In this document: piece after piece, positions 1 to 64,000 of the stretch
Position numbering within the stretch: position 1 is the first letter of the stretch
How the letters are laid out: every line of letters begins with the position of its first letter
DNA from: an uncultured Acidobacteriota bacterium
GTDB taxonomy: Bacteria > Acidobacteriota > Polarisedimenticolia > J045
Direction: 5' to 3'
DNA length: 64,000 bases
Assembly: GCA_963702425.1 (NCBI GenBank)
Contig: CAVPCQ010000017.1
Span: 1 to 64,000, forward strand
Made by a program: the position numbers and the translations under genes
The notes under the pieces: generated by a model
Seen by the model: the letters and a program-made list of their open reading frames with translations, nothing else
Told to the model about the DNA's origin: nothing
Database searches by the model: none

Positions 1-2283
1 AAGTCTTGCCGGTCCTCCAGTCCCGGGGAGCGCCCCGAGACTGTCGCCGCGGAGACGCCCGAGCGTCCGCGGCGAGGGAAGGGATGATCGGATGATGACG
101 CGGCTGGAGACGCAAATTCTTGTGAAAGCAGGGCATACGCAGGCTGACATCGCCCGACGCCTGCACCTCTCGGAGCGATCGGTCCGCACCATTGGTCAGG
201 AACCGGCGGTGTTCCCCGAGGCCTTCGTCGCCCCTCCGCCCGGCCGGGGTCGGCCGTCGAAGGTGGACCCTTTCCGGAACCGTGTCACGGCGGTGCTGGC
301 AGGGGAGCCCGAGCTGCCCTCGCTCGAGATCGTGCGGCGGCTGCAGCTGGCGGGGTACGACGGCCAGAAGAGCGCGCTGTACGCGTTGATCGCTTCGTTG
401 CGCCAGCCCGACGCGGCCGCTGGTGCGCTTCGGGGGCGTGGCGGGCAAGTTGGCAGCATGACTTCGGCCACGTCGACGTTCGTTTCCGGAATGGCAGGGT
501 GAAGCGGATCCACTTCGCCTCGCGGCTGAAGTACTCGCGTGATGCCCGCGTGACGGTGGTCGAGAACAGCAAGTCGAAGCGCTGGTCCGTGCGCTGATCG
601 GTCACTACGCCGCCTCGGGTGGCTTCATTGTTGTCGGTGTTCGATCGGCCGAAGACGGTGGTGTTGAAGTGGTCGAAGGACGGCACGGTCACGGACTGAA
701 TTCGACCTTCGCGGGGGTGATGCTCGAGCTGGGGGTGGGGATCGAGCTGTGCTGGCCGGGTCGAGGCCAGGAGAAGGGTTCGTTGAGAATCTCGTGGGCT
801 GGGTGAAGGGGTCGTTCTTCAAGGTCCGGTGTTCTGGGACGATACGGACCTACGGGAACAGCTCGCCGAATGGCACGTCGAGGTCAACACAAAGCGGCCG
901 TGTCGTGCGACCGGCGTGATTCCTGCAGCGCGCCTGGTCGAGGAGCGCGAACGTCTTCGCCCGCCCAAGGTGGCACCGGACGAGCTCGCGCTGCGGATCC
1001 CGGTCGTCGTCGGTCCGACGGCGACGGTGCTGCACGAGACCCACACCTACTCGATGGATCCGGAGGCGATCGGCATCGGCGGGACGCTCTTCCTCTACCC
1101 CCAGCGTGTCCGGATCGTCGCGGGCCGGTTTGCTGCCGATCATCCGCGGCTCTGGAAGCGCGGCGAGCGCTCGATCCTGCCCGAGCATCGCGCGCAGCTG
1201 GTGGCGGCAGTGTCCGGGAAACGCGCGAAACGGTATTTGAAGCGCCAGCACCTGCTCGAACTCGGTCAGGTCGCCTTCGACTACATCACGGAGATCGTGC
1301 ATCGGCGGCCCCGGGCCTGGGTCGGGGACATCGACCGGCTCCACGACCTGCTGCAGCAGCACGGGCCGGAGTCGCTGCGCCGGGCGTTTCAACTCGGCCT
1401 GGCGCAGAACACCTTCGGAGCGGAGTACATCGCCCACTTCCTGGATGACCGCTTGGGTCCTCGCCGTGTCGGGGAGATGGCCCGATGAGCGACAGCGGGA
1501 CCGGCCTCGATCCTCTCTTCCGTCGACTGCATCTCGCCAACGCGCCGCGCGTGTGGCGTGAACTGGCCGACCGTGCCGAGCGGGAACAGTGGTCCTACCA
1601 CGACTTCCTCACCGCGCTCATCACCGGTGAGGTCGCGCATCGGCAGCAGACCCGCATCCAGCGGCTCGTCCGGCGCGCACGGTTTCCGTACCTCAAGACG
1701 ATCGACGACTTCGACTTCTCGCGACAGACGGCGCTGCGGCCGGCCCAGCTGGGCTCGTTTCTCTCGCCCGATTTCGTCACCGACGGCCGCTCGTTGATCC
1801 TGCGCGGCAAGTCCGGCCGCGGCAAGACGCACCTCGCGATCGCGATCGCCTACAAGGCGATCCAGAGCGGCTTCGATGCCTACTTCGTGACCGCCGCCGC
1901 GCTCATCGACGAGCTGTCCCGCGCCAGCGACGAAAAGCGCCTCGAGGCGGCGCTGCCCACCTACACCCATCCTGCGGTGCTCGTGGTCGACGAGCTCGGG
2001 TATCTCACCTACGCCAACGACGCAGCCAACGTGCTCTACCACGTGGTCAACAACCGCTATCTGAAGCACCGGTCGATGATCTTCACGACGAACAAACCGC
2101 TCGATGTCTGGGGCGCCGTGCTCCACGACAACGACCTCGCCACCGCGATCCTCGACCGGGTCCTCGAGCGGGGCCGGGCCCTCGTCCTGGACGGTCCGTC
2201 TCACCGGACCATGCACCTCGGGATTGACGACCCGACCGCCCCTGTGGCATCAAACGAACCGGCAGGAGTTTCTGGAACCCACA
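1..2283 (+). mobile_element. IS21-family element (left end just outside window)
   Basis: istA+istB pair; right end ...CCGGCAGGAGTTTCTGGAACCCACA at 2283 matches in inverted form AAGTCTTGCCGG at window start. Confidence 0.85.
92..1488 (+). pseudogene. istA: IS21 transposase IstA, split by several frameshifts
   Basis: N-terminal HTH (TQADIARRLHLSERSVR) in ORF 92-502; C-terminal IstA motifs (VNTKRPCRATG..P, HTYSM) in ORF 829-1488; middle part out of frame. Confidence 0.8.
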
Positions 2284-2402
2284 GCGGCCTCCCGGCGCAC
2301 GGTCTCCCGACCCCCGCGGCCGCTACCTCTCCTGGGCCGAGTTACTGCGCCGAGTGTTCGCTCTGGACGCCCTCCGCTGCCCGCGCTGCTCGTCCCGCAT
2401 GA
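1485..2402 (+). CDS. istB: IS21 helper ATPase IstB (reads through the IS end into flanking DNA)
   Basis: Walker A GKSGRGKT, Walker B LVVDELGY, FTTNKP, AILDR; ATGA overlap with istA. Confidence 0.92.
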   Translation: MSDSGTGLDPLFRRLHLANAPRVWRELADRAEREQWSYHDFLTALITGEVAHRQQTRIQRLVRRARFPYLKTIDDFDFSRQTALRPAQLGSFLSPDFVTDGRSLILRGKSGRGKTHLAIAIAYKAIQSGFDAYFVTAAALIDELSRASDEKRLEAALPTYTHPAVLVVDELGYLTYANDAANVLYHVVNNRYLKHRSMIFTTNKPLDVWGAVLHDNDLATAILDRVLERGRALVLDGPSHRTMHLGIDDPTAPVASNEPAGVSGTHSGLPAHGLPTPAAATSPGPSYCAECSLWTPSAARAARPA

Positions 2403-2761
2403 AAATCCTGGCCCAGATCCACCCACCTGACACGACCCGCGCGATCCTCGAATGCCTCGGGCTGGCCTCCCGGGCCCCGCCCCGCGCCCCGGCCCGCGCC
2501 GAGCCGGACCCGCTCCCCTTTCCCGGCCTCGCCGCGGCGGACTGAACTCCTGCACGAACGCCCCGGCCCACGCGGGTCCTGACCACCCGAAGGGCCGCAC
2601 TCCGCCTCCACGGCGGCCCTCCGCGCGTCCCATGCGGGCCCGAGCGCCGCGACGCGCGGCGCCCGAACGCGGCCCGCCCCCGCGGCCTGCCGCTCCCCCA
2701 TCCCGCAGGTCCGCGGCTAAGCGCTCCGCCTCAGAATCCGCGGCTTGAATCGCTTATCCTC
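2284..2761 (+). mobile_element. 3' remnant of IS91/ISCR-like element, uninterrupted (empty target for both serine-recombinase elements)
   Basis: Encodes RYLSWAELLRRVFALDALRCPRCSSRMKILAQI; ends CTTGAATCGCTTATCCTC as at 41745 and 51984, resembling oriIS termini. Confidence 0.8.
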
Positions 2762-2763
2762 CC

Positions 2764-2784
2764 TGCGGTTGCCGGAACGGTTAC
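2764..2784. repeat. Isolated IS66 terminal inverted repeat
   Basis: TGCGGTTGCCGGAACGGTTAC is the exact reverse complement of the IS66 end at 37875-37895. Confidence 0.8.
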
Positions 2785-2843
2785 TCCTGCACAGGAACAC
2801 AACTCGTTGAAAGGCAAGGCGGACGAGGTTTTGGCGAGGGACA
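2785..2843 (-). repeat. Left-end fragment of the rve element family
   Basis: Reverse complement closely matches 20080-20138 (TGTCCCTCGCCA...). Confidence 0.8.
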
Positions 2844-2995
2844 GCTGGCGCAGCGCCGGCCTCCTGAAGCCGTCGCTCGTCAAGCCCGTCCTCGCGACCG
2901 TTGCCGCGCGGGCTGTCCGCTGCAGGCTGGGTGCGCTGGCCCCTGTCGAGACGGGGCGCCTTGCCCGGCATGCTCGGCGCTTCCTGGTTCCCTGA
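2844..2995 (+). pseudogene. C-terminal fragment of PemK/MazF-like toxin
   Basis: WRSAGLLKPSLVKPVLATV...RLGAL resembles PemK-family C-termini; N-terminus removed by the rve end. Confidence 0.5.
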
Positions 2996-3048
2996 TGTCG
3001 CCCTCGGATCGCCAAGGAAGCACGCGCGGCGCGACCAACCCTCAACAG

Positions 3049-6000
3049 TCACTCCGACGTCACATCCTCGTCGTAGTAGATCGGCGCACCGTACAGGAGC
3101 TCCAGAATCGCCGCCGCAACCTGCTGGCGTACCGCATAGACGGCGTCCGGGTCCGGCATGATCTCGTAAGTCGCAAGCCCACCATTGTTCGGAATCGAAA
3201 CCAGCGCCCGTGCCGCGTCCAGCGCAGCGTTCCCCCGGTCCCATCTCCCATCGTCGACTGGTATCTGGGCCAGTAGATCTTCCAGGATGCGGTAGTAGTC
3301 GTAGTCATCCACGCCATCTCGGACGGCCTCGAGGCGGATACTCGGTACCAGACCGTCGACGCCAACGATGGCCCCCGGATACGTCAGGTATCCATCACCA
3401 TTGTTCTCCTGAACACGATCGGCATGCGGGCCGAAGTTGTAGGTCGTGAAGGGCCGCGAACCAGTGATCCACGGATCTGTCGTCCAGTTCGACAATCCCC
3501 AATACTCGTATCCGCTCAGCTCGTAGGCAAAGCAATACGTGGGGAGCAGCCGTTCGTTTGCCAGGAACGGAGCGTCAATCGCCAAGTGGCCATCGGTCGT
3601 GAACCAGAGCTTTTCGCCAGCCTTTCGCCGCGCACGCATCTCATCGAGTGTGAACATCCCCGTTTGACCGGCGCCCCAATGGGTGATCGCACTGGCCAGT
3701 TGCTTGCAGTATCTCCATGTGCTCGCGAATAGCGGCAACTGGAGCGACTGCGGCAGGCTGTCGTAGATGCCCGTGATGAAGTGCAAGGCAGCAATGACGT
3801 TCTTGTCCTCACAGAACGGTTCGTCCGAGATGTATGTGGAGAAGCGATCCGACCATCCATGTTGATTCACAAGCCATGCGAATTGTGAGTATGCCGAACT
3901 CAGCGCGATCTCGTACCAGGCTCGCTCGGGTCGAGTCCGAACTTCCGTCCGAGCGGTAGTGCCCAGCCTTGCGCCGAAAAGAGCCGGGGGAAAAGCCCGC
4001 CGATGTGCCAAGTTCGTCGAATACGAACGATGAAACGTCCTCATAGGCGGCCGAGTCCATCGTCACCCGCGGGGGTTCATCTGCGGAACGCGTGAAGATC
4101 GGTTCCGGATACACGTGGCCAGGACTGATACGATACTGCGAAACAAACCGATACAGACTCCTCAGTCTGTCGATCTCGCCGTTCGAAGAGTGCCAGAGCT
4201 TCATTGAACTCGAAGACGGCCTGCAAGCCCGGCCGCTCGGGCAGGTCAAACCCCCAGACCTCGTGTTGAATCGGAATCGTCATGGCCACGACACCATTCC
4301 TCGAGACGGAGAGCGTGCCCGAGTACGTTCCAGCCACTGCCGACATGGGGACCGTGACGCGCAACCAGAGGGGCTGGGTGCGGTTCGCTGGGAGAGAAAA
4401 AGAAACGCTCGATGGAGATCCAGCCGTCGACGGAATGAGCGGGTCTGGCCATTCGCCTGGCCATCCGTCGGTAATGCCGTGGTAGTACGCCGGGTCGAAG
4501 GAGACGGGAAGGAACTCCCGTATCCAGTAGTAATCACTCACGAATCCATACCCGGGAGTTCGTGACGCCACTGGGACCATGCCCACCCTGAACACCTCGA
4601 CCGTGGGAGGCTCTCACCGCCGCTGATTCTGGTCAGCGCCGAAGCAGTGATCGTGACATCGCACGCCTGCGTCGACCGGACGGCGATCTGCATCGGCTCG
4701 CGTTCGTTGCGAGCGCTCTTTGTCGCGATCACGCTGGCCGACCTCTCCGGATACGGATCATCGGGGAAGATCTTGACCAGTGGATTTCGCGACCACACGG
4801 CGACGACGCCTCGTCCTTCAGTGGTCTGATGTACTCGGTATAGACCTGTGCGGGAAACGCTTCTGCCAGCAGGACACCGTCGTACCAGATCGTGCCTCTG
4901 GTTGTGTCCGACGTGGACATGCCGAGGTTGCTCTTGACGTTCAGTGTCACCTCTGGCGAAGGCGAATGACTCAATCCGGACTTGATCGACCACTCTTCCG
5001 AGTACGGATCACCGCCCGCGCCATCTCCCCATGCTCCCCAGATGCTGATGAAGTAGTAGCCACTGTCGGCGTACGACCCCCAGAAGGAGTGGCGGCCCTT
5101 GATGCGCTGCATCTTCACGGCTGCAGCATGGAGATACGTCGTGTCGTGCCTTCCTCTAAGCCCCTCCTGGGCCCAGCAGGGGCTCTTCGCAGGTGGCGGG
5201 TCCATTATCGCCACCTTGAATGAGCCCATGGGCGGCCCGAAGGCATCGTTTGTTTGATCGAATGACAATGTGCACCAGTGAGGCTCGCAATCCCACTGCT
5301 GCCAGCCGCTTGATCCATTCACGAGGGGATTGCGGATCAGGTTCAGGGTCTCGTCAAAGACCAGGGCTCTGTATGTGTCCTTGACCTGGTCGAAGGTGTA
5401 TGCCTCACTTGAGATGTACACGAACGCCCGCTTCTCCGTCTGCCATGGCGACACCATGGAGAAGGCAAGCGTTCGAGACGAGTCCCCGACCCCAGAAGGC
5501 CGGAAGCACGGTTCCCGTAGTCGGATCGACGACATGAACCCTGTACGGGAATGCGCTCCCCTCTGAGGTTCTCCACACCATGTGCGTCGCTTTTTCAAGG
5601 TCGACGGTGAGCACCCGACTCGGGGCATCTCCGGTCGCCGACTCGAAGTTCCGCACGCGAACGTCCACTCGCACCTTCCAGGTGCCCGGCAGGAGGGGTG
5701 CCCAAGTATCGGCGCCCAATTGGGTGGAGAGGTGGAGAATTTCCTCTGCAGCGACGGAGACCGCGATCGGCGGTGGGGGCGCGTGAGTCGACGGTTGTTC
5801 GGCTACCGTGATGTTGTCGAACCACGCTTTCCCTGTCGTTCCGTTCAGGGCCGCCGCCAGGGACATCTTGACGGCGTCCCTCTCGGTTCAGGGCGCGACT
5901 GTCGAATTCGATCGAGAACTGCGTCCATCCCTTCGACGTGCCGTGGAAAGGCACCCAGTTCTCATACAGGCCAAAGACGTTCTGGCCCGCGGCATTCGCC

Positions 6001-6813
6001 GCGATGACGGACAATCCGGCCCAGTCGTTGGGGACGACATTCTCATACCTGATCCAGCCCGAGACGGTGTACGTGTGGTTCGGCAGGAGCCGTATCCCCT
6101 CCTGACCCCAGAAGAAGTAGTCCGTGCTGTCTCCTCCTGGCTTGACGTCGAGCCGGACGCAACGAGAGTCATTGATGCCCTCGTTCCGCGAGTACGCGGC
6201 GTCGTGCAGATCGTCCGTGTACATGGTGAACCAGCGCTTCGGCCAGTAGTTCGCGACGTCACCTTGCTCGAAGTCTCCGTTGGTGAAGTAGCCGAGGAAC
6301 TCATCCGGATCAGTGGCTGTCGGGTTGTCGGCGTAGACCCAGTAGGTGTGCGTCTGACCGCTGGGGATGATGTCAACCGCAAAATCGAGGGTATCTCCGT
6401 TGACAATAGGACCAGTTCGTCGGCCGGAGGGTCCGCGCAGGTAGAACAGATGCTCCTTGCCGGTGGGGCCGACGACACGAATCCCCTCGGCTGCCTTGCC
6501 CGCGAGATTGAATCCTCCCTGGCCAACCACCAACTCCACGACGGTACCTGCGGGGAATGAGTAGGCCCACGCCTGGACCGGCGGTATTGGTCACGGCAAC
6601 GGGATAGCGTGAGTGCCAGTAGTCCGTTCCACCACGCACCATCGTGGTGTGCCACGGGTGTGGCGACGTGCCGCTGCGACCGAGTGAATCTGCTGCCTCG
6701 TTGCCGGCTTCGGATCCCAGGAATTCGCCCGATCCGATCGCGCCCAGCACAAGGAAGCACGCGGCCACGAACCTACCGATTCGACATGTCGACGCTCGCT
6801 GCGTGGAGTTCAT
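3049..6813 (-). pseudogene. Large secreted glycoside hydrolase (GH123/DUF4091-like) with carbohydrate-binding modules, broken into about 6 frames
   Basis: Signal-like N-terminus (6813); FTNGDFEQG CBM-like motif; ARNEREPMQI, QPLWLRVTVP..AGTYSG, YISDEP, GDGYLTYPG, PSIRLEAVRDGVDDYDYY in successive minus-strand ORFs. Confidence 0.7.
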
Positions 6814-7283
6814 CTGTCACCCCCTGGCAGAAAGAGGCATCATCGGATGGACCTCTGCGCACCATCACCGTCTGCTGCTCTCCCCTGCGATTGCCCGGCG
6901 TGCTTCCGGGACTACAGCTGGAGATCTCCTGCTGCCGACGCTCGGCCAGGCGCGGATGAGCGCGGTATCGAGTCGGTCCCCGCGAAGTCGCGGCCTCATC
7001 GACCGACCTGAGTCCTCAGCGGCGACATTCGGTCGGCGTTCAGGAGGTCGCGGATGCGCGCGACGAGCACCAGCGGCGATCGCCCGGCGCGCGGCAACCC
7101 AAAACGGACCACCACCACCGGATGACCGACGACAAGAGGGAGTTCTGGGCCACCCTAGAACGGGGCGGGAGACTGCCCATGACGTCGCGCATGGGGGCAT
7201 GGGGCGAGTCTACCGCACCTCGCCTCGTGAGGAGCGACGATCCGGGGGTTCCGGGCTCCAGACAGTATTGCCGGCCGGCGGTC

Positions 7284-7551
7284 TGTAAGTCTTCCCGCCC
7301 CTTGAGCCCCGGAAGTGCCTCGAGATGAACATTGCGGGGGTATTGCGGCGACCCGAAGGCCTCCGGTGAGGCCTACCCCACGCCGCGTCGGTCTTGTCCA
7401 CCTCCTCCCTGGACGGGGTCGGTCCGCCGAGAAGCACCTGGTACGGCGTGCGCCCGGGGGTTCGGTAGCCCTGGTGTGCCCGTTCGCGGTTGTAGAATTC
7501 CATGTACCGGTCGACGTCGGCCTGCAGTTGAGCCGGACTCTCGTAGAACAT
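7284..7551 (-). pseudogene. IS481-like transposase C-terminal remnant
   Basis: LQADVDRYMEFYNRERAHQGYRTPGRTP integrase-core C-terminal motif. Confidence 0.65.
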
Positions 7552-7701
7552 CCCACGTCTGCGCTACGACAATTACTTCTGCCGGCTAACGTAAAGGGTT
7601 TATCCCTCGTGCGCGGTTGGCATGAGGGATAACGACAACTAGATCTGCCGGTCGGGTCCCATCCGACAGGGCATGGGACGCTGCGGGCTGGAGGACGGCT
7701 C

Positions 7702-9186
7702 GTGGTCACCGACGCCCAGGTCAAGTTGCTGAGGCAGAAGATGATGGAAGGGAAAACGCAGGAGGCCGCCGCGGCCGCGGCGGGGTTGAGTGTCCGGACG
7801 GCCCGGGAGTGGAAGGACGGGCCGCTGCCGTCGGAGGCGAAGCAGCCGCGGGACTGGCGGACCCGTCCGGATCCGTTCGCGGTGGCCTGGGAGGAGCGAG
7901 TCGTTCCCCTGTTGCTCGCGGACAAGGACGGCGTGTTGGAAGCGACGACCGTCCTGGCGCAGCTGGAGGAGGAGCAGCCGGGGCGCTTCGGCCTGGCGCA
8001 GCTCCGGACGCTGCAGCGTCGGATCCGGGACTGGCGCGCGCTCCACGGGCCCGAGCGGGAGGTGTACTTCGAGCAGGAGCAGATCCCGGGCCGTGAGGCG
8101 GCGATCGACTTTACGCACGCCAAGGAGTTGGGCGTCACGATCCAAGGCCAGCCGTTCGAGCACCTGCTCTTCGTGTTCGTCCTGGCGTTCAGCGGCTGGA
8201 CCTGGATCAAGGTGGCGCTCGGCGAGACCTTCGAGGCGCTCGTCTCGGGGCTGCAGGGTGCGCTCTGGGCACTCGGCGGCGTGCCGGTGGTGCTGCGCTC
8301 GGACAATCTCTCGGCCGCGACGCACGAGCTGAAGCACAGCGCCGGTCGCAGCCTCAACCAGCGGTTTGCCGCGGTGCTGCTCCATCTTGGCCTGACCTCG
8401 TCGCGTATCCGTCCGGGCCAAGCCCATGAGAATGGCGTCGCCGAGCAGGCCAACGGCCGCCTGAAATCGCTGCTGGTGCAGGCTCTGCTGCTGCGTGGCA
8501 ACACGGACTTTGCCAGCGTGGCCGACTGGGAGAGCTTTGCCCGCGAGGTCGTCGAGCGACGGATCAATCGGCACGTGACGCCCGCTCTGAGCACGGAGCG
8601 GCCGCTGCTCCGGCCGCTCCCGTCGATGCCGGTGCCGTGCTACACGCGCTGGACCCCGATCGTGCGCCGGTGGAGCACGATCCGGGTCGGCGGGCGGACA
8701 TACTCCGTGCCCTCGCGGCTGATCGGCCACCAGCTCGCCGTCCACCAATACGAGGATGCGCTCGAGATCTTCTTCAAGGGCCACCTCGTCGAGCGTGTCG
8801 AGCGCCTGCGGGGGGACAAGAGCCACCGCATCGACTACCGCCACATCATCTGGTCCCTCGTGCGCAAGCCGGGCGCTTTCGCGCGCTACCGGTTCCGCGA
8901 GGAGCTCTTTCCATCCCTGGCCTTCCGCCGGGCCTACGACCACTTGCGGGAGCGGTTCGGGGAGCGCGCCGACGTCGAGTACGTGCGCATCCTGCATCTC
9001 GCAGCAAGCACGATGGAGGCCACGGTCGCGCGCACGCTGGAGGCGCTGCTCGAGGCCGGGGTTCCGTTCGACTACGCCACCGTGCGCGGGGCCGCGGACC
9101 ACGGCTCGCCGGCCGTCCCGGCGATCGCCATCCCGATCCCTGATCCCGCGCTCTACGACCAGCTCCTGGCGGGAGGCGCACGATGA
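7702..9186 (+). CDS. istA: IS21 transposase IstA
   Basis: IDFTH, RSDNLSAA, HENGVAE DDE motifs; YSVPSRLIG. Confidence 0.93.
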   Translation: MVTDAQVKLLRQKMMEGKTQEAAAAAAGLSVRTAREWKDGPLPSEAKQPRDWRTRPDPFAVAWEERVVPLLLADKDGVLEATTVLAQLEEEQPGRFGLAQLRTLQRRIRDWRALHGPEREVYFEQEQIPGREAAIDFTHAKELGVTIQGQPFEHLLFVFVLAFSGWTWIKVALGETFEALVSGLQGALWALGGVPVVLRSDNLSAATHELKHSAGRSLNQRFAAVLLHLGLTSSRIRPGQAHENGVAEQANGRLKSLLVQALLLRGNTDFASVADWESFAREVVERRINRHVTPALSTERPLLRPLPSMPVPCYTRWTPIVRRWSTIRVGGRTYSVPSRLIGHQLAVHQYEDALEIFFKGHLVERVERLRGDKSHRIDYRHIIWSLVRKPGAFARYRFREELFPSLAFRRAYDHLRERFGERADVEYVRILHLAASTMEATVARTLEALLEAGVPFDYATVRGAADHGSPAVPAIAIPIPDPALYDQLLAGGAR

Positions 9187-9983
9187 GCGCCTCGACCGCG
9201 ACCCTCGACCCCGCAGCGCGCATCGCCGAGCTGCTGGCAGCCTTCCGGCTGCCCACGCTCGCGGAGGAGCTGGTCCCGCGACTGCGCCAGGCCGGCTTCG
9301 ACACGGTCCTGCCGACGCTCGCGGAAATCCTCGAGCTCGAAGCCGGTGAGCGCCGCGAGCGCCGCACGGCACGCCTGCTGAAGGCGTCCCGCCTGCCACC
9401 GGCCAAGACCTTCGACACGCTGGAAGAGAAGCGCTTTCCGGCTCCACTCGCCCAGAAGCTGCACGAGTTGGCCCGGGGCGAGTTCCTCGAGCGCGCGGCC
9501 AACGTCCTGGCCTTCGGCCTGCCCGGCGTGGGCAAGAGTCACGCCGCCTGCGCCCTGGGACATGCACTCGTCGCCGCAGGCCACAGCGTCTACTTCACGC
9601 CCGCCTTCCAACTCGTCCAGGAGATGCTCGCCGCCAAGCGCGATCTCCTCCTGCCCCGTTTCCTGCAGAAGCTGGACCTCTTCGAGCTCGTGATCCTGGA
9701 CGACATCGGCTACGTCCAGCAGAACGCCGAGGAGGCCGAGGTCCTGTTCACGCTGATGTCCGAGCGCTATGAGCGCCGGTCTCTGCTGATCACCAGCAAT
9801 CTCGTGTTCAGCGAGTGGGAGCGCATCTTCAAGAGCCCGATGACCACCGTGGCCGCCATCGACCGGGTCGTGCACCACTCCGTGATTCTCGAGTTCGACG
9901 TGAGCAGCTACCGCACCGAGGCCGCGAAGCGGGGCGGCGACCCCCCATCGCCACCAGCCGACAAGGAGCGCCGAAAGCGATGA
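9183..9983 (+). CDS. istB: IS21 helper ATPase IstB
   Basis: GLPGVGKSH, ILDDIGY, ITSNL, AAIDRVVHH. Confidence 0.95.
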   Translation: MSASTATLDPAARIAELLAAFRLPTLAEELVPRLRQAGFDTVLPTLAEILELEAGERRERRTARLLKASRLPPAKTFDTLEEKRFPAPLAQKLHELARGEFLERAANVLAFGLPGVGKSHAACALGHALVAAGHSVYFTPAFQLVQEMLAAKRDLLLPRFLQKLDLFELVILDDIGYVQQNAEEAEVLFTLMSERYERRSLLITSNLVFSEWERIFKSPMTTVAAIDRVVHHSVILEFDVSSYRTEAAKRGGDPPSPPADKERRKR

Positions 9984-10287
9984 CGACCCTCGTGACGGCC
10001 CTCCCAGACACCGGAGCCCCGAGACCCGGCCCACCACCCTTGCTCAGCGCAGCCCCTCCGTTCGCCGTCCGTTCGCCCGCTCCGCGGGCTCACTCCCGGC
10101 TCTCTCCGGGCCTGCGCTGAGGAGCCACGGCATGCGATCCCTTGGCCGCCGACCCCACCCGCCGTCGATGAGGTCGCCATCGACGTCACACACCTACGGC
10201 CCGACCGGCAGAAATAGTTGTCGCCGACCGGCACGAATAGTTGACGTCGCGCACACGTCCCCCCGAGTCCGGGCGGGGAAGGACGCC

Positions 10288-10857
10288 ATGCGCCGGATCG
10301 CTTCGCTTCTCCGTGTCGCCCGCTCGCCCGTCGAGGCGGCTCCGGCGGCTGCCTTGGCCGCTCTCGCCGTCCGGGCCGCCACCCCCTGCGCCGCGTTGGC
10401 CCTGTCCGCTGCCCTCACGCTGGCCCTGCTGGTGTCCGCCGCCGCCCCCGCGCTCGCCGACGACATCACCCTCAGCCTCTCGCCGCCCGAGCTGTACGCC
10501 TGCGGCTGGATCAGCGTCAACGGCGTCGTCTTCAGCGACCGGACGGTCTGGGACCTGGTCTGGGACTGGGGCGACGGGACGACCAGCGTGAGCTGGTTCC
10601 CGGCCTCGCACCGCTACGCCGCCGACGGCGCCCACACGATCACCGTGACCGCGATCGGCTGCACCAGCGAGGTCGAGGTGACGGTGGCCAGCACCTCCGG
10701 CGCCGAGGGCCCCGGCTGCCCGACCGACGACGCGCCCCCCTGCCACGCGGCGCGGCCCTGCCGCTACCTCCACCCCTACAACATGCACCTCGTCGACGAC
10801 GCCAACGGTCCGGTGCCGCTGCACCTCCGCGACGCGGCCGGGACGTCAACGCCGTGC
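10288..10857 (+). pseudogene. Secreted PKD-domain protein, truncated by rve element
   Basis: Hydrophobic leader ending ALA; WDWGDGT...HRY PKD motif; cut at TGTCCTTCGCCA (10858). Confidence 0.65.
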
Positions 10858-11759
10858 TGTCCTTCGCCACAATCGAGTCCGGGCACCCTTGATGGCTCGC
10901 GCGGCTCAGAATGGCAGGCGAACACGCGGGCCGAACGCACACCCGCTCTCGTCGGCGACGGTCATGCGTGGTGGCTGACGGCGATGGCGGTGGTGCGCCT
11001 CTCTGCAAGGGCACACGCCCTCCACGACGAGACCCCGGCGATGGACTTGTCGAGCGGAATCGTCAGGCCGCGCGGCGCCAAGCGTAGCGATGGTGAAGCC
11101 CGCCGAGGCGAGGCAGAGCGATGACCTCGGCGGCTGGATGCGGCTTCGGCTCGACGACTCGCACCGCGGGCGCGTCCTTCTCCAGGGACAAGTGCGTCCG
11201 GTCGTTGAGGTAGTACGAGGCGAAGCCGGCCAGAAGGCGCTGCAGGTGGTTCTCGTTGAGGACGATGACGTGATCCAGGAGATCGCGGCGTGCGGTGCTG
11301 ACGAACCGCTCGGCGACTCCGTTCTGCCAGGGACTGCGAGCCGTGATCTGCTTTGGTTCGATGCCCATGTGGCGGATCGCGGTGAGGACCTCGTGGCCGT
11401 ACCTGGCGTCGCGGTCGAGGATCAGGGAGCGCGGTGCCTGGTCGTAGGGGAACGCCTCGCGGAGTTGCTGCGCGATCCAGGCCGCCGTCGGATGGACAGT
11501 GACACGGAAGAGCATCAGCTCGCGCCGAGCGTGGTGGACGACGAAGAAGACGTAGAGCACGCGGAACGTGGCGGTGGGGACGGTGAAGAAGTCGATCGCG
11601 GCGATGACCTCGCGGTGGTTGGCGAGAAAGGTGCGCCATCGTTGCCGTTCGTCGGGATGGGCCGGGCGCCGGGGCATGGAGCGCGAGACGGTGCGCTCGG
11701 AGACCTCAAGGCCGAGCGTCTGGATCTCGCCGTGGATGCGCGGCGCACCCCACGTCGGA
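10858..11759 (-). mobile_element. rve (IS481/IS3-like) element, 3' half only
   Basis: ORF 11063-11677 with IDFFTV, ILDRD, WQNGVAER, LGGLHHRY; right end TGTCCTTCGCCA; breaks at the RIT end. Confidence 0.85.
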
Positions 11760-11900
11760 AAATGTGGAGCTCCACATTTTCCGACTTATGTGAAGCAGAC
11801 GGTTATGTAGACATGCGCCGACATCGTCGCCGCCACGCCTTGACCGGAGGGGGGGCTCGACAGCGAAGCCGCCGAGCTACTTCACATAACTTTCCGACGC

Positions 11901-12914
11901 TCACAGATCCTCGAGCCACTGGATGATGTCTTTCCGGCAGCGCCATTGGCTTTCACCGGTCGGCTCGGGGACCGGCGGGGTGCAGCGTTCGATCGCCTTG
12001 CGCTTCATCGCCATGTCGATCTCGATGTACTGGCTCGTCGTGGTGATGCTGACGTGCCCAAGCCAGGACCTGATGACGTTGAGTTCCACACCGGATTGAA
12101 GCAGATGCATTGCCGCCGTGTGGCGCATGGCGTGCGGGCTGATGCGCTTGGTGACGAGGGACGCTCGGTGCGTGGCCGCGGTTGCGACGTGACGCTTGAG
12201 GATCGTGATGACGCCGAAGCGGGAGATCCGCTTACCGTGGGCGTTGAGGAAGAGGGGCGCGTCTGGGTGGTTCTCGTCGTTGCGTTGGCGGAGATACGCG
12301 CGAAGTGCGTCCGCCGTCTCCTGCCAGAGAGGGCAGGCGCGCTCCTTGCGTCCTTTCCCAAAGATCCGCACCTGAGTGGGAGTCTCGAGGCGCAGATCCT
12401 TGATGTCCAGGTCCACCGTCTCGGAAGCACGCGCGCCGGTGTTGTACAGGAAGGTGAGCAGCGCGAGGTCACGTAGACCGAGACGGTGCGAGGGGGACGG
12501 TACAGCCAGCAGCGCCTTGACCTCGTCCCGATCGAGATAGGTCATGGAGCTCGACGAGGTCTTCTTGACGGGGACATCCAGGACGCGACGGCAGAGTTCG
12601 GCGTTTAGGGGGTCCCTGTCAGCGACGTACGCGAAGAATCGGTGGATTGCGATCAACCGGCAATTCCGTGTGGCCGCGCAGTTCTTTCTTTCCGTCTCGA
12701 GGTAGTCAAGGAAAGGCATCACGGTGTCGGGACCGAGATCCGCCAGCCGTAGTCGGATCACCTGGCGACCGGTACGCCGTGCAGCGAAGCGCAGAAAGAG
12801 CTTGATGCTGTCTCGGTAGGCCAGGATGGTGTTGGGGCTGACGTCGCGTTGAGCCGCGAGATAGTCCTCGAAGAAGGCGCGGAGCAAGGTCGGGAGGGCG
12901 CTCTGGGCGTTCAT
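11901..12914 (-). CDS. ritC: RIT tyrosine recombinase C
   Basis: TGARASE, HAMRHT, WLGH, TTSQY. Confidence 0.9.
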   Translation of the reverse strand: MNAQSALPTLLRAFFEDYLAAQRDVSPNTILAYRDSIKLFLRFAARRTGRQVIRLRLADLGPDTVMPFLDYLETERKNCAATRNCRLIAIHRFFAYVADRDPLNAELCRRVLDVPVKKTSSSSMTYLDRDEVKALLAVPSPSHRLGLRDLALLTFLYNTGARASETVDLDIKDLRLETPTQVRIFGKGRKERACPLWQETADALRAYLRQRNDENHPDAPLFLNAHGKRISRFGVITILKRHVATAATHRASLVTKRISPHAMRHTAAMHLLQSGVELNVIRSWLGHVSITTTSQYIEIDMAMKRKAIERCTPPVPEPTGESQWRCRKDIIQWLEDL

Positions 12915-13897
12915 GACCGACCTCCGGTTGGAAGGAGATCGTGGGCGAAGGCGTGGAAGCGGGTGTCCGCCTCATGGAGGAGGGCGGTGGTGACCCGCAG
13001 ATAGGCCTCGGTGTCGCTAACGCAGGCGTGGCCAAGGTAGGTGCTCAGCAACGGCAGGCGGGCCATCACGTTGTCCCCGTCGCGGTACCACTGCAGAAGA
13101 CGAGTCACGGCGAAGGTGGCGCGCAGGTCGTGCAGGCGGGGGCCGCGTCCTTTCGGCCCCCGTAGTCCCGCCTGGACGGCGACATCGCGGAACATCGCCT
13201 GCACATAGCCGGTGCTATAGGCTTTGCCGCGACCGGAGACGAAGAAGGCCTCGTCGAGATCGGCAGAGACCATCGCGACGCGGAGCTCGTGGTAGCGGCG
13301 TAGCACCTCCAGCGTCCCTGCCGAGAGTGGTACGAGGCGGGATTTGCGGAATTTCGACTGGTGGATCGAGAGCACGCCTGCTTTCAGATCCGCATCTTGC
13401 AACGTGAGGTGCAGTGCTTCGGAGATCCGCAAGCCCGACGTGGCCAGCAGCAGAATGACCGCGTGCATCGTCTTCGACCGAATCGGGCAGGGATGCCGGC
13501 TCTCCCAGTCTCGCAGCGACAGCGCGCCGTCCAACAGCAGACGGACCTCTTCTCGCGAGTAGATGTGGGGGCGTTTCGGCGGTCGACCACGGGGGCGGAG
13601 AGACTCGCCTGGGACGAAGGTGCCTGGAAGGCGCTTCGCCAGAAAGCGGCAGAAGCGACGCAGCAGGTGGTAGCGGGCCCGCCGGGTGTTGGGTCCGCGA
13701 GACTCGCAAGGTGCCAGCCACACCCTGACCAGCGCTTCGTCGATGGTGCCTGACCACGATGGGCTGTGCTGCGTGAAGCGATCCAGGGCCCGGAGCTGCG
13801 TGAACGAGGTCTTGTTGGCGCTGGCGCTGGCCTCGAGGGTCGCGATGAAGTCTGCGAATTCGGTGGCCAGAGGTCCTGAGAAGTGGGCCGTGGTCAT
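12911..13897 (-). CDS. ritB: RIT tyrosine recombinase B
   Basis: SGLRISEA, SKFRKSRLVP, HDLRATFA, LSTYLGH, TEAY. Confidence 0.9.
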   Translation of the reverse strand: MTTAHFSGPLATEFADFIATLEASASANKTSFTQLRALDRFTQHSPSWSGTIDEALVRVWLAPCESRGPNTRRARYHLLRRFCRFLAKRLPGTFVPGESLRPRGRPPKRPHIYSREEVRLLLDGALSLRDWESRHPCPIRSKTMHAVILLLATSGLRISEALHLTLQDADLKAGVLSIHQSKFRKSRLVPLSAGTLEVLRRYHELRVAMVSADLDEAFFVSGRGKAYSTGYVQAMFRDVAVQAGLRGPKGRGPRLHDLRATFAVTRLLQWYRDGDNVMARLPLLSTYLGHACVSDTEAYLRVTTALLHEADTRFHAFAHDLLPTGGRS

Positions 13898-15147
13898 GAC
13901 ACCACCTCCGGCTCCAACGCCACCGTCCTGAGATCGTCGACATGGAGCTTGGTGTAGATGAAGGTCGTATCTGGGCTTCGATGGCCGAGCACGTCGCCGA
14001 TGGCCTTGAGGGTCTCGCCGCTGCGCAGCAGGTGAACGGCCAGCGAGTGACGCAACGTGTGGGCACCACGGCGGGGCGTCTCGATGCCCGCTTTGTCGAG
14101 CTGGCGGCCCAGCCAGCGGTTGATCTTGCTACGAAGCGGGCCAACGGGTGGCCGACTGGAGAGGAAAACCTCCTCGTGCACCGACGGAGGGCGTTCCTCG
14201 CGAAGGTAGTCCAAGACTGCCTCACCCACCGGGCGTGTCAGCGGTAGTCTGCGGCTGCGGCCGGTCTTGGGTGCGAAGATGGTGATCTCGTCGTGCGACC
14301 AGTCGATGCTGTCGAGACGTAGAGCCCGGACTTCACAGCCGCGCAGGCCGTACGTGGCGATGAGAAGGAGCATGGCGTAGTTGCGCCGGCCGTTGGGCTC
14401 GTGCCGATCGACCACGCCGAGCAACCGCTGCACTTGCTCCCACGACAACGCACACGGCACATCTGCGAGGCGGTAGCGTCGCCGCAGCGGCACCGCACCG
14501 ACCAAGTGCCTGCCCCCGTGGCCCTGCAAATCCAGCCAGCGGTAGAAGCCGGACAACGAAGTGGCCAGGTGGTTCCACGCCGTGCGCCCCAGAGCTGCCC
14601 CGCGCTGGCGGCTGAACGCAAGCAAGTCGCCCGTGGTCAACTGCACCAACCCGGCGGGGCTCACCGCGCTCCCGCGGCTGGCCAGGAAGTCGCGAAGGTA
14701 GCGTCGGTAGTTGATCACCGTGGTCTCGGCGAGCCCTCGGTCGCGGCGCAGGAAGCGACAGTGTTCCTCGATCAGCTCGTGGTAGGGCGGCTTGGCGAAT
14801 ACGAGCCGAGGGATCGCACCTTCCTCGCGAAGCATGGCGAGGAGGAGTGCCAGCCCGCTCCGCACATGCTCCTGTCGCCGCCCCGGAGGTCGGCGATAGC
14901 AGCGACAGACCGGCAGGTGACGGTCGATGAAGTTTTCGACGACCGCCTCGTCGAGAATCCGCTCGGCACCTCCCACCTCTGCGTGCAGGACCCTGCCCAG
15001 GTGGACCACCGCGTGCCCGCAGTCCCGCCGTGTCCGCTCGGCATATCCGCAGTCGCGTAGCCTCAGGACCAGCCGAATGGCCTCCGGCCCCAGCGGAGCA
15101 TCCTCCCACCGCGTGTCGAGCAACCCATTCCAGAATGCTTCGTGCAT
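13894..15147 (-). CDS. ritA: RIT tyrosine recombinase A
   Basis: YGLRGCEV, HTLRHSLA, LGHRSPDTTFIY. Confidence 0.9.
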   Translation of the reverse strand: MHEAFWNGLLDTRWEDAPLGPEAIRLVLRLRDCGYAERTRRDCGHAVVHLGRVLHAEVGGAERILDEAVVENFIDRHLPVCRCYRRPPGRRQEHVRSGLALLLAMLREEGAIPRLVFAKPPYHELIEEHCRFLRRDRGLAETTVINYRRYLRDFLASRGSAVSPAGLVQLTTGDLLAFSRQRGAALGRTAWNHLATSLSGFYRWLDLQGHGGRHLVGAVPLRRRYRLADVPCALSWEQVQRLLGVVDRHEPNGRRNYAMLLLIATYGLRGCEVRALRLDSIDWSHDEITIFAPKTGRSRRLPLTRPVGEAVLDYLREERPPSVHEEVFLSSRPPVGPLRSKINRWLGRQLDKAGIETPRRGAHTLRHSLAVHLLRSGETLKAIGDVLGHRSPDTTFIYTKLHVDDLRTVALEPEVVS

Positions 15148-15304
15148 CTCTGCCTCCTTGGTATGTGTTGGAGGCAGAGCATTGAGGCCTGGAGGAACTT
15201 ATGTGAAGCCCGCTGGAACAAGCCAGCACAGCTACAGGGTCGAGCCTCCCGGTTCCACATAATTGTCCGCTTCACATAAGTCGGAAAATGTGGAGCTCCA
15301 CATT

Positions 15305-16209
15305 TTCCGTACGTGGGGCGCGCCGCGCATCCACGGCGAGATCCAGAAGCTCGGCCTTGAGGTCTCCGAACGCACAGTCTCGCGCTACCATGCCCCGGCG
15401 CCCGGCCAATCCCGACGAACGGCAACGATGGCGCACCTTTCTCGCCAACCACCGCGAGGTCATCGCCGCGATCGACTTCTTCACGGTCCCCACCGTCACT
15501 TTCCGCGCTACCTACGTCTTCTTCGTCATTTATCACGCGCGACGAATGCTGATCCACGCCCGTGTCACAGAGCCATCCGACGGCGGCCTGGATCACGCAA
15601 CAACTCCGCGAGGCGTTCCCCTACGACCAGGCACCGCGCTACCTGATCCTCGACCGTGACGCCAAGTACGGCCACGAGGTCCTCGCCGCGATCCGCCACA
15701 TGGGAATGTGACCAAAGCAGATCACGGCGCGCAGTCCCTGGCAGAACGGAGTCGCCGAGCGGTTCGTCAGCACAGCACGCCGCGATCTTCTCGACCACGT
15801 CATCGTCCTCAACGAGAAACACCTGCAGCGCCTTCTGGCCGGCTTCGCGTCGTACTACCTCGACGACCGGACGCACTTGACGCTTGCGAAGGATGCGCCT
15901 GCAACGCGCGCCGTGGAGTCGAAATCAAACCCCCAAGCCGCGATCGTCGCACATCCTCGCCTGGGCGGACTCCATCACCGCTACGCCTGGCGAGCGGTCG
16001 CCTGACGTCTCGCGTCGGCCCACCGATAGCTGCCGTGTTCGTTGCGCGATAGGTGTGTGCTCGCGAACTGCGGCGGCCCATTGGCCTCTTGCTCGTCGCA
16101 CCTGCGAAACCCTTCGCGATCTCCCGGCGCGCACTCGGCCATCGCTGAGACTTCGCTTTCCCCCCGCTAAGGCCGCTGCCGCGAGCGACTTCACTTTTGG
16201 CGAGCCACA
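15305..16209 (+). mobile_element. rve element, 3' half only, frameshifted
   Basis: Starts at the TWGAPRIHGE codons, stop at 16005, end TGGCGAGCCACA; closely similar to 20550-21445. Confidence 0.85.
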
Positions 16210-16416
16210 TCCATCACCGCACCGCAGCGCAACTGAGGTGCTCACTCTCCCGGGGGAATACCACTCCGCCCGTATCGGACGACCACGTATTGGATCAACC
16301 AATTCTCTCACGGCACACGTAGCGCGCTCACCCGACGCGCCGCGGAGACGCGAGCACCAGAGCGATTGGAGCGGTCGCCAACCATTCCGCGCGGAAGCTT
16401 GAGCAGAGACCATCGC

Positions 16417-19400
16417 CTACCCAGAGAGCCTCGCACGCTCTTCGCGAGCGCGTTCCTGCCAGAAGGCGTTGCATGCCCCGCGGGGTCGAAGCTCGAGCGC
16501 ACGATCAAGTGTGCGACGGGCCAGATCAATTTTACCAACACGTACCAGCGAGACGCCGTAGTCGAGCAGCGGCCATGCCCCCGACTCGGTGTCTTCTTTG
16601 ATTGGTGTGACCTGAAGGAAACGCTCCCAGTACGATACTGCCTTCTCGAATCGCTCTGTAGCCATTGCGAATCGAGCTTCGTATTGCAGCAGCGAGTCCC
16701 GCGCGCCGAACTCGCGGATCCACGCATTCGCGCGCAGGTCGCGCAGATGACTCTCCAGTCGGGCAACGTCGCCAAGCAGAAAGCTTGCGTCGACGATGTG
16801 CAGGAGGGAGTTCATCACCCAGCGCAGCGCGCGCCGATCCGAGTTCTGCTTCTCGGTGAACATCTCCAGCGCGCGTTCCGATGCCGCCACAAGGCACTCG
16901 AGGCCGGCTCGATCAGGCGCGCACTTATAGGCGGCCCAGAGTTCGACTCCCTCTGAAATGGCAGCGCCGACTCGATCCCCGCCTGTTTCGGCGAGTTGGA
17001 CGCTGCGACGAAGCGCGCGTGCGGCCTCCGGGTACTCGTCCTCCATGTACTCGACGTAGCCGATCTCGTACCAGCCGACGCCGAGATCGCTATTGTCCAA
17101 TCCGGAATCGAGATCATCGACCACGACGAGCATCTTCCGCGCCTCGTCGAAAGATCGACTTCTCCTCAGCATGCCTCCGAGGTCGACGCGAGCACGCGAA
17201 CGGATGCTGCGTGCGCGAGCCTCTGCCGGTCCACCGAGCGATCCGCGCGACAGATCGCCAACGAGGGATTCGAGCAACAGCCTGTAGAACGAAGTCCTCT
17301 CGCGGTAGGCGAAGAACGAGTGCAAGTCACCCGCCCGGAAAGTCGCTGCCAATACGGAATCCCCGTCCAGATACTGCCGCGCGAAAAAGCTCACCAGCGG
17401 CTCTGCGAATGCGCCCTCGACCCCATCCATCGCGACAAAATCCCGCAACAGATCGTCGGCGAGCCCGGAGCCGATCTTCGCATCGACGTGATCACGATCC
17501 GTCATCACGGCGACCAGCGTGTCGTATTGCGCCAGACTGCGCAGCTGATAGGGTAGTTCGTAGCAGCGGCGAGGGTTTGGGGCGCGCCCACCGTCGGTGT
17601 ACCAGGCCGGCGAACGCCGGAAGTGACTGGCGAGATCACGGCGGAACTCTGCCGTCCGCGGTTCGAGGAATCGGTGCCGAGCGACGGTCTGGAGCTGACG
17701 ATGATAGAAGCCGAGCACGCTCACCCCCGCAATGGTCGAGTCGCCGAGGAAGAGACCGAGATCGTAGAACAGCCGCGACCAGACCACCGGCGGCAGTCGG
17801 TCGATAGCATCGGCGTAGTCGTACCGACTACCGGTTCGGAATTCCTCGATGACGTCGGTGCGCTCGCCGAGTAACTCGACGATCTCGACTTCCGTGAGTC
17901 CGGACCGCGACGCCGCGAGCAGGCCAAGCGTCGCACCTACCAGCGCGCGGCCGTGATGGGCTTCCATCCCATCGAGGAATCGGTCGATCACGGTGGGGAT
18001 CGATGTCGGCAAAGATCCGGCCGTGGTGTCTTCGCGCCAATGCCGCGCGATCTCCACGAGCACCCTCAGAAACAAGGGTCGGGGGCACGCTACTAGCGCA
18101 CCTTCGACAGCTTCACGCTGCGGGCCGGAGAGTTGCCGGCAGTACGAGCGCAGCCACGCCGTCAACATTTGCTGCAGATCCGGCAGATCGGGTTCCTCGA
18201 TTGACAGCATCGACTCGGGATCGAGTCTTCCCGCCAACGCGTCGAACACGCCGGAGCCTTCGTCGTCTAAGGCTCCCTCGGTCATGCACGTGGCGACGAG
18301 GCGGCAGTTGGCGGGGAGCTCTCGCGGAATCCAATCGCCACTCAGGGCTCGGTCATCGGGGGAGAGCTGGTCGAGCGCATCTAGGAGCACGACAACTGGT
18401 CGGTCCCCGGTCCCCATCGTCAGTGTGGTTCGAAGCGACGCCTGCGGATCACCCTTCATCGACTCACTCGCATCGACGGAGCGGGATTCCGCGGCGATCT
18501 GCGCGTGGATCGAGCGGACCAGCGAGCGCAGCCCTGTTGAGTCACCCGTGGCGCCGATGAATCGAACGACATCGATGCACCGGGGGCGGCGAGCCGCGAG
18601 GTCAGCAGCGAGCTTAGCTATCAGCGCGGTCTTCCCGCCGCCGGAGACGCCGTGCAGCACCAGCGGACGGCGATCATCGCGATCGAGGTACTCGTGCACG
18701 CGCGCTTCCACCGCCCGCGCGACGTAGTTTCGGCGGCGTTCGGCGCCGAACGCCTCGTGAGCCTCGATCTCGCGAGCCGCGGGTGGCGTCGCCTCAAAGT
18801 CCGCGATCTGGGAATCGATCGCTTCTTTCAAGTCGGAGTACACGCTCTTCTGAAGTCGAGCCAAGTACTGCGGATCGACCCGCCCGCCCACGAGACGGGC
18901 CGTATGGTCTCGCGTAGTGACAGCACGGTTCTGCTCGAGGCGCGTGTGTAGCGCGCGGAGCTTCTCGCTGGAGCGTGGATCGGCGAGGGTGCCCGCCTCG
19001 TTCAGGTCGATGAAAGGCTCCCGGAGGACATCTTGAGGAACGTCGAGCCGACGGAAGTAGACGAATGCCTGCCAGTTCGCCTGCGCCGCGTTTTCGGTCC
19101 CGCTCCGAATTTCCTTCTCGGTCAGCGAGAGATCCACGTCGTCAAGCGCGCATGGGACATCTGGCAGCACCTGCCGTGCGGACGAGAGCATCACTTCACG
19201 GAGCGGGTCCTCCACCGTCGTGCGCCACCATACTGCGTCGCGCTCCTGCGCCGTGGCCCTCCTCCTCAGCCGATATACCAGCGGCACGTTATTTCGATCT
19301 TCGAAGTACCATGCGTCGAGCAGGAACCGGCGCTCACCAGCTTCGCCGCGGATCGTCTCCCAGTCGGCAGCGGACAGCTCCATGGGCAGGGGACGCCATC

Positions 19401-19671
19401 CGTAGCGTTGACCGATCAGCGCCACGAAGTTTGGGCGCGGCGTGACCAACCGGCAGCGCCGGATCTCGTTCAGACAGATGGCTTCGGTTCGCTGATCCCA
19501 GGCCGCCTCATCGTTGACGCCCCAGCGGAGATCGATGACGTGGAACTGGAACCCGCTCGCCTCACAGTACGCCCGCAGGCGGGCGAATGTCTCGCGGTGG
19601 AGCGTGTTCCGCTCGTCTTGCATGTCCTTGAACGTCGAACTCAGAAAGACGCGGATCGTTTTCTCGAACAT
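16417..19671 (-). CDS. DUF4062-NACHT/STAND NTPase with C-terminal TPR-like repeats
   Basis: IRVFLSSTFKDMQDER..IDLRWG..IGQRYGW (DUF4062); Walker A GVSGGGKT; Walker B VVLLDALDQL; helical repeats. Confidence 0.88.
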   Translation of the reverse strand: MFEKTIRVFLSSTFKDMQDERNTLHRETFARLRAYCEASGFQFHVIDLRWGVNDEAAWDQRTEAICLNEIRRCRLVTPRPNFVALIGQRYGWRPLPMELSAADWETIRGEAGERRFLLDAWYFEDRNNVPLVYRLRRRATAQERDAVWWRTTVEDPLREVMLSSARQVLPDVPCALDDVDLSLTEKEIRSGTENAAQANWQAFVYFRRLDVPQDVLREPFIDLNEAGTLADPRSSEKLRALHTRLEQNRAVTTRDHTARLVGGRVDPQYLARLQKSVYSDLKEAIDSQIADFEATPPAAREIEAHEAFGAERRRNYVARAVEARVHEYLDRDDRRPLVLHGVSGGGKTALIAKLAADLAARRPRCIDVVRFIGATGDSTGLRSLVRSIHAQIAAESRSVDASESMKGDPQASLRTTLTMGTGDRPVVVLLDALDQLSPDDRALSGDWIPRELPANCRLVATCMTEGALDDEGSGVFDALAGRLDPESMLSIEEPDLPDLQQMLTAWLRSYCRQLSGPQREAVEGALVACPRPLFLRVLVEIARHWREDTTAGSLPTSIPTVIDRFLDGMEAHHGRALVGATLGLLAASRSGLTEVEIVELLGERTDVIEEFRTGSRYDYADAIDRLPPVVWSRLFYDLGLFLGDSTIAGVSVLGFYHRQLQTVARHRFLEPRTAEFRRDLASHFRRSPAWYTDGGRAPNPRRCYELPYQLRSLAQYDTLVAVMTDRDHVDAKIGSGLADDLLRDFVAMDGVEGAFAEPLVSFFARQYLDGDSVLAATFRAGDLHSFFAYRERTSFYRLLLESLVGDLSRGSLGGPAEARARSIRSRARVDLGGMLRRSRSFDEARKMLVVVDDLDSGLDNSDLGVGWYEIGYVEYMEDEYPEAARALRRSVQLAETGGDRVGAAISEGVELWAAYKCAPDRAGLECLVAASERALEMFTEKQNSDRRALRWVMNSLLHIVDASFLLGDVARLESHLRDLRANAWIREFGARDSLLQYEARFAMATERFEKAVSYWERFLQVTPIKEDTESGAWPLLDYGVSLVRVGKIDLARRTLDRALELRPRGACNAFWQERAREERARLSG

Positions 19672-19919
19672 GACGGCTCCAAGGCAGAGATGAACGCACT
19701 CTCATGACCACAAGTAGGTAGTGACCCCGCCCCGCGAGCGAAACTGCCCAGAGGATACGACGAATCGGCCAGATCGCGGATTGCCATTCGTCATGCGTCG
19801 GGATTGTCGGGGTTCACCACGCCCGCGGCGAGCGGGAGGCAGCGCGCCCGCACGACCTTCGACTTCGACGCCGTGGGTGCTTCGCCGGCCTGTTCGCTCC
19901 TACCGAGATGAAGGCCGCC

Positions 19920-20075
19920 TGTCATTCGCCAAGATTGAATCCGCGCACTGCTGATGACCAACGCGGCTCGGAATGGGAGGCAGATTCGCCGGCTGAACCC
20001 GCCCCTGCGTGTGTCGGCGACGGTCATGCCCACCGGTTGACAGAGAGGGCGGCGGACTGCCTTCCGCAAGAGTAC
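19920..20075 (-). repeat. Right-end fragment of rve element
   Basis: TGTCATTCGCCAAG...; homologous to 10858ff and to the reverse complement of 30705-30860. Confidence 0.75.
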
Positions 20076-20079
20076 CCGG

Positions 20080-21445
20080 TGTCCCTCGCCAAGACCCCGT
20101 CCGCCTTGCCCTTCAACGAGTTGTGTTCCTGTGCAGGATACCCGAATCGCCCGCAGACGAGCCCGGTTGCCCTCCACCCCTACCCCATCATCGTGCGAGA
20201 ATGCTCAACCGCGCTCCTTCCGTCGCCCGGACCCTGCTCGCGATCTTCGCCTGCCGGGCCGAGCTGATCCTGGAGAACCTCGCGCTCCGACAACAGCTCG
20301 CTGTCCTCCGACGGAAGCACCCTCGACCTCGTCTCCGCGCGTCCGATCGACTCTTCTGGCTTACCCTGCGCCGCTGCTGGCCTCGATGGAAGGAGACGCT
20401 CGCCATCGTCCAGACCGAGACCGTCACCCGCTGGCACCGCGAGTTCTTCAGGCGGTACTGGCGCTGGACATCGCGGCGCCACGCTGGACGACCGAGCACA
20501 GGAGCCGACATCCGTGCCCTCGTGCACCGGATGGTCGCCGAGAATCCAGCGTGGGGAGCGCCGCGCATCCACGGCGAGATCCAGAAGCTCGGCCTTGAGG
20601 TCTCCGAATGCACAGTCTCGCGCACCATGCCCCGGCGCCGGGCCAATCCCGACGAACGGCAACGATGGCGCACCTTTCTCGCCAACCACCGCGAGGTCAT
20701 CGCCGCGATCGACTTCTTCACGGTCCCCACCGTCACTTTCCGGCTACCTCACGTCTTCTTCGTCATTTATCACGCGCGACGAATGCTGATCCACGCCCGT
20801 GTCACAGAGCATCCGACGGCGGCCTGGATCACGCAACAGCTCCGCGAGGCGGTCCCCTACGACCAGGCACCTCGCTACCTGATCCTCGACCGTGACGCCA
20901 AGTACCGCCACGAGTTCCCCGCCGCAATCCGCCGCGTGGGAGTGTGCCCGACGCAGATCACCGCGCGCAGCCCCTGGCAGAACGGCGTCACCGAACGTTT
21001 CGTCAGCACAGCACGCCGCGAGCTTCTCGACCACGTCATCGTTCTGAACGAGAAACACCTGCAGCGCCTGTTGGCCGAGTTCGCGGGCTACTACCTCGAC
21101 GATCGGACGCACTTGACGCTTGCGAAGGATGCGCCTGCAACGCGCGCCGTGGAGTCGAAATCAAACCCCCAAGCCGCGATCGTCGCACATCCTCGCCTGG
21201 GCGGACTCCATCACCGCTACGCCTGGCGAGCGGTCGCCTGACGTCTCGCGTCGGCCCACCGATAGCTGCCGTGTTCGTTGCGCGATAGGTGTGTGCTCGC
21301 GAACTGCGGCGGCCCATTGGCCTCTTGCTCGTCGCACCTGCGAAACCCTTCGCGATCTCCCGGCGCGCATTCGGCCATCGCCGCGACTTCGCTTTCCCCC
21401 CGCTGAGGCCGCTGCCGCGAGCGACTTCACTCTTGGCGAGCCACA
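20080..21445 (+). mobile_element. Full-length rve (IS481/IS3-like) insertion sequence
   Basis: Ends TGTCCCTCGCCAAGA / TCTTGGCGAGCCACA enclosing one transposase ORF. Confidence 0.85.
20201..21241 (+). CDS. Integrase-core (rve) DDE transposase
   Basis: ENLALRQQLAVL, WGAPRIHGE, DFFTV, LDRD, QNGVTER. Confidence 0.88.
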   Translation: MLNRAPSVARTLLAIFACRAELILENLALRQQLAVLRRKHPRPRLRASDRLFWLTLRRCWPRWKETLAIVQTETVTRWHREFFRRYWRWTSRRHAGRPSTGADIRALVHRMVAENPAWGAPRIHGEIQKLGLEVSECTVSRTMPRRRANPDERQRWRTFLANHREVIAAIDFFTVPTVTFRLPHVFFVIYHARRMLIHARVTEHPTAAWITQQLREAVPYDQAPRYLILDRDAKYRHEFPAAIRRVGVCPTQITARSPWQNGVTERFVSTARRELLDHVIVLNEKHLQRLLAEFAGYYLDDRTHLTLAKDAPATRAVESKSNPQAAIVAHPRLGGLHHRYAWRAVA

Positions 21446-21468
21446 CCTGCGTCTCGATCGATTCGGGA

Positions 21469-22398
21469 CTACTTCGCCAGGCCGAACAGGGTGGACGGCA
21501 CCCATCCCTCGTTGCCCAACTCGTCGGAGACCTTCCACCAGATCCCCTCCTTCTCGCCGGAGGGGTAGAGCATCATGCCCGGATCGAGGTCACGCACGAC
21601 CGTAGCCTTGACGTCGGGCTGCTCGTACATCCGACCCGGCTTGGCCATCGTCACCGATTGCGTGACGTTGTCCGCCTTGGCATCAGGCGTGTTGCTCTTG
21701 ACTTCGGCGATCAGTTTGGCGAAGGCATCCAGGTAGGCCATTGTCACCACCTGTCCGATCTCGGTGTTGGCATAGCTGCTGGCGCCTCCCGCGGCGAATC
21801 CTCCAAAAAACGCGCCGCCGCCCCCGCCCCAGCCAAGATCGGTTTTCTTGGCGTGGCCCTGCGCGAGCGCCACCTGCTCGGTGGAGCGAACGTCCGTCAT
21901 GGTCAGGACGACGTCGGCCGTCTTGCTCTTGAGATTGACGCCACCGACAACCGCACCCGCGGCGCCGCCGAGCAATCCGCCGAGCATGCCTCCGACGCTC
22001 TTTCCGCCGGCTCTGGCGTTCTTGTTCACGAGGTCGGGCACGAGCACGTAGTCTGCGGCCTTCATCTGACCCTTCCCTACGTTCGACCCGCCACGCATCT
22101 CACCGCTGGAGGCCAGCGCCCGCTCTTGCTGCGCTGCCGCCAGGCCCTTGCCGCGATCCAGCAGCGTGAAGCACTTGGACTCGGACACGAAGACCTTGAT
22201 CAAGGCCTCGGGCGATTCCAGGTTGTACTCGCTCCACCAGTTGCGCTCCGGCTCGACCACGGAGAGCGTGCCAATCTTCTTGTCGCAGACGGGGATCTCG
22301 GGCGGCTTGGCCTCGGCCGCGAGAGATCCCCCGACAGCGCACGCGCCGGCCAAGGCTGCCAGAGCGCTGTGGCGCAACCAAACGCGGGAGCTCGACAT
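21469..22398 (-). CDS. CsgG/HfaB-family secreted protein with C-terminal SH3-like domain
   Basis: Signal peptide; SKCFTLLDRG..ERAL..GQMKAADY; Gly-rich segments; WWKV..GNEGWV tail. Confidence 0.8.
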   Translation of the reverse strand: MSSSRVWLRHSALAALAGACAVGGSLAAEAKPPEIPVCDKKIGTLSVVEPERNWWSEYNLESPEALIKVFVSESKCFTLLDRGKGLAAAQQERALASSGEMRGGSNVGKGQMKAADYVLVPDLVNKNARAGGKSVGGMLGGLLGGAAGAVVGGVNLKSKTADVVLTMTDVRSTEQVALAQGHAKKTDLGWGGGGGAFFGGFAAGGASSYANTEIGQVVTMAYLDAFAKLIAEVKSNTPDAKADNVTQSVTMAKPGRMYEQPDVKATVVRDLDPGMMLYPSGEKEGIWWKVSDELGNEGWVPSTLFGLAK

Positions 22399-22901
22399 CG
22401 GGCTTCCTCCTGGGTGAAACCGACGATCCCCAATGGCCTGGATGATAATACCCATGGCAGCCCGCCCGAGCCACCGTTTGCGCCCGCTGACACGAGCTCT
22501 TGGCTCCTTGTCGGCTCGCTGTTGAATAATATGTCAGTCGTGGACTTGCGGTCGCATGCTCTTCCACTCGGGTTCTCGCACTTCGGCACAGGTCGGGCCC
22601 TCTTTGTAGCGCTGGTGAGCTGGTACATCGCCTCGCTCGGTGCCGGTGTCGGCGCCGAGTCGGGGAAAGTCGGGCACTCGCCGACCTGCGGTGGGGAGCA
22701 GACAGGCACGAGAGGACGGGCGAATCAGGCTGTGTGTTTGACTCGAGGGCGGCGCCGGTCGAACCAACCGGCCGACGGCTGCCCCGACGCAGGCCGCACG
22801 ACGCATGGCGGAAGCGCATCGGCGATGGGGTCGCCGTGAAATCGTCGGCGCACTCCAGTGGCCGATGGTCGTACCTTCCCGCAGCTTCGCAGGAGACGTT
22901 C

Positions 22902-24059
22902 ATGCCGCTCGCTCGTGTCGCCCGTTCACTTCGGCTCCTCTCGATCCTGGGTGTGCTCGCTTCCGGAGGCAGCGCCGGGGCCCAGCTCGTCATCGAGTCC
23001 ACCTTCAACCCCTCGAGTGCAGTTGACCTCTGTGGCGTCGCGGTCGACTCGGCGACGGGAGACGTGTGGGTCTACGACTGCCTGTCCGCCGACATCCAGC
23101 GCTACTCCAGCGCGGGAGCGTTTCTCGCCTCGATTCCGCGCCCCGGCGAGTCGGCCAACGACGTCGACGTCGAGTTCTCGCCCGTGGGGTTCACGCTCGA
23201 CACCACGCCGGTTCCTCCGGGGACACTCCTCTTCGTTAACGGGGAGACCGGGCCCGCGGAGATCTATGCGCTCGACAAGAGCACCGGCACGGTGGTCGAG
23301 ACGCTCAACACGGCCTTCGGAGCCAGCCACGTCGTCGGGGGCGCATTCCACCCTGATCGCAGGACGGTGTTTCTCGTTCAGGACAACGTCCCCGCCGCGG
23401 CGGACAGGAACCGGATCGCGGAAGTCGATCCCACGTCGGGGCTCGTGCTGAGCTCCTTCCAGATCCCCTCGTTCCCTGTTTCGTACGGCGACGTTGAGGT
23501 CTGCGCCTCGACGGGAAGTCTCTTCGTCGTCAGCAGCATCCAGACCAGCATCGCCGAGTTCACTCCGGCGGGAACGGTCGTGGGAACCTATCCCCTGCCG
23601 GCCGGCGTCGTGACCCTCAGCGGCATCGGCATCAACGACGGCACGGGCGAGGCCTGGGTCTCGAGCACGAACGGCAACGTCTGGCGCCTGAGCGGGTTGC
23701 CCTGTCCGGCCTGCGCGCCCGCGTTGACGATCGCTAAGGCCGCCGGGGAGGTGCGGATCGCATGGCCCGGCCTGGCGTCGGGAACGCCGGTGGACATCGT
23801 GAAGGGCGACCTGCAGACGCTCCGCACGACGGCCGGTGACTTCACCGTGGCTCTCGACGCAGTCTTGCCGGCCGCGGACGTATGCGTAGGAAACGACGCG
23901 ACGGCTGGCCTGGTCGTCGACGACGGCTCGGATCCTCCGTTGAACGCAGGCCGGTTCTACCTGGGCCGCTGCCAGGGAGGAACCTACGACAGCCCCGCCC
24001 CGAGCCAGGTCGCGAGCAGGGACTCGGAGATCAAGGCCGCGGTTGGATCCTGCCCTTGA
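22902..24059 (+). CDS. Secreted beta-propeller-like protein with Cys-containing C-terminal domain
   Basis: RBS AGGAG, signal peptide, repeated GVAVD/GIGIND blades. Confidence 0.7.
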   Translation: MPLARVARSLRLLSILGVLASGGSAGAQLVIESTFNPSSAVDLCGVAVDSATGDVWVYDCLSADIQRYSSAGAFLASIPRPGESANDVDVEFSPVGFTLDTTPVPPGTLLFVNGETGPAEIYALDKSTGTVVETLNTAFGASHVVGGAFHPDRRTVFLVQDNVPAAADRNRIAEVDPTSGLVLSSFQIPSFPVSYGDVEVCASTGSLFVVSSIQTSIAEFTPAGTVVGTYPLPAGVVTLSGIGINDGTGEAWVSSTNGNVWRLSGLPCPACAPALTIAKAAGEVRIAWPGLASGTPVDIVKGDLQTLRTTAGDFTVALDAVLPAADVCVGNDATAGLVVDDGSDPPLNAGRFYLGRCQGGTYDSPAPSQVASRDSEIKAAVGSCP

Positions 24060-24149
24060 GTTGAAACGCCTCGTCTCTCGCCGGGAGGGCCGCCGGCCCC
24101 GACGCTCCCGCGGCCATTCGCTGCGCCATGAGCTGCAACTCGAATCGCA

Positions 24150-24425
24150 GCTTTGCCGCCGAGTTCGTCCAGCAGACTCCCCAGCGCCGCCTTGGCGTGT
24201 CCACTGGTGTGCAGCTTGCCGGAGCTGACCTGCACGTCCAGCACCAGGCGCGGCGCGTCCTCGCTGACGACCTTGGCCAGGCCCAGGGCCTGTGCGGCCT
24301 CCGCATCGCCGCGCAGCGCGGTGATGTGCGCGTAGCGCCGGTGCCCAGCCAACAGCCCGAGCATCAGCGTGCCTAGCACGTCGCGCTTGTCCGGGGCGTT
24401 GCCGCTGCGGTAGACCAGCGGGCGC
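24150..24425 (-). pseudogene. IS1380-like transposase remnant (internally deleted)
   Basis: PLVYRSGNAPDKRDVLGT...GHRRYAHITALRGD...VVSEDA. Confidence 0.6.
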
Positions 24426-24689
24426 GCACCCGACCCATTGCGCGCATGGCCGCCGAGACCGCGAACAGCCGCAGCGTGCTGCTTGCAGCCGCCCGATTGG
24501 ATGCGCTGGCAGCGTCACAGTCGCTGACCGGCACGCGTGGGCCCACTGCCTCGTCCCCCAGGCGAAGAGAGTCCACTCGCGCCGGGCTCGACGCCACACC
24601 GCGGACCGCAGTCGAATCTCCGCATCAGAGCATCGGCGTCAACCGACCGGCCTGGCAGTGCCGCCGGCAGCGGAGATAGCACCTGTGCG

Positions 24690-24800
24690 ACTTGTGCACG
24701 CTCGCTCGGGCAGCGCTTCTGCAGGTGGCGCGCTGCGCCGATGCCCGACATGTCCGCGCCGACGATGAGCAGTTCCGACGGCTCGGGCGCGGAGGGCGGC
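24690..24800 (-). pseudogene. N-terminal fragment of flavin-containing monooxygenase
   Basis: LLIVGADMSGIGAARHLQKRCP degenerate GxGxxG FAD motif. Confidence 0.45.
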
Positions 24801-24956
24801 GAGGGTGAAGCCGGGTTCACCGTGGCGATCGAGGCGTGAACGTCGAACGACCCTTTGGCGCGCAAGATATGGCAGACTGACTTCGCAGCACTGGCGCCTT
24901 CGCGACGCCGCGGCCAGTGCCAGGCGTCCGCGCCACAAACGTCAGGGGGAGCCGCT

Positions 24957-27900
24957 ATGCCGTATCGCCCAGGGGGTCTGGATCCCGCCGACATCAACGC
25001 GGCTTTCACGGCCCTGGGCCGGGCGGCCTCGGCAGCCGATCTTGAGAAGGCAATCGCGGCGCAGCCAACGCTCCGTTCGCCGGTGTTCCACGGCATGGTG
25101 CGGCAGGAATACCTGCGGCTGGTGAACGCCAACAGCCCGCAACTCGCGGGGTTTCTGCCCCGCTACGACGGACTGTTCTCGCTACTGCACGAGCGGCAGC
25201 ATGTCGCGATGGTAGGCCGTGCGCGCGAGGCCGCGCAACACTCCGCTTCAGAACACGCAATGGCGGGTTCGGCGACGCCCTCGCAGGCGCCGCCGCCTTT
25301 CCGACCGCCGTACTTCGACGCCCTTGCGCGCTTGCTCGGCGACGCGCTGCCCACCGACCACGGCCCGGTACTCGATCCGCAAGCCGACGCAGCCGCGCTC
25401 GGTGACGAGCTCGCGGCCCTGCTCGGGCACGCGTTGCAGCCGCCTGCCTACGAGCTGCTGGCCGGCACCCGCTGGTGCGCGCTGGCGGTGCAATGCGCCG
25501 TCTGCTCCCAGCGTCGATTCGAGGTACGCGCCTACGCTATCGACCTCGTCGTGGCTCCCGAGCTCGCCATGCCACTGATCGAAGGTCGCATCAACGCATC
25601 GCGCTGCCCGCGCTGCGGCAGCGAGGTAGTGTTCCCACGCCGCGTGTGGGTGGCGGAGGCTCCGGGGCCGGGCGATGCGCTCGCCGCCCTGAGTTGCGCC
25701 CTGCGCCTCGGCCCGTGGGCCTACACCCATCAGCCGCCGCCCGGCACCAGGCGCGAGCCGGAATACGACCGCGTGCTCGAGATCCGTTTCGATGCCTTGC
25801 GGCGCCGTGCGTCCTGGCCTGGCGTCGAGGAGCCGGCCGATGCCGCGGCCGCCCGTGCCATCGTGATGTCGGTGGCCTACACGCCGGCAGAGTTGCAGGC
25901 GATGTACCACGACGCCGTCAGCGCAAGCCCGGCAGAGGCAGGCGGCGGCGAGCAAGTGCTGCCGCGCGCAATGCGCGCCCTCATCGATGAGCTCCAGTCC
26001 AAGATCTCTGCGGGGGCAATCCCGCTGCACCAGGCGCTGCAATGGGCCTTCGATGCCGCGCGGCAGGCCGGGCAGGATTGGCCGCTCAAGCACCCGGGCA
26101 TTGCACGCCTGTGGCAGGGGCCGCCGCTCGTGCACCTGATGCTGTGCCGCATTGCCGAAGGTCTGATTGAGGCGCGCGGCGAGGGCGCGGCGCACCGGGC
26201 TATCTTCGCGGCCAACACGGCCTCAAGCCTGCTGGCCATCGGCGAGCTCGGGCTGGCGGAGGCTGCGCTGGCACGGGCCGAGGACGCCGCGGCGCAAATC
26301 GCGCCTGGCCGCGAGCACGATCTCGCCCGCGCGATGGTCGATGACGTTCGCGCCGACTGGCTCGAAGCTGCCGGCCGCTTCGACGAAGCTGGCATGCTGC
26401 GCGCGCGCTTGCAGTCGATACCCGAGCTGCAGGGCGATGCGCTGGCGGCCGCGCTGGCGCGACAGGGTCTGGCGGCACAGCAGGCGCTCGCGCTCTACGA
26501 GGAGGGGCGCATGGCCGAAGCCCTGAGCGCGTTCCAGGATACGGTGCCCGGCTGGCAGGCGCTGGCCCAGCGGGCGCGCGACGAGGCCGCGGCTGCCGGT
26601 CCCGACCACGCCGAGGCCGCGGCCTCGCTCGAACGGGCATGCCTGCAGGGGCTGAGTGGCGACCTCGCCAACCTCGCCTCGGTGCTGACGACGTTGCTGG
26701 ACGATCTGGCGGTGGTGTGCATCGCGCGCGATCCTGCGCTCACCGATGACGAGCGCCGCCGCCGCCTGCTCGCGGCCAACCCCGATCCGGCCGCAGCGGT
26801 GGCCCGCATAGAGGCTTGCTTCGGTGCACTCGAAGTTCTGTTGGGTGCCGAATTCACGCGCGCCCAACTCGCTGCGCGTATCGATCAGCTGCTGCGCCAG
26901 GCACTGCAGCTTGCGGAACAAAGCGCCGCCTGGGAGTTCGCCGGCGTGCAGGCGCATCGCCTGGCCGGGCTGCACGCAACCCATGGCGACCCGGCATTGG
27001 CCGAGCAGTTTGCGCAGCAGGCTGTACGCCACGCCGCGCGTGCTGGTGACCACGAACGCGTGTGGACGGCGCTGGCACTGTTGGCCGACCGCGCGCTGGC
27101 ACGCGGCGATGGTGCAGCCGCGCTCAAACACCTCGAGGTGTGCGCCCGCCATTACATGCGGCATGAGATCGGCCTGGGCGGGCAGGCGCATTTGTTGCGT
27201 GCCACGCTTTCCATCGGTGTGGGTGCCTTGCGCGCCGCGGCCTGCGGCGGCGACACTTTGCGCGCCATCATGGTGGTGGAGAGCCTGCGCGCGGCGGCTA
27301 CGGCGGCGCAGATCGTGACCGGTGCGCCCGAGCAGTTGGCGCGCGCCGATGGGGACGGAAGCGCAGCGATTGCGCCGCTGCGCCGACAGCGCGAGCAGCT
27401 CGAAACCGAGCTCCTGTGGGCCCCGGATGACGAGACGGCGGGTCGGGAGCTGACCCGCGTGAAAGCGGAGCTGTCCGATGCCCGCCGTAGCGCCGCGCTG
27501 CGCGATCCGCACTACGGCCGCCTCGTCGACGCCAGCGACATCGACCTGGCGGCCCCCCGGGCCCTGCAGACCGCACTCGGCACCGGCGCCCTGTGGCTCG
27601 GTGCGCTCGTAGCCGACGGCCGCGTGTGGAGCTGGAGCGTGGGGCTGGCGGGCGGTGCGGTGGCCGAGACGGCGCTGGCCCCAGCGCTCGTTACCAGCCT
27701 CGACACGCCCGACGCAGGCGCTGCCGCCTGGACGCCGCCGAGCCTGGAAGCGGCCGCCGCTGCGCTGCTGCAGCCACACGCCGTGGCGATCGGATTGCTA
27801 GCCACCGACGACCTGCTGATCGTCTCAGTGTCCGGGCCGCTGCAATCGCTGCCGCTTGCCGCACTGCCCTGGCAGGGCGGGTGTCTGTGCGAACGAGTAT

Positions 27901-28589
27901 CGCTCGTCATGGCGCAGGGCTACGGCATCTTCGAAGCCGCCTGCCAGCGTCCGGTGCCTCCGTGGCAACGGTTCGCGCTCGCCGGTGGCCCCGCGCGTCC
28001 GGATGTCGAGTCGCTGCCCGGCGCCACCGCCGAGGTGCGCGCCATCGCGCAGCAGCTTCGAGAGGCTGGCCGCGAGGTGACACTCGCCACCGGCGCGAAG
28101 GCCACGGTGCAGTGCCTCGTCGATGTCGCTGCGGGTGCGGACGTTCTTCACCTGGCCTGCCACGCACTCGCGCAGCCCGACGCGAGCGGGTCATCGCGCC
28201 TGCTGCTGGCGCCCGATTTGCTCCGCGGCGATAGCGGCGACCTGTCCGAGGGCGAGGTGCTCGGACTGCTGACGCTGAAGCCCGGCGTGCTCGTCAACCT
28301 TGCCGGCTGCTCCACCGGGTGCACGCGCGAGTTACGTGCCTCGGCGCTCGGCGGCCTGGTGCCGGCGTTTCTCGTGGCGGGCGCGCGCTCGGTCGTGGCC
28401 ACGCTCTGGCCTATTGCCGACGCGCCGGCCGCAGCCTTCCAGCAGGCCTTCTATGCTCACCTGGTGGGCGGCGCAAGGCCGGCGCACGCGCTCGCACGCA
28501 CGCAGCGCGCCGCCGCGCGCGGTCAGCTCGGCGAGGCGCTGCGCGACGCATCGGTATGGTCGGCGTTCGGCCTCTACGGCGCCGGCTGA
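24957..28589 (+). CDS. CpXC zinc-ribbon + TPR-like + CHAT (caspase-like) protease
   Basis: CAVC...PEL..LIEGRIN..CPRCG (CpXC-like); helical repeats; CHAT motifs LPLAAL, LPGATAEV, LHLACHA (His), LAGCSTG (Cys), VVATLWPI, WSAF; RBS GGGGGA. Confidence 0.88.
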   Translation: MPYRPGGLDPADINAAFTALGRAASAADLEKAIAAQPTLRSPVFHGMVRQEYLRLVNANSPQLAGFLPRYDGLFSLLHERQHVAMVGRAREAAQHSASEHAMAGSATPSQAPPPFRPPYFDALARLLGDALPTDHGPVLDPQADAAALGDELAALLGHALQPPAYELLAGTRWCALAVQCAVCSQRRFEVRAYAIDLVVAPELAMPLIEGRINASRCPRCGSEVVFPRRVWVAEAPGPGDALAALSCALRLGPWAYTHQPPPGTRREPEYDRVLEIRFDALRRRASWPGVEEPADAAAARAIVMSVAYTPAELQAMYHDAVSASPAEAGGGEQVLPRAMRALIDELQSKISAGAIPLHQALQWAFDAARQAGQDWPLKHPGIARLWQGPPLVHLMLCRIAEGLIEARGEGAAHRAIFAANTASSLLAIGELGLAEAALARAEDAAAQIAPGREHDLARAMVDDVRADWLEAAGRFDEAGMLRARLQSIPELQGDALAAALARQGLAAQQALALYEEGRMAEALSAFQDTVPGWQALAQRARDEAAAAGPDHAEAAASLERACLQGLSGDLANLASVLTTLLDDLAVVCIARDPALTDDERRRRLLAANPDPAAAVARIEACFGALEVLLGAEFTRAQLAARIDQLLRQALQLAEQSAAWEFAGVQAHRLAGLHATHGDPALAEQFAQQAVRHAARAGDHERVWTALALLADRALARGDGAAALKHLEVCARHYMRHEIGLGGQAHLLRATLSIGVGALRAAACGGDTLRAIMVVESLRAAATAAQIVTGAPEQLARADGDGSAAIAPLRRQREQLETELLWAPDDETAGRELTRVKAELSDARRSAALRDPHYGRLVDASDIDLAAPRALQTALGTGALWLGALVADGRVWSWSVGLAGGAVAETALAPALVTSLDTPDAGAAAWTPPSLEAAAAALLQPHAVAIGLLATDDLLIVSVSGPLQSLPLAALPWQGGCLCERVSLVMAQGYGIFEAACQRPVPPWQRFALAGGPARPDVESLPGATAEVRAIAQQLREAGREVTLATGAKATVQCLVDVAAGADVLHLACHALAQPDASGSSRLLLAPDLLRGDSGDLSEGEVLGLLTLKPGVLVNLAGCSTGCTRELRASALGGLVPAFLVAGARSVVATLWPIADAPAAAFQQAFYAHLVGGARPAHALARTQRAAARGQLGEALRDASVWSAFGLYGAG

Positions 28590-28604
28590 ACAAGGAGCGG
28601 CCCT

Positions 28605-29474
28605 ATGAGTGCGAGTGTCTTCATCTCCCATGGTGGCGAGGACACCCCCGCGGCCAGGGCGGTGACCGCCGAACTGCGCAAGAACGGCCTACAGGTGGCG
28701 CTCGATCGCGAGGTACTCGACCAGGGCGATGTGTTCCTGGCGTTCATGGAGAAGGCGCTGGCGAGCTCGACCTACTGCCTGCTGCTGTGGTCGCATGCCG
28801 CGGCGCAGTCCAAGTGGGTCGAGGTCGAGTGGCAGGCGGCGCTGTACCGCGCGGTGCAGCAGGCGCGTCGCTTCCTGCTCATCGGCACGCTCGACGACGA
28901 GCCAGTGCCCGCGCTGCTGGCACCGCGGCTGCGTACGGCCTTTCACCCGGCACTGTACCCGGGCTTGGAGGCGCTGCTCGCGATGTGGCGCGCCGACACT
29001 GCTGCCGAGCAGACTGCGCAGCGCCCGGTGGCCAGCGCGACCGTGCCGCTGGCACAGGACGAGGGCGCGCCCACGGTCTACGTGAGCTCCGAGCTGTTCG
29101 GCATCACGCAGCCGATGCGGCTGGACATTTCGCTGCCGGCGGGCGTGCATCTCGATCGCCTGGTGGCCCAGCTCGGCCTGCCGCGCCAGCTCGATCACCA
29201 GGGGCTGATGGGCGTGCGTTACGAATACCGGCTGGTTCTCGACGATCAGCCGCTCGAGCGCACCCGGCCGCTGTCGGCGCAGGGCGTGGCTCCTGGGACC
29301 GTACTGCTGCTTGAGGTGGAGATGAAGACATTCGCGCAAGGCGCGCCGCTGGCCGGGCAGCTTGCGGGCGCGCGCTTTCGCGGGCCGGATGCCGGGGCGA
29401 GATCCACCGAAGCCCGCAGGCACGTGCTCGCGGCAATTGCCCGGGCCGGGCTCGGACCGATGGCAACGCGCTGA
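28605..29474 (+). CDS. TIR-domain protein with putative ubiquitin-like C-terminal domain
   Basis: VFISH..ED, SKWVEVEW (catalytic Glu position); 15 bp after CHAT stop with RBS AAGGAG. Confidence 0.85.
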   Translation: MSASVFISHGGEDTPAARAVTAELRKNGLQVALDREVLDQGDVFLAFMEKALASSTYCLLLWSHAAAQSKWVEVEWQAALYRAVQQARRFLLIGTLDDEPVPALLAPRLRTAFHPALYPGLEALLAMWRADTAAEQTAQRPVASATVPLAQDEGAPTVYVSSELFGITQPMRLDISLPAGVHLDRLVAQLGLPRQLDHQGLMGVRYEYRLVLDDQPLERTRPLSAQGVAPGTVLLLEVEMKTFAQGAPLAGQLAGARFRGPDAGARSTEARRHVLAAIARAGLGPMATR

Positions 29475-29494
29475 TCGCATGCCGACCCTCGGCC

Positions 29495-30860
29495 TGTCCC
29501 TCGCCATTACCCCGACCGCCCTACCCTTCAACGAGTTGCGTTCCTATGCAGGATACCCGACTCAGCGGCGGACGAGCCCGGTTGCCCTCCGGCCGTACCG
29601 CCATCATCGTGCGTAGATGCCCAACCGCCTCCTTGCGGTCGTCCGGACTCTCGTCGCGATCTTCGCCAGCCGCGCCGACCTCGTGATCGAGAACCTCGCG
29701 CTCCGCCACCAGCTCGCCGTCCTCCGGCGGAGGAATCCCCGGCCCTGCCTTCTCGTCATCGACCGCCTTCTCTGACTGGCCCTGCGCCGCGGGTGGCCCC
29801 GCTGGGAGGAGGCGCTCGCCATCGTTCAGCCCGCAACCGTCATGCGCTGGCATCGCGAAGGCTGCAGACGGTCCTGGCGCTGGACATCGCGGCGCCACGC
29901 TGGACGCCCGAGCACAACGGCCGAGATCCGCGCTCTCGTCCACCGGATGGCGGCCGAGAATCCGACGTGGGGAGCGCCGCGCATCCACGGCGAGATCCAG
30001 AAACTCGGCCTGGAGGTCTCCGAACGCACAGTCTCTCGCTCCATGCCCCGGCGTCCGGCACATCCCGACGCACGGCAACGATGGCGCACCTGTCTCGCCA
30101 ACCACCGCGAGGTCATCACCGCGATGGACTTCTTTACGGTCCCCACCGTCACCTTCCGCGTACTGTACGTGTTCTTCATCGTCCACCACGCCCGGCGCAC
30201 ACTGATCCACGTCCGTGTCACGGGCCATCCGACGGCGGCCTGGATTACGCAACAGCTCCGCGAGACGTTCCCGTACGACCAGGCACCGCACTACCTGATC
30301 CTCGACCGTGACGCCAAGTACGGCCACGAGATTCCCTCCGCCAATCAGCGCATGGGCATCAAACCAAAGCAGATCACGGCGCGCAGTCCCTGGCAGAACG
30401 GAGTCGCCGAGAGGTTCTTAGGCACCGCACGCGGCGATCCGCTCGACCACGTCATCGTCCTGAACGAGAAACAGCTCCAGCGCCTTCTGGCCGGCTTCGT
30501 CTCGTACGACCTCGACGACGGCACGCACTTGTCTCTGACGAAGGATGCCCCCGCGATGCGCGATGGGAGTCGAAGCCCGATCCAGCCGCCGAGGTCATCG
30601 CTCGACCTCGCCTTGGCGGACTTCGTCACCGGTACAGCTGGCGTCCCGCAACCTGACGCTTCCGCTCGAATAGTCCATCGCAGCTGCTTTGTCGCGGAGC
30701 ACGTGTACTCTTGCGGAAGGCAGTCCACCGCCCTCTATGTCAACCGGTGGGCATGACCGTCGCGGTCACACGCAGGGGCGCGTTCGGCCGGCGAAGCTGC
30801 CTCCCATTCCGAGCCGCGGCAGCCATCAGCAATGCGCGGACTCAGTACTGGCGAAGGACA
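29495..30860 (+). mobile_element. rve element, degenerate full-length copy
   Basis: Ends TGTCCCTCGCCA / TGGCGAAGGACA; ORF from 29617 with in-frame stop near 29772 and a 3' frameshift; followed by an inverted 25-bp left end to 30885. Confidence 0.85.
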
Positions 30861-31031
30861 GCGGTCGGGGTTATGGCGAGGGACAGGCACAGCGCTCCCT
30901 CCCTCTCGGCAATAGTCGAGACGCCTGCACAGACGTGCGTCGCCGGCTTCGCTGCGCCCCGAGATGGAGAGAAGCACGTCCTCTCGTGGACGGCGTCGGC
31001 GCGAAGCGGACCCCGAAGAATCGCTGGCACA

Positions 31032-31817
31032 CTACACTTGGAGCGTCTCGCAATCCCAGGCGGGCACCATCGAGCGTCGCAACAAGTAGAGCCGCCCGAA
31101 TCCTGCCCCGTATCCTCGACGGCGCACCAGCTCGAACCGCCCCGCGCACAGCAACTCCTCGCGAAGGAACCCTTCGAATCGGCAGATATCGAAACCGAGG
31201 TGGTCCGCCCATCCGTGACGGGGCGGCTCGCGGAACGGAGAGAGGTCGGCACCGGTCAGCAACGCCCACACGTACGGCCACCGAGGCCTTCCCGCAAAGA
31301 ACACCGAGTAAGGTTCCCGGCGGAGTAACATGCGCCCGAAGAACTTCAGGATGCCGGGGAGTCCGCGCTCGTTCGGTACGGTGATCAACAAGTGGCCACC
31401 GGGCTTGCACGCACGCGCGAGGTTCCTGACTCCGGTGCGGTAGTTCCCAGTGTGCTCAAGAGTCTCGAGGCACATCACGACGTCGAACGAGTCAGGCAGC
31501 TTTCCTCCGGGGTCATCGAGATCGAACTCGACGAATCGGGTCCCGGGGATGCCGCGCTCCCTCGCGGCACGCACGTAGTGCGGCGAGTGGTCGAATCCCC
31601 ACAGTTCCCAGGCATCGCTGCGGAAACACGAGTCACGTAGTTGCCGGACGATGAATCCGTTAGAGCACCCGAAGTCAGCGAGCTTTCCGCCCTCGGGAAG
31701 CGATGCGGTCCGAAGCATCTTGAGAATCGAGTGCAGCCGAAAACGGTGCAAGATCGCGCTCGGCGACGCGCCTCGGTAGGTCGACTCGTGGTCGACGGGC
31801 GACCGCGGAACGCTCAC
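31032..31817 (-). CDS. Class I SAM-dependent methyltransferase
   Basis: LADFGCSNG, FDVVMCLETLEH, KPGGHLLITVPN. Confidence 0.88.
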   Translation of the reverse strand: MSVPRSPVDHESTYRGASPSAILHRFRLHSILKMLRTASLPEGGKLADFGCSNGFIVRQLRDSCFRSDAWELWGFDHSPHYVRAARERGIPGTRFVEFDLDDPGGKLPDSFDVVMCLETLEHTGNYRTGVRNLARACKPGGHLLITVPNERGLPGILKFFGRMLLRREPYSVFFAGRPRWPYVWALLTGADLSPFREPPRHGWADHLGFDICRFEGFLREELLCAGRFELVRRRGYGAGFGRLYLLRRSMVPAWDCETLQV

Positions 31818-32082
31818 GATCCAGTCCTCCGTTGCCGACGGCAGGCGGCCGGCCGCCTCCCGATCTCTTTAGCCTGTTCCGATTCTAACGGATCGCCGGT
31901 ATTGGCCGCGTTTCGTCATCGGCTCAGGTTGGCACCGGCGGGTGGGACTCGGCGCCGGCTTTCACCGAGGCATCAGCCCTGCCGACGCGTGGATGCAGTT
32001 TTTTCGAAGCACAGCTCTCGCCTTCCGCGCGGCGTGGCACGGCCTGGGGCGAAGCCAAGTCCTCCCGGCCGGGCTCCGCGGT

Positions 32083-33570
32083 TTACCGGTGCAATGGCCT
32101 CCGCGCGACCTCAGCCAGCGCCGCGATCCCCGCCTCGATCTCGTCCGCCGACAGGCTCGAGAAGCCGAGCCGCAGATGGCGCGAGCCGCCCTTGTCCACG
32201 CGATACGACGTGCCGTCGGTGACGAAGAGGCCGGCCCGCCGCGCCGCAACCGCGAGGCGCCGTGCGTCGGTCCGCGTGTCGAGCCACAGCGCCATGCCGC
32301 CGGCGGGCGTGTCGAACTCCCAGCCGAGCGTCGCCGCGACGCGCGCGAGCGCGCCGACCATCGTGTCGCGCCGGGACTCGTAGTGCCGGCGCATCCGGCG
32401 CATATGCCGTTCCAGTCCGCCCGAGTTGAACCAGCGCGCGATCGCGTCCTGGAGGATCGAGTCGTTCTGGTGCGTGACGATCCGGCGGAACTGCAGGAGG
32501 GCGCGCTCGGCCGAGCGCGGCGCGACGAGAAAGCCGATCCGCGCCGCCGGGAAGAGGACCTTCGACAGCGTCGACGCGTAGATCACGCGCTGCTCGGGAT
32601 CGTAGCTCGCGAACGGCGGCAGCGGCTCTGTCCGGTAGTGGAACTCGTGGTCGTAATCGTCCTCGAAGATCACGATGTCGTGGCGCGAGGCGATCTCGTA
32701 GATCCGGAGCCGCTTCGCGACCGGCAGCGTCACCGTGGTCGGGAACTGGTGCAGCGGCGTCAGGAAGAGCAGCCGGATCGGGACCCGTCGCGCGAGGCGC
32801 TCGAACGCGTCCACGTCGAGACCGTCGCTTTCCATCGGCAGGGCGACGACGCGCGCCCCCGCCGCGCGGTACGTCTCGCGCGCCGGCGGGTAGGTGAACT
32901 CCTCCATCGCCACGACATCACCGGGGCGCACGAGCAGCTGCGCGACCAGGAACACCGCCTCCTGGGATCCGTTCGTCACGATCACGCCGCGTCCCGTGAG
33001 CCCGCGCATCCGGCGGAGGTAGTCCTCCAGGGCGGCCACGAGCGACGGGTATCCGCGCGGATCGCCGTAGTCGAAGATCGCGGTCCGGGGCCGGCGCAGG
33101 ACGTCGGCCAGGTGCGTGCGGAGCTCGGCCACCGGAAACAGCGCGAAGTCGGGAAGCCCGGACTCGAAGTTGAACCGCACCCCCGGCGACGGTGCGAGCG
33201 GATCGAGCCGCGCCTCGCGCGCCCAGTCCCAGGCGTGGGCGCGGGGTCGTCGTGGCGCGGACTTGGCCGACGGGGGGCGGGCCTGGAAGTAGTCGACGGG
33301 CAGCGCCGGCGCGACGCGGAACGCTCTCCGCTGCTCGCCGACGATTCACCCCTCGGCCTGCAACTCGGCGAGGGCCGCGACCACGGTGTTGCGGTGGACC
33401 CCGAGTTCCTCGGCGAGGGCGCGGGTCGAAGGAAGTTTCTCGCCGGGCCGCGCCAGTCCCCCGGCCAGCGCGTCGCGAATCGCCCGCGCGATCCTCAGGT
33501 AGTGCGGGCCGCCCGATTGCGGCACGTTCAGGGTCAGAGCACGCACGGTCGCTCCCGTCGGCGAGTCCAA
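32083..33570 (-). CDS. MocR/GabR-family GntR-PLP regulator (frameshift near 33340)
   Basis: wHTH PGEKLPSTRALAEELGVHRNTV in 33346-33570; aminotransferase domain HQFPT, EDDYD, TLSKVLFPAARIG in 32083-33180. Confidence 0.85.
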
Positions 33571-33649
33571 TCTGGCCTAGGCGGATTATAGATTCTGGCT
33601 TTTCTGGGTGCTCCACCTGAATCGTACGCTCCTGATCGGAGGAGAAACG

Positions 33650-35940
33650 ATGCCGGAACTGAACCCGTACAAGAGGCGCGTGCACACCGCCCTGCTCGCC
33701 CTCGCGGTCGTCGCCGTGGGCTGGGCCGCGCCTGCGTTGGCCCACGTCGTACCGATGACCGCGGACGAGATGGTCCGCGCCGCACGCTTCGTCGTCGTCG
33801 CCACGGTGACCGACAAGCACGCGGAGTGGAACGACCGTCACAACCTGATACTGACCCGCTACACCCTGTCCGTAGAAGACGGCCTGCGCGGCAGGCCGCC
33901 CGCCGCGCTGACGGTCGTGGTGGCCGGCGGCACGCTCGACGGCGAAACGCACGAGTCGTGCATGACCGTCGACCTTGCGGTCGGCAGGCGCTACGTCCTC
34001 TTCGTCAACGACCCGTCCGTGCCGACGTTCAGCTCGTTCACGGGCGCCCAGGCCGGAGTGCTCGCCGAGGTCCGCACGACCGACGGGAGGGAGCCGTCGA
34101 TCGCGTCCGCCGGCGGAACGTTCGTCGCGCTGACCGGCGGCGAGCGCGTGCCGTTCCGCGAGTTCGTCGACCGGCTGCGCGCGTTCATCGACCTGGCGGA
34201 CCGCACCCTCGGCCCGCCGGCCCGCTCCCCGTCGTGCACGACCCGCCGCTGCCGGCCAAGACCTATGACCCGGCTGGCGCGAGCTTCCCCGAAGGCCGGC
34301 TGTTCGTTCCGCAGACCCCCCCGGCGGTGACCGGGCCAGGCGAGCCGGAACACCCGGTGATGTGGCATCTCGACGCGTCGTCCGCGAGCCTCGTCCCGCC
34401 GAAGCCGGACCAGGGGACCGACTACAGCTACTCCCGCGCACCCGGACGCTACATCGTCTGGAACGAACTGGCCCCGAACTTCGCGCCGTGGTCGCCGCAC
34501 GACCAGTACATGATGTCGCGCTGGAACGCCTACGGGGACATCCACCGCATCTCGGGGAACCCGACCGGGAACTGGGCGTGGCGCAACAACCGCTTCAACA
34601 TGACCGGATGGCCGTCGAGCCAGGAGATGATGAACGCGTTCGGCCAGGGCTGGGGCGCTGACGAGCTGGCCGTCTGCTGGGCGCGCTGGTTCGGCAGCGG
34701 GCCGATCGTCGAAGCCGACATCTCGATGAACCCGGCCTTCGGCTGGACGCTCGAAAACGAGTGGGGGACCCGCGGCGCCAACGGCGATTGGAGCTACGAA
34801 CAGACCGTGCTGCACGAGCTCGGCCATTCGTGGGGCCTCGGCCATCCCTGGGAGTCCCAGAACGTCTGGTGGGATTCGGTGATGAACTATGCCCCCAAGG
34901 AGTACCGCTCCCCGGTCCTTTTCGCCGACGACACGAACGCGATCCGCGCGGCCTACCCGGGGATCGGTGTCCACGACGGCCTGATCTCGATGTACCAGAC
35001 CGTGGACACCGCCAACGACAGCAACGCGACCTACCTCGACTCGTACCCGTGGGAGTCCAGTGTCCAGCAGGGCGACAGCATCCACTTCAACCGGAGCTTC
35101 AAGGTCGAGAACGCCGGCACCGACAACATCGTCGATCCGCGCGTCGACGTCTACCTGACGCCGCAGAGGATGAACTGGTCGGGGAACGTCTACCTGCAGA
35201 GCCTCTACTACTCGCTGACGATGGCGGTCAACTCGACCTGGAGGCTCGATCCCGGCCAGGTCTTCGTCCCGTACGGCACGCCGCCGGGCGACTACTGGGT
35301 GGCGCTCTGGCTGAACGATCCCACCGACGCGTACGCCTACAACAACGGCGCCTGGGGCATCCGTAGCCTGAGCGAGCTGACCGTGACCTCGTACCCCTGG
35401 ACGATCTACCCGATCTTCTACTGGCAGTACCAGGGCGTGACCCTCGGCCCGAACGGGCAGTACGACTTCTACTTCTACGGCTCCCAGGGGCAGCGCTACG
35501 ATCTGAGCACCTGCCCCGGCGACGGCGCCGGCGCGGGGTTCGACACGGTGCACCGCGTCTACGACCCGAACGGCGCGCTGGTCGGGTACAGCGACGACGC
35601 GTGCGGCTATCAGTCGCGCACCTCCTTCGAGGCGCGGACCGAAGGGCAGTACCACGTCACGCTGCGCGGGTTCGGCGCGAGCGACTACGGCTGGGTGACG
35701 ATGGGCTACCGCGCGCGGACGTTCCTGTCGAGTGCGGCGGCCTTCGAGGTCCCGCTCAGGAACCTCGAGGCCGACTCGGTCGCGCTGTCCTGGTTCGGGG
35801 ACAACGGCCCGTACGACCTCGAGCGCGCGACCTCGCCCGACTTCTCCGACGCCGTGCGACTGCTCGACGGTACGCTCGATACGTCCTACAGCGACCCCGT
35901 GCTCTCGGACGGTGTGACGTACTTCTACCGCGTGCGCTGA
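33650..35940 (+). CDS. Secreted metzincin (M10/matrixin-like) metallopeptidase, frameshift near 34230
   Basis: RBS GGAGG, signal peptide, prodomain; HELGHSWGLGH and SVMNY Met-turn; PPC-like and C-terminal beta domains. Confidence 0.82.
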
Positions 35941-35956
35941 GGCTCGAAGAAACGGC

Positions 35957-35985
35957 CAGGGGGTGGCCGTTCGCGGCTGCCCCTG
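35957..35985 (+). terminator. Hairpin downstream of peptidase gene
   Basis: CAGGGGGTGGCCG-TTCG-CGGCTGCCCCTG; no U-tract, next bases resemble an rve end. Confidence 0.4.
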
Positions 35986-36061
35986 TCCCTCGCCGGCCGC
36001 TACCTCTCCTGGGCCGAGTTACTGCGTCGAGTGTTCGCTCTGGACGCCCTCCGCTGCCCGC

Positions 36062-36568
36062 AGTGCATCACAGACTACGTACCGCGATCTTGAACTTCCC
36101 GATCGTGTCGTTGTCACCCATCGGCCGCATCCGCTGCGAGGGCAGTCGCTGCAAGTGACCCGCCTGCGCCGGTTGGGCAGCGGGGCCTGTTGGTGCGTTC
36201 GTCTGCCCGACGGCTCCACCGGTGTCGTGCCGTGCCGCTGGACCGACCATCCGCTCACGGACGTCCCGCCGGCGTCGTCGGAGGCGCACGGCCGCGCGAC
36301 CCCGCGGGCGCTGCGCGATCTCACGCGACTGCTCGAACGGCTTGTCCTCCCGGACCCGGACCTCGATGCTCCCGCTGGCGATTCGGCAGAAGGAGGTCGG
36401 CATGGGCGAGCAAGGCCGTCTGTTCGAGCGGCACCCGCTCCCGTGGGTGGTGCGACTGTGGAGCACGATCGAGCCCGACGCGCGACGGGAGGTGGTCACG
36501 CTGCTGGCGGAGATGGCTCGCCGGTCGCTGCTCGCACGCGGGTCGGACGGCCCGGAGGAGTCGGATGA
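36062..36568 (+). CDS. DUF5372-like protein, start-less in the integrated state
   Basis: VVVTHRPHPLRGQ..RLPDGSTGVVPCRWTD parallels RITHPFHPLLG..EDGSAQTVPRGWTS at 48278. Confidence 0.6.
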   Translation, partial: SASQTTYRDLELPDRVVVTHRPHPLRGQSLQVTRLRRLGSGACWCVRLPDGSTGVVPCRWTDHPLTDVPPASSEAHGRATPRALRDLTRLLERLVLPDPDLDAPAGDSAEGGRHGRARPSVRAAPAPVGGATVEHDRARRATGGGHAAGGDGSPVAARTRVGRPGGVG

Positions 36569-36578
36569 TGAATCTTGA
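36402..36578 (+). CDS. Small helical protein upstream of recombinase
   Basis: RBS AGGAGG + ATG; conserved in copy at 61912-62088; overlaps recombinase start. Confidence 0.6.
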   Translation: MGEQGRLFERHPLPWVVRLWSTIEPDARREVVTLLAEMARRSLLARGSDGPEESDDES

Positions 36579-37974
36579 CGAGATCACCCCGGCCCAGCGC
36601 GCGCGGTGGGCCTGCGTCTACGTGCGGCAGTCGTCGCTCCACCAGGTCCGCCAGCACCCGGAGAGCCAGCGTCGCCAGCGCGAGCTCGTCGAGCGCGCCG
36701 TCGCGCTGGGCTGGCCGCCCGAGCGGATCACCGTCTTCGACCAGGCCTGGGCGAGACCGCGGCCCGCAGCGGCGAGCGCGCCGGCTTCGACGAGATGGTC
36801 GCCCAGACGGCGTTGGGACAGGTCGGCCTGATTCTCGGCCTCGACGTCTCGCGCATTTCGCGGAGCAACCGGAATTGGTACCATCTGCTCGACATCTGCG
36901 CGATCCGTCAGACGCTGATCGGCGATGCCGAAGGGATCTACGACCCGCGGGCCTACAACGATCGGCTGTTGCTGGGCCTGAAAGGGACGATGAGTGAAGC
37001 CGAGCTGCACATGATGAAGCAGCGCCTGGTCGAAGCGATGCGCAGCAAGGCGCAGCGGGGCGCGTTCCGCTTCCGGCCGGGTCCGGGTTACGTCTGGGAC
37101 GACGCCGGCCGCTTGGTGAAGGACCCGGACGCGCAGGTGCGGGCGACGATCGAGCGGATCTTCGCCTGCTTCGAGCAGCTCGGTACCGTGCGGGCCGCCC
37201 ACCGCGCGCTGCTCGCCGACGGGATCGAGGTGCCCGTCCTGAGCGGTCCCGGCCACCGCACGCGCTTCCAGCCGCCGGACGAAGGCTACCTGTATCGCCT
37301 GCTGCGGAATCCGCTCTACGCCGGGGCCTACGTCTACGGCCGGAGCCAGGTCGTCGAAGCGCTCGATGCGGCGCAGCGACCGATCAAGCGCCTGCGCCGC
37401 CGGGCCCCGGAGCAGTGGCCGGTGCTGATCCAGGATCATCACGAGAGCTACCTCGCGTGGGAGCAGTTCGAGCGCAACCAGCGCCAGATCGCGTCCAACC
37501 GCAAGGGACCGGGACCCGGCCCGCCGCGCGAAGGCCGGTCGCTGCTGCAGGGGCTCTTGCTCTGCGGTCGTTGCGGCCGGCGGATGCAGGTGAGCTATGG
37601 CCGTCGCGGCCGGCACGTGCGGTACACCTGCGGGGGTCGGCGCCGGCAGTTGCAGGGCGGTTCGGCAAGCTGCCCGGACGTCGGGGCGCTGCGGATCGAA
37701 CAGGCGGTCGAGAAGCTGGTCCTGAGCGCGCTGGAACCGCTGGGCGTGGAGGCGCTGCTCGAGGCCTCGGCGCGGCACGCCGAGGCGAGTGTCCAGGAGC
37801 GGGTGCGCTGGGAGCAGCAGATCGAGCGCGCGCGCTACGAAGTCGACCTGGCGCGTCGGCAGTACGAGGCCGTCGTAACCGTTCCGGCAACCGCAGGTTC
37901 CGCCCGGCAAGAATTCGAGCGAGCATGCGCATGCCATGAAACGGGACGTTGGCTGGCGGTTGGATCGGGGACGA

Positions 37975-39588
37975 TCAGTCGGTGGATTCAGGCCGACTCT
38001 GGCGCGCCGCGGCCCAATGCGGCGGGAGGAGTTCCTCGATCTGGCGCTGGGGCCAGCCTTCGGCGAGCTTCTCGAGGACGTCGCGCAGGTACGCCGCGGG
38101 ATCGACGCCATGCAGCCGGCAGGTGCCGAGGACGGTGTAGATCACGGCGGCGCGCTCGGCACCGACGTCGGAGCCGGCGAAAAGCCAGTTGACGCGGCCG
38201 ATGGCGATGCTGCGCAGTTCTCGCTCCACCGGGTTGTTGTCCAGTTCGAGCCGCCCGTCTTGCAGGAACCGACAGAGCGCATCCCACTGGTTGGCGGTGT
38301 ACGTGAGCGCCTGGCCCAGTGGACTCTTCGGCGGCGCCTCGCCGCGCATCCGGTCGACCCAGACCTTGAACTTGGCGAGGATGTCGCGCGAGTACTCGTC
38401 GCGCAGCGCCCTGCGCTGCTCGGGCGTGCAGCTGCGGCCGTCGGCCAACCACTCCACTTCGTACAGCCGGCGGACGAAGGCGATGCCCACGGCGGCGCGC
38501 AGATCGACCGCCAGCGCTTTGTGGTAGTACCGCCGCGCGTGGGCGAAGCAGCCGACCTCGACGAGCCGGGCCGCGGGGCCGCGGAACAGCCGGTCGAAGC
38601 CGGCGTAGGCGTCGGCCTGGAGCCAGCCCTTCCGCCCGGCCAGGACGGCCTGCGGTCCCGCGCCCGACCAGTCCGGGGTGTAGTCGTAGGTCACCCAGCG
38701 CCGGTCGCCGAGATAGGCCCACATGTGGCCCCGCTTCGATCCACCCGCCTTGTCGGCGTCGAGCACCCGCAACGGCGTGTCGTCCACCTTCAGGTCGTGA
38801 GCGGCGAGGGTGTGCCCCCGGATCAGGCGGGCCAACGGCTCGAGCTCGGTCGCGACCGCAGCGACCCAGCCGGCGAGGGTCGAGACCGCCAGATCGACGC
38901 CGTGGCGGGCGTAGATGCGGCGCATCCGGTGCAACGGCGCGTGGTCGAAGTACTTCCGGACGATCACGTCGGCCAGCAGGCCGGGGCCGGGGATCCCACC
39001 GTCGATCGGCTTGGGCGCGGGTGGGGCAATGCTGATCTCGCCCTCGCATTCCGCGCAAGCATCCTTGGCCCGCCGGATCTCGATCACCTTGAAGTGACCC
39101 GGCACCCACTCCAGCATCTCGCTTGTTTCAAAGCCGATGCGCTGTTGCTTTTCCTTCCCACAGACGGGACAGATGCGATCCGCTGCTGCGGGCTCCAGCA
39201 CGACGACCTCGCGCGGCAGATGCCTGGGCAGCGGCTTGCGGATCGCGCGCCGCTTGGGCGGCGCGGCGGGCGCGGGCTCGGGCATGCTGACGGGTTCCGC
39301 CAACTCGTCCGGCGTCGCCTGGGCGGAGGCGAGCACTTGCTCGAGGAACAAACCGAGTTGCGCACTCGGGATCTTCTCCGAGCGGCGGCCGAACTTGTCG
39401 GCCAACAGGCGGGCCAAGCGCACGCCGAGCCGATCGTTCTCCTGCTTGAGCGTGGACAGCAGCGTGACCACGAGTTCGACCGCGTCGGCGTGCCGACCTG
39501 CGGCGAGCAAGGACTCGATCTCGCCGCGGAACGCGTCGATGCTGGCTTGGGTCGCGGGCAGCGTCGCCATGACGCAGGAATCAGACAC
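37975..39588 (-). CDS. tnpC: IS66 transposase TnpC
   Basis: FGRRSEK, CPVCG, VDDTP, QADAYAGF, CFAHARR, DNNPVER, LLPPHW. Confidence 0.95.
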   Translation of the reverse strand: MSDSCVMATLPATQASIDAFRGEIESLLAAGRHADAVELVVTLLSTLKQENDRLGVRLARLLADKFGRRSEKIPSAQLGLFLEQVLASAQATPDELAEPVSMPEPAPAAPPKRRAIRKPLPRHLPREVVVLEPAAADRICPVCGKEKQQRIGFETSEMLEWVPGHFKVIEIRRAKDACAECEGEISIAPPAPKPIDGGIPGPGLLADVIVRKYFDHAPLHRMRRIYARHGVDLAVSTLAGWVAAVATELEPLARLIRGHTLAAHDLKVDDTPLRVLDADKAGGSKRGHMWAYLGDRRWVTYDYTPDWSGAGPQAVLAGRKGWLQADAYAGFDRLFRGPAARLVEVGCFAHARRYYHKALAVDLRAAVGIAFVRRLYEVEWLADGRSCTPEQRRALRDEYSRDILAKFKVWVDRMRGEAPPKSPLGQALTYTANQWDALCRFLQDGRLELDNNPVERELRSIAIGRVNWLFAGSDVGAERAAVIYTVLGTCRLHGVDPAAYLRDVLEKLAEGWPQRQIEELLPPHWAAARQSRPESTD

Positions 39589-39618
39589 CCATCCACGCGC
39601 CGTGTCAAGAGACTAAAT

Positions 39619-40002
39619 CTAATATTGCAGTCCTGCTCGCGCACCACCCGCGCGCGGCTCCCAGCGCGGGCGGCGCCGAGCGCCCGCCAGCTCGATCCCC
39701 TCCAGCATCAGCAGCAGTTCACCCGCTTCGACCTCGAGCACCACCGCCCCCGGCGGCACCTGTCGCGGCAGGTGGAACACGCCGCGCTCGAGCCGCTTGT
39801 AGACGATCACGAACCCGCCGCGGTCCCACCAGAGGCACTTGCAGGCGTCCCCGCGACGATTCCGGAACACGAAGAGATGCCCCGAGAGCGGGTCGTCGCG
39901 CAGGGTCTCACGCACCGCCGCCGACAGGCCGTCGAACGAACGCCGAATGTCCACCGGATCGACGGCCAGGTGGATCCGCACCGCCGGCGGCAGCGTCAGC
40001 AC
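39619..40002 (-). CDS. tnpB: IS66 accessory TnpB
   Basis: PVDIRRSFDGL..LFVFRNRR..KCLWWDRGG..YKRLERG. Confidence 0.92.
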   Translation of the reverse strand: MLTLPPAVRIHLAVDPVDIRRSFDGLSAAVRETLRDDPLSGHLFVFRNRRGDACKCLWWDRGGFVIVYKRLERGVFHLPRQVPPGAVVLEVEAGELLLMLEGIELAGARRRPRWEPRAGGARAGLQY

Positions 40003-40373
40003 GGGCCCTGCAGCTCGCGCACGAGCGCCGCCAGCTCGGCGACTCCGAAGCGCCCGGCCAAGCGCGCGACGCCAGCGGCCGTCACCACCTCGAGCGCGCT
40101 CCCCGCACCGTTCGGCGGCGTGGCGATCAGCTCCACCAAGCGCACGGGCATCGCGCGGGAACCCTCCGCGAGCCGCCTCCGCCAGCGGTACAGCCGCTCC
40201 GCGGAGTAGCCTTCGCGACCTGCGAAGGCCCACACCGACAGCCTCGAGCCGCGCTGCCGCTCCAGAACCGCCCGCGCCTGCTCCGGCGTCCAGCGCTTCG
40301 AATCCTTGCTGCTTGCCGCACGCGAACGTGACCGGCCTCGCGACATCGCCATGCCTCCCGATGCGGGAGTCAA
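39996..40373 (-). CDS. tnpA: IS66 accessory TnpA
   Basis: SRLSVWAFAGREG..LYRWRRRL HTH; position next to tnpB. Confidence 0.82.
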   Translation of the reverse strand: MTPASGGMAMSRGRSRSRAASSKDSKRWTPEQARAVLERQRGSRLSVWAFAGREGYSAERLYRWRRRLAEGSRAMPVRLVELIATPPNGAGSALEVVTAAGVARLAGRFGVAELAALVRELQGPC

Positions 40374-41745
40374 GCATCGCGCGCGGCGCGGGGGGCGCGG
40401 AAGATGCGGTTGCCGGAACGCTTACAGGCCGTCGATCCGGCCCACCGCCTGGTCGCCGGGGAGCTGGAGCGGCGCTGGGAAGTCGCCCTGAAGGCGCTGG
40501 AGGACGTGCGGCGCCGGGCGGAGGCCCAGCTCCGCACGCTCGAGCCGGCGCTCGGCGAGGACGACCAGCGACGGCTGCGGCAGACCCTCGCAGCGCTGCC
40601 GCGCCTGTGGCAGGCGGCGACGACGCGGGTCCAGGACAAGAAGCGGGTCCTGCGCTGCCTGATCGAGAATGTCGTCGTCGCGATTCCGGACGACGGCCCG
40701 GAGGTGCGGGTCGAGGTGCACTGGGTGGGCGGCGAGATGACACCGCTGGCCGTGCGGCGCGGCCGCCCGGGCGAGACACGTTTCATCGCCGACGAGGCGC
40801 TGGTGGCGCTGGTGCGGGACCTTGCCGTGGAGTTCACCGATGACCAGATCGCGCGGATCCTCGGGCGCAAGGGGCTCAAGACCCCGACCGGGCTGCCCTT
40901 CACGCGGCTGCGCGTGACCTCGATGCGTGGCAACCACGACCTCCCCGGGCTCGGACGCCAGCCGTTGGACGGCGCGGATGTGTACGACGCCGATCAGGCC
41001 GCCGAGAAGCTCGGCGTCGCGACCAGCACGGTGATCCGCTGGGTGGAGCTGGGCCTGCTGAAGGGCAGGCAACGCACGCCCGGTGCCCCGTGGCGCATCC
41101 GCGTGACGGCGGACGACCAGCGCCGGCTCACCGAGGTCGACGCGCCCGCGGGCTGGCTCCCGCTCAAGGCTGCCGCCCTCGCCCTGGGTGTCAGCCAGCA
41201 GACGGTCTTGCACCAACTCAAGGGCGGGCAACTCGAAGGCGTCCGGGTCCGGGTCCGAGCCCGATCGGCCTGGCGAATCCACGTCCCGTCAACGCGTTAC
41301 CCATCACGGACGACGCTCTTCGACTGAGCGGTATTCGAGGTGACTGAGTATGTGCGACACACCCCGCGCTGCTCGTCCCGCATGAAGATCCTGGCCCAGA
41401 TCCACCCGCCCGACACGACCCGCGCGATTCTCGACTGCCTCGGGCTGGCCTCTCGCGCCCCGCCCCGCGCGCCGGCCCGCGCCGAGCCCGACCCGCTCCC
41501 CTTTCCCGGGAACGCCGCCGCGGACTGAGCTCATCGACGAACGCCCGGGCCCTCGCGGGTCGTGCCAACCCGGAGGGCGGGACTCCGCCTCCGCGGCCGA
41601 CCTCCGCGCGTCCCTTTCGGCCCGCTCGCCGCGACGCGCCGCGTCCGACCAGGGCCGGCCCCCGCGGCTGGCCGCTCCCCCTTCCCCGGCAGGCCTGCGG
41701 CTACGCTCTCCGCCTCAGAATCCGCGGCTTGAATCGCCTATCCTC

Positions 41746-42617
41746 AGCACGGCCTGCTGCACCCACCGATCCACGACATTCGGGATACCGAGTCCCCGTT
41801 CGCCCCCGCCCGGCTTCGGAATCCAGACGCGGCGGATGTCTCCCGGGCGGTAACTCCCGTCCAGCAGTCTGCGTCGCAACGACCACAACAGACGAGGCGA
41901 AGCTGCGACCACCTCGTCCACGCTGCGACCGTCCACTCCGGGTGCCCCTTTGTTCCTTGCAACGTTCCTCAGGGCCACCGCCAGGTTTCGCGGCTCGGCA
42001 ATCCGGTCGAGCAGCCGATCCGGGGTGACCCTACTGGTGCCGCAGTCGTTTGTCGCGCTGTTCTTCGCTATGTGCAGCAGAAAGTCCCTCTCCCCGGATG
42101 CGTCCGTGGAGCGTGGCTTCCCGCCCCCTTGCGGGCTGGCGGCGAACGCGAAGACCAATTGACAGGACTCCGGCTTTCTCAACCCATCTCCCCCTTCGCT
42201 CGACCGACTTTCATCGGCTTCATCGCTACTACGAGGAGATCTGACTTCTCCACCGGCGTCGAGCGCTCGTCCTTCTCTCCTCGCGCTCTACCGCTGCCTG
42301 CGGACCCGTGGAGATCTCCCTGGGTAAGAACGAGCAATGTCCCGCCGCCGCCGCCCTCAATACCGTCCTGCCTCGACTGGATATCGGGCGTCGCGTTGAC
42401 GGGCACGCTCACCCGGATCAGGCCGGCCTTACGAGGGTTCACTTGCGTTCGGTGCTGCGGTTTGTCTAAGGCTTCTACCCCACACGCCCTCGCGGGTTCG
42501 GCCCGGTCAGCAGCCTTGAATGGCCGAGCCTCGTGCAGTTGCCTTCGACTCACGGTTGCCTCCAGTAGGCCCCGCAGGGGACTTCCACCCCCAATCACTC
42601 ATCCATGCCAGGCACAC
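41746..42617 (-). mobile_element. 5' part of group II intron (RNA 5' domains and RT N-terminus), truncated by IS91-like end
   Basis: 5' end GTGTGCCTGGCATGG at 42617; ORF from 42182 with NKGAPGVDG, RRVWIPKPGG.R.LGIP..DRWVQQA. Confidence 0.85.
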
Positions 42618-42751
42618 CCGGTCGCCCTCCGGGCTCCCTCCGCGCCCACCGACGGACCCTTCTTCCGATCACGTTGCCGTCTCGTCATGGTCGTCCCCTT
42701 GGACATCAGTCTCTCCTCTAAACTGTGTCCAAGAAAACCGGGTCCGCCTCA
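42618..42751 (-). mobile_element. IS3-family left-end remnant hosting the intron
   Basis: TGAGGCGGACCCGGTTTTCTTGGACACAGTT end, RBS, ORF start ...EGARRAT. Confidence 0.55.
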
Positions 42752-42779
42752 GCGGGCCGTAGCGGAATAATGACAGGTG

Positions 42780-44180
42780 TCATGAATTGTGTCTGCGGAA
42801 TGCCGAGTCGATTAGTTGGTGAAGCCACCCACGACGTGGCAACTTAGGCAGGTGCGTGTCCTCGCCTGCCCTCTGTGAATACAGGTTCAGAAGACCGGCC
42901 AAGTCTCCTTTCGCCGACGGGTCATCCTCTCGCGTCAAGAGATCTCGGACTACCACTTCAACGGCCTGTGTCGATCGGCCCTCCAGCACCGATTCCTGCG
43001 CAATGTGCGTCGGGACCGTGGGCAAGTCCCAATGATTGTCCAACATCTGCGCGAGAGCGACCGCCAATCCCCGCGCGAGTTTGTAATCGCCGGCCTCGTG
43101 TGCGCACAACATCGTCAGGCCGGCCCACGATAGCCACGGAAGACCCGTGAGAACACCCGACAGACGAGTGAGGTCCTCGAGGCACTCTGCGCCCTGTCCG
43201 AGGTGGTACATGCAGACTGCGCGATTAACACGAGCGAAGATGTTGTTCTCCGACTTAGCCATCGCCGCCTCGCAATGAGGAAGCGCTGTGGCAAAATCGT
43301 AAGATTTCTGCAGGTCGAGGGCCCGCCCGAGGAGATTATCGTAATCGCGGCGCCGTTCACGACATGACTCAATCTCCGGGCGCCATTCGCTGGCCAGGGT
43401 GCCTTCGACCAGCCACTCCTCCACGCTAGCAAAGAGCTCAGTGGCCTTCTCAGGAAAATCGAATCGGGTTGCGATCCTCATCGCAGCGAGCCACGATTCA
43501 AGATCCCACGGGCAGCGGGCCAACGCCTTTTCCAGCACGGTGAGCGCTTCCTCGAACCTGCCAATGCGGCACAAGACGCCGGCCGATGTCCGATACGACC
43601 ACGGATCGTTTGGTTCGATGTCCCGGGCCTCTTCAAGCAGGGTGAGCGCCTCGCGTTCGCGGTGAAGGCTAGCAAGACAACCCGCTTTGTTCTGCAGGGC
43701 GTGGGAGTGTCTTGGATTGTGTTCAAGAATTTGATCGTAGACTCGGATTGCGCGACCGAGATCGAGTGCCTCTACCGCCGCGTGCGCGGTTTTCACAAGG
43801 GGTTCGCAGAACGCCTCATGATTCGGCCGTTCTGTCCCCACGTGCTCCTGAAAGATCACGATAGCTCCACCGGTCTCGTAAAATTCGGTGTGCAGCATCC
43901 TAACATTGGCTTGCGCTAACTCGACTTGGTGTTTCTTAGTAAAGGAGAGGATTGGGATATCACGCTGCTTCTTCTCCGCCTGTGGCGTGCCAGGCCGATA
44001 CTTGAAGATTTTCCCTACGAACCAGATGAGGCCACTTCGCTCGTTTCTAAGCGGGTAGACGAACGCTTCGGCCCCCTCGGCCATCAAGGACTCGAAAACA
44101 TAGGGACAGCCATTGATGGAAACGCGTTTGCCTGGAACGTCAGCGATGGAATGCGTCGTTAGGTCCAGCGAATTGTTCAT
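42780..44180 (-). CDS. TPR protein with kinase N-lobe-like N-terminus (probable gene cassette)
   Basis: LMAEGAEAFVY..VGKIF then multiple TPRs; follows core site GTTGGGC. Confidence 0.7.
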   Translation of the reverse strand: MNNSLDLTTHSIADVPGKRVSINGCPYVFESLMAEGAEAFVYPLRNERSGLIWFVGKIFKYRPGTPQAEKKQRDIPILSFTKKHQVELAQANVRMLHTEFYETGGAIVIFQEHVGTERPNHEAFCEPLVKTAHAAVEALDLGRAIRVYDQILEHNPRHSHALQNKAGCLASLHREREALTLLEEARDIEPNDPWSYRTSAGVLCRIGRFEEALTVLEKALARCPWDLESWLAAMRIATRFDFPEKATELFASVEEWLVEGTLASEWRPEIESCRERRRDYDNLLGRALDLQKSYDFATALPHCEAAMAKSENNIFARVNRAVCMYHLGQGAECLEDLTRLSGVLTGLPWLSWAGLTMLCAHEAGDYKLARGLAVALAQMLDNHWDLPTVPTHIAQESVLEGRSTQAVEVVVRDLLTREDDPSAKGDLAGLLNLYSQRAGEDTHLPKLPRRGWLHQLIDSAFRRHNS

Positions 44181-44400
44181 GGCTCGTCCGAGATCCTCTC
44201 ATTCGCGTATGCGACGTAGAGGGGGGTGCCAAGCATGACCCTCTTTGGCCCAAGTACGAATTGGTCGCTGATCTCCCCGTGCAGAAGTGTCTTGGCCAGA
44301 AACTCAAGCCGAACTTTGGGTCCGTCCATGCTCTTGACCGCCCGTGCAACGGCACTGAGTGACTGCGATGTGCTGTTGGATCACGCCTCACGTTCGCCCA

Positions 44401-46333
44401 ATCGGGATAGGGAGGAAGCCTCACGGCTCCCCCCCTCCCACACCACCGCACGTACGGATCACGTATGCGGCGGTTCGGCGGATTCAGTAGTCGGGTCATC
44501 CCTCCACCAGACTCGGGAGCCCGAGCGCCGCGAAGTACCGCGCAGGCAGTGCGATCGCGAGTGCCGGGCTCTGACTCAAGCGCCACGGCCCGTGAGCTGA
44601 CTTGGCGGTATTCCAAGCCAGATCCCGAGAAATGCCCCGTTTCCTCAGTTCCCGGTAGCCCCGCCGACCCCATTGCTTCCAGTGGTAGCAGCGCAGCCGG
44701 CGCCGGATCCACTTGTCCAGATCGAGAAGGGGTGAGGTCACCTCGGCGAAGCCGTAGTACCCTCGCCAGCCTAGGAGGTTGGTCCTGAGCTCCTTCATGA
44801 TCTGACGCATCGTGCGTCCGCGCGTTCGACTCGTCAGCTCTCGCACCTTGGCCTTGAACGCCAGCAGAGACTTCGCGCTCACCTTCCGCCGGGGTGACCG
44901 GCCACGGGTAAACGTGAAGCCGAGAAACTTCCGGTTGGAGGGCCGGTCCACGGCGCTCTTGGCCTCGTTGACCGCGAGCTTGAGTCGGCGCTCCAGAAAA
45001 CGGGTGACACTGGCCTTCACGCGCTCGCCCGCACGACGACTCCGGACGTAGATGTTACCGTCGTCGGCGTAGCGGACGAAGCGGTGGCCGCGCCTCTCCA
45101 GTTCCTTGTCGAGGTCGTCCAGCAGCAGGTTCGCGAGCAGCGGCGAAAGTGGGCTGCCTTGCGGCGTCCCCTCCGCCGTCGGTTCCACCACCTTCTCCAG
45201 CGTGAACACTCCGGCCCTCAGGAACCGGTGGATCAACCGCACCACTCGGCGGTCTCGCACACGCGCCCGCACACGGCACAAGAGGACGTCGTGGTGGACC
45301 CGATCGAAGAACCGCTCCAGATCAAGGTCCACGACCCACGCGTACCCTTCCCGGATGTAGGTCTGCGCCTGCTCCACCGCCTGGTGCGCGCTGCGCCCCG
45401 GACGAAAGCCGTAGCTCGATTCCGAAAACGTGGGGTCCCAGTCCGCTTGCAGTACCTGCAGCAAGGCTTGCTCGACGAACCGGTCGAGAACCACCGGCAC
45501 TCCGAGATTTCGAGTACCTCCCCCAGCCTTCGCGATCTCGACTCGCCGTACAGGCTGGGGGTTGTAGGTACCCTCCAGCAGGGAGGTCCGGATGGCCGGC
45601 CAGTGTGCCTTGAGGTGGGGCGCTAAGCCATCCACGGTCATCCCGTCGATGCCCGGCGCTCCACGGTTGCGTCGGACCTGGCGGAGCGCACGCAGGAGAT
45701 TCTCCCTCTCCAGCACCCGCTCCATCAGGGCTGTCCCTCCCACCGGAGCGTCTTCTCCTCGTGTCCCAATCGCGGTTTCATCCCCCGGATTCGCCAGGGG
45801 CAGCAAGAGCTGCCTGCCGGATGCAGTACCGTCATTCGACACGATGGTGACTTCTCCCTTCCTTCAATCCCCTCGCGGGGCACCGTTCGGGCCTTCATCC
45901 CGCGGCGTTGCGGCTCGGCCTATCCGTTGCCCCGCCTTTCGGCTTTGGGGTGCCTCACTAGCCTCGCCTGCCTCGGGCCTACTACGCCCTCTGCTGACTT
46001 CTCCCGGCCGGTCGGCGTCGGTTGCCCGAAACCCAGTCCTTGCGGACGACCGGGAGATCTCCCAGGGTAAGACACAGATCGTTCCGCGCGTGGACGCCGG
46101 ATTTATAAAGCACACCCCGTTGCGGATGGAGGACTTCGCGGTCACGTGCCCGCTCGTCCCGGGTGCGCCACACCTCATATCCGGTTCCTGTTCGTCGCCC
46201 CGCGCGTTTTGGATTGGGCTTCCTCCAGACCCCAACTCGCGTTGACGCCCTTGCCCTTCTCCTTGCCTTCGGCTCCGCGATAACCTGGCACGGGGACTTC
46301 CACCCCGCTCGATCTGTGCCATGCCTGGCACAC
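44401..46333 (-). mobile_element. Complete class C group II intron inserted in an attC site
   Basis: 5' GTGTGCC at 46333; domain V/VI GAACCGCCGCATACGTGATCCGTACGTGCGGTGGTGTGGGAG; 3' end CCCGAT at 44401. Confidence 0.92.
44496..45842 (-). CDS. ltrA: Group II intron reverse transcriptase/maturase, no endonuclease domain
   Basis: GTPQGSPLSPLLAN, RYADD, FLGF, LLGWRGYY. Confidence 0.95.
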   Translation of the reverse strand: MSNDGTASGRQLLLPLANPGDETAIGTRGEDAPVGGTALMERVLERENLLRALRQVRRNRGAPGIDGMTVDGLAPHLKAHWPAIRTSLLEGTYNPQPVRRVEIAKAGGGTRNLGVPVVLDRFVEQALLQVLQADWDPTFSESSYGFRPGRSAHQAVEQAQTYIREGYAWVVDLDLERFFDRVHHDVLLCRVRARVRDRRVVRLIHRFLRAGVFTLEKVVEPTAEGTPQGSPLSPLLANLLLDDLDKELERRGHRFVRYADDGNIYVRSRRAGERVKASVTRFLERRLKLAVNEAKSAVDRPSNRKFLGFTFTRGRSPRRKVSAKSLLAFKAKVRELTSRTRGRTMRQIMKELRTNLLGWRGYYGFAEVTSPLLDLDKWIRRRLRCYHWKQWGRRGYRELRKRGISRDLAWNTAKSAHGPWRLSQSPALAIALPARYFAALGLPSLVEG

Positions 46334-46388
46334 ACGCCCAAGGTCAGCGGCGCGGCTTGTCCGCGTCCGCTGCAGCGCCTGGTTCGGC
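46334..46388 (-). other. attC site (about 60 bp when rejoined with 44396-44400)
   Basis: R'' GCCGAAC, L'' GCTGCAGC, L' GCTGACC, R' GT|TGGGC; R'' complements the cassette's own 5' core GTTCGGT at 6/7. Confidence 0.8.
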
Positions 46389-47369
46389 AGTTTCCCTGTC
46401 CTTGAGGATTGCCTGGATCTTCTCCACCACATCCGGTGATGGCAGGTTGCGCTGTCCCAGCACCAGAGATGCGAAGTTATCAGCCAATATCTCCTCGGGG
46501 TGAATGATGTATTCGGTGTTCTTGCCCACCTGCTCGAAGAATCCGGACACTTGCTGGATGTCCACGAGCATCGGCTTCGGGCCGTCGAACATCGGTGTGA
46601 CCTTGTACCCATCATTGGGCCGCTCAACCAGAAGCAACCGGAACTGAAGGTAGCTGAAGAACTCCCCACCACGGTCCACGGAGTACTTCTCAACGCTCGA
46701 AAACAGAATGGGAATAGCCCACTGTTCCTTGCCGGAGACGTTCACGCGGATGCAATGATCATTCTTCGGTGCGTCGGGGTTCGTGAGCTTTCGCGACTTC
46801 ATCTCCACTGGGAACTCAACCTCGCCGCACTTTACGAAGCCGATAGCGGCGTAGAGTGTCTCACGCAGACCAGGATTCGCTCTGGACATGATGTGAAAGA
46901 GTTCATGGGAAATAAGCTTCTGCAGACTGGCAACAGGTGCATTCAGAAGGCCAGTCGGCAGAACAATGGCATTGGCTCGGGTATACGCAGTTCCACCGTC
47001 TTCCTTTCCCGTGGTCTTGATGATCAACATCTCTTCCGGAAGCGGCAACGCCATCGCTTCAAGCGTTCTCTGCATGCCCTGCAAGGCGGAGTTGATCTTC
47101 TGCTTCTCTGCGTCGTTCCATTCGAGTACGTTCTTACCGACAAACTCCAGAAACTGGCCTTCCGAGACCTCCTTGTCTGTCTTCAGCCGTGCGGCACGGT
47201 CGAAAGGACTCATCCGCTCGACGAAATCATCACGGTTGGTCAGAAGTCGCTGACCTTCCGCGAGGGAAGCAAAGGAAAGCCTGACACCCCCGCGGCGTGC
47301 CACCTGCGCCATCACAGTCTTGGGGCCAATAAACAATAACGCCAAGACTGCGACGGACCTTGTATTCAT
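46344..47369 (-). CDS. Cassette-borne secreted HExxH (zincin-like) protein
   Basis: Signal peptide, AYTR, SHELFH, HPEEILADNF; ATG 11 bp after core site with RBS AAGGAG. Confidence 0.75.
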   Translation of the reverse strand: MNTRSVAVLALLFIGPKTVMAQVARRGGVRLSFASLAEGQRLLTNRDDFVERMSPFDRAARLKTDKEVSEGQFLEFVGKNVLEWNDAEKQKINSALQGMQRTLEAMALPLPEEMLIIKTTGKEDGGTAYTRANAIVLPTGLLNAPVASLQKLISHELFHIMSRANPGLRETLYAAIGFVKCGEVEFPVEMKSRKLTNPDAPKNDHCIRVNVSGKEQWAIPILFSSVEKYSVDRGGEFFSYLQFRLLLVERPNDGYKVTPMFDGPKPMLVDIQQVSGFFEQVGKNTEYIIHPEEILADNFASLVLGQRNLPSPDVVEKIQAILKDRETAEPGAAADADKPRR

Positions 47370-47380
47370 CTCATCTCCTT

Positions 47381-47457
47381 ACCGAACGCTGCGTTCAGCT
47401 GCGGGCGGCCCCGCGTCCGTTCCCGTCGCGATAGCCGCCGGGCCGCCCGACAGCTGC
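47381..47457 (-). other. attC site interrupted at L'' by IS1111-like element
   Basis: CAGCTG.CGGGCGGCCC...GGGCCGCCCGCAGCTGAAC-GCAGC-GTTCGGT stem. Confidence 0.7.
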
Positions 47458-47650
47458 TATGATGGAATAGACTCCTCCCGATGACTGAACGCGGCATCGA
47501 TCGTGCCAAAGTCATCGTGCACTGGGTGTACCGCCCAAGGAGAAGTCCACCATGGATTGTAGCGCATCGATCGCCGTAGACGTGGCCAAGTCGGTCTTCG
47601 AAGTCGCGGTGTCGACCCAGCCAGGCTGGGTCTCCGAACGGCACCGGCTA
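47458..47650 (+). mobile_element. IS110/IS1111-family left end and transposase N-terminus
   Basis: Subterminal ATAGACTCCTCCC, GGAGAAGTCCA before ATG 47552; IAVDVAKSVFEVA DEDD N-terminal motif. Confidence 0.75.
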
Positions 47651-48277
47651 ACCCCAATGCCGGTTAGTTTGGCCGAAGCCGGCGTCATGTCAGGGTTTCC
47701 GGCGGTAGCTGGACATCTTGACCTTGACCGCCCGCGGATAGCGTCGGGCGCCTCGTCGGGGTGGCAAGACGAGCAGCGCGGATTGGGCGTCGAGCTGCTC
47801 GAGACGCCGCGGGACGACGCCGGGGCTGGCGGCCCAGACGGTGAGCACCGCCCCTCGCCAGCGAGCGGCTCTCCCGGCTCGAGGACGGCCGCCTGCTCTA
47901 CCGGCTCAAGCGCCGCTGGCGCGACGGCACGACGGCGCTCGTCTTCGAGCCGCTCGAATTGATCGAGCGGCTCGCCGCGCTGGTCCCGCCGCCGCGCCGA
48001 CACCTCGTCCGCTATCACGGGGTCCTCGCCCCCGCCTCCGCGGCGCGCCCGTGGATCGTGCCCCAGCCGCCCACCGAGGACGGGATCCCCGCCGACGACC
48101 TCACTCCTAAGGCGTCACCCCCGGCCCCGGGTCCGGGCCCCACGCCGCCGGCTGACCGGCCTCCCGGCGCTCGGTCTCCCGACCCCGGCGGCCGCTACCT
48201 CTCCTGGGCCGAGTTACTGCGCCGAGTGTTGGACCGACCATCCAACTGCACCCGGCACCGCCGCTGCGGCGCGCCGG

Positions 48278-48562
48278 ATGCGGATCACGCATCCGTTTCA
48301 CCCGCTGCTGGGGCATGAGTTCGTCATCCTGGACGAGCGCCACAACCGCCACGGAGATCGCGTCTGGTACCGCGCTGAGGACGGGTCCGCGCAGACGGTG
48401 CCGCGCGGCTGGACGAGCCTGGCGGAGGCCGATCTCTTCGCGACGATTGCGGCCGGGCGGGCCTGGTTTCGGTGGGACGACCTGCGGCGGCTGGTGGCGT
48501 TGATCGAGGAGCTGCGGGAGGGGCTGGGCCCGGGGGACGCGGGGGGCGGGGGTGTCAAGTGA
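48278..48562 (+). CDS. DUF5372-like protein (N-terminus completed across attP)
   Basis: RITHPFHPLLG...VPRGWTSL...FRWDDLRRL. Confidence 0.75.
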   Translation: MRITHPFHPLLGHEFVILDERHNRHGDRVWYRAEDGSAQTVPRGWTSLAEADLFATIAAGRAWFRWDDLRRLVALIEELREGLGPGDAGGGGVK

Positions 48563-48739
48563 ATTTCGTCCATTTTGTCTGGAGTATTATGCTCGTAGGG
48601 GCAGGGGACGCCGCATCCGATGGGGCCTTGACCAGATCGATATTGCACAGAAGAGCGAAAGATGGCACTCGGCCCATGGACGCGGTTCTTGATGTGTATA
48701 TAATGGCCCTGACACACGGCGACGACCCAGGAGGAGACC

Positions 48740-49203
48740 ATGGCCGCACCGAGCGACGACTCCAAGCGCCGCGAGCTGGCCCGCGCGGGGCGCTGCACCC
48801 CCACGCCGCACAGGTCACGGATCCGCTCTTCGCGCGCGAGCCGTTCTTCGACCGCCGCGACGCGGTGCAGGTCAAGTACGAGATGCTGCGCAGCGTGCGA
48901 GCCGAGGGCCGTCCGGTGAGCCAGGCGGCGGCGCAGTTCGGCTTCTCGCGCCCGACCTTCTACGAGGCGCGAGCGGCCTTCGAGCGCGCCGGTCTGCCGG
49001 GTTTGCTGCCGGCGAAGAAAGGGCCGAAGCGCGCGCACAAGCTCTCGGCGGAGGTCCTGGCCTTCATCGACCGGCAGCTCGACGCCCGGCCGGCGCCGAC
49101 CATGGAGGCACTCAGCGCGCGGATCCACGAGCACTTCGGCCGGTCGGTCCATCCCCGCAGCATCCGGCGCGCCCTGCTGCGCCGCACAAAAAAAAACCCG
49201 TAG
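48740..49203 (+). CDS. HTH protein (apparent 1-bp indel in G run at 48787-48790)
   Basis: RBS AGGAGG + ATG 48740; FFDRRDAVQVKYEMLR..FGFSRPTFY..KKGPKRAHKL. Confidence 0.75.
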
Positions 49204-49490
49204 ACCCGCGCCCGCCGGGGTCCGGTCTCGCCGCGCACTACGAGCGACTGCGGGAGGGTGTGCTCGGCGGCGACCGCCGGCCGTCGATCGGCGAGACGAT
49301 CGTCCGTGGCCAGGGACTGTGGGCCTTCATCGCGCTCGCCGCGGCCGAGGCGCCGAGCGGCACGCCACCGCGCGTGGTCACGGGATCGAGCGGCGCTCTG
49401 CCGGCACCGGCGGTGGCCGAGCGGGGCGCGCTGCTCGCGGCGTGGGCCGAGCTCGTCGTCGCCGTCGTGCAGCGCCCGGAGGTCTCATGA
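49203..49490 (+). CDS. Small ORF, probably reached by -1 frameshift from the HTH gene
   Basis: Open -1 frame from the A9 run through HYERLREGVLGG to stop at 49490; ATGA overlap with recombinase. Confidence 0.6.
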   Translation, partial: DPRPPGSGLAAHYERLREGVLGGDRRPSIGETIVRGQGLWAFIALAAAEAPSGTPPRVVTGSSGALPAPAVAERGALLAAWAELVVAVVQRPEVS

Positions 49491-51580
49491 CCGAGGCCAC
49501 GCCACAGAAGGTCGCCGCGACCCACCTGGCGCGCCAGGCCTTCCTCTACGTCCGCCAGTCGACGCTGCGCCAGGTGGTCGAGAATCCGGAGAGCACGCGC
49601 CGGCAGTACGCGCTGCGCGAGCGGGCCAGCGCGCTGGGCTGGCGGGCCGAGCAGATCGTCGTGATCGACTGCGATCTCGGTCGTTCGGGCGCGACGGCCG
49701 AGCGCGAGGGCTTCCAGCGGCTGGTCGCCGAGGTCGGGATGGGGCGGGCCGGGATCGTGCTCGGTCTCGAGGTTTCCCGCCTGGCCCGCAACTCCACCGA
49801 CTGGCACCGCCTGCTCGAGATCTGCGCACTGACCGAGACGCTGATCCTCGACGAGGACGGCCTATACGATCCGACGCAGTACAACGACCGTTTGCTGCTC
49901 GGCTTGAAGGGCACGCTCTCGGAGGCCGAGCTGCACCTGCTGCGCGCGCGGATGCGCGGGGGTCTGCTGGCCAAGGCCCGCCGCGGCGAGCTGGGCCTCG
50001 GTCTGCCGGTCGGCCTGGTCTATGACGAGCTGGGGCGCGTCGTGCTGCATCCCGACGCGCAGGTGCGCGAGACCCTGGCGCTGTTCTTCCGCACCTTTCA
50101 GCGCACCGGGGCGGCTTGTGCGACGGTCAAGTATTTCTCGACGGAGCAGATCCCTTTCCCCGCGCCGACCCGCCCGGGGAGTCGCTCGGCGCAGGTCGTG
50201 TGGGGTCGGCTCAACCTCACGCGGGCCGTCAGCCTGCTGCACAACCCGCGCTACGCCGGGGCCTTCGCCTACGGCCGGCGCCGCGCGCGGCGGCAGCCCG
50301 ACGGCCGCTTCCAGACCACGCGGGTACCGCGCGACCAATGGCTCGTGCTGCGCCTCGAGGCGCACCCGGGCTACATCGCGTGGGACGAGTTCGAGCGCAA
50401 CCAGGAGCGGCTCGCGGCCTCGGCCCGGGCCTACGGGCTCGACCGCCGCGACGGCCCGCCGCGCGAAGGCCCGGCGCTGCTCCAGGGGCGCGTGCTCTGC
50501 GGCCGCTGCGGCGCGCGGATGACGGTCCGCTACCATCAGCGACGCGGCCAACTCGTGCCGGACTACGTCTGCTGTATCCGGACGCTGCAACACCGCGACC
50601 CGCCGTGCCAGGTCCTGCCCGGCGGCGCGGTCGACCGCGCGATCGGGCGTCTGATCGTCACGACGCTGACGCCCTTCGCCCTCGAGCTGACGCTCGCCGT
50701 CCAGGCCGAGCTCGAAACCCGCCTCGACGAGGCCGACCGGCTGCGCGGCCAACAGATCGAACGCGCCCTGCACGAGGCCGAACTGGCCCGACGCCGCTAC
50801 CTGCAGGTCGATCCGACGCATCGTCTCGTCGCCGCCTCGCTCGAGGCCGACTGGAATGACCGCCTGCGCGCGGTCGCCGAGACGCGCGAGCGCGTCGAGC
50901 ACCAGCGCGACGCCGACCGCGGCGCTTTCGACGAGCAGACCCGGCAGCGGATCCGCGACCTCGCCGCCGACGTCCCGGCCGTCTGGGACGATCCCGCCAC
51001 ACCGCCGCGCGAGCGCAAGCGGATCCTCGGTCTGCTGCTCGCGGACGTCACGCTGGCCCGGCAGGACGACGAGATCACGCTCGCGGTCCGCTTCCGCGGC
51101 GGCGCGACGACGACGCTTCGCGTCCCGCTCCGGATCGGTCCCTGGCGCGGGCGGAAGACCCATCCCCAGGTCGTCGCACGGGCCGCGACGCTGCTCGCCT
51201 CCCACACCGCCGGCGAGGTCGCCGCGCGACTCAACGCGGAGGGCTTCACCTCCGGGGCCGGCCTCCCTTTCAAGCCGGACACCGTCGAGTGGATGGGCCG
51301 GCACTACGGGCTGACCAGCCGACGCGACCATCTGCGCGCTGCCGGCCACCTCACCGCCGTCGAGCTCGCCGCACGGCTCCGCGTCAGCGTCGCCCGCGTC
51401 GGCTGCTGGCGCGCCGAAGGTCGGCTCACGGGAGCGCGCTGCAACCAGAAGGACTGGCTCTACGACCCGATCGAGCGGCAGTCAGCGTGGATCCGGGAGC
51501 GTGCGGCGTGCGAAGATCGACCCCTCGACAGGCCGCGCGAAAACCGCACGATCACAGCGGCGACACGGGGTGCAGTATGA
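49487..51580 (+). CDS. Large serine recombinase with zinc ribbon and C-terminal HTH
   Basis: YVRQST, SRLARN, LHNPRYAG, CGRCG; RBS GGAGG; stop lies inside attR. Confidence 0.93.
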   Translation: MTEATPQKVAATHLARQAFLYVRQSTLRQVVENPESTRRQYALRERASALGWRAEQIVVIDCDLGRSGATAEREGFQRLVAEVGMGRAGIVLGLEVSRLARNSTDWHRLLEICALTETLILDEDGLYDPTQYNDRLLLGLKGTLSEAELHLLRARMRGGLLAKARRGELGLGLPVGLVYDELGRVVLHPDAQVRETLALFFRTFQRTGAACATVKYFSTEQIPFPAPTRPGSRSAQVVWGRLNLTRAVSLLHNPRYAGAFAYGRRRARRQPDGRFQTTRVPRDQWLVLRLEAHPGYIAWDEFERNQERLAASARAYGLDRRDGPPREGPALLQGRVLCGRCGARMTVRYHQRRGQLVPDYVCCIRTLQHRDPPCQVLPGGAVDRAIGRLIVTTLTPFALELTLAVQAELETRLDEADRLRGQQIERALHEAELARRRYLQVDPTHRLVAASLEADWNDRLRAVAETRERVEHQRDADRGAFDEQTRQRIRDLAADVPAVWDDPATPPRERKRILGLLLADVTLARQDDEITLAVRFRGGATTTLRVPLRIGPWRGRKTHPQVVARAATLLASHTAGEVAARLNAEGFTSGAGLPFKPDTVEWMGRHYGLTSRRDHLRAAGHLTAVELAARLRVSVARVGCWRAEGRLTGARCNQKDWLYDPIERQSAWIRERAACEDRPLDRPRENRTITAATRGAV

Positions 51581-51984
51581 ATGACGCTCCTTCGCTCTGG
51601 ACGCCCTCCGCTGCCCGCGCTGCTCGTCCCGCATGAAGATCCTGGCCCAGATCCACCCGCCCGACACGACCCGCGCGATTCTCGACTGCCTCGGGCTGGC
51701 CTCTCGCGCCCCGCCCCGCGCGCCGGCCCGCGCCGAGCCCGACCCGCTCCCCTTTCCCGGGAACGCCGCCGCGGACTGAGCTCATCGACGAACGCCCGGG
51801 CCCTCGCGGGTCGTGCCAACCCGGAGGGCGGGACTCCGCCTCCGCGGCCGACCTCCGCGCGTCCCTTTCGGCCACTTCGCCGCGACGCGCAGCGCCCGAC
51901 CACGGCCGGCCCCCGCGACCCCTTCCCCGGCAGGCCCGCGGCTACGCTCTCCGCCTCAGAATCCGGCTTGAATCGCTTATCCTC

Positions 51985-52683
51985 ACGCCGCAGAAGGAGT
52001 ACAGCCCGACCGCCTACCATGTCTTCGGCCCCAAGCTCGTCGCGACCCGCGGGCGCTTCGAGGATCGTGCGCTCGAATCGCGCTGCCTCACGGAAGAGCT
52101 GGGGACGCGCCGATTGCGGGCCGACATCCCGATCAGTCTGCCGGCCAGCTTCAAGACCGAGGCCTTGGTACTCCGCAACCGGCTGCTCTCGTTCCGCTTC
52201 AAGACGTTCGGACGGGAGCACCGGCTGGAAGGCCTTTCCGACCCGGCGGTCGAGCCGCGCCTGAATCAGGTCCTCGTTCCGTTGCTCGCGGTCGTCTCGG
52301 ACGAGCGCACGCGCGAGGAACTGCGGCAGCTCGCCCGTCGCTTCAACGCCGAGCTGGTCGCCGATCGCGGCCAGGGCACCGAGGCCCAGGTCCTCGAGGT
52401 GATCCGTGACTTGCGGGCCGCGGGACAGCCCCTAGCGGTCAAGGACATCACGGCGTGGTTCTCGGACCGCCACGGCGAGGACTACGAGCGCAAGGTCACG
52501 CCGAAGTGGATCGGTGCCGTGATCCGCAACCGGCTGCACCTCAAGACCGAGCGCCGGCGTGACGGATTCACGCTCGCCGCGGGAACGGACGCCGTGCTCA
52601 GGCACCTGTTCGAGCGCTACGGGATCGCCGCCAGCGCAGTGGATCTTGACCACGACGCCGCGTCGGACTCCGAGCGCCCGTGA
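51985..52683 (+). pseudogene. C-terminal part of primase/helicase-associated replication protein
   Basis: VFGPKLVATR..DRALESRC and winged-helix-like tail; 5' end removed by IS91-like end; paralogous fragment at 58955-59277. Confidence 0.5.
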
Positions 52684-52810
52684 ACGTCGTGAACTTCGGG
52701 AGGGGCTGTGGCTCGCGGAAAACGCGAGCGTTCGCACCGCGAAGGTTAGCCAACGCCGGGCACCCATAGCCCCGGCGAACGTTCACAACGTGCACGACGT
52801 TCACGTTCAC
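52680..52810. repeat. Converging hexamer repeats GTGAAC/GTTCAC (ori-like)
   Basis: GTGAAC at 52680, 52689; GTTCAC/GTGCAC at 52781, 52790, 52799, 52805. Confidence 0.65.
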
Positions 52811-52968
52811 GGACGGCCTTCGTACCCAGTCGAGCGCCGGACTCCGGTTGGATTCAGGGCAACTCCGCGGCACGCCGCCGAGGAGTCCACTTACCGGGAG
52901 GGCTCGTCCATGACCGCCAGCCGCTCCTTCGCGTTCGCGAATCCGCCTGCCGCGGCGCGCTCGCACCA

Positions 52969-53330
52969 CTAGCGGGCCTCCGCGAGGTCCTTGGGAACAC
53001 CGAGCCCCTCCTCGAAGTGCTGTCCTGCGTAGTACTCCGCCAGCGCCGCCGCGTCGCCCGGATGCCCCGGGTCTACGCGCGCTCGCCGAAACCAACGGAT
53101 CGCCTCCTCGTCGTTCCTCGCGGTGCCCCAGCCGAGTGCGTACATCAACCCGAGATGATACTGAGACTCCGAATGACCCGGTTTCGCGAGGAGCCGCAAC
53201 CCACGCTCGGCGGTCGGGTAGTCTTCGATGTTCAGCGCGTCGATCGCACGGTGGTAGGTCGCCCGCGACCAGACACGGGCTCCCACGAACACACTACCGG
53301 CCGCGGTAACCGCTGCACACAGGATCAGGA
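52969..53330 (-). pseudogene. SEL1-repeat protein, truncated
   Basis: SQYHLGLMYALGWGTARNDEEAIRWFRRA; GLGVPKDLAEA. Confidence 0.7.
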
Positions 53331-53353
53331 CGCGGGTTTCCCGGCGTCGATCC

Positions 53354-53764
53354 TCACCTCGGTGGCGCGCCACGGAGTCGCCACATCGACAGCACAACCA
53401 CCGCACAGCCCACGAATGCGATGCCCACCACTGCAAAGCCGCCGATGTCGACCACGGACCGTGGTGGTGCCGCTGCTACGAGAAGGGGAACGAGCACGCC
53501 GCTTAGCCCGGCGGCGAGCCAGCACAGTCGTTGCGATCTCGTGACGATGATCGCGATCGCAAGTCCTCCGACAGAGATCGACGCTGCGAGGACCGCGAGG
53601 ATGATGTATGCCGGCGATGCGGAGGCGGACAGCGGCACTCCCTGTGGAAGGTACCCGAGCATCGAACCCGCGTGTAGGAAACACCGATGGAGCACAACAC
53701 CCCACCCCACGACAGTAGTCGTGAAGCTGAGCGCTAGGACTCGGCGATACGATGCTGGTGTCAT
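53354..53764 (-). CDS. Membrane protein, candidate RHS immunity
   Basis: ATG 4 bp after RHS stop; 3-4 hydrophobic segments. Confidence 0.5.
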   Translation of the reverse strand: MTPASYRRVLALSFTTTVVGWGVVLHRCFLHAGSMLGYLPQGVPLSASASPAYIILAVLAASISVGGLAIAIIVTRSQRLCWLAAGLSGVLVPLLVAAAPPRSVVDIGGFAVVGIAFVGCAVVVLSMWRLRGAPPR

Positions 53765-53768
53765 AGCG

Positions 53769-56700
53769 TCAGCGGCCTCCCGTCCGCTTCCGCCACCAGG
53801 TAAGATCACGTGGGCGTGCGAGGTCGAACGGCGTGGGAGCGAAGTCCCCGAGCCCCGTCATCTGGTTGACGAGTGTGTAGCACTGTGCACTTGGCTCGAC
53901 GCCCGGTGGTGTCCAGGCGGGATTCCGCGAGAGCCATTCGTACCAGCGCCGTTGGTAAGTGGCATCCGAGCCGCGACGCCACCACCCCGGCTTCCAATCT
54001 CCCAATATCTTCCAGCCTGCGTAGGGGTCTCGGTCGCCGTTCAAGACGACGATCGCAGCATTCGGGGAGCACTTCGCGCAGTTCTTCGTATTCCCAAAAG
54101 CGAGGATCAGCTCGTCGCCATTGCCATCATGGTCAGGAGTCGGGTCGTCCCACACGAAGGTGACGTCTCCACCAGATCCCGGTCGATTCGGGTCCTCGCG
54201 GTAGATAACGTCGCCTCGTCGATATAGCCCGAGAACATCAACCCACTTCATGGGGTTGCTTCTGACATAGGCGTACAAGAGGGGGCTGACGACCGCACCC
54301 AGCGGGTCGGCCTCGAAATACCGTCCGATCGTCGGCTCGTAGTCGCGAAACCAGTTCTGGTAGAGGCTTGTCTCCGCGTCACTGTACTGACCAAGGAACC
54401 GGAGGTTGTTCGTGACGAGGTTCACGGGCGTCGAGTCGAGGGCTCCGAACGGCCGGTGCTCCGCGCGCCACTGGACTGTCCCGGCTGCTCCGGTCATGGC
54501 GATCGGCGTGCCGATGTGGTCGCCGTGGTAGAAGAGCAGGCTGTCAGTGAACGTGCGCTTGAAGACCTCGTACTCGTAGTGGTTGCCGTTGGTCAGCACC
54601 GCATCGTCGAAGGTCCGCGTCGGGTCCTGGACCGTGCCGATGACGACGTTCCCGTCGAACGTCTTGTCGGCGTAGTTCACGATCTGCTTGCGCCGGACGA
54701 TGTACTCGTTGTCGTTCTGGGCGAAGAGCGTCCAGTCGAGGTGAACGTTCGGACTCGACTTCGTGACGCGGAGGGCGTTCCCGAGCGTCAACTCGGACGG
54801 CGCCCAGTCGACGCGCCCGAGCGGTTCGAGACCGAGGAACACGTAGTCCTTGCCCGTTTCGTCGGCCGCGACGAGCTCAGTCAGGAGCGTTCCACTCGCG
54901 TCGTAGAAGAAGAGCGTCGTCTTGCCGCCGGCCGTCTTGCTCGCCCGGCGTCCGTCGCCGTCGTAGCCGAAGGTCGCCGTGGTGCCCGAATCGACGGTCT
55001 GCAGCCGGGCGTTGTCGCCGTACTGGTACGTGTGCGTCCCGTCGCCCGTGGTGTTGCCGCTGTTGTCGAACGCGTAGCTCGCGACCTCGCCACCCGTCGA
55101 CGCCGACAGGCGATTCGTGCTGCCGGAGTAGGTGTAGGTCGTGGCGGGAGTCGTCTCTCCCTTGCAAAGGCGGTTGCCGTTCCTGTCGTAGGTGTAGGTC
55201 GTGCTGCCGGTGCAGGCTGTCGCGGCACCCCACGGCCCGGACCCGCCGATCAACCGATGCGCCCCGTCGTAGCCGAAGACGCGGTTGTTCGCCGAATCGA
55301 GGTCGTCCACGCGGGACGTGAGGTTCCCGTCGTTGTCGAACGTGTGCGAGTAGTTCAAGCGTCCGGTCAGCGTCCACGTGCCGAGCTGATAGCGGGAGTC
55401 GTAGGACCGGCTGTCGACGAGCCCGTTGCCAAACGTGACGCTCGTGTGCGGGCCGAAGGGCTTGTACGTGAAGCTGCCCGCGACGGTCGCCGTGCTGCCG
55501 TTGACCTTGGCCGTCACCAGCGTCACGCGGTCGGAGAGGTCGTACGCGAAGTCCGCCTCGCCCTGCCGGCGTGCGGCATGAGCCGTCGGGTAGAGGATCT
55601 GTGTTCGGTTGCCGCTCTTGTCGTAGCCGTATTGCGTCGTGTAAGTCGCGCCACCGGTCGTGCGCTCGTCCTTCAGCAATAGCCCGCGGCGATCGTAGTG
55701 GAACACCGACGACCCCGCGGCGTCGCTCATTCCCGTGCGCCGCCCAACGCCGAAGGACACCGACGGCGAATCGTAGGTGTAGCTCACGTTCAAGGGCGAA
55801 GTGGGGTAGATCACGCCCGTGATGCGGTTGAGCGCGTCGTAGGTTCGCGTGGCGGTGACGCTCCGCGGGTCGGTGTTCGACGTCAGGTTCCCGGCGGGGT
55901 CGTAGGCGTTCGTCGTTGCGCCGGTGTCGGGTGAAGCAACCGTCAACTGCCAACCGAGGTCGTGATTCGTGTAGGTCGTGGTGTAACCGTTCGGGTCCTG
56001 CACGCTCGTGATTCCGTCCAGGCGGTCGTAGCCGTACGTCGTGAGCAGCGTGTCGGCCCCGGCGGTCTGCGTAGCCGTCCGGAGGCGGTTCAGCTCGTCG
56101 TAGGTGTAGCTCGTCACGTGCCCGAGCGGGTCCTGATCAGTCAGGCGGTTCCCGTCGTCGTCGTAGGTGGACTCGCTGAAGATCGAGCCCGGGTTCTCTG
56201 GCACGGTCGCGTTGTGGTACACGTACTGGAGCCGGTTGTAGGTGTCATAGGCGAAGTTCGTGAAGCGCTGCACGACGTTTGCGGGATCCTGGTACTCCTC
56301 GCGCGTCCGATTGCCCTCGGTGTCGTACGTCGAGACGATCTTGTTCCCGACCGCATCCGTCACGCTCGTCAACCGGTTCACGTTGTCATAGCCGTAGACC
56401 ACGCTCGCCGAACACCCACCGCCCGCGTCGACGCAGGTCGGGCGCTTAACCCAATCCTGGCGGCCCGCGGCGTCGTAGTGGATGATGGTCACGATGTCGT
56501 CGGCCGTCGTCGGACCGTTGATCCGCGTCTCGAGGAGCCGATCGCGCGCGTCGAACGTGGAGTCGGTCTCGACGGTGTTTGGGTCGACCACCACCGTCGC
56601 GTTGCCCCAGAGGTCGTACCCGCTGTAGGTCGTGACGTGGCCGAGCGCGTCGGTCACCTGTGAGACGCGGCCCCGGCGGTTGACGTCACTGTCGCCGTCC

Positions 56701-58439
56701 GCGTAGTAGTCGGTCGTCGTGACATCGGAGATATCGGTCCGCGGTCCGTTGACGGTCGTGACCTGGCCGTGGGCGTCGTAGGTGTAGGTCGTGGTGTACG
56801 AGAATGTGTTCGTCCCCGCGCATCCCGTCACCTGCTGCGTCAAGAGATCACCTGTCGAGGAGCTGTAGGTGTTGGTCGTCGTGCGGTTCGCGTTCGCGCA
56901 CGCGCCCACGGATTGAATCTGCTCGGTCGCAAGAAGGGTGTAGGTCGGGTGGTACGTGAAGGTCCACGTGCGTTGCAGCCCGGCCACACCGACCGCGTCG
57001 ATGCGCGTGCCTGGGTTCCCCTTCGCGTCGTAGTTCTGCCACTGGGTTCGAGTGCCGCGCCCGTCGACGCGCTCGGTCAGGTTCAGGAACCGATCATACG
57101 TCAGGCTTGTGTGCGTCCCGCCAGTTCCGCACGAGGCGCAGCCGGGACCCGTGCTCGACGTCACCAGGCCGTTGAACGAGTCGTAGGTGTAGACCGTGTC
57201 GTGGCCGAGGCTGTTCGTGACCGTCGTTTGCGTCGTCGAGTCGAACGACAGGTCGTAGGCGTAGTTGCCGCCGTCCGACTCCGTGTGCTGCACCCGGTCG
57301 TTGGCGAGGTACGTGTGGCTCTCGATCACATGGTGCAACGCGTCGCGAGCCGCTGTCAGGTTGTGCGCGTCGTTGGGATCCGCGTACTCGTAGGTCACGT
57401 CCGACGAATCCGGGAAGTCCACGCGCGTCAAGTTGCCGCCCGAATAGGTGTAGGTCACGGTCCGAGCACCGGCGACCACCGTCTGCAGTAGGCCGCCCGA
57501 GTGGTTCAGCGTGACCGAACGGCCGAAGAGGTCGGTGATCGTCGTGAGGGTCGACCCGCTGTACGCGAACGTCAGCGCGTTGCCGTTCCGATCGGCGATC
57601 TTCGTCAGCTTGCCGCCGCTGTCGAACTCGTACTTCGTCTGGTACTTGTCGGTGACGCGCCATGCCGGGGTGCCCGGCGCAGTGAGAACCAGGTGCTCGA
57701 TCCGGTTCTCGTCCCAGCCTCCCGCGGCGTTCTTGGCGAAGTATACCCGCCGGCCCGTGGCGTCGACGAACACTTTCTGGCCCGCGGTGGGCGCCTCGAG
57801 CCGGATCGAGTAGCTGTGCTGCCAGCCGTATCCGAGCGGTCCGTTGTAGGACGACTGGTTGTCGTAGCGACGGGTGAAGACGATCGGCAGCGGGCCCTGT
57901 ACAGTCAGGTCGGTCATCGCGTGAAACATCCGGCCGGTCGCGACATCGACCGGGTGCCCGACGGTGCTCTTGTTGCAGTCGGTGCACTGCGTGCACGCGC
58001 TGTAGTTGCTCTGCCACACGGCGATCGTGTTCGACTGCGGCTTCGGGCTGCACGGTGTGAGGCACAGGACCGGGCAGCGCGGCGGAGGATCCATGACGAG
58101 TTGGATCGTGTTCATGCACGAGCTGAACGCGTTGCCGTCGAGCGTGATCGTGAACGTCGTGTCGTTGCACTGGTCGGGGAACGTGCACCCGCACCCCGCG
58201 CCGGAGCAACTCACGGGGGCACCGTTGACATAGGGGGTGATCGCGAAGTTCGCGCCACCGCCGCCGCAGGTGTTCCCGGTGACCTGGAAGGTCACGTCGA
58301 CCGTCGCGGGCGGTCCGCCGCCGCTGGTCAGGAACGCTTGGTCAGTCGGAGACACGATGGTGATTACCGGCGCGGCCGAGGCGGGGAGTGCCGCCAACGC
58401 CGCGAGGATCGGAACGACTAGGAGCCGCGCTCTCGTCAT
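53769..58439 (-). CDS. Secreted RHS/YD-repeat polymorphic toxin
   Basis: Signal peptide, HPVDVATG (DUF6531-like), YD repeats, core RFLGQY..YQNWFRDY..GRYFEADP..NPMKWVDVLGL, about 150-aa C-terminal tip. Confidence 0.93.
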   Translation of the reverse strand: MTRARLLVVPILAALAALPASAAPVITIVSPTDQAFLTSGGGPPATVDVTFQVTGNTCGGGGANFAITPYVNGAPVSCSGAGCGCTFPDQCNDTTFTITLDGNAFSSCMNTIQLVMDPPPRCPVLCLTPCSPKPQSNTIAVWQSNYSACTQCTDCNKSTVGHPVDVATGRMFHAMTDLTVQGPLPIVFTRRYDNQSSYNGPLGYGWQHSYSIRLEAPTAGQKVFVDATGRRVYFAKNAAGGWDENRIEHLVLTAPGTPAWRVTDKYQTKYEFDSGGKLTKIADRNGNALTFAYSGSTLTTITDLFGRSVTLNHSGGLLQTVVAGARTVTYTYSGGNLTRVDFPDSSDVTYEYADPNDAHNLTAARDALHHVIESHTYLANDRVQHTESDGGNYAYDLSFDSTTQTTVTNSLGHDTVYTYDSFNGLVTSSTGPGCASCGTGGTHTSLTYDRFLNLTERVDGRGTRTQWQNYDAKGNPGTRIDAVGVAGLQRTWTFTYHPTYTLLATEQIQSVGACANANRTTTNTYSSSTGDLLTQQVTGCAGTNTFSYTTTYTYDAHGQVTTVNGPRTDISDVTTTDYYADGDSDVNRRGRVSQVTDALGHVTTYSGYDLWGNATVVVDPNTVETDSTFDARDRLLETRINGPTTADDIVTIIHYDAAGRQDWVKRPTCVDAGGGCSASVVYGYDNVNRLTSVTDAVGNKIVSTYDTEGNRTREEYQDPANVVQRFTNFAYDTYNRLQYVYHNATVPENPGSIFSESTYDDDGNRLTDQDPLGHVTSYTYDELNRLRTATQTAGADTLLTTYGYDRLDGITSVQDPNGYTTTYTNHDLGWQLTVASPDTGATTNAYDPAGNLTSNTDPRSVTATRTYDALNRITGVIYPTSPLNVSYTYDSPSVSFGVGRRTGMSDAAGSSVFHYDRRGLLLKDERTTGGATYTTQYGYDKSGNRTQILYPTAHAARRQGEADFAYDLSDRVTLVTAKVNGSTATVAGSFTYKPFGPHTSVTFGNGLVDSRSYDSRYQLGTWTLTGRLNYSHTFDNDGNLTSRVDDLDSANNRVFGYDGAHRLIGGSGPWGAATACTGSTTYTYDRNGNRLCKGETTPATTYTYSGSTNRLSASTGGEVASYAFDNSGNTTGDGTHTYQYGDNARLQTVDSGTTATFGYDGDGRRASKTAGGKTTLFFYDASGTLLTELVAADETGKDYVFLGLEPLGRVDWAPSELTLGNALRVTKSSPNVHLDWTLFAQNDNEYIVRRKQIVNYADKTFDGNVVIGTVQDPTRTFDDAVLTNGNHYEYEVFKRTFTDSLLFYHGDHIGTPIAMTGAAGTVQWRAEHRPFGALDSTPVNLVTNNLRFLGQYSDAETSLYQNWFRDYEPTIGRYFEADPLGAVVSPLLYAYVRSNPMKWVDVLGLYRRGDVIYREDPNRPGSGGDVTFVWDDPTPDHDGNGDELILAFGNTKNCAKCSPNAAIVVLNGDRDPYAGWKILGDWKPGWWRRGSDATYQRRWYEWLSRNPAWTPPGVEPSAQCYTLVNQMTGLGDFAPTPFDLARPRDLTWWRKRTGGR

Positions 58440-58954
58440 GGGTTCCCCCCTTCACACGTGCTCGGGATCGAGAGATATGCGATCTACGTGCCGGTTTCGC
58501 TCGGGGCGGGCTCGCCGGCAGTCCGACGACAGTGCCCTGCTACCGCTGACGCATCGCGTCCCACCGCGACGCACGAGCCAGGCAGCACCTGCAAGGGCTC
58601 GCGGGGAGCTGCCCCGTACTCGTTGGACGGCGCAGTAATGCGCAGCATCCTAGCACCCCGGCGGCCTGCGGGTCGCCGGGACTCCGCCTGTTACGGAACT
58701 GGCCTTGCAGTACCGCAAAGCGATGGGACCGGCCAGGCCCGGCCGCACCGCGCGCGCGACCCCCAAGGGCATGGGGTCCGAAAGCGCGACGCACCTGGAA
58801 CGAAACCGTAGCGACGGTGCCGTCGCTACGGCCAGCATCGAGCAGAGTGGGTGCGATTGCCGACGATCCGGCGTCCGCTCGCGCGTATCACGATATCGGG
58901 ACCACTTTGCGCTCCGGCAGGCGCCACTACCTTCGGCCGACGGCCTCCCGCGCC

Positions 58955-59277
58955 AGGAGCACAGCCCGACCGCCTACCCCGTCTTCGGCCCCAAAGAGCT
59001 CACGGTCCAGGCCGTCGCCGACTGGTTCTCCGACCGCCACGCCGACGAGTACGACCGCAAGGTCACGCCAAAGTGGGTCGGAACGATCCTCAGGAACCGC
59101 CTGCACCTCCGGACCGAGAAGCGGCACGGCGTGTTCACGCTCGCGGACAGCGAGGGACCGAAGCTCGATCTTCTGTTCGAGCGGTTCGGGGTCGCGAGCG
59201 GCGCCAACGACCCCACGTCGAAACGCTCACTCCCAGAGTCGATCAGCCCGAGCAGCCATCAAACACCGTGGGGATAA
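58955..59277 (+). pseudogene. Internally deleted paralogue of the 51985-52683 gene
   Basis: SPTAYPVFGPK joined directly to WFSDRH..YDRKVTPKWVG..LRNRLHL. Confidence 0.65.
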
Positions 59278-59311
59278 TCGAGCCGCACGCGGAATCTCCG
59301 AGGGAGAACCC

Positions 59312-59908
59312 ATGCCCGCCGATTCGAACATCTCCGTCTCGAGGCTCGTCACCCTCTTCCCCGAGACACTTCCGCTCGCTGCAGTGGTCGAGAGTGACGC
59401 CTTCACCGCTGCCGATCGTGATGCCCTGCGCGAGGCACTCCCATGGGGCACCATCTTCCATCTGAGCAACGTCTTCCACGCTCTTGCCCACGGCACCGTC
59501 ACAGAAGGCGGTCTCGCCCCGCTCCTTCGGCTGACACGGGGGACAGGTGCCAGCGGGTGTGGGCACCCCGGTGGACAACGACTCGGATCGGTTCGGGGTG
59601 TCTCCCGACCTCGGGTACGGATCCTCCGGACTCTCGGCATGAGCCTGCTGGAAATGGCTGCGCAGGTATCGGGGCTGCGGTTGCAGGCCTCGAACGTCAC
59701 GCGACTGCGGACGGTCATCGGTGACGCGGACCTCGGGACGTTCGTGGCGCTGCTGAACCGCTTGTGCGGCGAACGTGCGCGGACCATGGCGCGCCAGGGC
59801 ATCGCGCGCGACGACACGCCATCGGAGCGGCGCCCGATCAAGCGCAACGCGGCACGGTTCGCGTCGTCCCAAGGAAGGTCGACCGCCCGTCGCCCCGACC
59901 GCCCGTAG
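59312..59908 (+). CDS. Hypothetical protein
   Basis: RBS GGGAG + ATG, open frame; no motif recognised. Confidence 0.35.
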   Translation: MPADSNISVSRLVTLFPETLPLAAVVESDAFTAADRDALREALPWGTIFHLSNVFHALAHGTVTEGGLAPLLRLTRGTGASGCGHPGGQRLGSVRGVSRPRVRILRTLGMSLLEMAAQVSGLRLQASNVTRLRTVIGDADLGTFVALLNRLCGERARTMARQGIARDDTPSERRPIKRNAARFASSQGRSTARRPDRP

Positions 59909-60030
59909 CGCCGGTTCCGAGGGCGACGCGGTCGGCGCCCGATGAGCCTATTCCTCCGGGCTCGGAGTGAGCGGCAACGGGGGTCTTTGAGGAGCGGTGC
60001 TCGGCGTCGACGAAGATCCGACTTCGATCG

Positions 60031-60165
60031 GGGGACTTCGGGGACATTGGAGACTTCGCTCGGTGCAAGTACCAGGCGGATTCCGCGGCTCTTCGCCGCG
60101 CGAACCTTGGCCAAGTGCGCACCTGCCATCTCCCGGGCAACGTCCCCCTCATCCCCCAAGTCCCC
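60031..60165. repeat. Converging hexamer repeats GGGGAC/GTCCCC (ori-like)
   Basis: GGGGAC 60031, 60040, GGAGAC 60049; GTCCCC 60142, ATCCCC 60151, GTCCCC 60160. Confidence 0.65.
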
Positions 60166-60274
60166 CGAAGCGCCGCCTCGCAAGCCGAACACAGGAACGT
60201 GCCGCCTCCGGCACGTCCTCCACCCTAGGCATCCTGCGTGCAGTTGCTACGATGGACGGGTAACCAAGGAGGGA

Positions 60275-60619
60275 ATGCCCAGACGCATCAACTATCTCCG
60301 CACCCATCGCAAGCGGTGCGGACTGTCCCAGACCGACGTGGCCTTCGTGCTCGGAGCCCACGGCGGTTCGAAGGTCTCACGCTACGAATGGCAGCATCGG
60401 ACGCCACCGCTGCCGACGGTCCTCGCGCTCGAGATCCTCTTCCACGCCCCGGCCCGCGATCTCTTCGGCGGGCTCTACGCGGAGATCGAGCGCGCCACGC
60501 TCCGCCGCATCGCGCAGCTCGCGACGCGGGTCGAACGTTGTCGTCCCGGTCAACTGCGCGACCATCGTCTTGCCGCACTCCGCGGCGCCCTCGATCGCGC
60601 CAGAACGTCGCGGTCATGA
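60275..60619 (+). CDS. XRE-family HTH regulator
   Basis: RBS AAGGAGG; NYLRTHRKRCGLSQTDVAFVLG..VSRYE. Confidence 0.85.
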   Translation: MPRRINYLRTHRKRCGLSQTDVAFVLGAHGGSKVSRYEWQHRTPPLPTVLALEILFHAPARDLFGGLYAEIERATLRRIAQLATRVERCRPGQLRDHRLAALRGALDRARTSRS

Positions 60620-60829
60620 CGAGGACCCCGAAGAATCCGCTCGTTCTCGCGGTGCAGCCGTCCTGCCGCGGCTTCGGGTTCGTGCTCCTCGAAAGCTGGA
60701 GCCGGCTCGTCGACTGGGGCCTCTACGGCGCGAGGACCGCGAGGAACGACGCGTGTCTCCGACGCCTCGAGCGGCTGCTCGACGCGTATCGGCCCGATGT
60801 CGTGATCGTCGAAGACACGGCCGCTCCAG
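60616..60829 (+). pseudogene. RuvC/RNase H-fold-like protein N-terminus, truncated
   Basis: VLAVQPSCRGFGFVLL..LVDWG..YRPDVVIVED; ATGA-coupled to XRE gene. Confidence 0.5.
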
Positions 60830-61571
60830 GTCGCGCGCCTCGCGACCCGCGTGGCGGGGAGCCTTGCACGCCTGCTCACGCGCCGTGGTCTTGGACCGGA
60901 CGACGATCCCGAGCTCGCCGACCCGCTCGCCGCGGACGAGCCCTGGCTCGCGGCCCTCGCGGCGGCGTCGACCCGCGGCCGGATCGCGACCGGGCCGCGC
61001 GCCGGACAGCGCCCCCTGCGACTGGGCGACCGCGTCGATCCCGAGGATCTCCCGGCTTCCGGCGTCCCGCTCTGCGCCCAGGTCGCGGGGGTCTCGCTCC
61101 ACGCCGCCGTCGCCGTTCCGGCCCACGATCGGCAGCGGCTCGAGCGGCTTTGCCGTTACGTCGCCCGACCGCCCCTCGCCAGCGAGCGGCTCTCCCGGCT
61201 CGAGGACGGCCGCCTGCTCTACCGGCTCAAGCGCCGCTGGCGCGACGGCACGACGGCGCTCGTCTTCGAGCCGCTCGAATTGATCGAGCGGCTCGCCGCG
61301 CTGGTGCCGCCGCCGCGCCGACACCTCGTCCGCTACCACGGGGTCCTCGCCCCCGCCTCCGCGCTGCGCCCGTGGATCGTGCCCCATCCGCCCACCGAGG
61401 ACGGGATCCCCGCCGACGACGTCACATCCAAGCCGTCACCTCCGGCACCTGGCCTCACGTCGCCGGGTGCGCGGCCTCCCGGCGCACGGTCTCCCGACCC
61501 CCGCGGCCGCTACCTCTCCTGGGCCGAGTTACTGCGCCGAGTGTTCGCTCTGGACGCCCTCCGCTGCCCGC
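60830..61571 (+). pseudogene. IS91/ISCR-like Y2 transposase C-terminal half, interrupted by element A copy
   Basis: [36 protein letters not shown]. Confidence 0.88.
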
Positions 61572-64000
61572 AGTGCATCACAGACTACGTACCGCGATCT
61601 TGAACTTCCCGATCGTGTCGTTGTCACCCATCGGCCACATCCGCTGCGAGGGCAGTCGCTGAAAGTGACCCGCCTGCGCCGGTTGGGCAGCGGGGCCTGT
61701 TGGTGCGTTCGTCTGCCCGACGGCTCCACCGGTGTCGTGCCGTGCCGCTGGACCGACCATCCGCTGGCGGACGTCCCGCCGGCGCCGTCGGAGGCGCACG
61801 GCCGCGCGACCCCGCGGGCGCTGCGCGATCTCACGCGACTGCTCGAACGGCTTGTCCTCCCGGACCCGGACCTCGATGCTCCCGCCGGCGATTCGGCAGA
61901 AGGAGGTCGGCATGGGCGAGCAAGGCCGTCTGTTCGAGCGGCACCCGCTCCCGTGGGTGGTGCGACTGTGGAGCACGATCGAGCCCGACGCGCGACGGGA
62001 GGTGGTCACGCTGCTGGCGGAGATGGCTCGCCGGTCGCTGCTCGCACGCGGGTCGGACGGCCCGGAGGAGTCGGATGATGAATCTTGACGAGATCACCCC
62101 GGCCCAGCGCGCGCGGTGGGCCTGCGTCTACGTGCGGCAGTCGTCGCTCCACCAGGTCCGCCAGCACCCGGAGAGCCAGCGTCGCCAGCGCGAGCTCGTC
62201 GAGCGCGCCGTCGCGCTGGGCTGGCCGCCCGAGCGGATCACCGTCTTCGACCAGGACCTGGGCGAGACCGCGGCCCGCAGCGGCGAGCGCGCCGGCTTCG
62301 ACGAGATGGTCGCCCAGACGGCGTTGGGACAGGTCGGCCTGATTCTCGGCCTCGACGTCTCGCGCATTTCGCGGAGCAACCGGAATTGGTACCATCTGCT
62401 CGACATCTGCGCGATCCGTCAGACGCTGATCGGCGATGCCGAAGGGATCTACGACCCGCGGGCCTACAACGATCGGCTGTTGCTGGGCCTGAAAGGGACG
62501 ATGAGTGAAGCCGAGCTGCACATGATGAAGCAGCGCCTGGTCGAAGCGATGCGCAGCAAGGCGCAGCGGGGCGCGTTCCGCTTCCGGCCGGGTCCGGGTT
62601 ACGTCTGGGACGACGCCGGCCGCTTGGTGAAGGACCCGGACGCGCAGGTGCGGGCGACGATCGAGCGGATCTTCGCCTGCTTCGAGCAGCTCGGTACCGT
62701 GCGGGCCGCCCACCGCGCGCTGCTCGCCGACGGGATCGAGGTGCCCGTCCTGAGCGGTCCCGGCCACCGCACGCGCTTCCAGCCGCCGGACGAAGGCTAC
62801 CTGTATCGCCTGCTGCGGAATCCGCTCTACGCCGGGGCCTACGTCTACGGCCGGAGCCAGGTCGTCGAAGCGCTCGATGCGGCGCAGCGACCGATCAAGC
62901 GCCTGCGCCGCCGGGCCCCGGAGCAGTGGCCGGTGCTGATCCAGGATCATCACGAGAGCTACCTGGCGTGGGAGCAGTTCGAGCGCAACCAGCGCCAGAT
63001 CGCGGCCAACCGCAAGGGACCGGGACCCGGTCCGCCGCGCGAAGGCCGGTCGCTGCTGCAGGGGCTCTTGCTCTGCGGTCGCTGCGGCCGGCGGATGCAG
63101 GTGAGCTATGGCCGTCGCGGCCGGCACGTGCGGTACACCTGCGGGGGCCGGCGCCGGCAGTTGCAGGGCGGTTCGGCAAGCTGCCCGGACGTCGGGGCGC
63201 TGCGGATCGAACAGGCGGTCGAGAAGCTGGTCCTGAGCGCGCTGGAGCCGCTGGGCGCGGAGGCGCTGCTCGAGGCCTCGGCGCGGCACGCCGAGGCGAG
63301 CCTCCAGGAGCGTGTGCGTTGGGAGCAGCAGATCGAGCGCGCGCGCTACGAAGTCGACCTGGCGCGTCGGCAGTACGAGGCCGTCGATCCGGCCCACCGC
63401 CTGGTCGCCGGGGAGCTGGAGCGGCGCTGGGAAGTCGCCCTGAAGGCGCTGGAGGACGTGCGGCGCCGGGCGGAGGCCCAGCTCCGCACGCTCGAGCCGG
63501 CGCTCGGCGAGGACGACCAGCGACGGCTGCGGCAGACCCTCGCGGCGCTGCCGCGCCTGTGGCAGGCGGCGACGACGCGGGTGCAGGACAAGAAGCGGGT
63601 CCTGCGCTGCCTGATCGAGAATGTCGTCGTCGCGATTCCGGACGACGGCCCGGAGGTGCGGGTCGAGGTGCACTGGGTGGGCGGCGAGATGACGCCGCTG
63701 GCCGTGCGGCGCGGCCGCCCGGGCGAGACACGTTTCATCGCCGACGAGGCGCTGGTGGCGCTGGTGCGGGACCTTGCCGTGGAGTTCACCGATGACCAGA
63801 TCGCGCGGATCCTCGGGCGCAAGGGGCTCAAGACCCCGACCGGGCTGCCCTTCACGCGGCTGCGCGTGACCTCGATGCGTGGCAACCACGACCTCCCCGG
63901 TCTCGGACGCCGGCCGTTGGACGGCGAGGACGTGTACGACGCCGATCAGGCCGCCGAGAAGCTCGGCGTCGCGACCAGCACGGTGATCCGCTGGGTGGAG
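61567..64000 (+). mobile_element. Second copy of serine-recombinase element A (runs off window)
   Basis: Same attL junction CTGCCCGC|AGTGCATC as 36061; near-identical sequence, no IS66. Confidence 0.9.
62075..64000 (+). CDS. Large serine recombinase, apparently intact, partial at window end
   Basis: RBS GGAGGAG + ATG; carries the base missing at 36746 and a single AGGCCGTC. Confidence 0.9.
   Translation, partial: MMNLDEITPAQRARWACVYVRQSSLHQVRQHPESQRRQRELVERAVALGWPPERITVFDQDLGETAARSGERAGFDEMVAQTALGQVGLILGLDVSRISRSNRNWYHLLDICAIRQTLIGDAEGIYDPRAYNDRLLLGLKGTMSEAELHMMKQRLVEAMRSKAQRGAFRFRPGPGYVWDDAGRLVKDPDAQVRATIERIFACFEQLGTVRAAHRALLADGIEVPVLSGPGHRTRFQPPDEGYLYRLLRNPLYAGAYVYGRSQVVEALDAAQRPIKRLRRRAPEQWPVLIQDHHESYLAWEQFERNQRQIAANRKGPGPGPPREGRSLLQGLLLCGRCGRRMQVSYGRRGRHVRYTCGGRRRQLQGGSASCPDVGALRIEQAVEKLVLSALEPLGAEALLEASARHAEASLQERVRWEQQIERARYEVDLARRQYEAVDPAHRLVAGELERRWEVALKALEDVRRRAEAQLRTLEPALGEDDQRRLRQTLAALPRLWQAATTRVQDKKRVLRCLIENVVVAIPDDGPEVRVEVHWVGGEMTPLAVRRGRPGETRFIADEALVALVRDLAVEFTDDQIARILGRKGLKTPTGLPFTRLRVTSMRGNHDLPGLGRRPLDGEDVYDADQAAEKLGVATSTVIRWVE

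Follow-up and report, generated by a model that had tools for sequence, protein, structure and literature searches.

Two elements, A and B, in a 64,000-nucleotide stretch of an uncultured Acidobacteriota contig (the window) each carry a DUF5372-family gene whose start signals lie at the opposite end of the element. Does integration part this gene from its start, such that the protein is made only from the excised circle, and what might such a protein do? A sequence-only reading had raised this possibility and suggested that the product could be a directionality factor or integration cofactor.

Element boundaries and gene content

Comparison with a target site that stands empty in the window set the ends of A and B to the base. 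Elsewhere on the contig, other copies of this target are occupied by two A-type and three B-type insertions. Since the boundaries come from the empty site and these five occupied sites, they are independent of reading frames; flanks of copies within one genome diverge at the element ends, which supports the calls.

2323..2410 (about 2323-2400), + strand: unoccupied target site, attB for A-type and B-type elements, uninterrupted here and interrupted in the other five contig copies; it sits within an IS91-like (Y2_Tnp) transposase gene fragment (3' part)
2357-2358: B-type crossover TT in the empty site
Directly after 2384: A-type junction in the empty site
36062..41367, + strand: element A1, A-type serine-recombinase element, dead copy, ends from the empty-site comparison
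36062..36400, + strand: A1 DUF5372-like body (Pfam PF17342, E 1.3e-5, 25.5 bits against a cut-off of 25)
36403..36578, + strand: A1 small ORF3-like gene, ribosome site GAAGGAGG, overlapping the recombinase start at 36567
36567..37866, + strand: A1 large serine recombinase gene, 5' part (Pfam Resolvase, Recombinase, Zn_ribbon_recom), frameshifted after 36745 by alignment with A2
37867..40425, − strand: IS66-family insertion within the A1 recombinase gene, limits from the A2 alignment
40426..41327, + strand: A1 recombinase gene, 3' part, with an HTH_17 domain and stop TGA at 41325-41327
41337..41367, + strand: A1 right-end translation start module (GAGGTG 41337-41342, ATG 41350, five codons to the element end)
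47899..48230, + strand: target gene left of B1, C-terminal part of an IS91-like transposase (Pfam Y2_Tnp PF04986, E 2.5e-8)
48231..51592, + strand: element B1, B-type, 3362 bp (DUF5372, HTH, ORF3, recombinase)
48231..48252, + strand: B1 P' arm of attP, made up of 14 bases and then ACTGCACC (48245-48252)
48230..48562, + strand: B1 DUF5372 gene body, junction Trp codon 48230-48232, stop 48560-48562 (PF17342, E 9.1e-23, 80.5 bits)
48677..48704, + strand: B1 sigma-70-like promoter between the DUF5372 and HTH genes (TGGACG, 16-base spacer, TATAAT)
48740..49203, + strand: B1 HTH gene, frameshifted (Pfam HTH_28, HTH_32 and related families)
49260..49490, + strand: B1 ORF3, stop overlapping the recombinase ATG at 49487
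49487..51580, + strand: B1 large serine recombinase, 697 aa (Pfam Resolvase E 8.2e-21, Recombinase, Zn_ribbon_recom)
51567..51592, + strand: B1 P arm of attP and translation start module (GGTGCAGT 51569-51576, ATG 51577, four codons, crossover TT 51591-51592)
61572..64000, + strand: element A2, intact A-type copy, ending outside the window, at contig position 64319

At the left junction of B1, target sequence ending GAGTGTT meets GGACC, which places the element start at 48231; at the right junction GCTCCTT meets CGCTC, and the element ends at 51592. In contigs of two public runs (X1, X2), 48228 is joined to 51591, with 3362 bases skipped and two ambiguous. This joint is the empty site, not the circle, and it was the only joint present when the circle junction was looked for in contigs of four public runs.

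Of the five elements on the contig, the two that lie complete in the window are both damaged. Relative to A2, A1 is missing one base after 36745 and contains an insertion of 2559 bp, in which Pfam DDE_Tnp_IS66 matches 37975-39588 (E 5.8e-83). The HTH gene of B1 is short of one base at 48783 when compared with B2 and public contigs. ORF3 of B1 has no family in Pfam or NCBIfam. A Pfam search likewise gave no family for the ORF3-like gene of A1, which by eye resembles ORF3 of other elements.

The DUF5372 gene is divided between the element ends

Re-reading confirmed the coordinates and frames that the sequence-only reading gave for the joined elements, 41367 to 36062 in A and 51592 to 48231 in B. 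In A1, the left end is in frame with the right-end ATG at 41350 across the joint. The claim that this gene has no ATG of its own ahead of its motif can be widened, as ATG, GTG and TTG are all missing from 36062 to THRPHP. In the integrated element, this frame runs open into the left flank and meets a chance GTG there, at 35963. The start module of A2 is the same as that of A1 except for one upstream base, and an A-type relative from another family of the same phylum has a DUF5372-like part 50% identical, with the same split and start module.

In B1, the right end supplies 16 bases (ATG, four codons and one T), and the left end begins with GG, bases 2-3 of a Trp codon, and stays open in frame to the ITHPFHP motif. 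Two bases of the ATG (51577-51579) are shared with TGA 51578-51580, the recombinase stop. The P' arm mirrors the right arm (symmetric at 17 of 24 positions), and its bases serve as codons in the N-terminal stretch of DUF5372. Two codons ahead of ITHPFHP, B1 also has an internal ATG, at 48278.

The split is conserved across the family

The sequence-only reading saw one design in two divergent elements, and the design proves far more common: the same layout of DUF5372, HTH, small ORF3 and large serine recombinase (LSR) is found in ∼3.3-kb elements of many phyla, with the same split. A search blind to start codons took 82 loci and paired both arms for 43 distinct elements. An ATG (23) or GTG (8) stands at the fixed place in 31 of these arm pairs, and in all 27 pairs that imply elements of 3.29-3.41 kb; the other 12 of the 43, of odd lengths, look like chance pairs. 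The joint is in frame in 41 of the 43, and a frame-blind search (81 loci, 31 without a right arm and one without a dinucleotide match being left out) found it in frame at 46/49. Frame continuity across attP, the test set by the sequence-only reading, is thus not random among homologues. Most loci share one geometry, however, so that frame agreement is largely inherited and independent events are fewer than loci counted.

At the mirror place in the other arm, ATG or GTG occurs in 0/31. A Shine-Dalgarno-like GAGGTG with the start codon is conserved in the right arm only; the P arms of the mirror-arm profile were picked by a pattern requiring RTG, and the start-blind pairing alone is free of that bias.

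Copies are present on plasmid pNGR234a of Sinorhizobium fredii NGR234, which carries three and one fragment. The copies near 34 kb and 266 kb are full, with DUF5372, HTH and recombinase genes and a small gene that carries the annotation 'transposase'; for the third, near 289 kb, the first three genes are listed. All three left ends and both right ends that were read have the same split, and in one copy the annotated DUF5372 start is ATA. The family name 'Y4bD/Y4pK family protein' occurs in a RefSeq annotation, and we take these sets to be the repeated y4b/y4p-type four-gene sets. They are the same element as here, but annotated merely as separate genes, and a literature search found no paper naming these pNGR234a genes or DUF5372.

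Could attP overlap the 5' end of the gene simply through compactness, with DUF5372 made in both states? Starts would then be internal (ATG or GTG two codons ahead of the domain), supplied by chance in the flank, or non-canonical, and the junction ORF would have no regulatory meaning. The ATG at 48278 in B1 fits this account, as does a GTG at the same place in 16 of 68 distinct left ends; the Pfam model starts at the ITHPF motif, and a chance flank start codon is found in 18 of the 57 left ends that have an upstream in-frame stop. Yet that codon is ATG only in B1 and Phe (TTY) in 35 of the 68, and 42/68 have no ATG, GTG or TTG of their own between the junction codon and the domain. Stops in the three frames of the N-terminal stretch number 1, 33 and 64, and the junction-to-domain distance is 53, 56, 59 or 65 bases, i.e. 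indels are whole codons, as for a stretch that is translated. The conservation of GAGGTG and a start codon in one arm but not its mirror is likewise hard to reconcile with mere compactness. Many elements also lie antisense inside other genes, which makes host read-through into the left end unlikely, and the sole conserved promoter is downstream of DUF5372. On balance we consider an overlap without a switch unlikely. The earlier proposal of a protein made only after excision is thus supported, though B1 and the left ends with the GTG might give a shorter protein from integrated copies.

Gene callers do not agree on a start for the family: the N-terminal part is 1 to 127 residues long in the 128 motif-bearing proteins among 149 newly listed, and a junction-ORF-like start is annotated in one of the 149 (P0166).

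A proposed state switch

B1 has one sigma-70-like promoter, against 0.0 expected from shuffles, and at other loci a promoter (TTGACA, 17-base spacer, CATAAT) is conserved at the same place, between DUF5372 and the HTH gene. Three conserved repeats of ∼20 bp, TGTAAAG..AATTATGCCGC-like, flank or overlap it. Two are direct and lie at or overlap the DUF5372 stop; the third is inverted and overlaps the -10 element.

These features, read from sequence, suggest the following switch. The attP site is palindromic, with 14 bases and then an 8-mer on either side of the crossover dinucleotide, and falls within the 5' end of DUF5372, so integration cuts this gene behind codon five. What stays at the right end, beside the LSR stop or overlapping it, is the ribosome-binding site with the start codon and five codons; the left end holds the remainder of the gene, without a start codon. 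While the element is integrated, the internal promoter would drive HTH, ORF3 and LSR, and its transcript would continue into the flank. After excision, that transcript would instead pass through attP, making DUF5372 the last cistron, translationally coupled to LSR. We infer that DUF5372 would shift LSR preference once the element is free. By reasoning alone, the most likely direction is toward integration and away from renewed excision, e.g. by competition with an excision factor such as ORF3. For this explanation as a whole—that A and B are widespread, small, multi-copy mobile elements moved by an LSR, with a split gene expressed only from the circle and encoding an LSR-preference factor—we estimate a probability of about 0.6.

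The three repeats around the promoter would also suit a circle-specific transcription regulator, with DUF5372 binding them and turning the operon off or up. SH3/KOW-like folds often bind nucleic acids, and DUF5372 is predicted to form an SH3/KOW-like barrel with two helices. However, a fold search with the model gave no match at E ≤ 0.001, the element's own HTH protein is a more obvious binder of the repeats, and the invariant HPFHPL motif falls in the predicted LSR interface. We regard this role as improbable, more so than an overlap without a switch.

DUF5372 is predicted to contact the recombinase

To our knowledge, no activity of DUF5372 is known. Complex prediction for DUF5372 with LSR gave an ipSAE of 0.76 (three runs), compared to 0.00 for the best of three controls; the ipSAE mark is reached by 58/80 solved complexes and 2/110 mismatched pairs, a rough calibration since own alignments were used. 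Partner pLDDT was 71, and the runs share at least 70% of contacts. The predicted interface joins LSR residues 337-342, 393-413 and 479-541 with DUF5372 residues 21-26 (HPFHPL) and 69-99. In the LSR model, zinc-ribbon strands span 336-378 and long helices 379-440 and 446-480. DUF5372 is thus predicted to sit at the base of the zinc ribbon and coiled coil, where directionality factors (RDFs) are predicted to bind (PMC12286644). The model lends support to the suggested part as directionality factor or integration cofactor.

The N-terminal stretch is predicted to be disordered (pLDDT about 52) and lies outside the predicted interface. Its conserved part is the P' arm, so that this conservation is owed to the DNA site and not to the protein. 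These points favor an overlap devoid of regulatory meaning. A shorter DUF5372 made from integrated copies, if they were transcribed, could retain every predicted contact residue.

By analogy, a factor binding at the RDF place would favor excision. DUF5372 might then be a classical RDF made from circles, stimulating attL × attR in trans on other integrated copies, and one excision could set off a burst of further excisions in multi-copy hosts. The predicted binding place, that of known RDFs (PMC12286644), is consistent with this idea. So is the multi-copy habit of the elements, with five on this contig, four loci in each of records CAVQAZ01 and CAWFUH01, and the pNGR234a set. But the first excision would need another route. 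A circle that made its own RDF could no longer integrate and, having no replication gene, would be lost. This role seems to us about as doubtful as an overlap without a switch.

Comparison with known systems

The 'suicidal' tyrosine integrases of the SSV1 type, found in archaeal viruses and plasmids, have attP in an element gene that integration splits and that is whole in the free circle only (PMC8371274); the split gene is the integrase itself, in two large halves, and a review calls the arrangement exclusively archaeal. In the DUF5372 elements, by contrast, a serine recombinase is kept whole, a small accessory gene is split, with the ribosome site, start codon and five codons parted from the rest, and hosts are mostly bacteria.

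In the integration-dependent immunity of mycobacteriophage BPs and relatives, a tyrosine integrase is used; recombination swaps the 3' end of the repressor gene, and it is the integrated state that has a stable, active repressor. Here, it is the 5' start module that is removed, and the gene should be silent when integrated. The likeness, which the sequence-only reading had put forward, lies in having attP inside a regulatory gene, whose product in BPs and relatives differs between integrated and free forms (PMC4557955).

Circle-junction promoters are familiar from IS911, IS30 and IS110-type elements and from the TnpX joint promoter of Tn4451. A 3'-end promoter in ICEKp1 (PMC13023037) and ICEclc similarly alters recombination gene expression upon circularization. 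Common to all is that joined ends create or connect an expression signal in the free form. Those systems govern transcription of the recombinase gene, whereas here the joint completes a coding sequence and control would be translational. The gated gene is a putative cofactor placed at the far end of the operon, and the conserved promoter is internal rather than assembled at the joint.

Known RDFs such as phiC31 gp3, Bxb1 gp47 and SPbeta SprB share with DUF5372 the predicted place on LSR. It is the integrated prophage that expresses them, and they bring about its excision. As the split design would give DUF5372 only after excision, it points to a role opposite to, or different from, theirs. By parting the start signal from the gene, the element may be able to sense whether it is inserted or free.

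A nest of mobile elements around one target gene

Mobile elements form a nest in this region; the genome has ~70% G+C. In a Pfam search of the window's own genome, DUF5372 matched five times and only on this contig, with three matches beginning within the window (near 36113, 48284 and 61623) and the remaining two outside it. All five elements occupy copies of one target, the 3' portion of a gene for an IS91-like transposase (Pfam Y2_Tnp, E 2.5e-8), and a sixth copy of this target is unoccupied. Comparing the empty copy with the occupied ones fixed the element ends without use of any reading frame, and returned the same ends that the sequence-only reading had claimed for the first A-type and B-type elements (A1 and B1). 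The B-type insertion point is the TT of ...GAGTGTT/CGCTC..., and that of the A-type lies 26 bases beyond it, after ...CTGCCCGC.

Elements and neighbouring features of the region
~2020-2230 (+), just upstream of the empty target: frame that by eye resembles the C-terminus of the IS21 helper ATPase IstB
~2323-2400: unoccupied target copy
36062-41367: element A1, ends set by empty versus occupied target
37867-40425: IS66-family element of 2559 bp, interrupting the A1 recombinase gene
41715-42182 (-), between A1 and B1: second reverse-transcriptase fragment of the kind listed next, by translation only
44496-45842 (-): reverse transcriptase with a YADD motif, resembling a group II intron protein, by translation only
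48231-51592: element B1, ends set by empty versus occupied target
53769-58439 (-): 1556-aa protein rich in YD/RHS-type repeats, with a variable C-terminus reminiscent of polymorphic toxin systems, by translation only
61572 to contig position 64319, past the window end: element A2
Beyond the window: elements B2 and B3

The DUF5372 model (PF17342) scores 80.5 bits in B1 (E 9.1e-23), against a curated cut-off of 25 bits, and 25.5 bits in A1 (E 1.3e-5), which is borderline. Resolvase, Recombinase and zinc-ribbon Pfam domains in B1 and in the pieces of A1 identify the recombinase as a large serine recombinase (LSR). Both complete copies in the window carry lesions. Judged from its sequence, A1 is a dead copy: one base is deleted after 36745, and the IS66-family element interrupts the recombinase gene. 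In B1, one base is missing at 48783 relative to B2 and to contigs of four public runs, which breaks the 154-aa reading frame of the helix-turn-helix (HTH) gene; this is either a real lesion or an assembly error.

Two insertions of other kinds also left traces. The IS66-family insertion in A1 shows an apparent target duplication of 8-9 bp, AGGCCGTC(G), and the IstB-like frame suggests that the IS91-like gene copy holding the empty target was itself truncated by another insertion.

Integration parts the start codon of DUF5372 from its body

At the right end of B1, GGTGCAGT is followed by ATG at 51577, which overlaps the recombinase stop codon TGA, then by four codons and the crossover TT. The left end opens with GG, completing a Trp codon, and its frame stays open for 18 further codons until the ITHPFHP motif, which marks the start of the Pfam DUF5372 model; a separate, internal ATG of B1 lies at 48278. 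In A1 and A2, the right end carries GAGGTG 7 bases before an ATG (41350 in A1), with five codons from there to the element end, and the left end is in frame with these codons and holds no ATG, GTG or TTG ahead of the motif. The claims that the gene is split and rejoined in both elements, that the integrated A gene lacks an ATG before the motif, and that two divergent elements share one design all hold on this evidence. An A-type relative from another family of the phylum, 50% identical in its DUF5372-like part, follows the same plan: its right end carries a GAGGTG-like site and an ATG followed by five codons, and the gene body at its left end is in frame. This element too is inserted in an IS91-like gene, at the Cys-Pro-x-Cys codons.

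The most far-reaching reading, to which we assign a probability of roughly 0.35, is that split DUF5372 acts as a state sensor. It would be made only from circles, in which the element ends are joined at attP, would dock at the excision-factor site, and would serve as a reverse recombination directionality factor (RDF), or anti-RDF, that commits the circle to integration; the family would be an undescribed class of serine-recombinase 'insertion sequences', hyperparasites in the transposase genes that other insertion sequences carry (IS91, IS21, IS66, IS110 and Mu-like).

The split layout is conserved across loci

In a search for proteins related to that of the B-type, 597 stretches were matched; 436 encoded a relative, and we took the best 80 loci. 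These come from Proteobacteria, Acidobacteriota, Planctomycetota, Verrucomicrobiota, Gemmatimonadota and others, with one archaeal bin. The motif has an open frame upstream in all 80. In loci reaching that far, a near-invariant GAGGTGCAGT lies ~3.2-3.3 kb downstream of the motif, followed by ATG or GTG, then AAG, then eleven bases ending in the crossover dinucleotide. Same-genome copies with differing flanks (L017/L020/L021, L044/L049/L068, L070/L071 and the three copies on plasmid pNGR234a) fix both boundaries: the right one lies exactly 16 bases after the start codon's first base, and the left one falls after one base of the junction codon, so the two gene parts are in frame.

We then located ends without regard to frame, by a shared dinucleotide and the best arm symmetry alone. 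Of 81 loci, 31 had no right arm within the locus and 1 had no dinucleotide match; 46 of the 49 scored were in frame, and the three misfits have low symmetry scores and look misplaced. A second search, over 82 loci, was blind to start codons and ribosome sites and relied on the symmetric core G[CT]A.T of the two arms alone. After leaving out 12 loci short in the left flank, 12 short on the right, 9 with no pair and 6 duplicates, 43 distinct pairs remained. The sequence-only reading had asked whether an in-frame start occurs above chance when relatives are joined in silico. Here 41 of the 43 pairs were in frame and 31 had ATG (23) or GTG (8) at the fixed place, counts that overstate the number of independent events because many loci share ancestry. 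All 27 pairs with an element length of 3.29-3.41 kb carried ATG or GTG there; the 12 pairs outside the 31 are of unusual length and seem to have been matched by chance. In a set of 31 distinct elements, the triplet at the mirror-image position of the opposite arm is usually TGA or CGA, and ATG or GTG occurs in 0/31. Both searches required a shared dinucleotide, as the best 8-mer anywhere misplaced the left end in many loci.

One relative (L061), on a contig assigned to the archaeon Candidatus Argoarchaeum ethanivorans, is complete, has a G+C content of 40%, uses AC as its crossover dinucleotide and shows the split design, taking the bin assignment as given.

The stretch before the domain is coding in character

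Among 68 distinct left ends, the 19-codon stretch that begins with the junction codon and ends at the Ile of ITHPF contains 1 in-frame stop, compared with 33 and 64 in the other frames, and the sole in-frame stop belongs to a pseudogene (L057). In 42 of the 68, the stretch has no ATG, GTG or TTG. The codon two before the domain encodes Phe in 35, is GTG in 16 and another Val codon in 13, and is otherwise Ile (2), CTG (1) or ATG (1), the single ATG being that of B1; a hydrophobic residue throughout fits an internal position rather than a start. Junction-to-domain distances are 53, 56, 59 or 65 bases depending on sub-family, always differing by whole codons.

A fusion of DUF5372 to the interrupted target gene was considered and rejected. 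The B1 target frame is offset by one base, and an in-frame stop lies upstream of the junction in 57 of the 68 left ends; in the other 11, the frame runs off the locus.

In a profile search, 2524 clusters at 50% identity reached E 0.001 for DUF5372. Gene callers have given these proteins no common start: N-terminal length ranges from 1 to 127 residues in the 128 motif carriers among 149 newly listed database representatives, and of the 149 only P0166 has a start resembling that of the junction reading frame. In integrated copies, the true start of DUF5372 genes is beyond the reach of gene callers.

The attP site carries two codes

The reconstructed attP of B1 is a palindrome, GGTGCAGT, 14 bases, TT, 14 bases, ACTGCACC, with arms symmetric at 17 of 24 positions. 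The crossover TT is present in the empty target site (attB), and attP here has the features of a serine-recombinase site, namely ~50 bp, imperfectly symmetric arms and a 2-bp crossover shared with attB. The same dinucleotide stands at both ends in 31 distinct elements; right arms of this set were picked with a pattern demanding RTG, so that the start-blind search alone is unbiased on the start codon. The site lies within the first 13 codons of DUF5372, at the 5' end, and the start codon is absent from the integrated form.

The conserved 'S-T-A-P' of the N-terminal stretch is the left 8-mer of attP read as codons, and the right 8-mer includes the GGTG of the ribosome site, so the attP sequence carries two codes. 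The frame between start codon and left 8-mer accordingly comes from the geometry of the site. Four other features do not follow from that geometry: only one arm has the start codon, no other start codon is present, the variable linker keeps an open frame and changes length by whole codons, and a Phe or Val residue precedes the domain. We regard an overlap of gene and site without a switch as unlikely, and a switch that depends on the element's state as the likelier account.

Operon, promoter and circles

Gene order is DUF5372, an HTH protein (HTH_28, HTH_32), a small open reading frame (ORF3) and the recombinase. Between DUF5372 and the HTH gene, B1 has a promoter at 48677-48704 (TGGACG, 16 bases, TATAAT). 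Alignment of ~60 loci shows a sigma-70 consensus at the same place (TTGACA, 17 bases, CATAAT), which a strict regular expression missed. A scan of the integrated sequence from 47900 to 51900 found no promoter-like site near either element end, this internal site being the only one. Given that DUF5372 lies upstream of the only conserved promoter, we infer that its transcription from the operon needs passage beyond the recombinase and across attP, that is, a circle.

Three copies of a ~20-bp repeat (TGTAAAG..AATTATGCCGC) flank the promoter (48560-48740 in B1, and ~60 loci); two are direct and overlap the DUF5372 stop codon, and one is inverted over the -10 element. They are probably operators of an autoregulated operon.

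ORF3 (~60-140 aa) ends on or over the recombinase start codon (49260-49490; 36403-36578; L017, L044 and L061; NC_000914.2 34918-35184). It matched no Pfam or NCBIfam family, and RefSeq names it 'transposase' in pNGR234a; NCBIfam likewise has no model for DUF5372. ORF3 is a candidate excision factor.

We also compared positions 48000-51800 with Logan contigs of the four public runs (X1, X2, X3 and X5). The only joint to appear was that of the empty site, in X1 and X2. A back-joint linking 51592 to 48231 was listed for none of the four, a result uninformative on circles, as such contigs drop rare forms. No RNA run with this stretch was listed.

A predicted contact between DUF5372 and the recombinase

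The DUF5372 model (49-sequence alignment; mean pLDDT 81.3) has a disordered segment at residues 1-15, followed by a five-stranded SH3/KOW-like barrel and two helices. A fold search with this model found no PDB match at E <= 0.001; its top matches were KOW and SH3 barrels, which gave no functional assignment.

We predicted the complex of the B1 recombinase (697 aa, 29-row alignment) with DUF5372 (110 aa, 49 rows). Three runs scored 0.76, against 0.00 for the highest-scoring of three controls; at least 70% of contacts agreed between runs, and pLDDT of the partner was 71. Among solved complexes, 58 of 80 reach the score mark, as do 2 of 110 mismatched pairs; these benchmark counts are only a rough guide here since we used our own alignments. 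On the recombinase side, the predicted interface comprises residues 337-342, 393-413 and 479-541; on the DUF5372 side, residues 21-26 (the invariant HPFHPL) and 69-99. Set against the recombinase model, in which zinc-ribbon strands span 336-378 and two long coiled-coil helices span 379-440 and 446-480, the predicted site is the ribbon and the base of the coiled coil. The prediction supports, without demonstrating, binding of DUF5372 to the LSR.

Known RDFs bind their cognate LSR at DBD2 or at the coiled-coil base; a classical RDF promotes attL x attR and suppresses attP x attB recombination. DUF5372 is predicted at the ribbon and coiled-coil base. An excerpt of PMC11722253 describes RDF binding as repositioning an LSR subdomain. 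DUF5372 could on this likeness be a classical RDF acting in trans, a reading we hold to be unlikely. A circle without a replication gene must integrate or be lost, so that, by reasoning only, a pro-integration or anti-excision role seems most coherent. Another alternative, that DUF5372 is a transcription regulator specific to the circle, would share the circle-dependent expression; set beside the predicted contact with the recombinase, it strikes us as improbable.

In the mechanism that we consider most likely, a gene made whole only by the presence of attP would tell the element which state it is in. In the integrated state, the HTH protein, ORF3 and recombinase would be made; in the excised state, DUF5372 would be made in addition, dock on the recombinase and alter its preference.

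Targets and a possible model host

Insertions lie in conserved parts of other transposase genes, with a separate target for each sub-family (L006-L085; in the window 2323-2400, 47899-48230 and 51593-51780). Sorting targets by regular expression was too strict (28 of 32 came out as 'other'), and Pfam on the flanks worked better. A transposase family was found at E 0.001 or better in 7 of 10 flanks: IS110-type DEDD (two), IS66 TnpB (one), rve (three, one below the Pfam cut-off) and the Mu transposase C-terminal domain (one). Two of the other three had weak HTH_21 and HTH_32 hits only, and one had none. Most insertions run antisense to the interrupted gene, and the elements resemble hyperparasites of insertion sequences.

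Plasmid pNGR234a of Sinorhizobium fredii NGR234 (NC_000914.2) carries three element copies, at 33989-37258, at 265859-269128 and from 289024, and one fragment. In the third copy, the annotated (RefSeq) DUF5372 start is the non-start codon ATA, as the internal GTG of the other two copies is GCC there. Relatives occur in 133 plasmid records, 59 from Sinorhizobium and 38 from Rhizobium. With these records and the pNGR234a copies, a tractable model host exists.

Relation to known systems

In integration-dependent immunity, attP reportedly lies inside a gene. There the site is in the 3' portion of a repressor gene, whose active product comes from the integrated form, whereas DUF5372 elements have attP at the 5' end. 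The proposed analogy to mycobacteriophage repressors stands as regards an attP inside a gene and fails as regards a 3' site and an active integrated product, the start codon being lost here. 'Suicidal' integrases of the SSV type also have attP inside a gene, and a passage of PMC8371274 calls gene-splitting recombinases exclusively archaeal. In that type, attP is in the recombinase gene, which integration splits, whereas here the split gene is DUF5372; in B1 and A1 the recombinase reading frame stops short of the crossover, and in the other loci it extends no further than the crossover.

State-dependent expression through joined ends is familiar from the circle-junction promoters of insertion sequences and from Tn4451. 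In elements of the IS911, IS30, IS110 and Tn4451 type, joining the ends brings -35 and -10 together. The conserved promoter of DUF5372 elements is internal. Joined ends give state-dependent expression in ICEKp1 and ICEclc as well, according to an extract of PMC13023037. DUF5372 elements differ from the known systems in using a serine recombinase, in splitting a putative cofactor, in that the cut parts a translation start from its body, and in placing the split gene at the far end of the operon. In the literature searched, we found no relevant paper naming DUF5372, PF17342 or y4bD/y4pK/y4bA/y4pH, and broader searches on serine recombinases with circular forms or insertion sequences gave nothing on this element family; an earlier description may exist, for instance in papers on pNGR234a or their supplements.

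DUF5372 is a large family, which gains a testable function. How LSR direction is set is a central question, and LSRs are leading tools for genome integration. If the state-sensor reading is true, a natural cofactor made according to its element's topological state would represent a new control principle, and could be used as it stands in integration circuits that limit themselves. In place of a DDE transposase, these compact, multi-copy elements appear to rely on a serine recombinase for insertion into conserved parts of other transposase genes, and they bear on competition among mobile elements within genomes.
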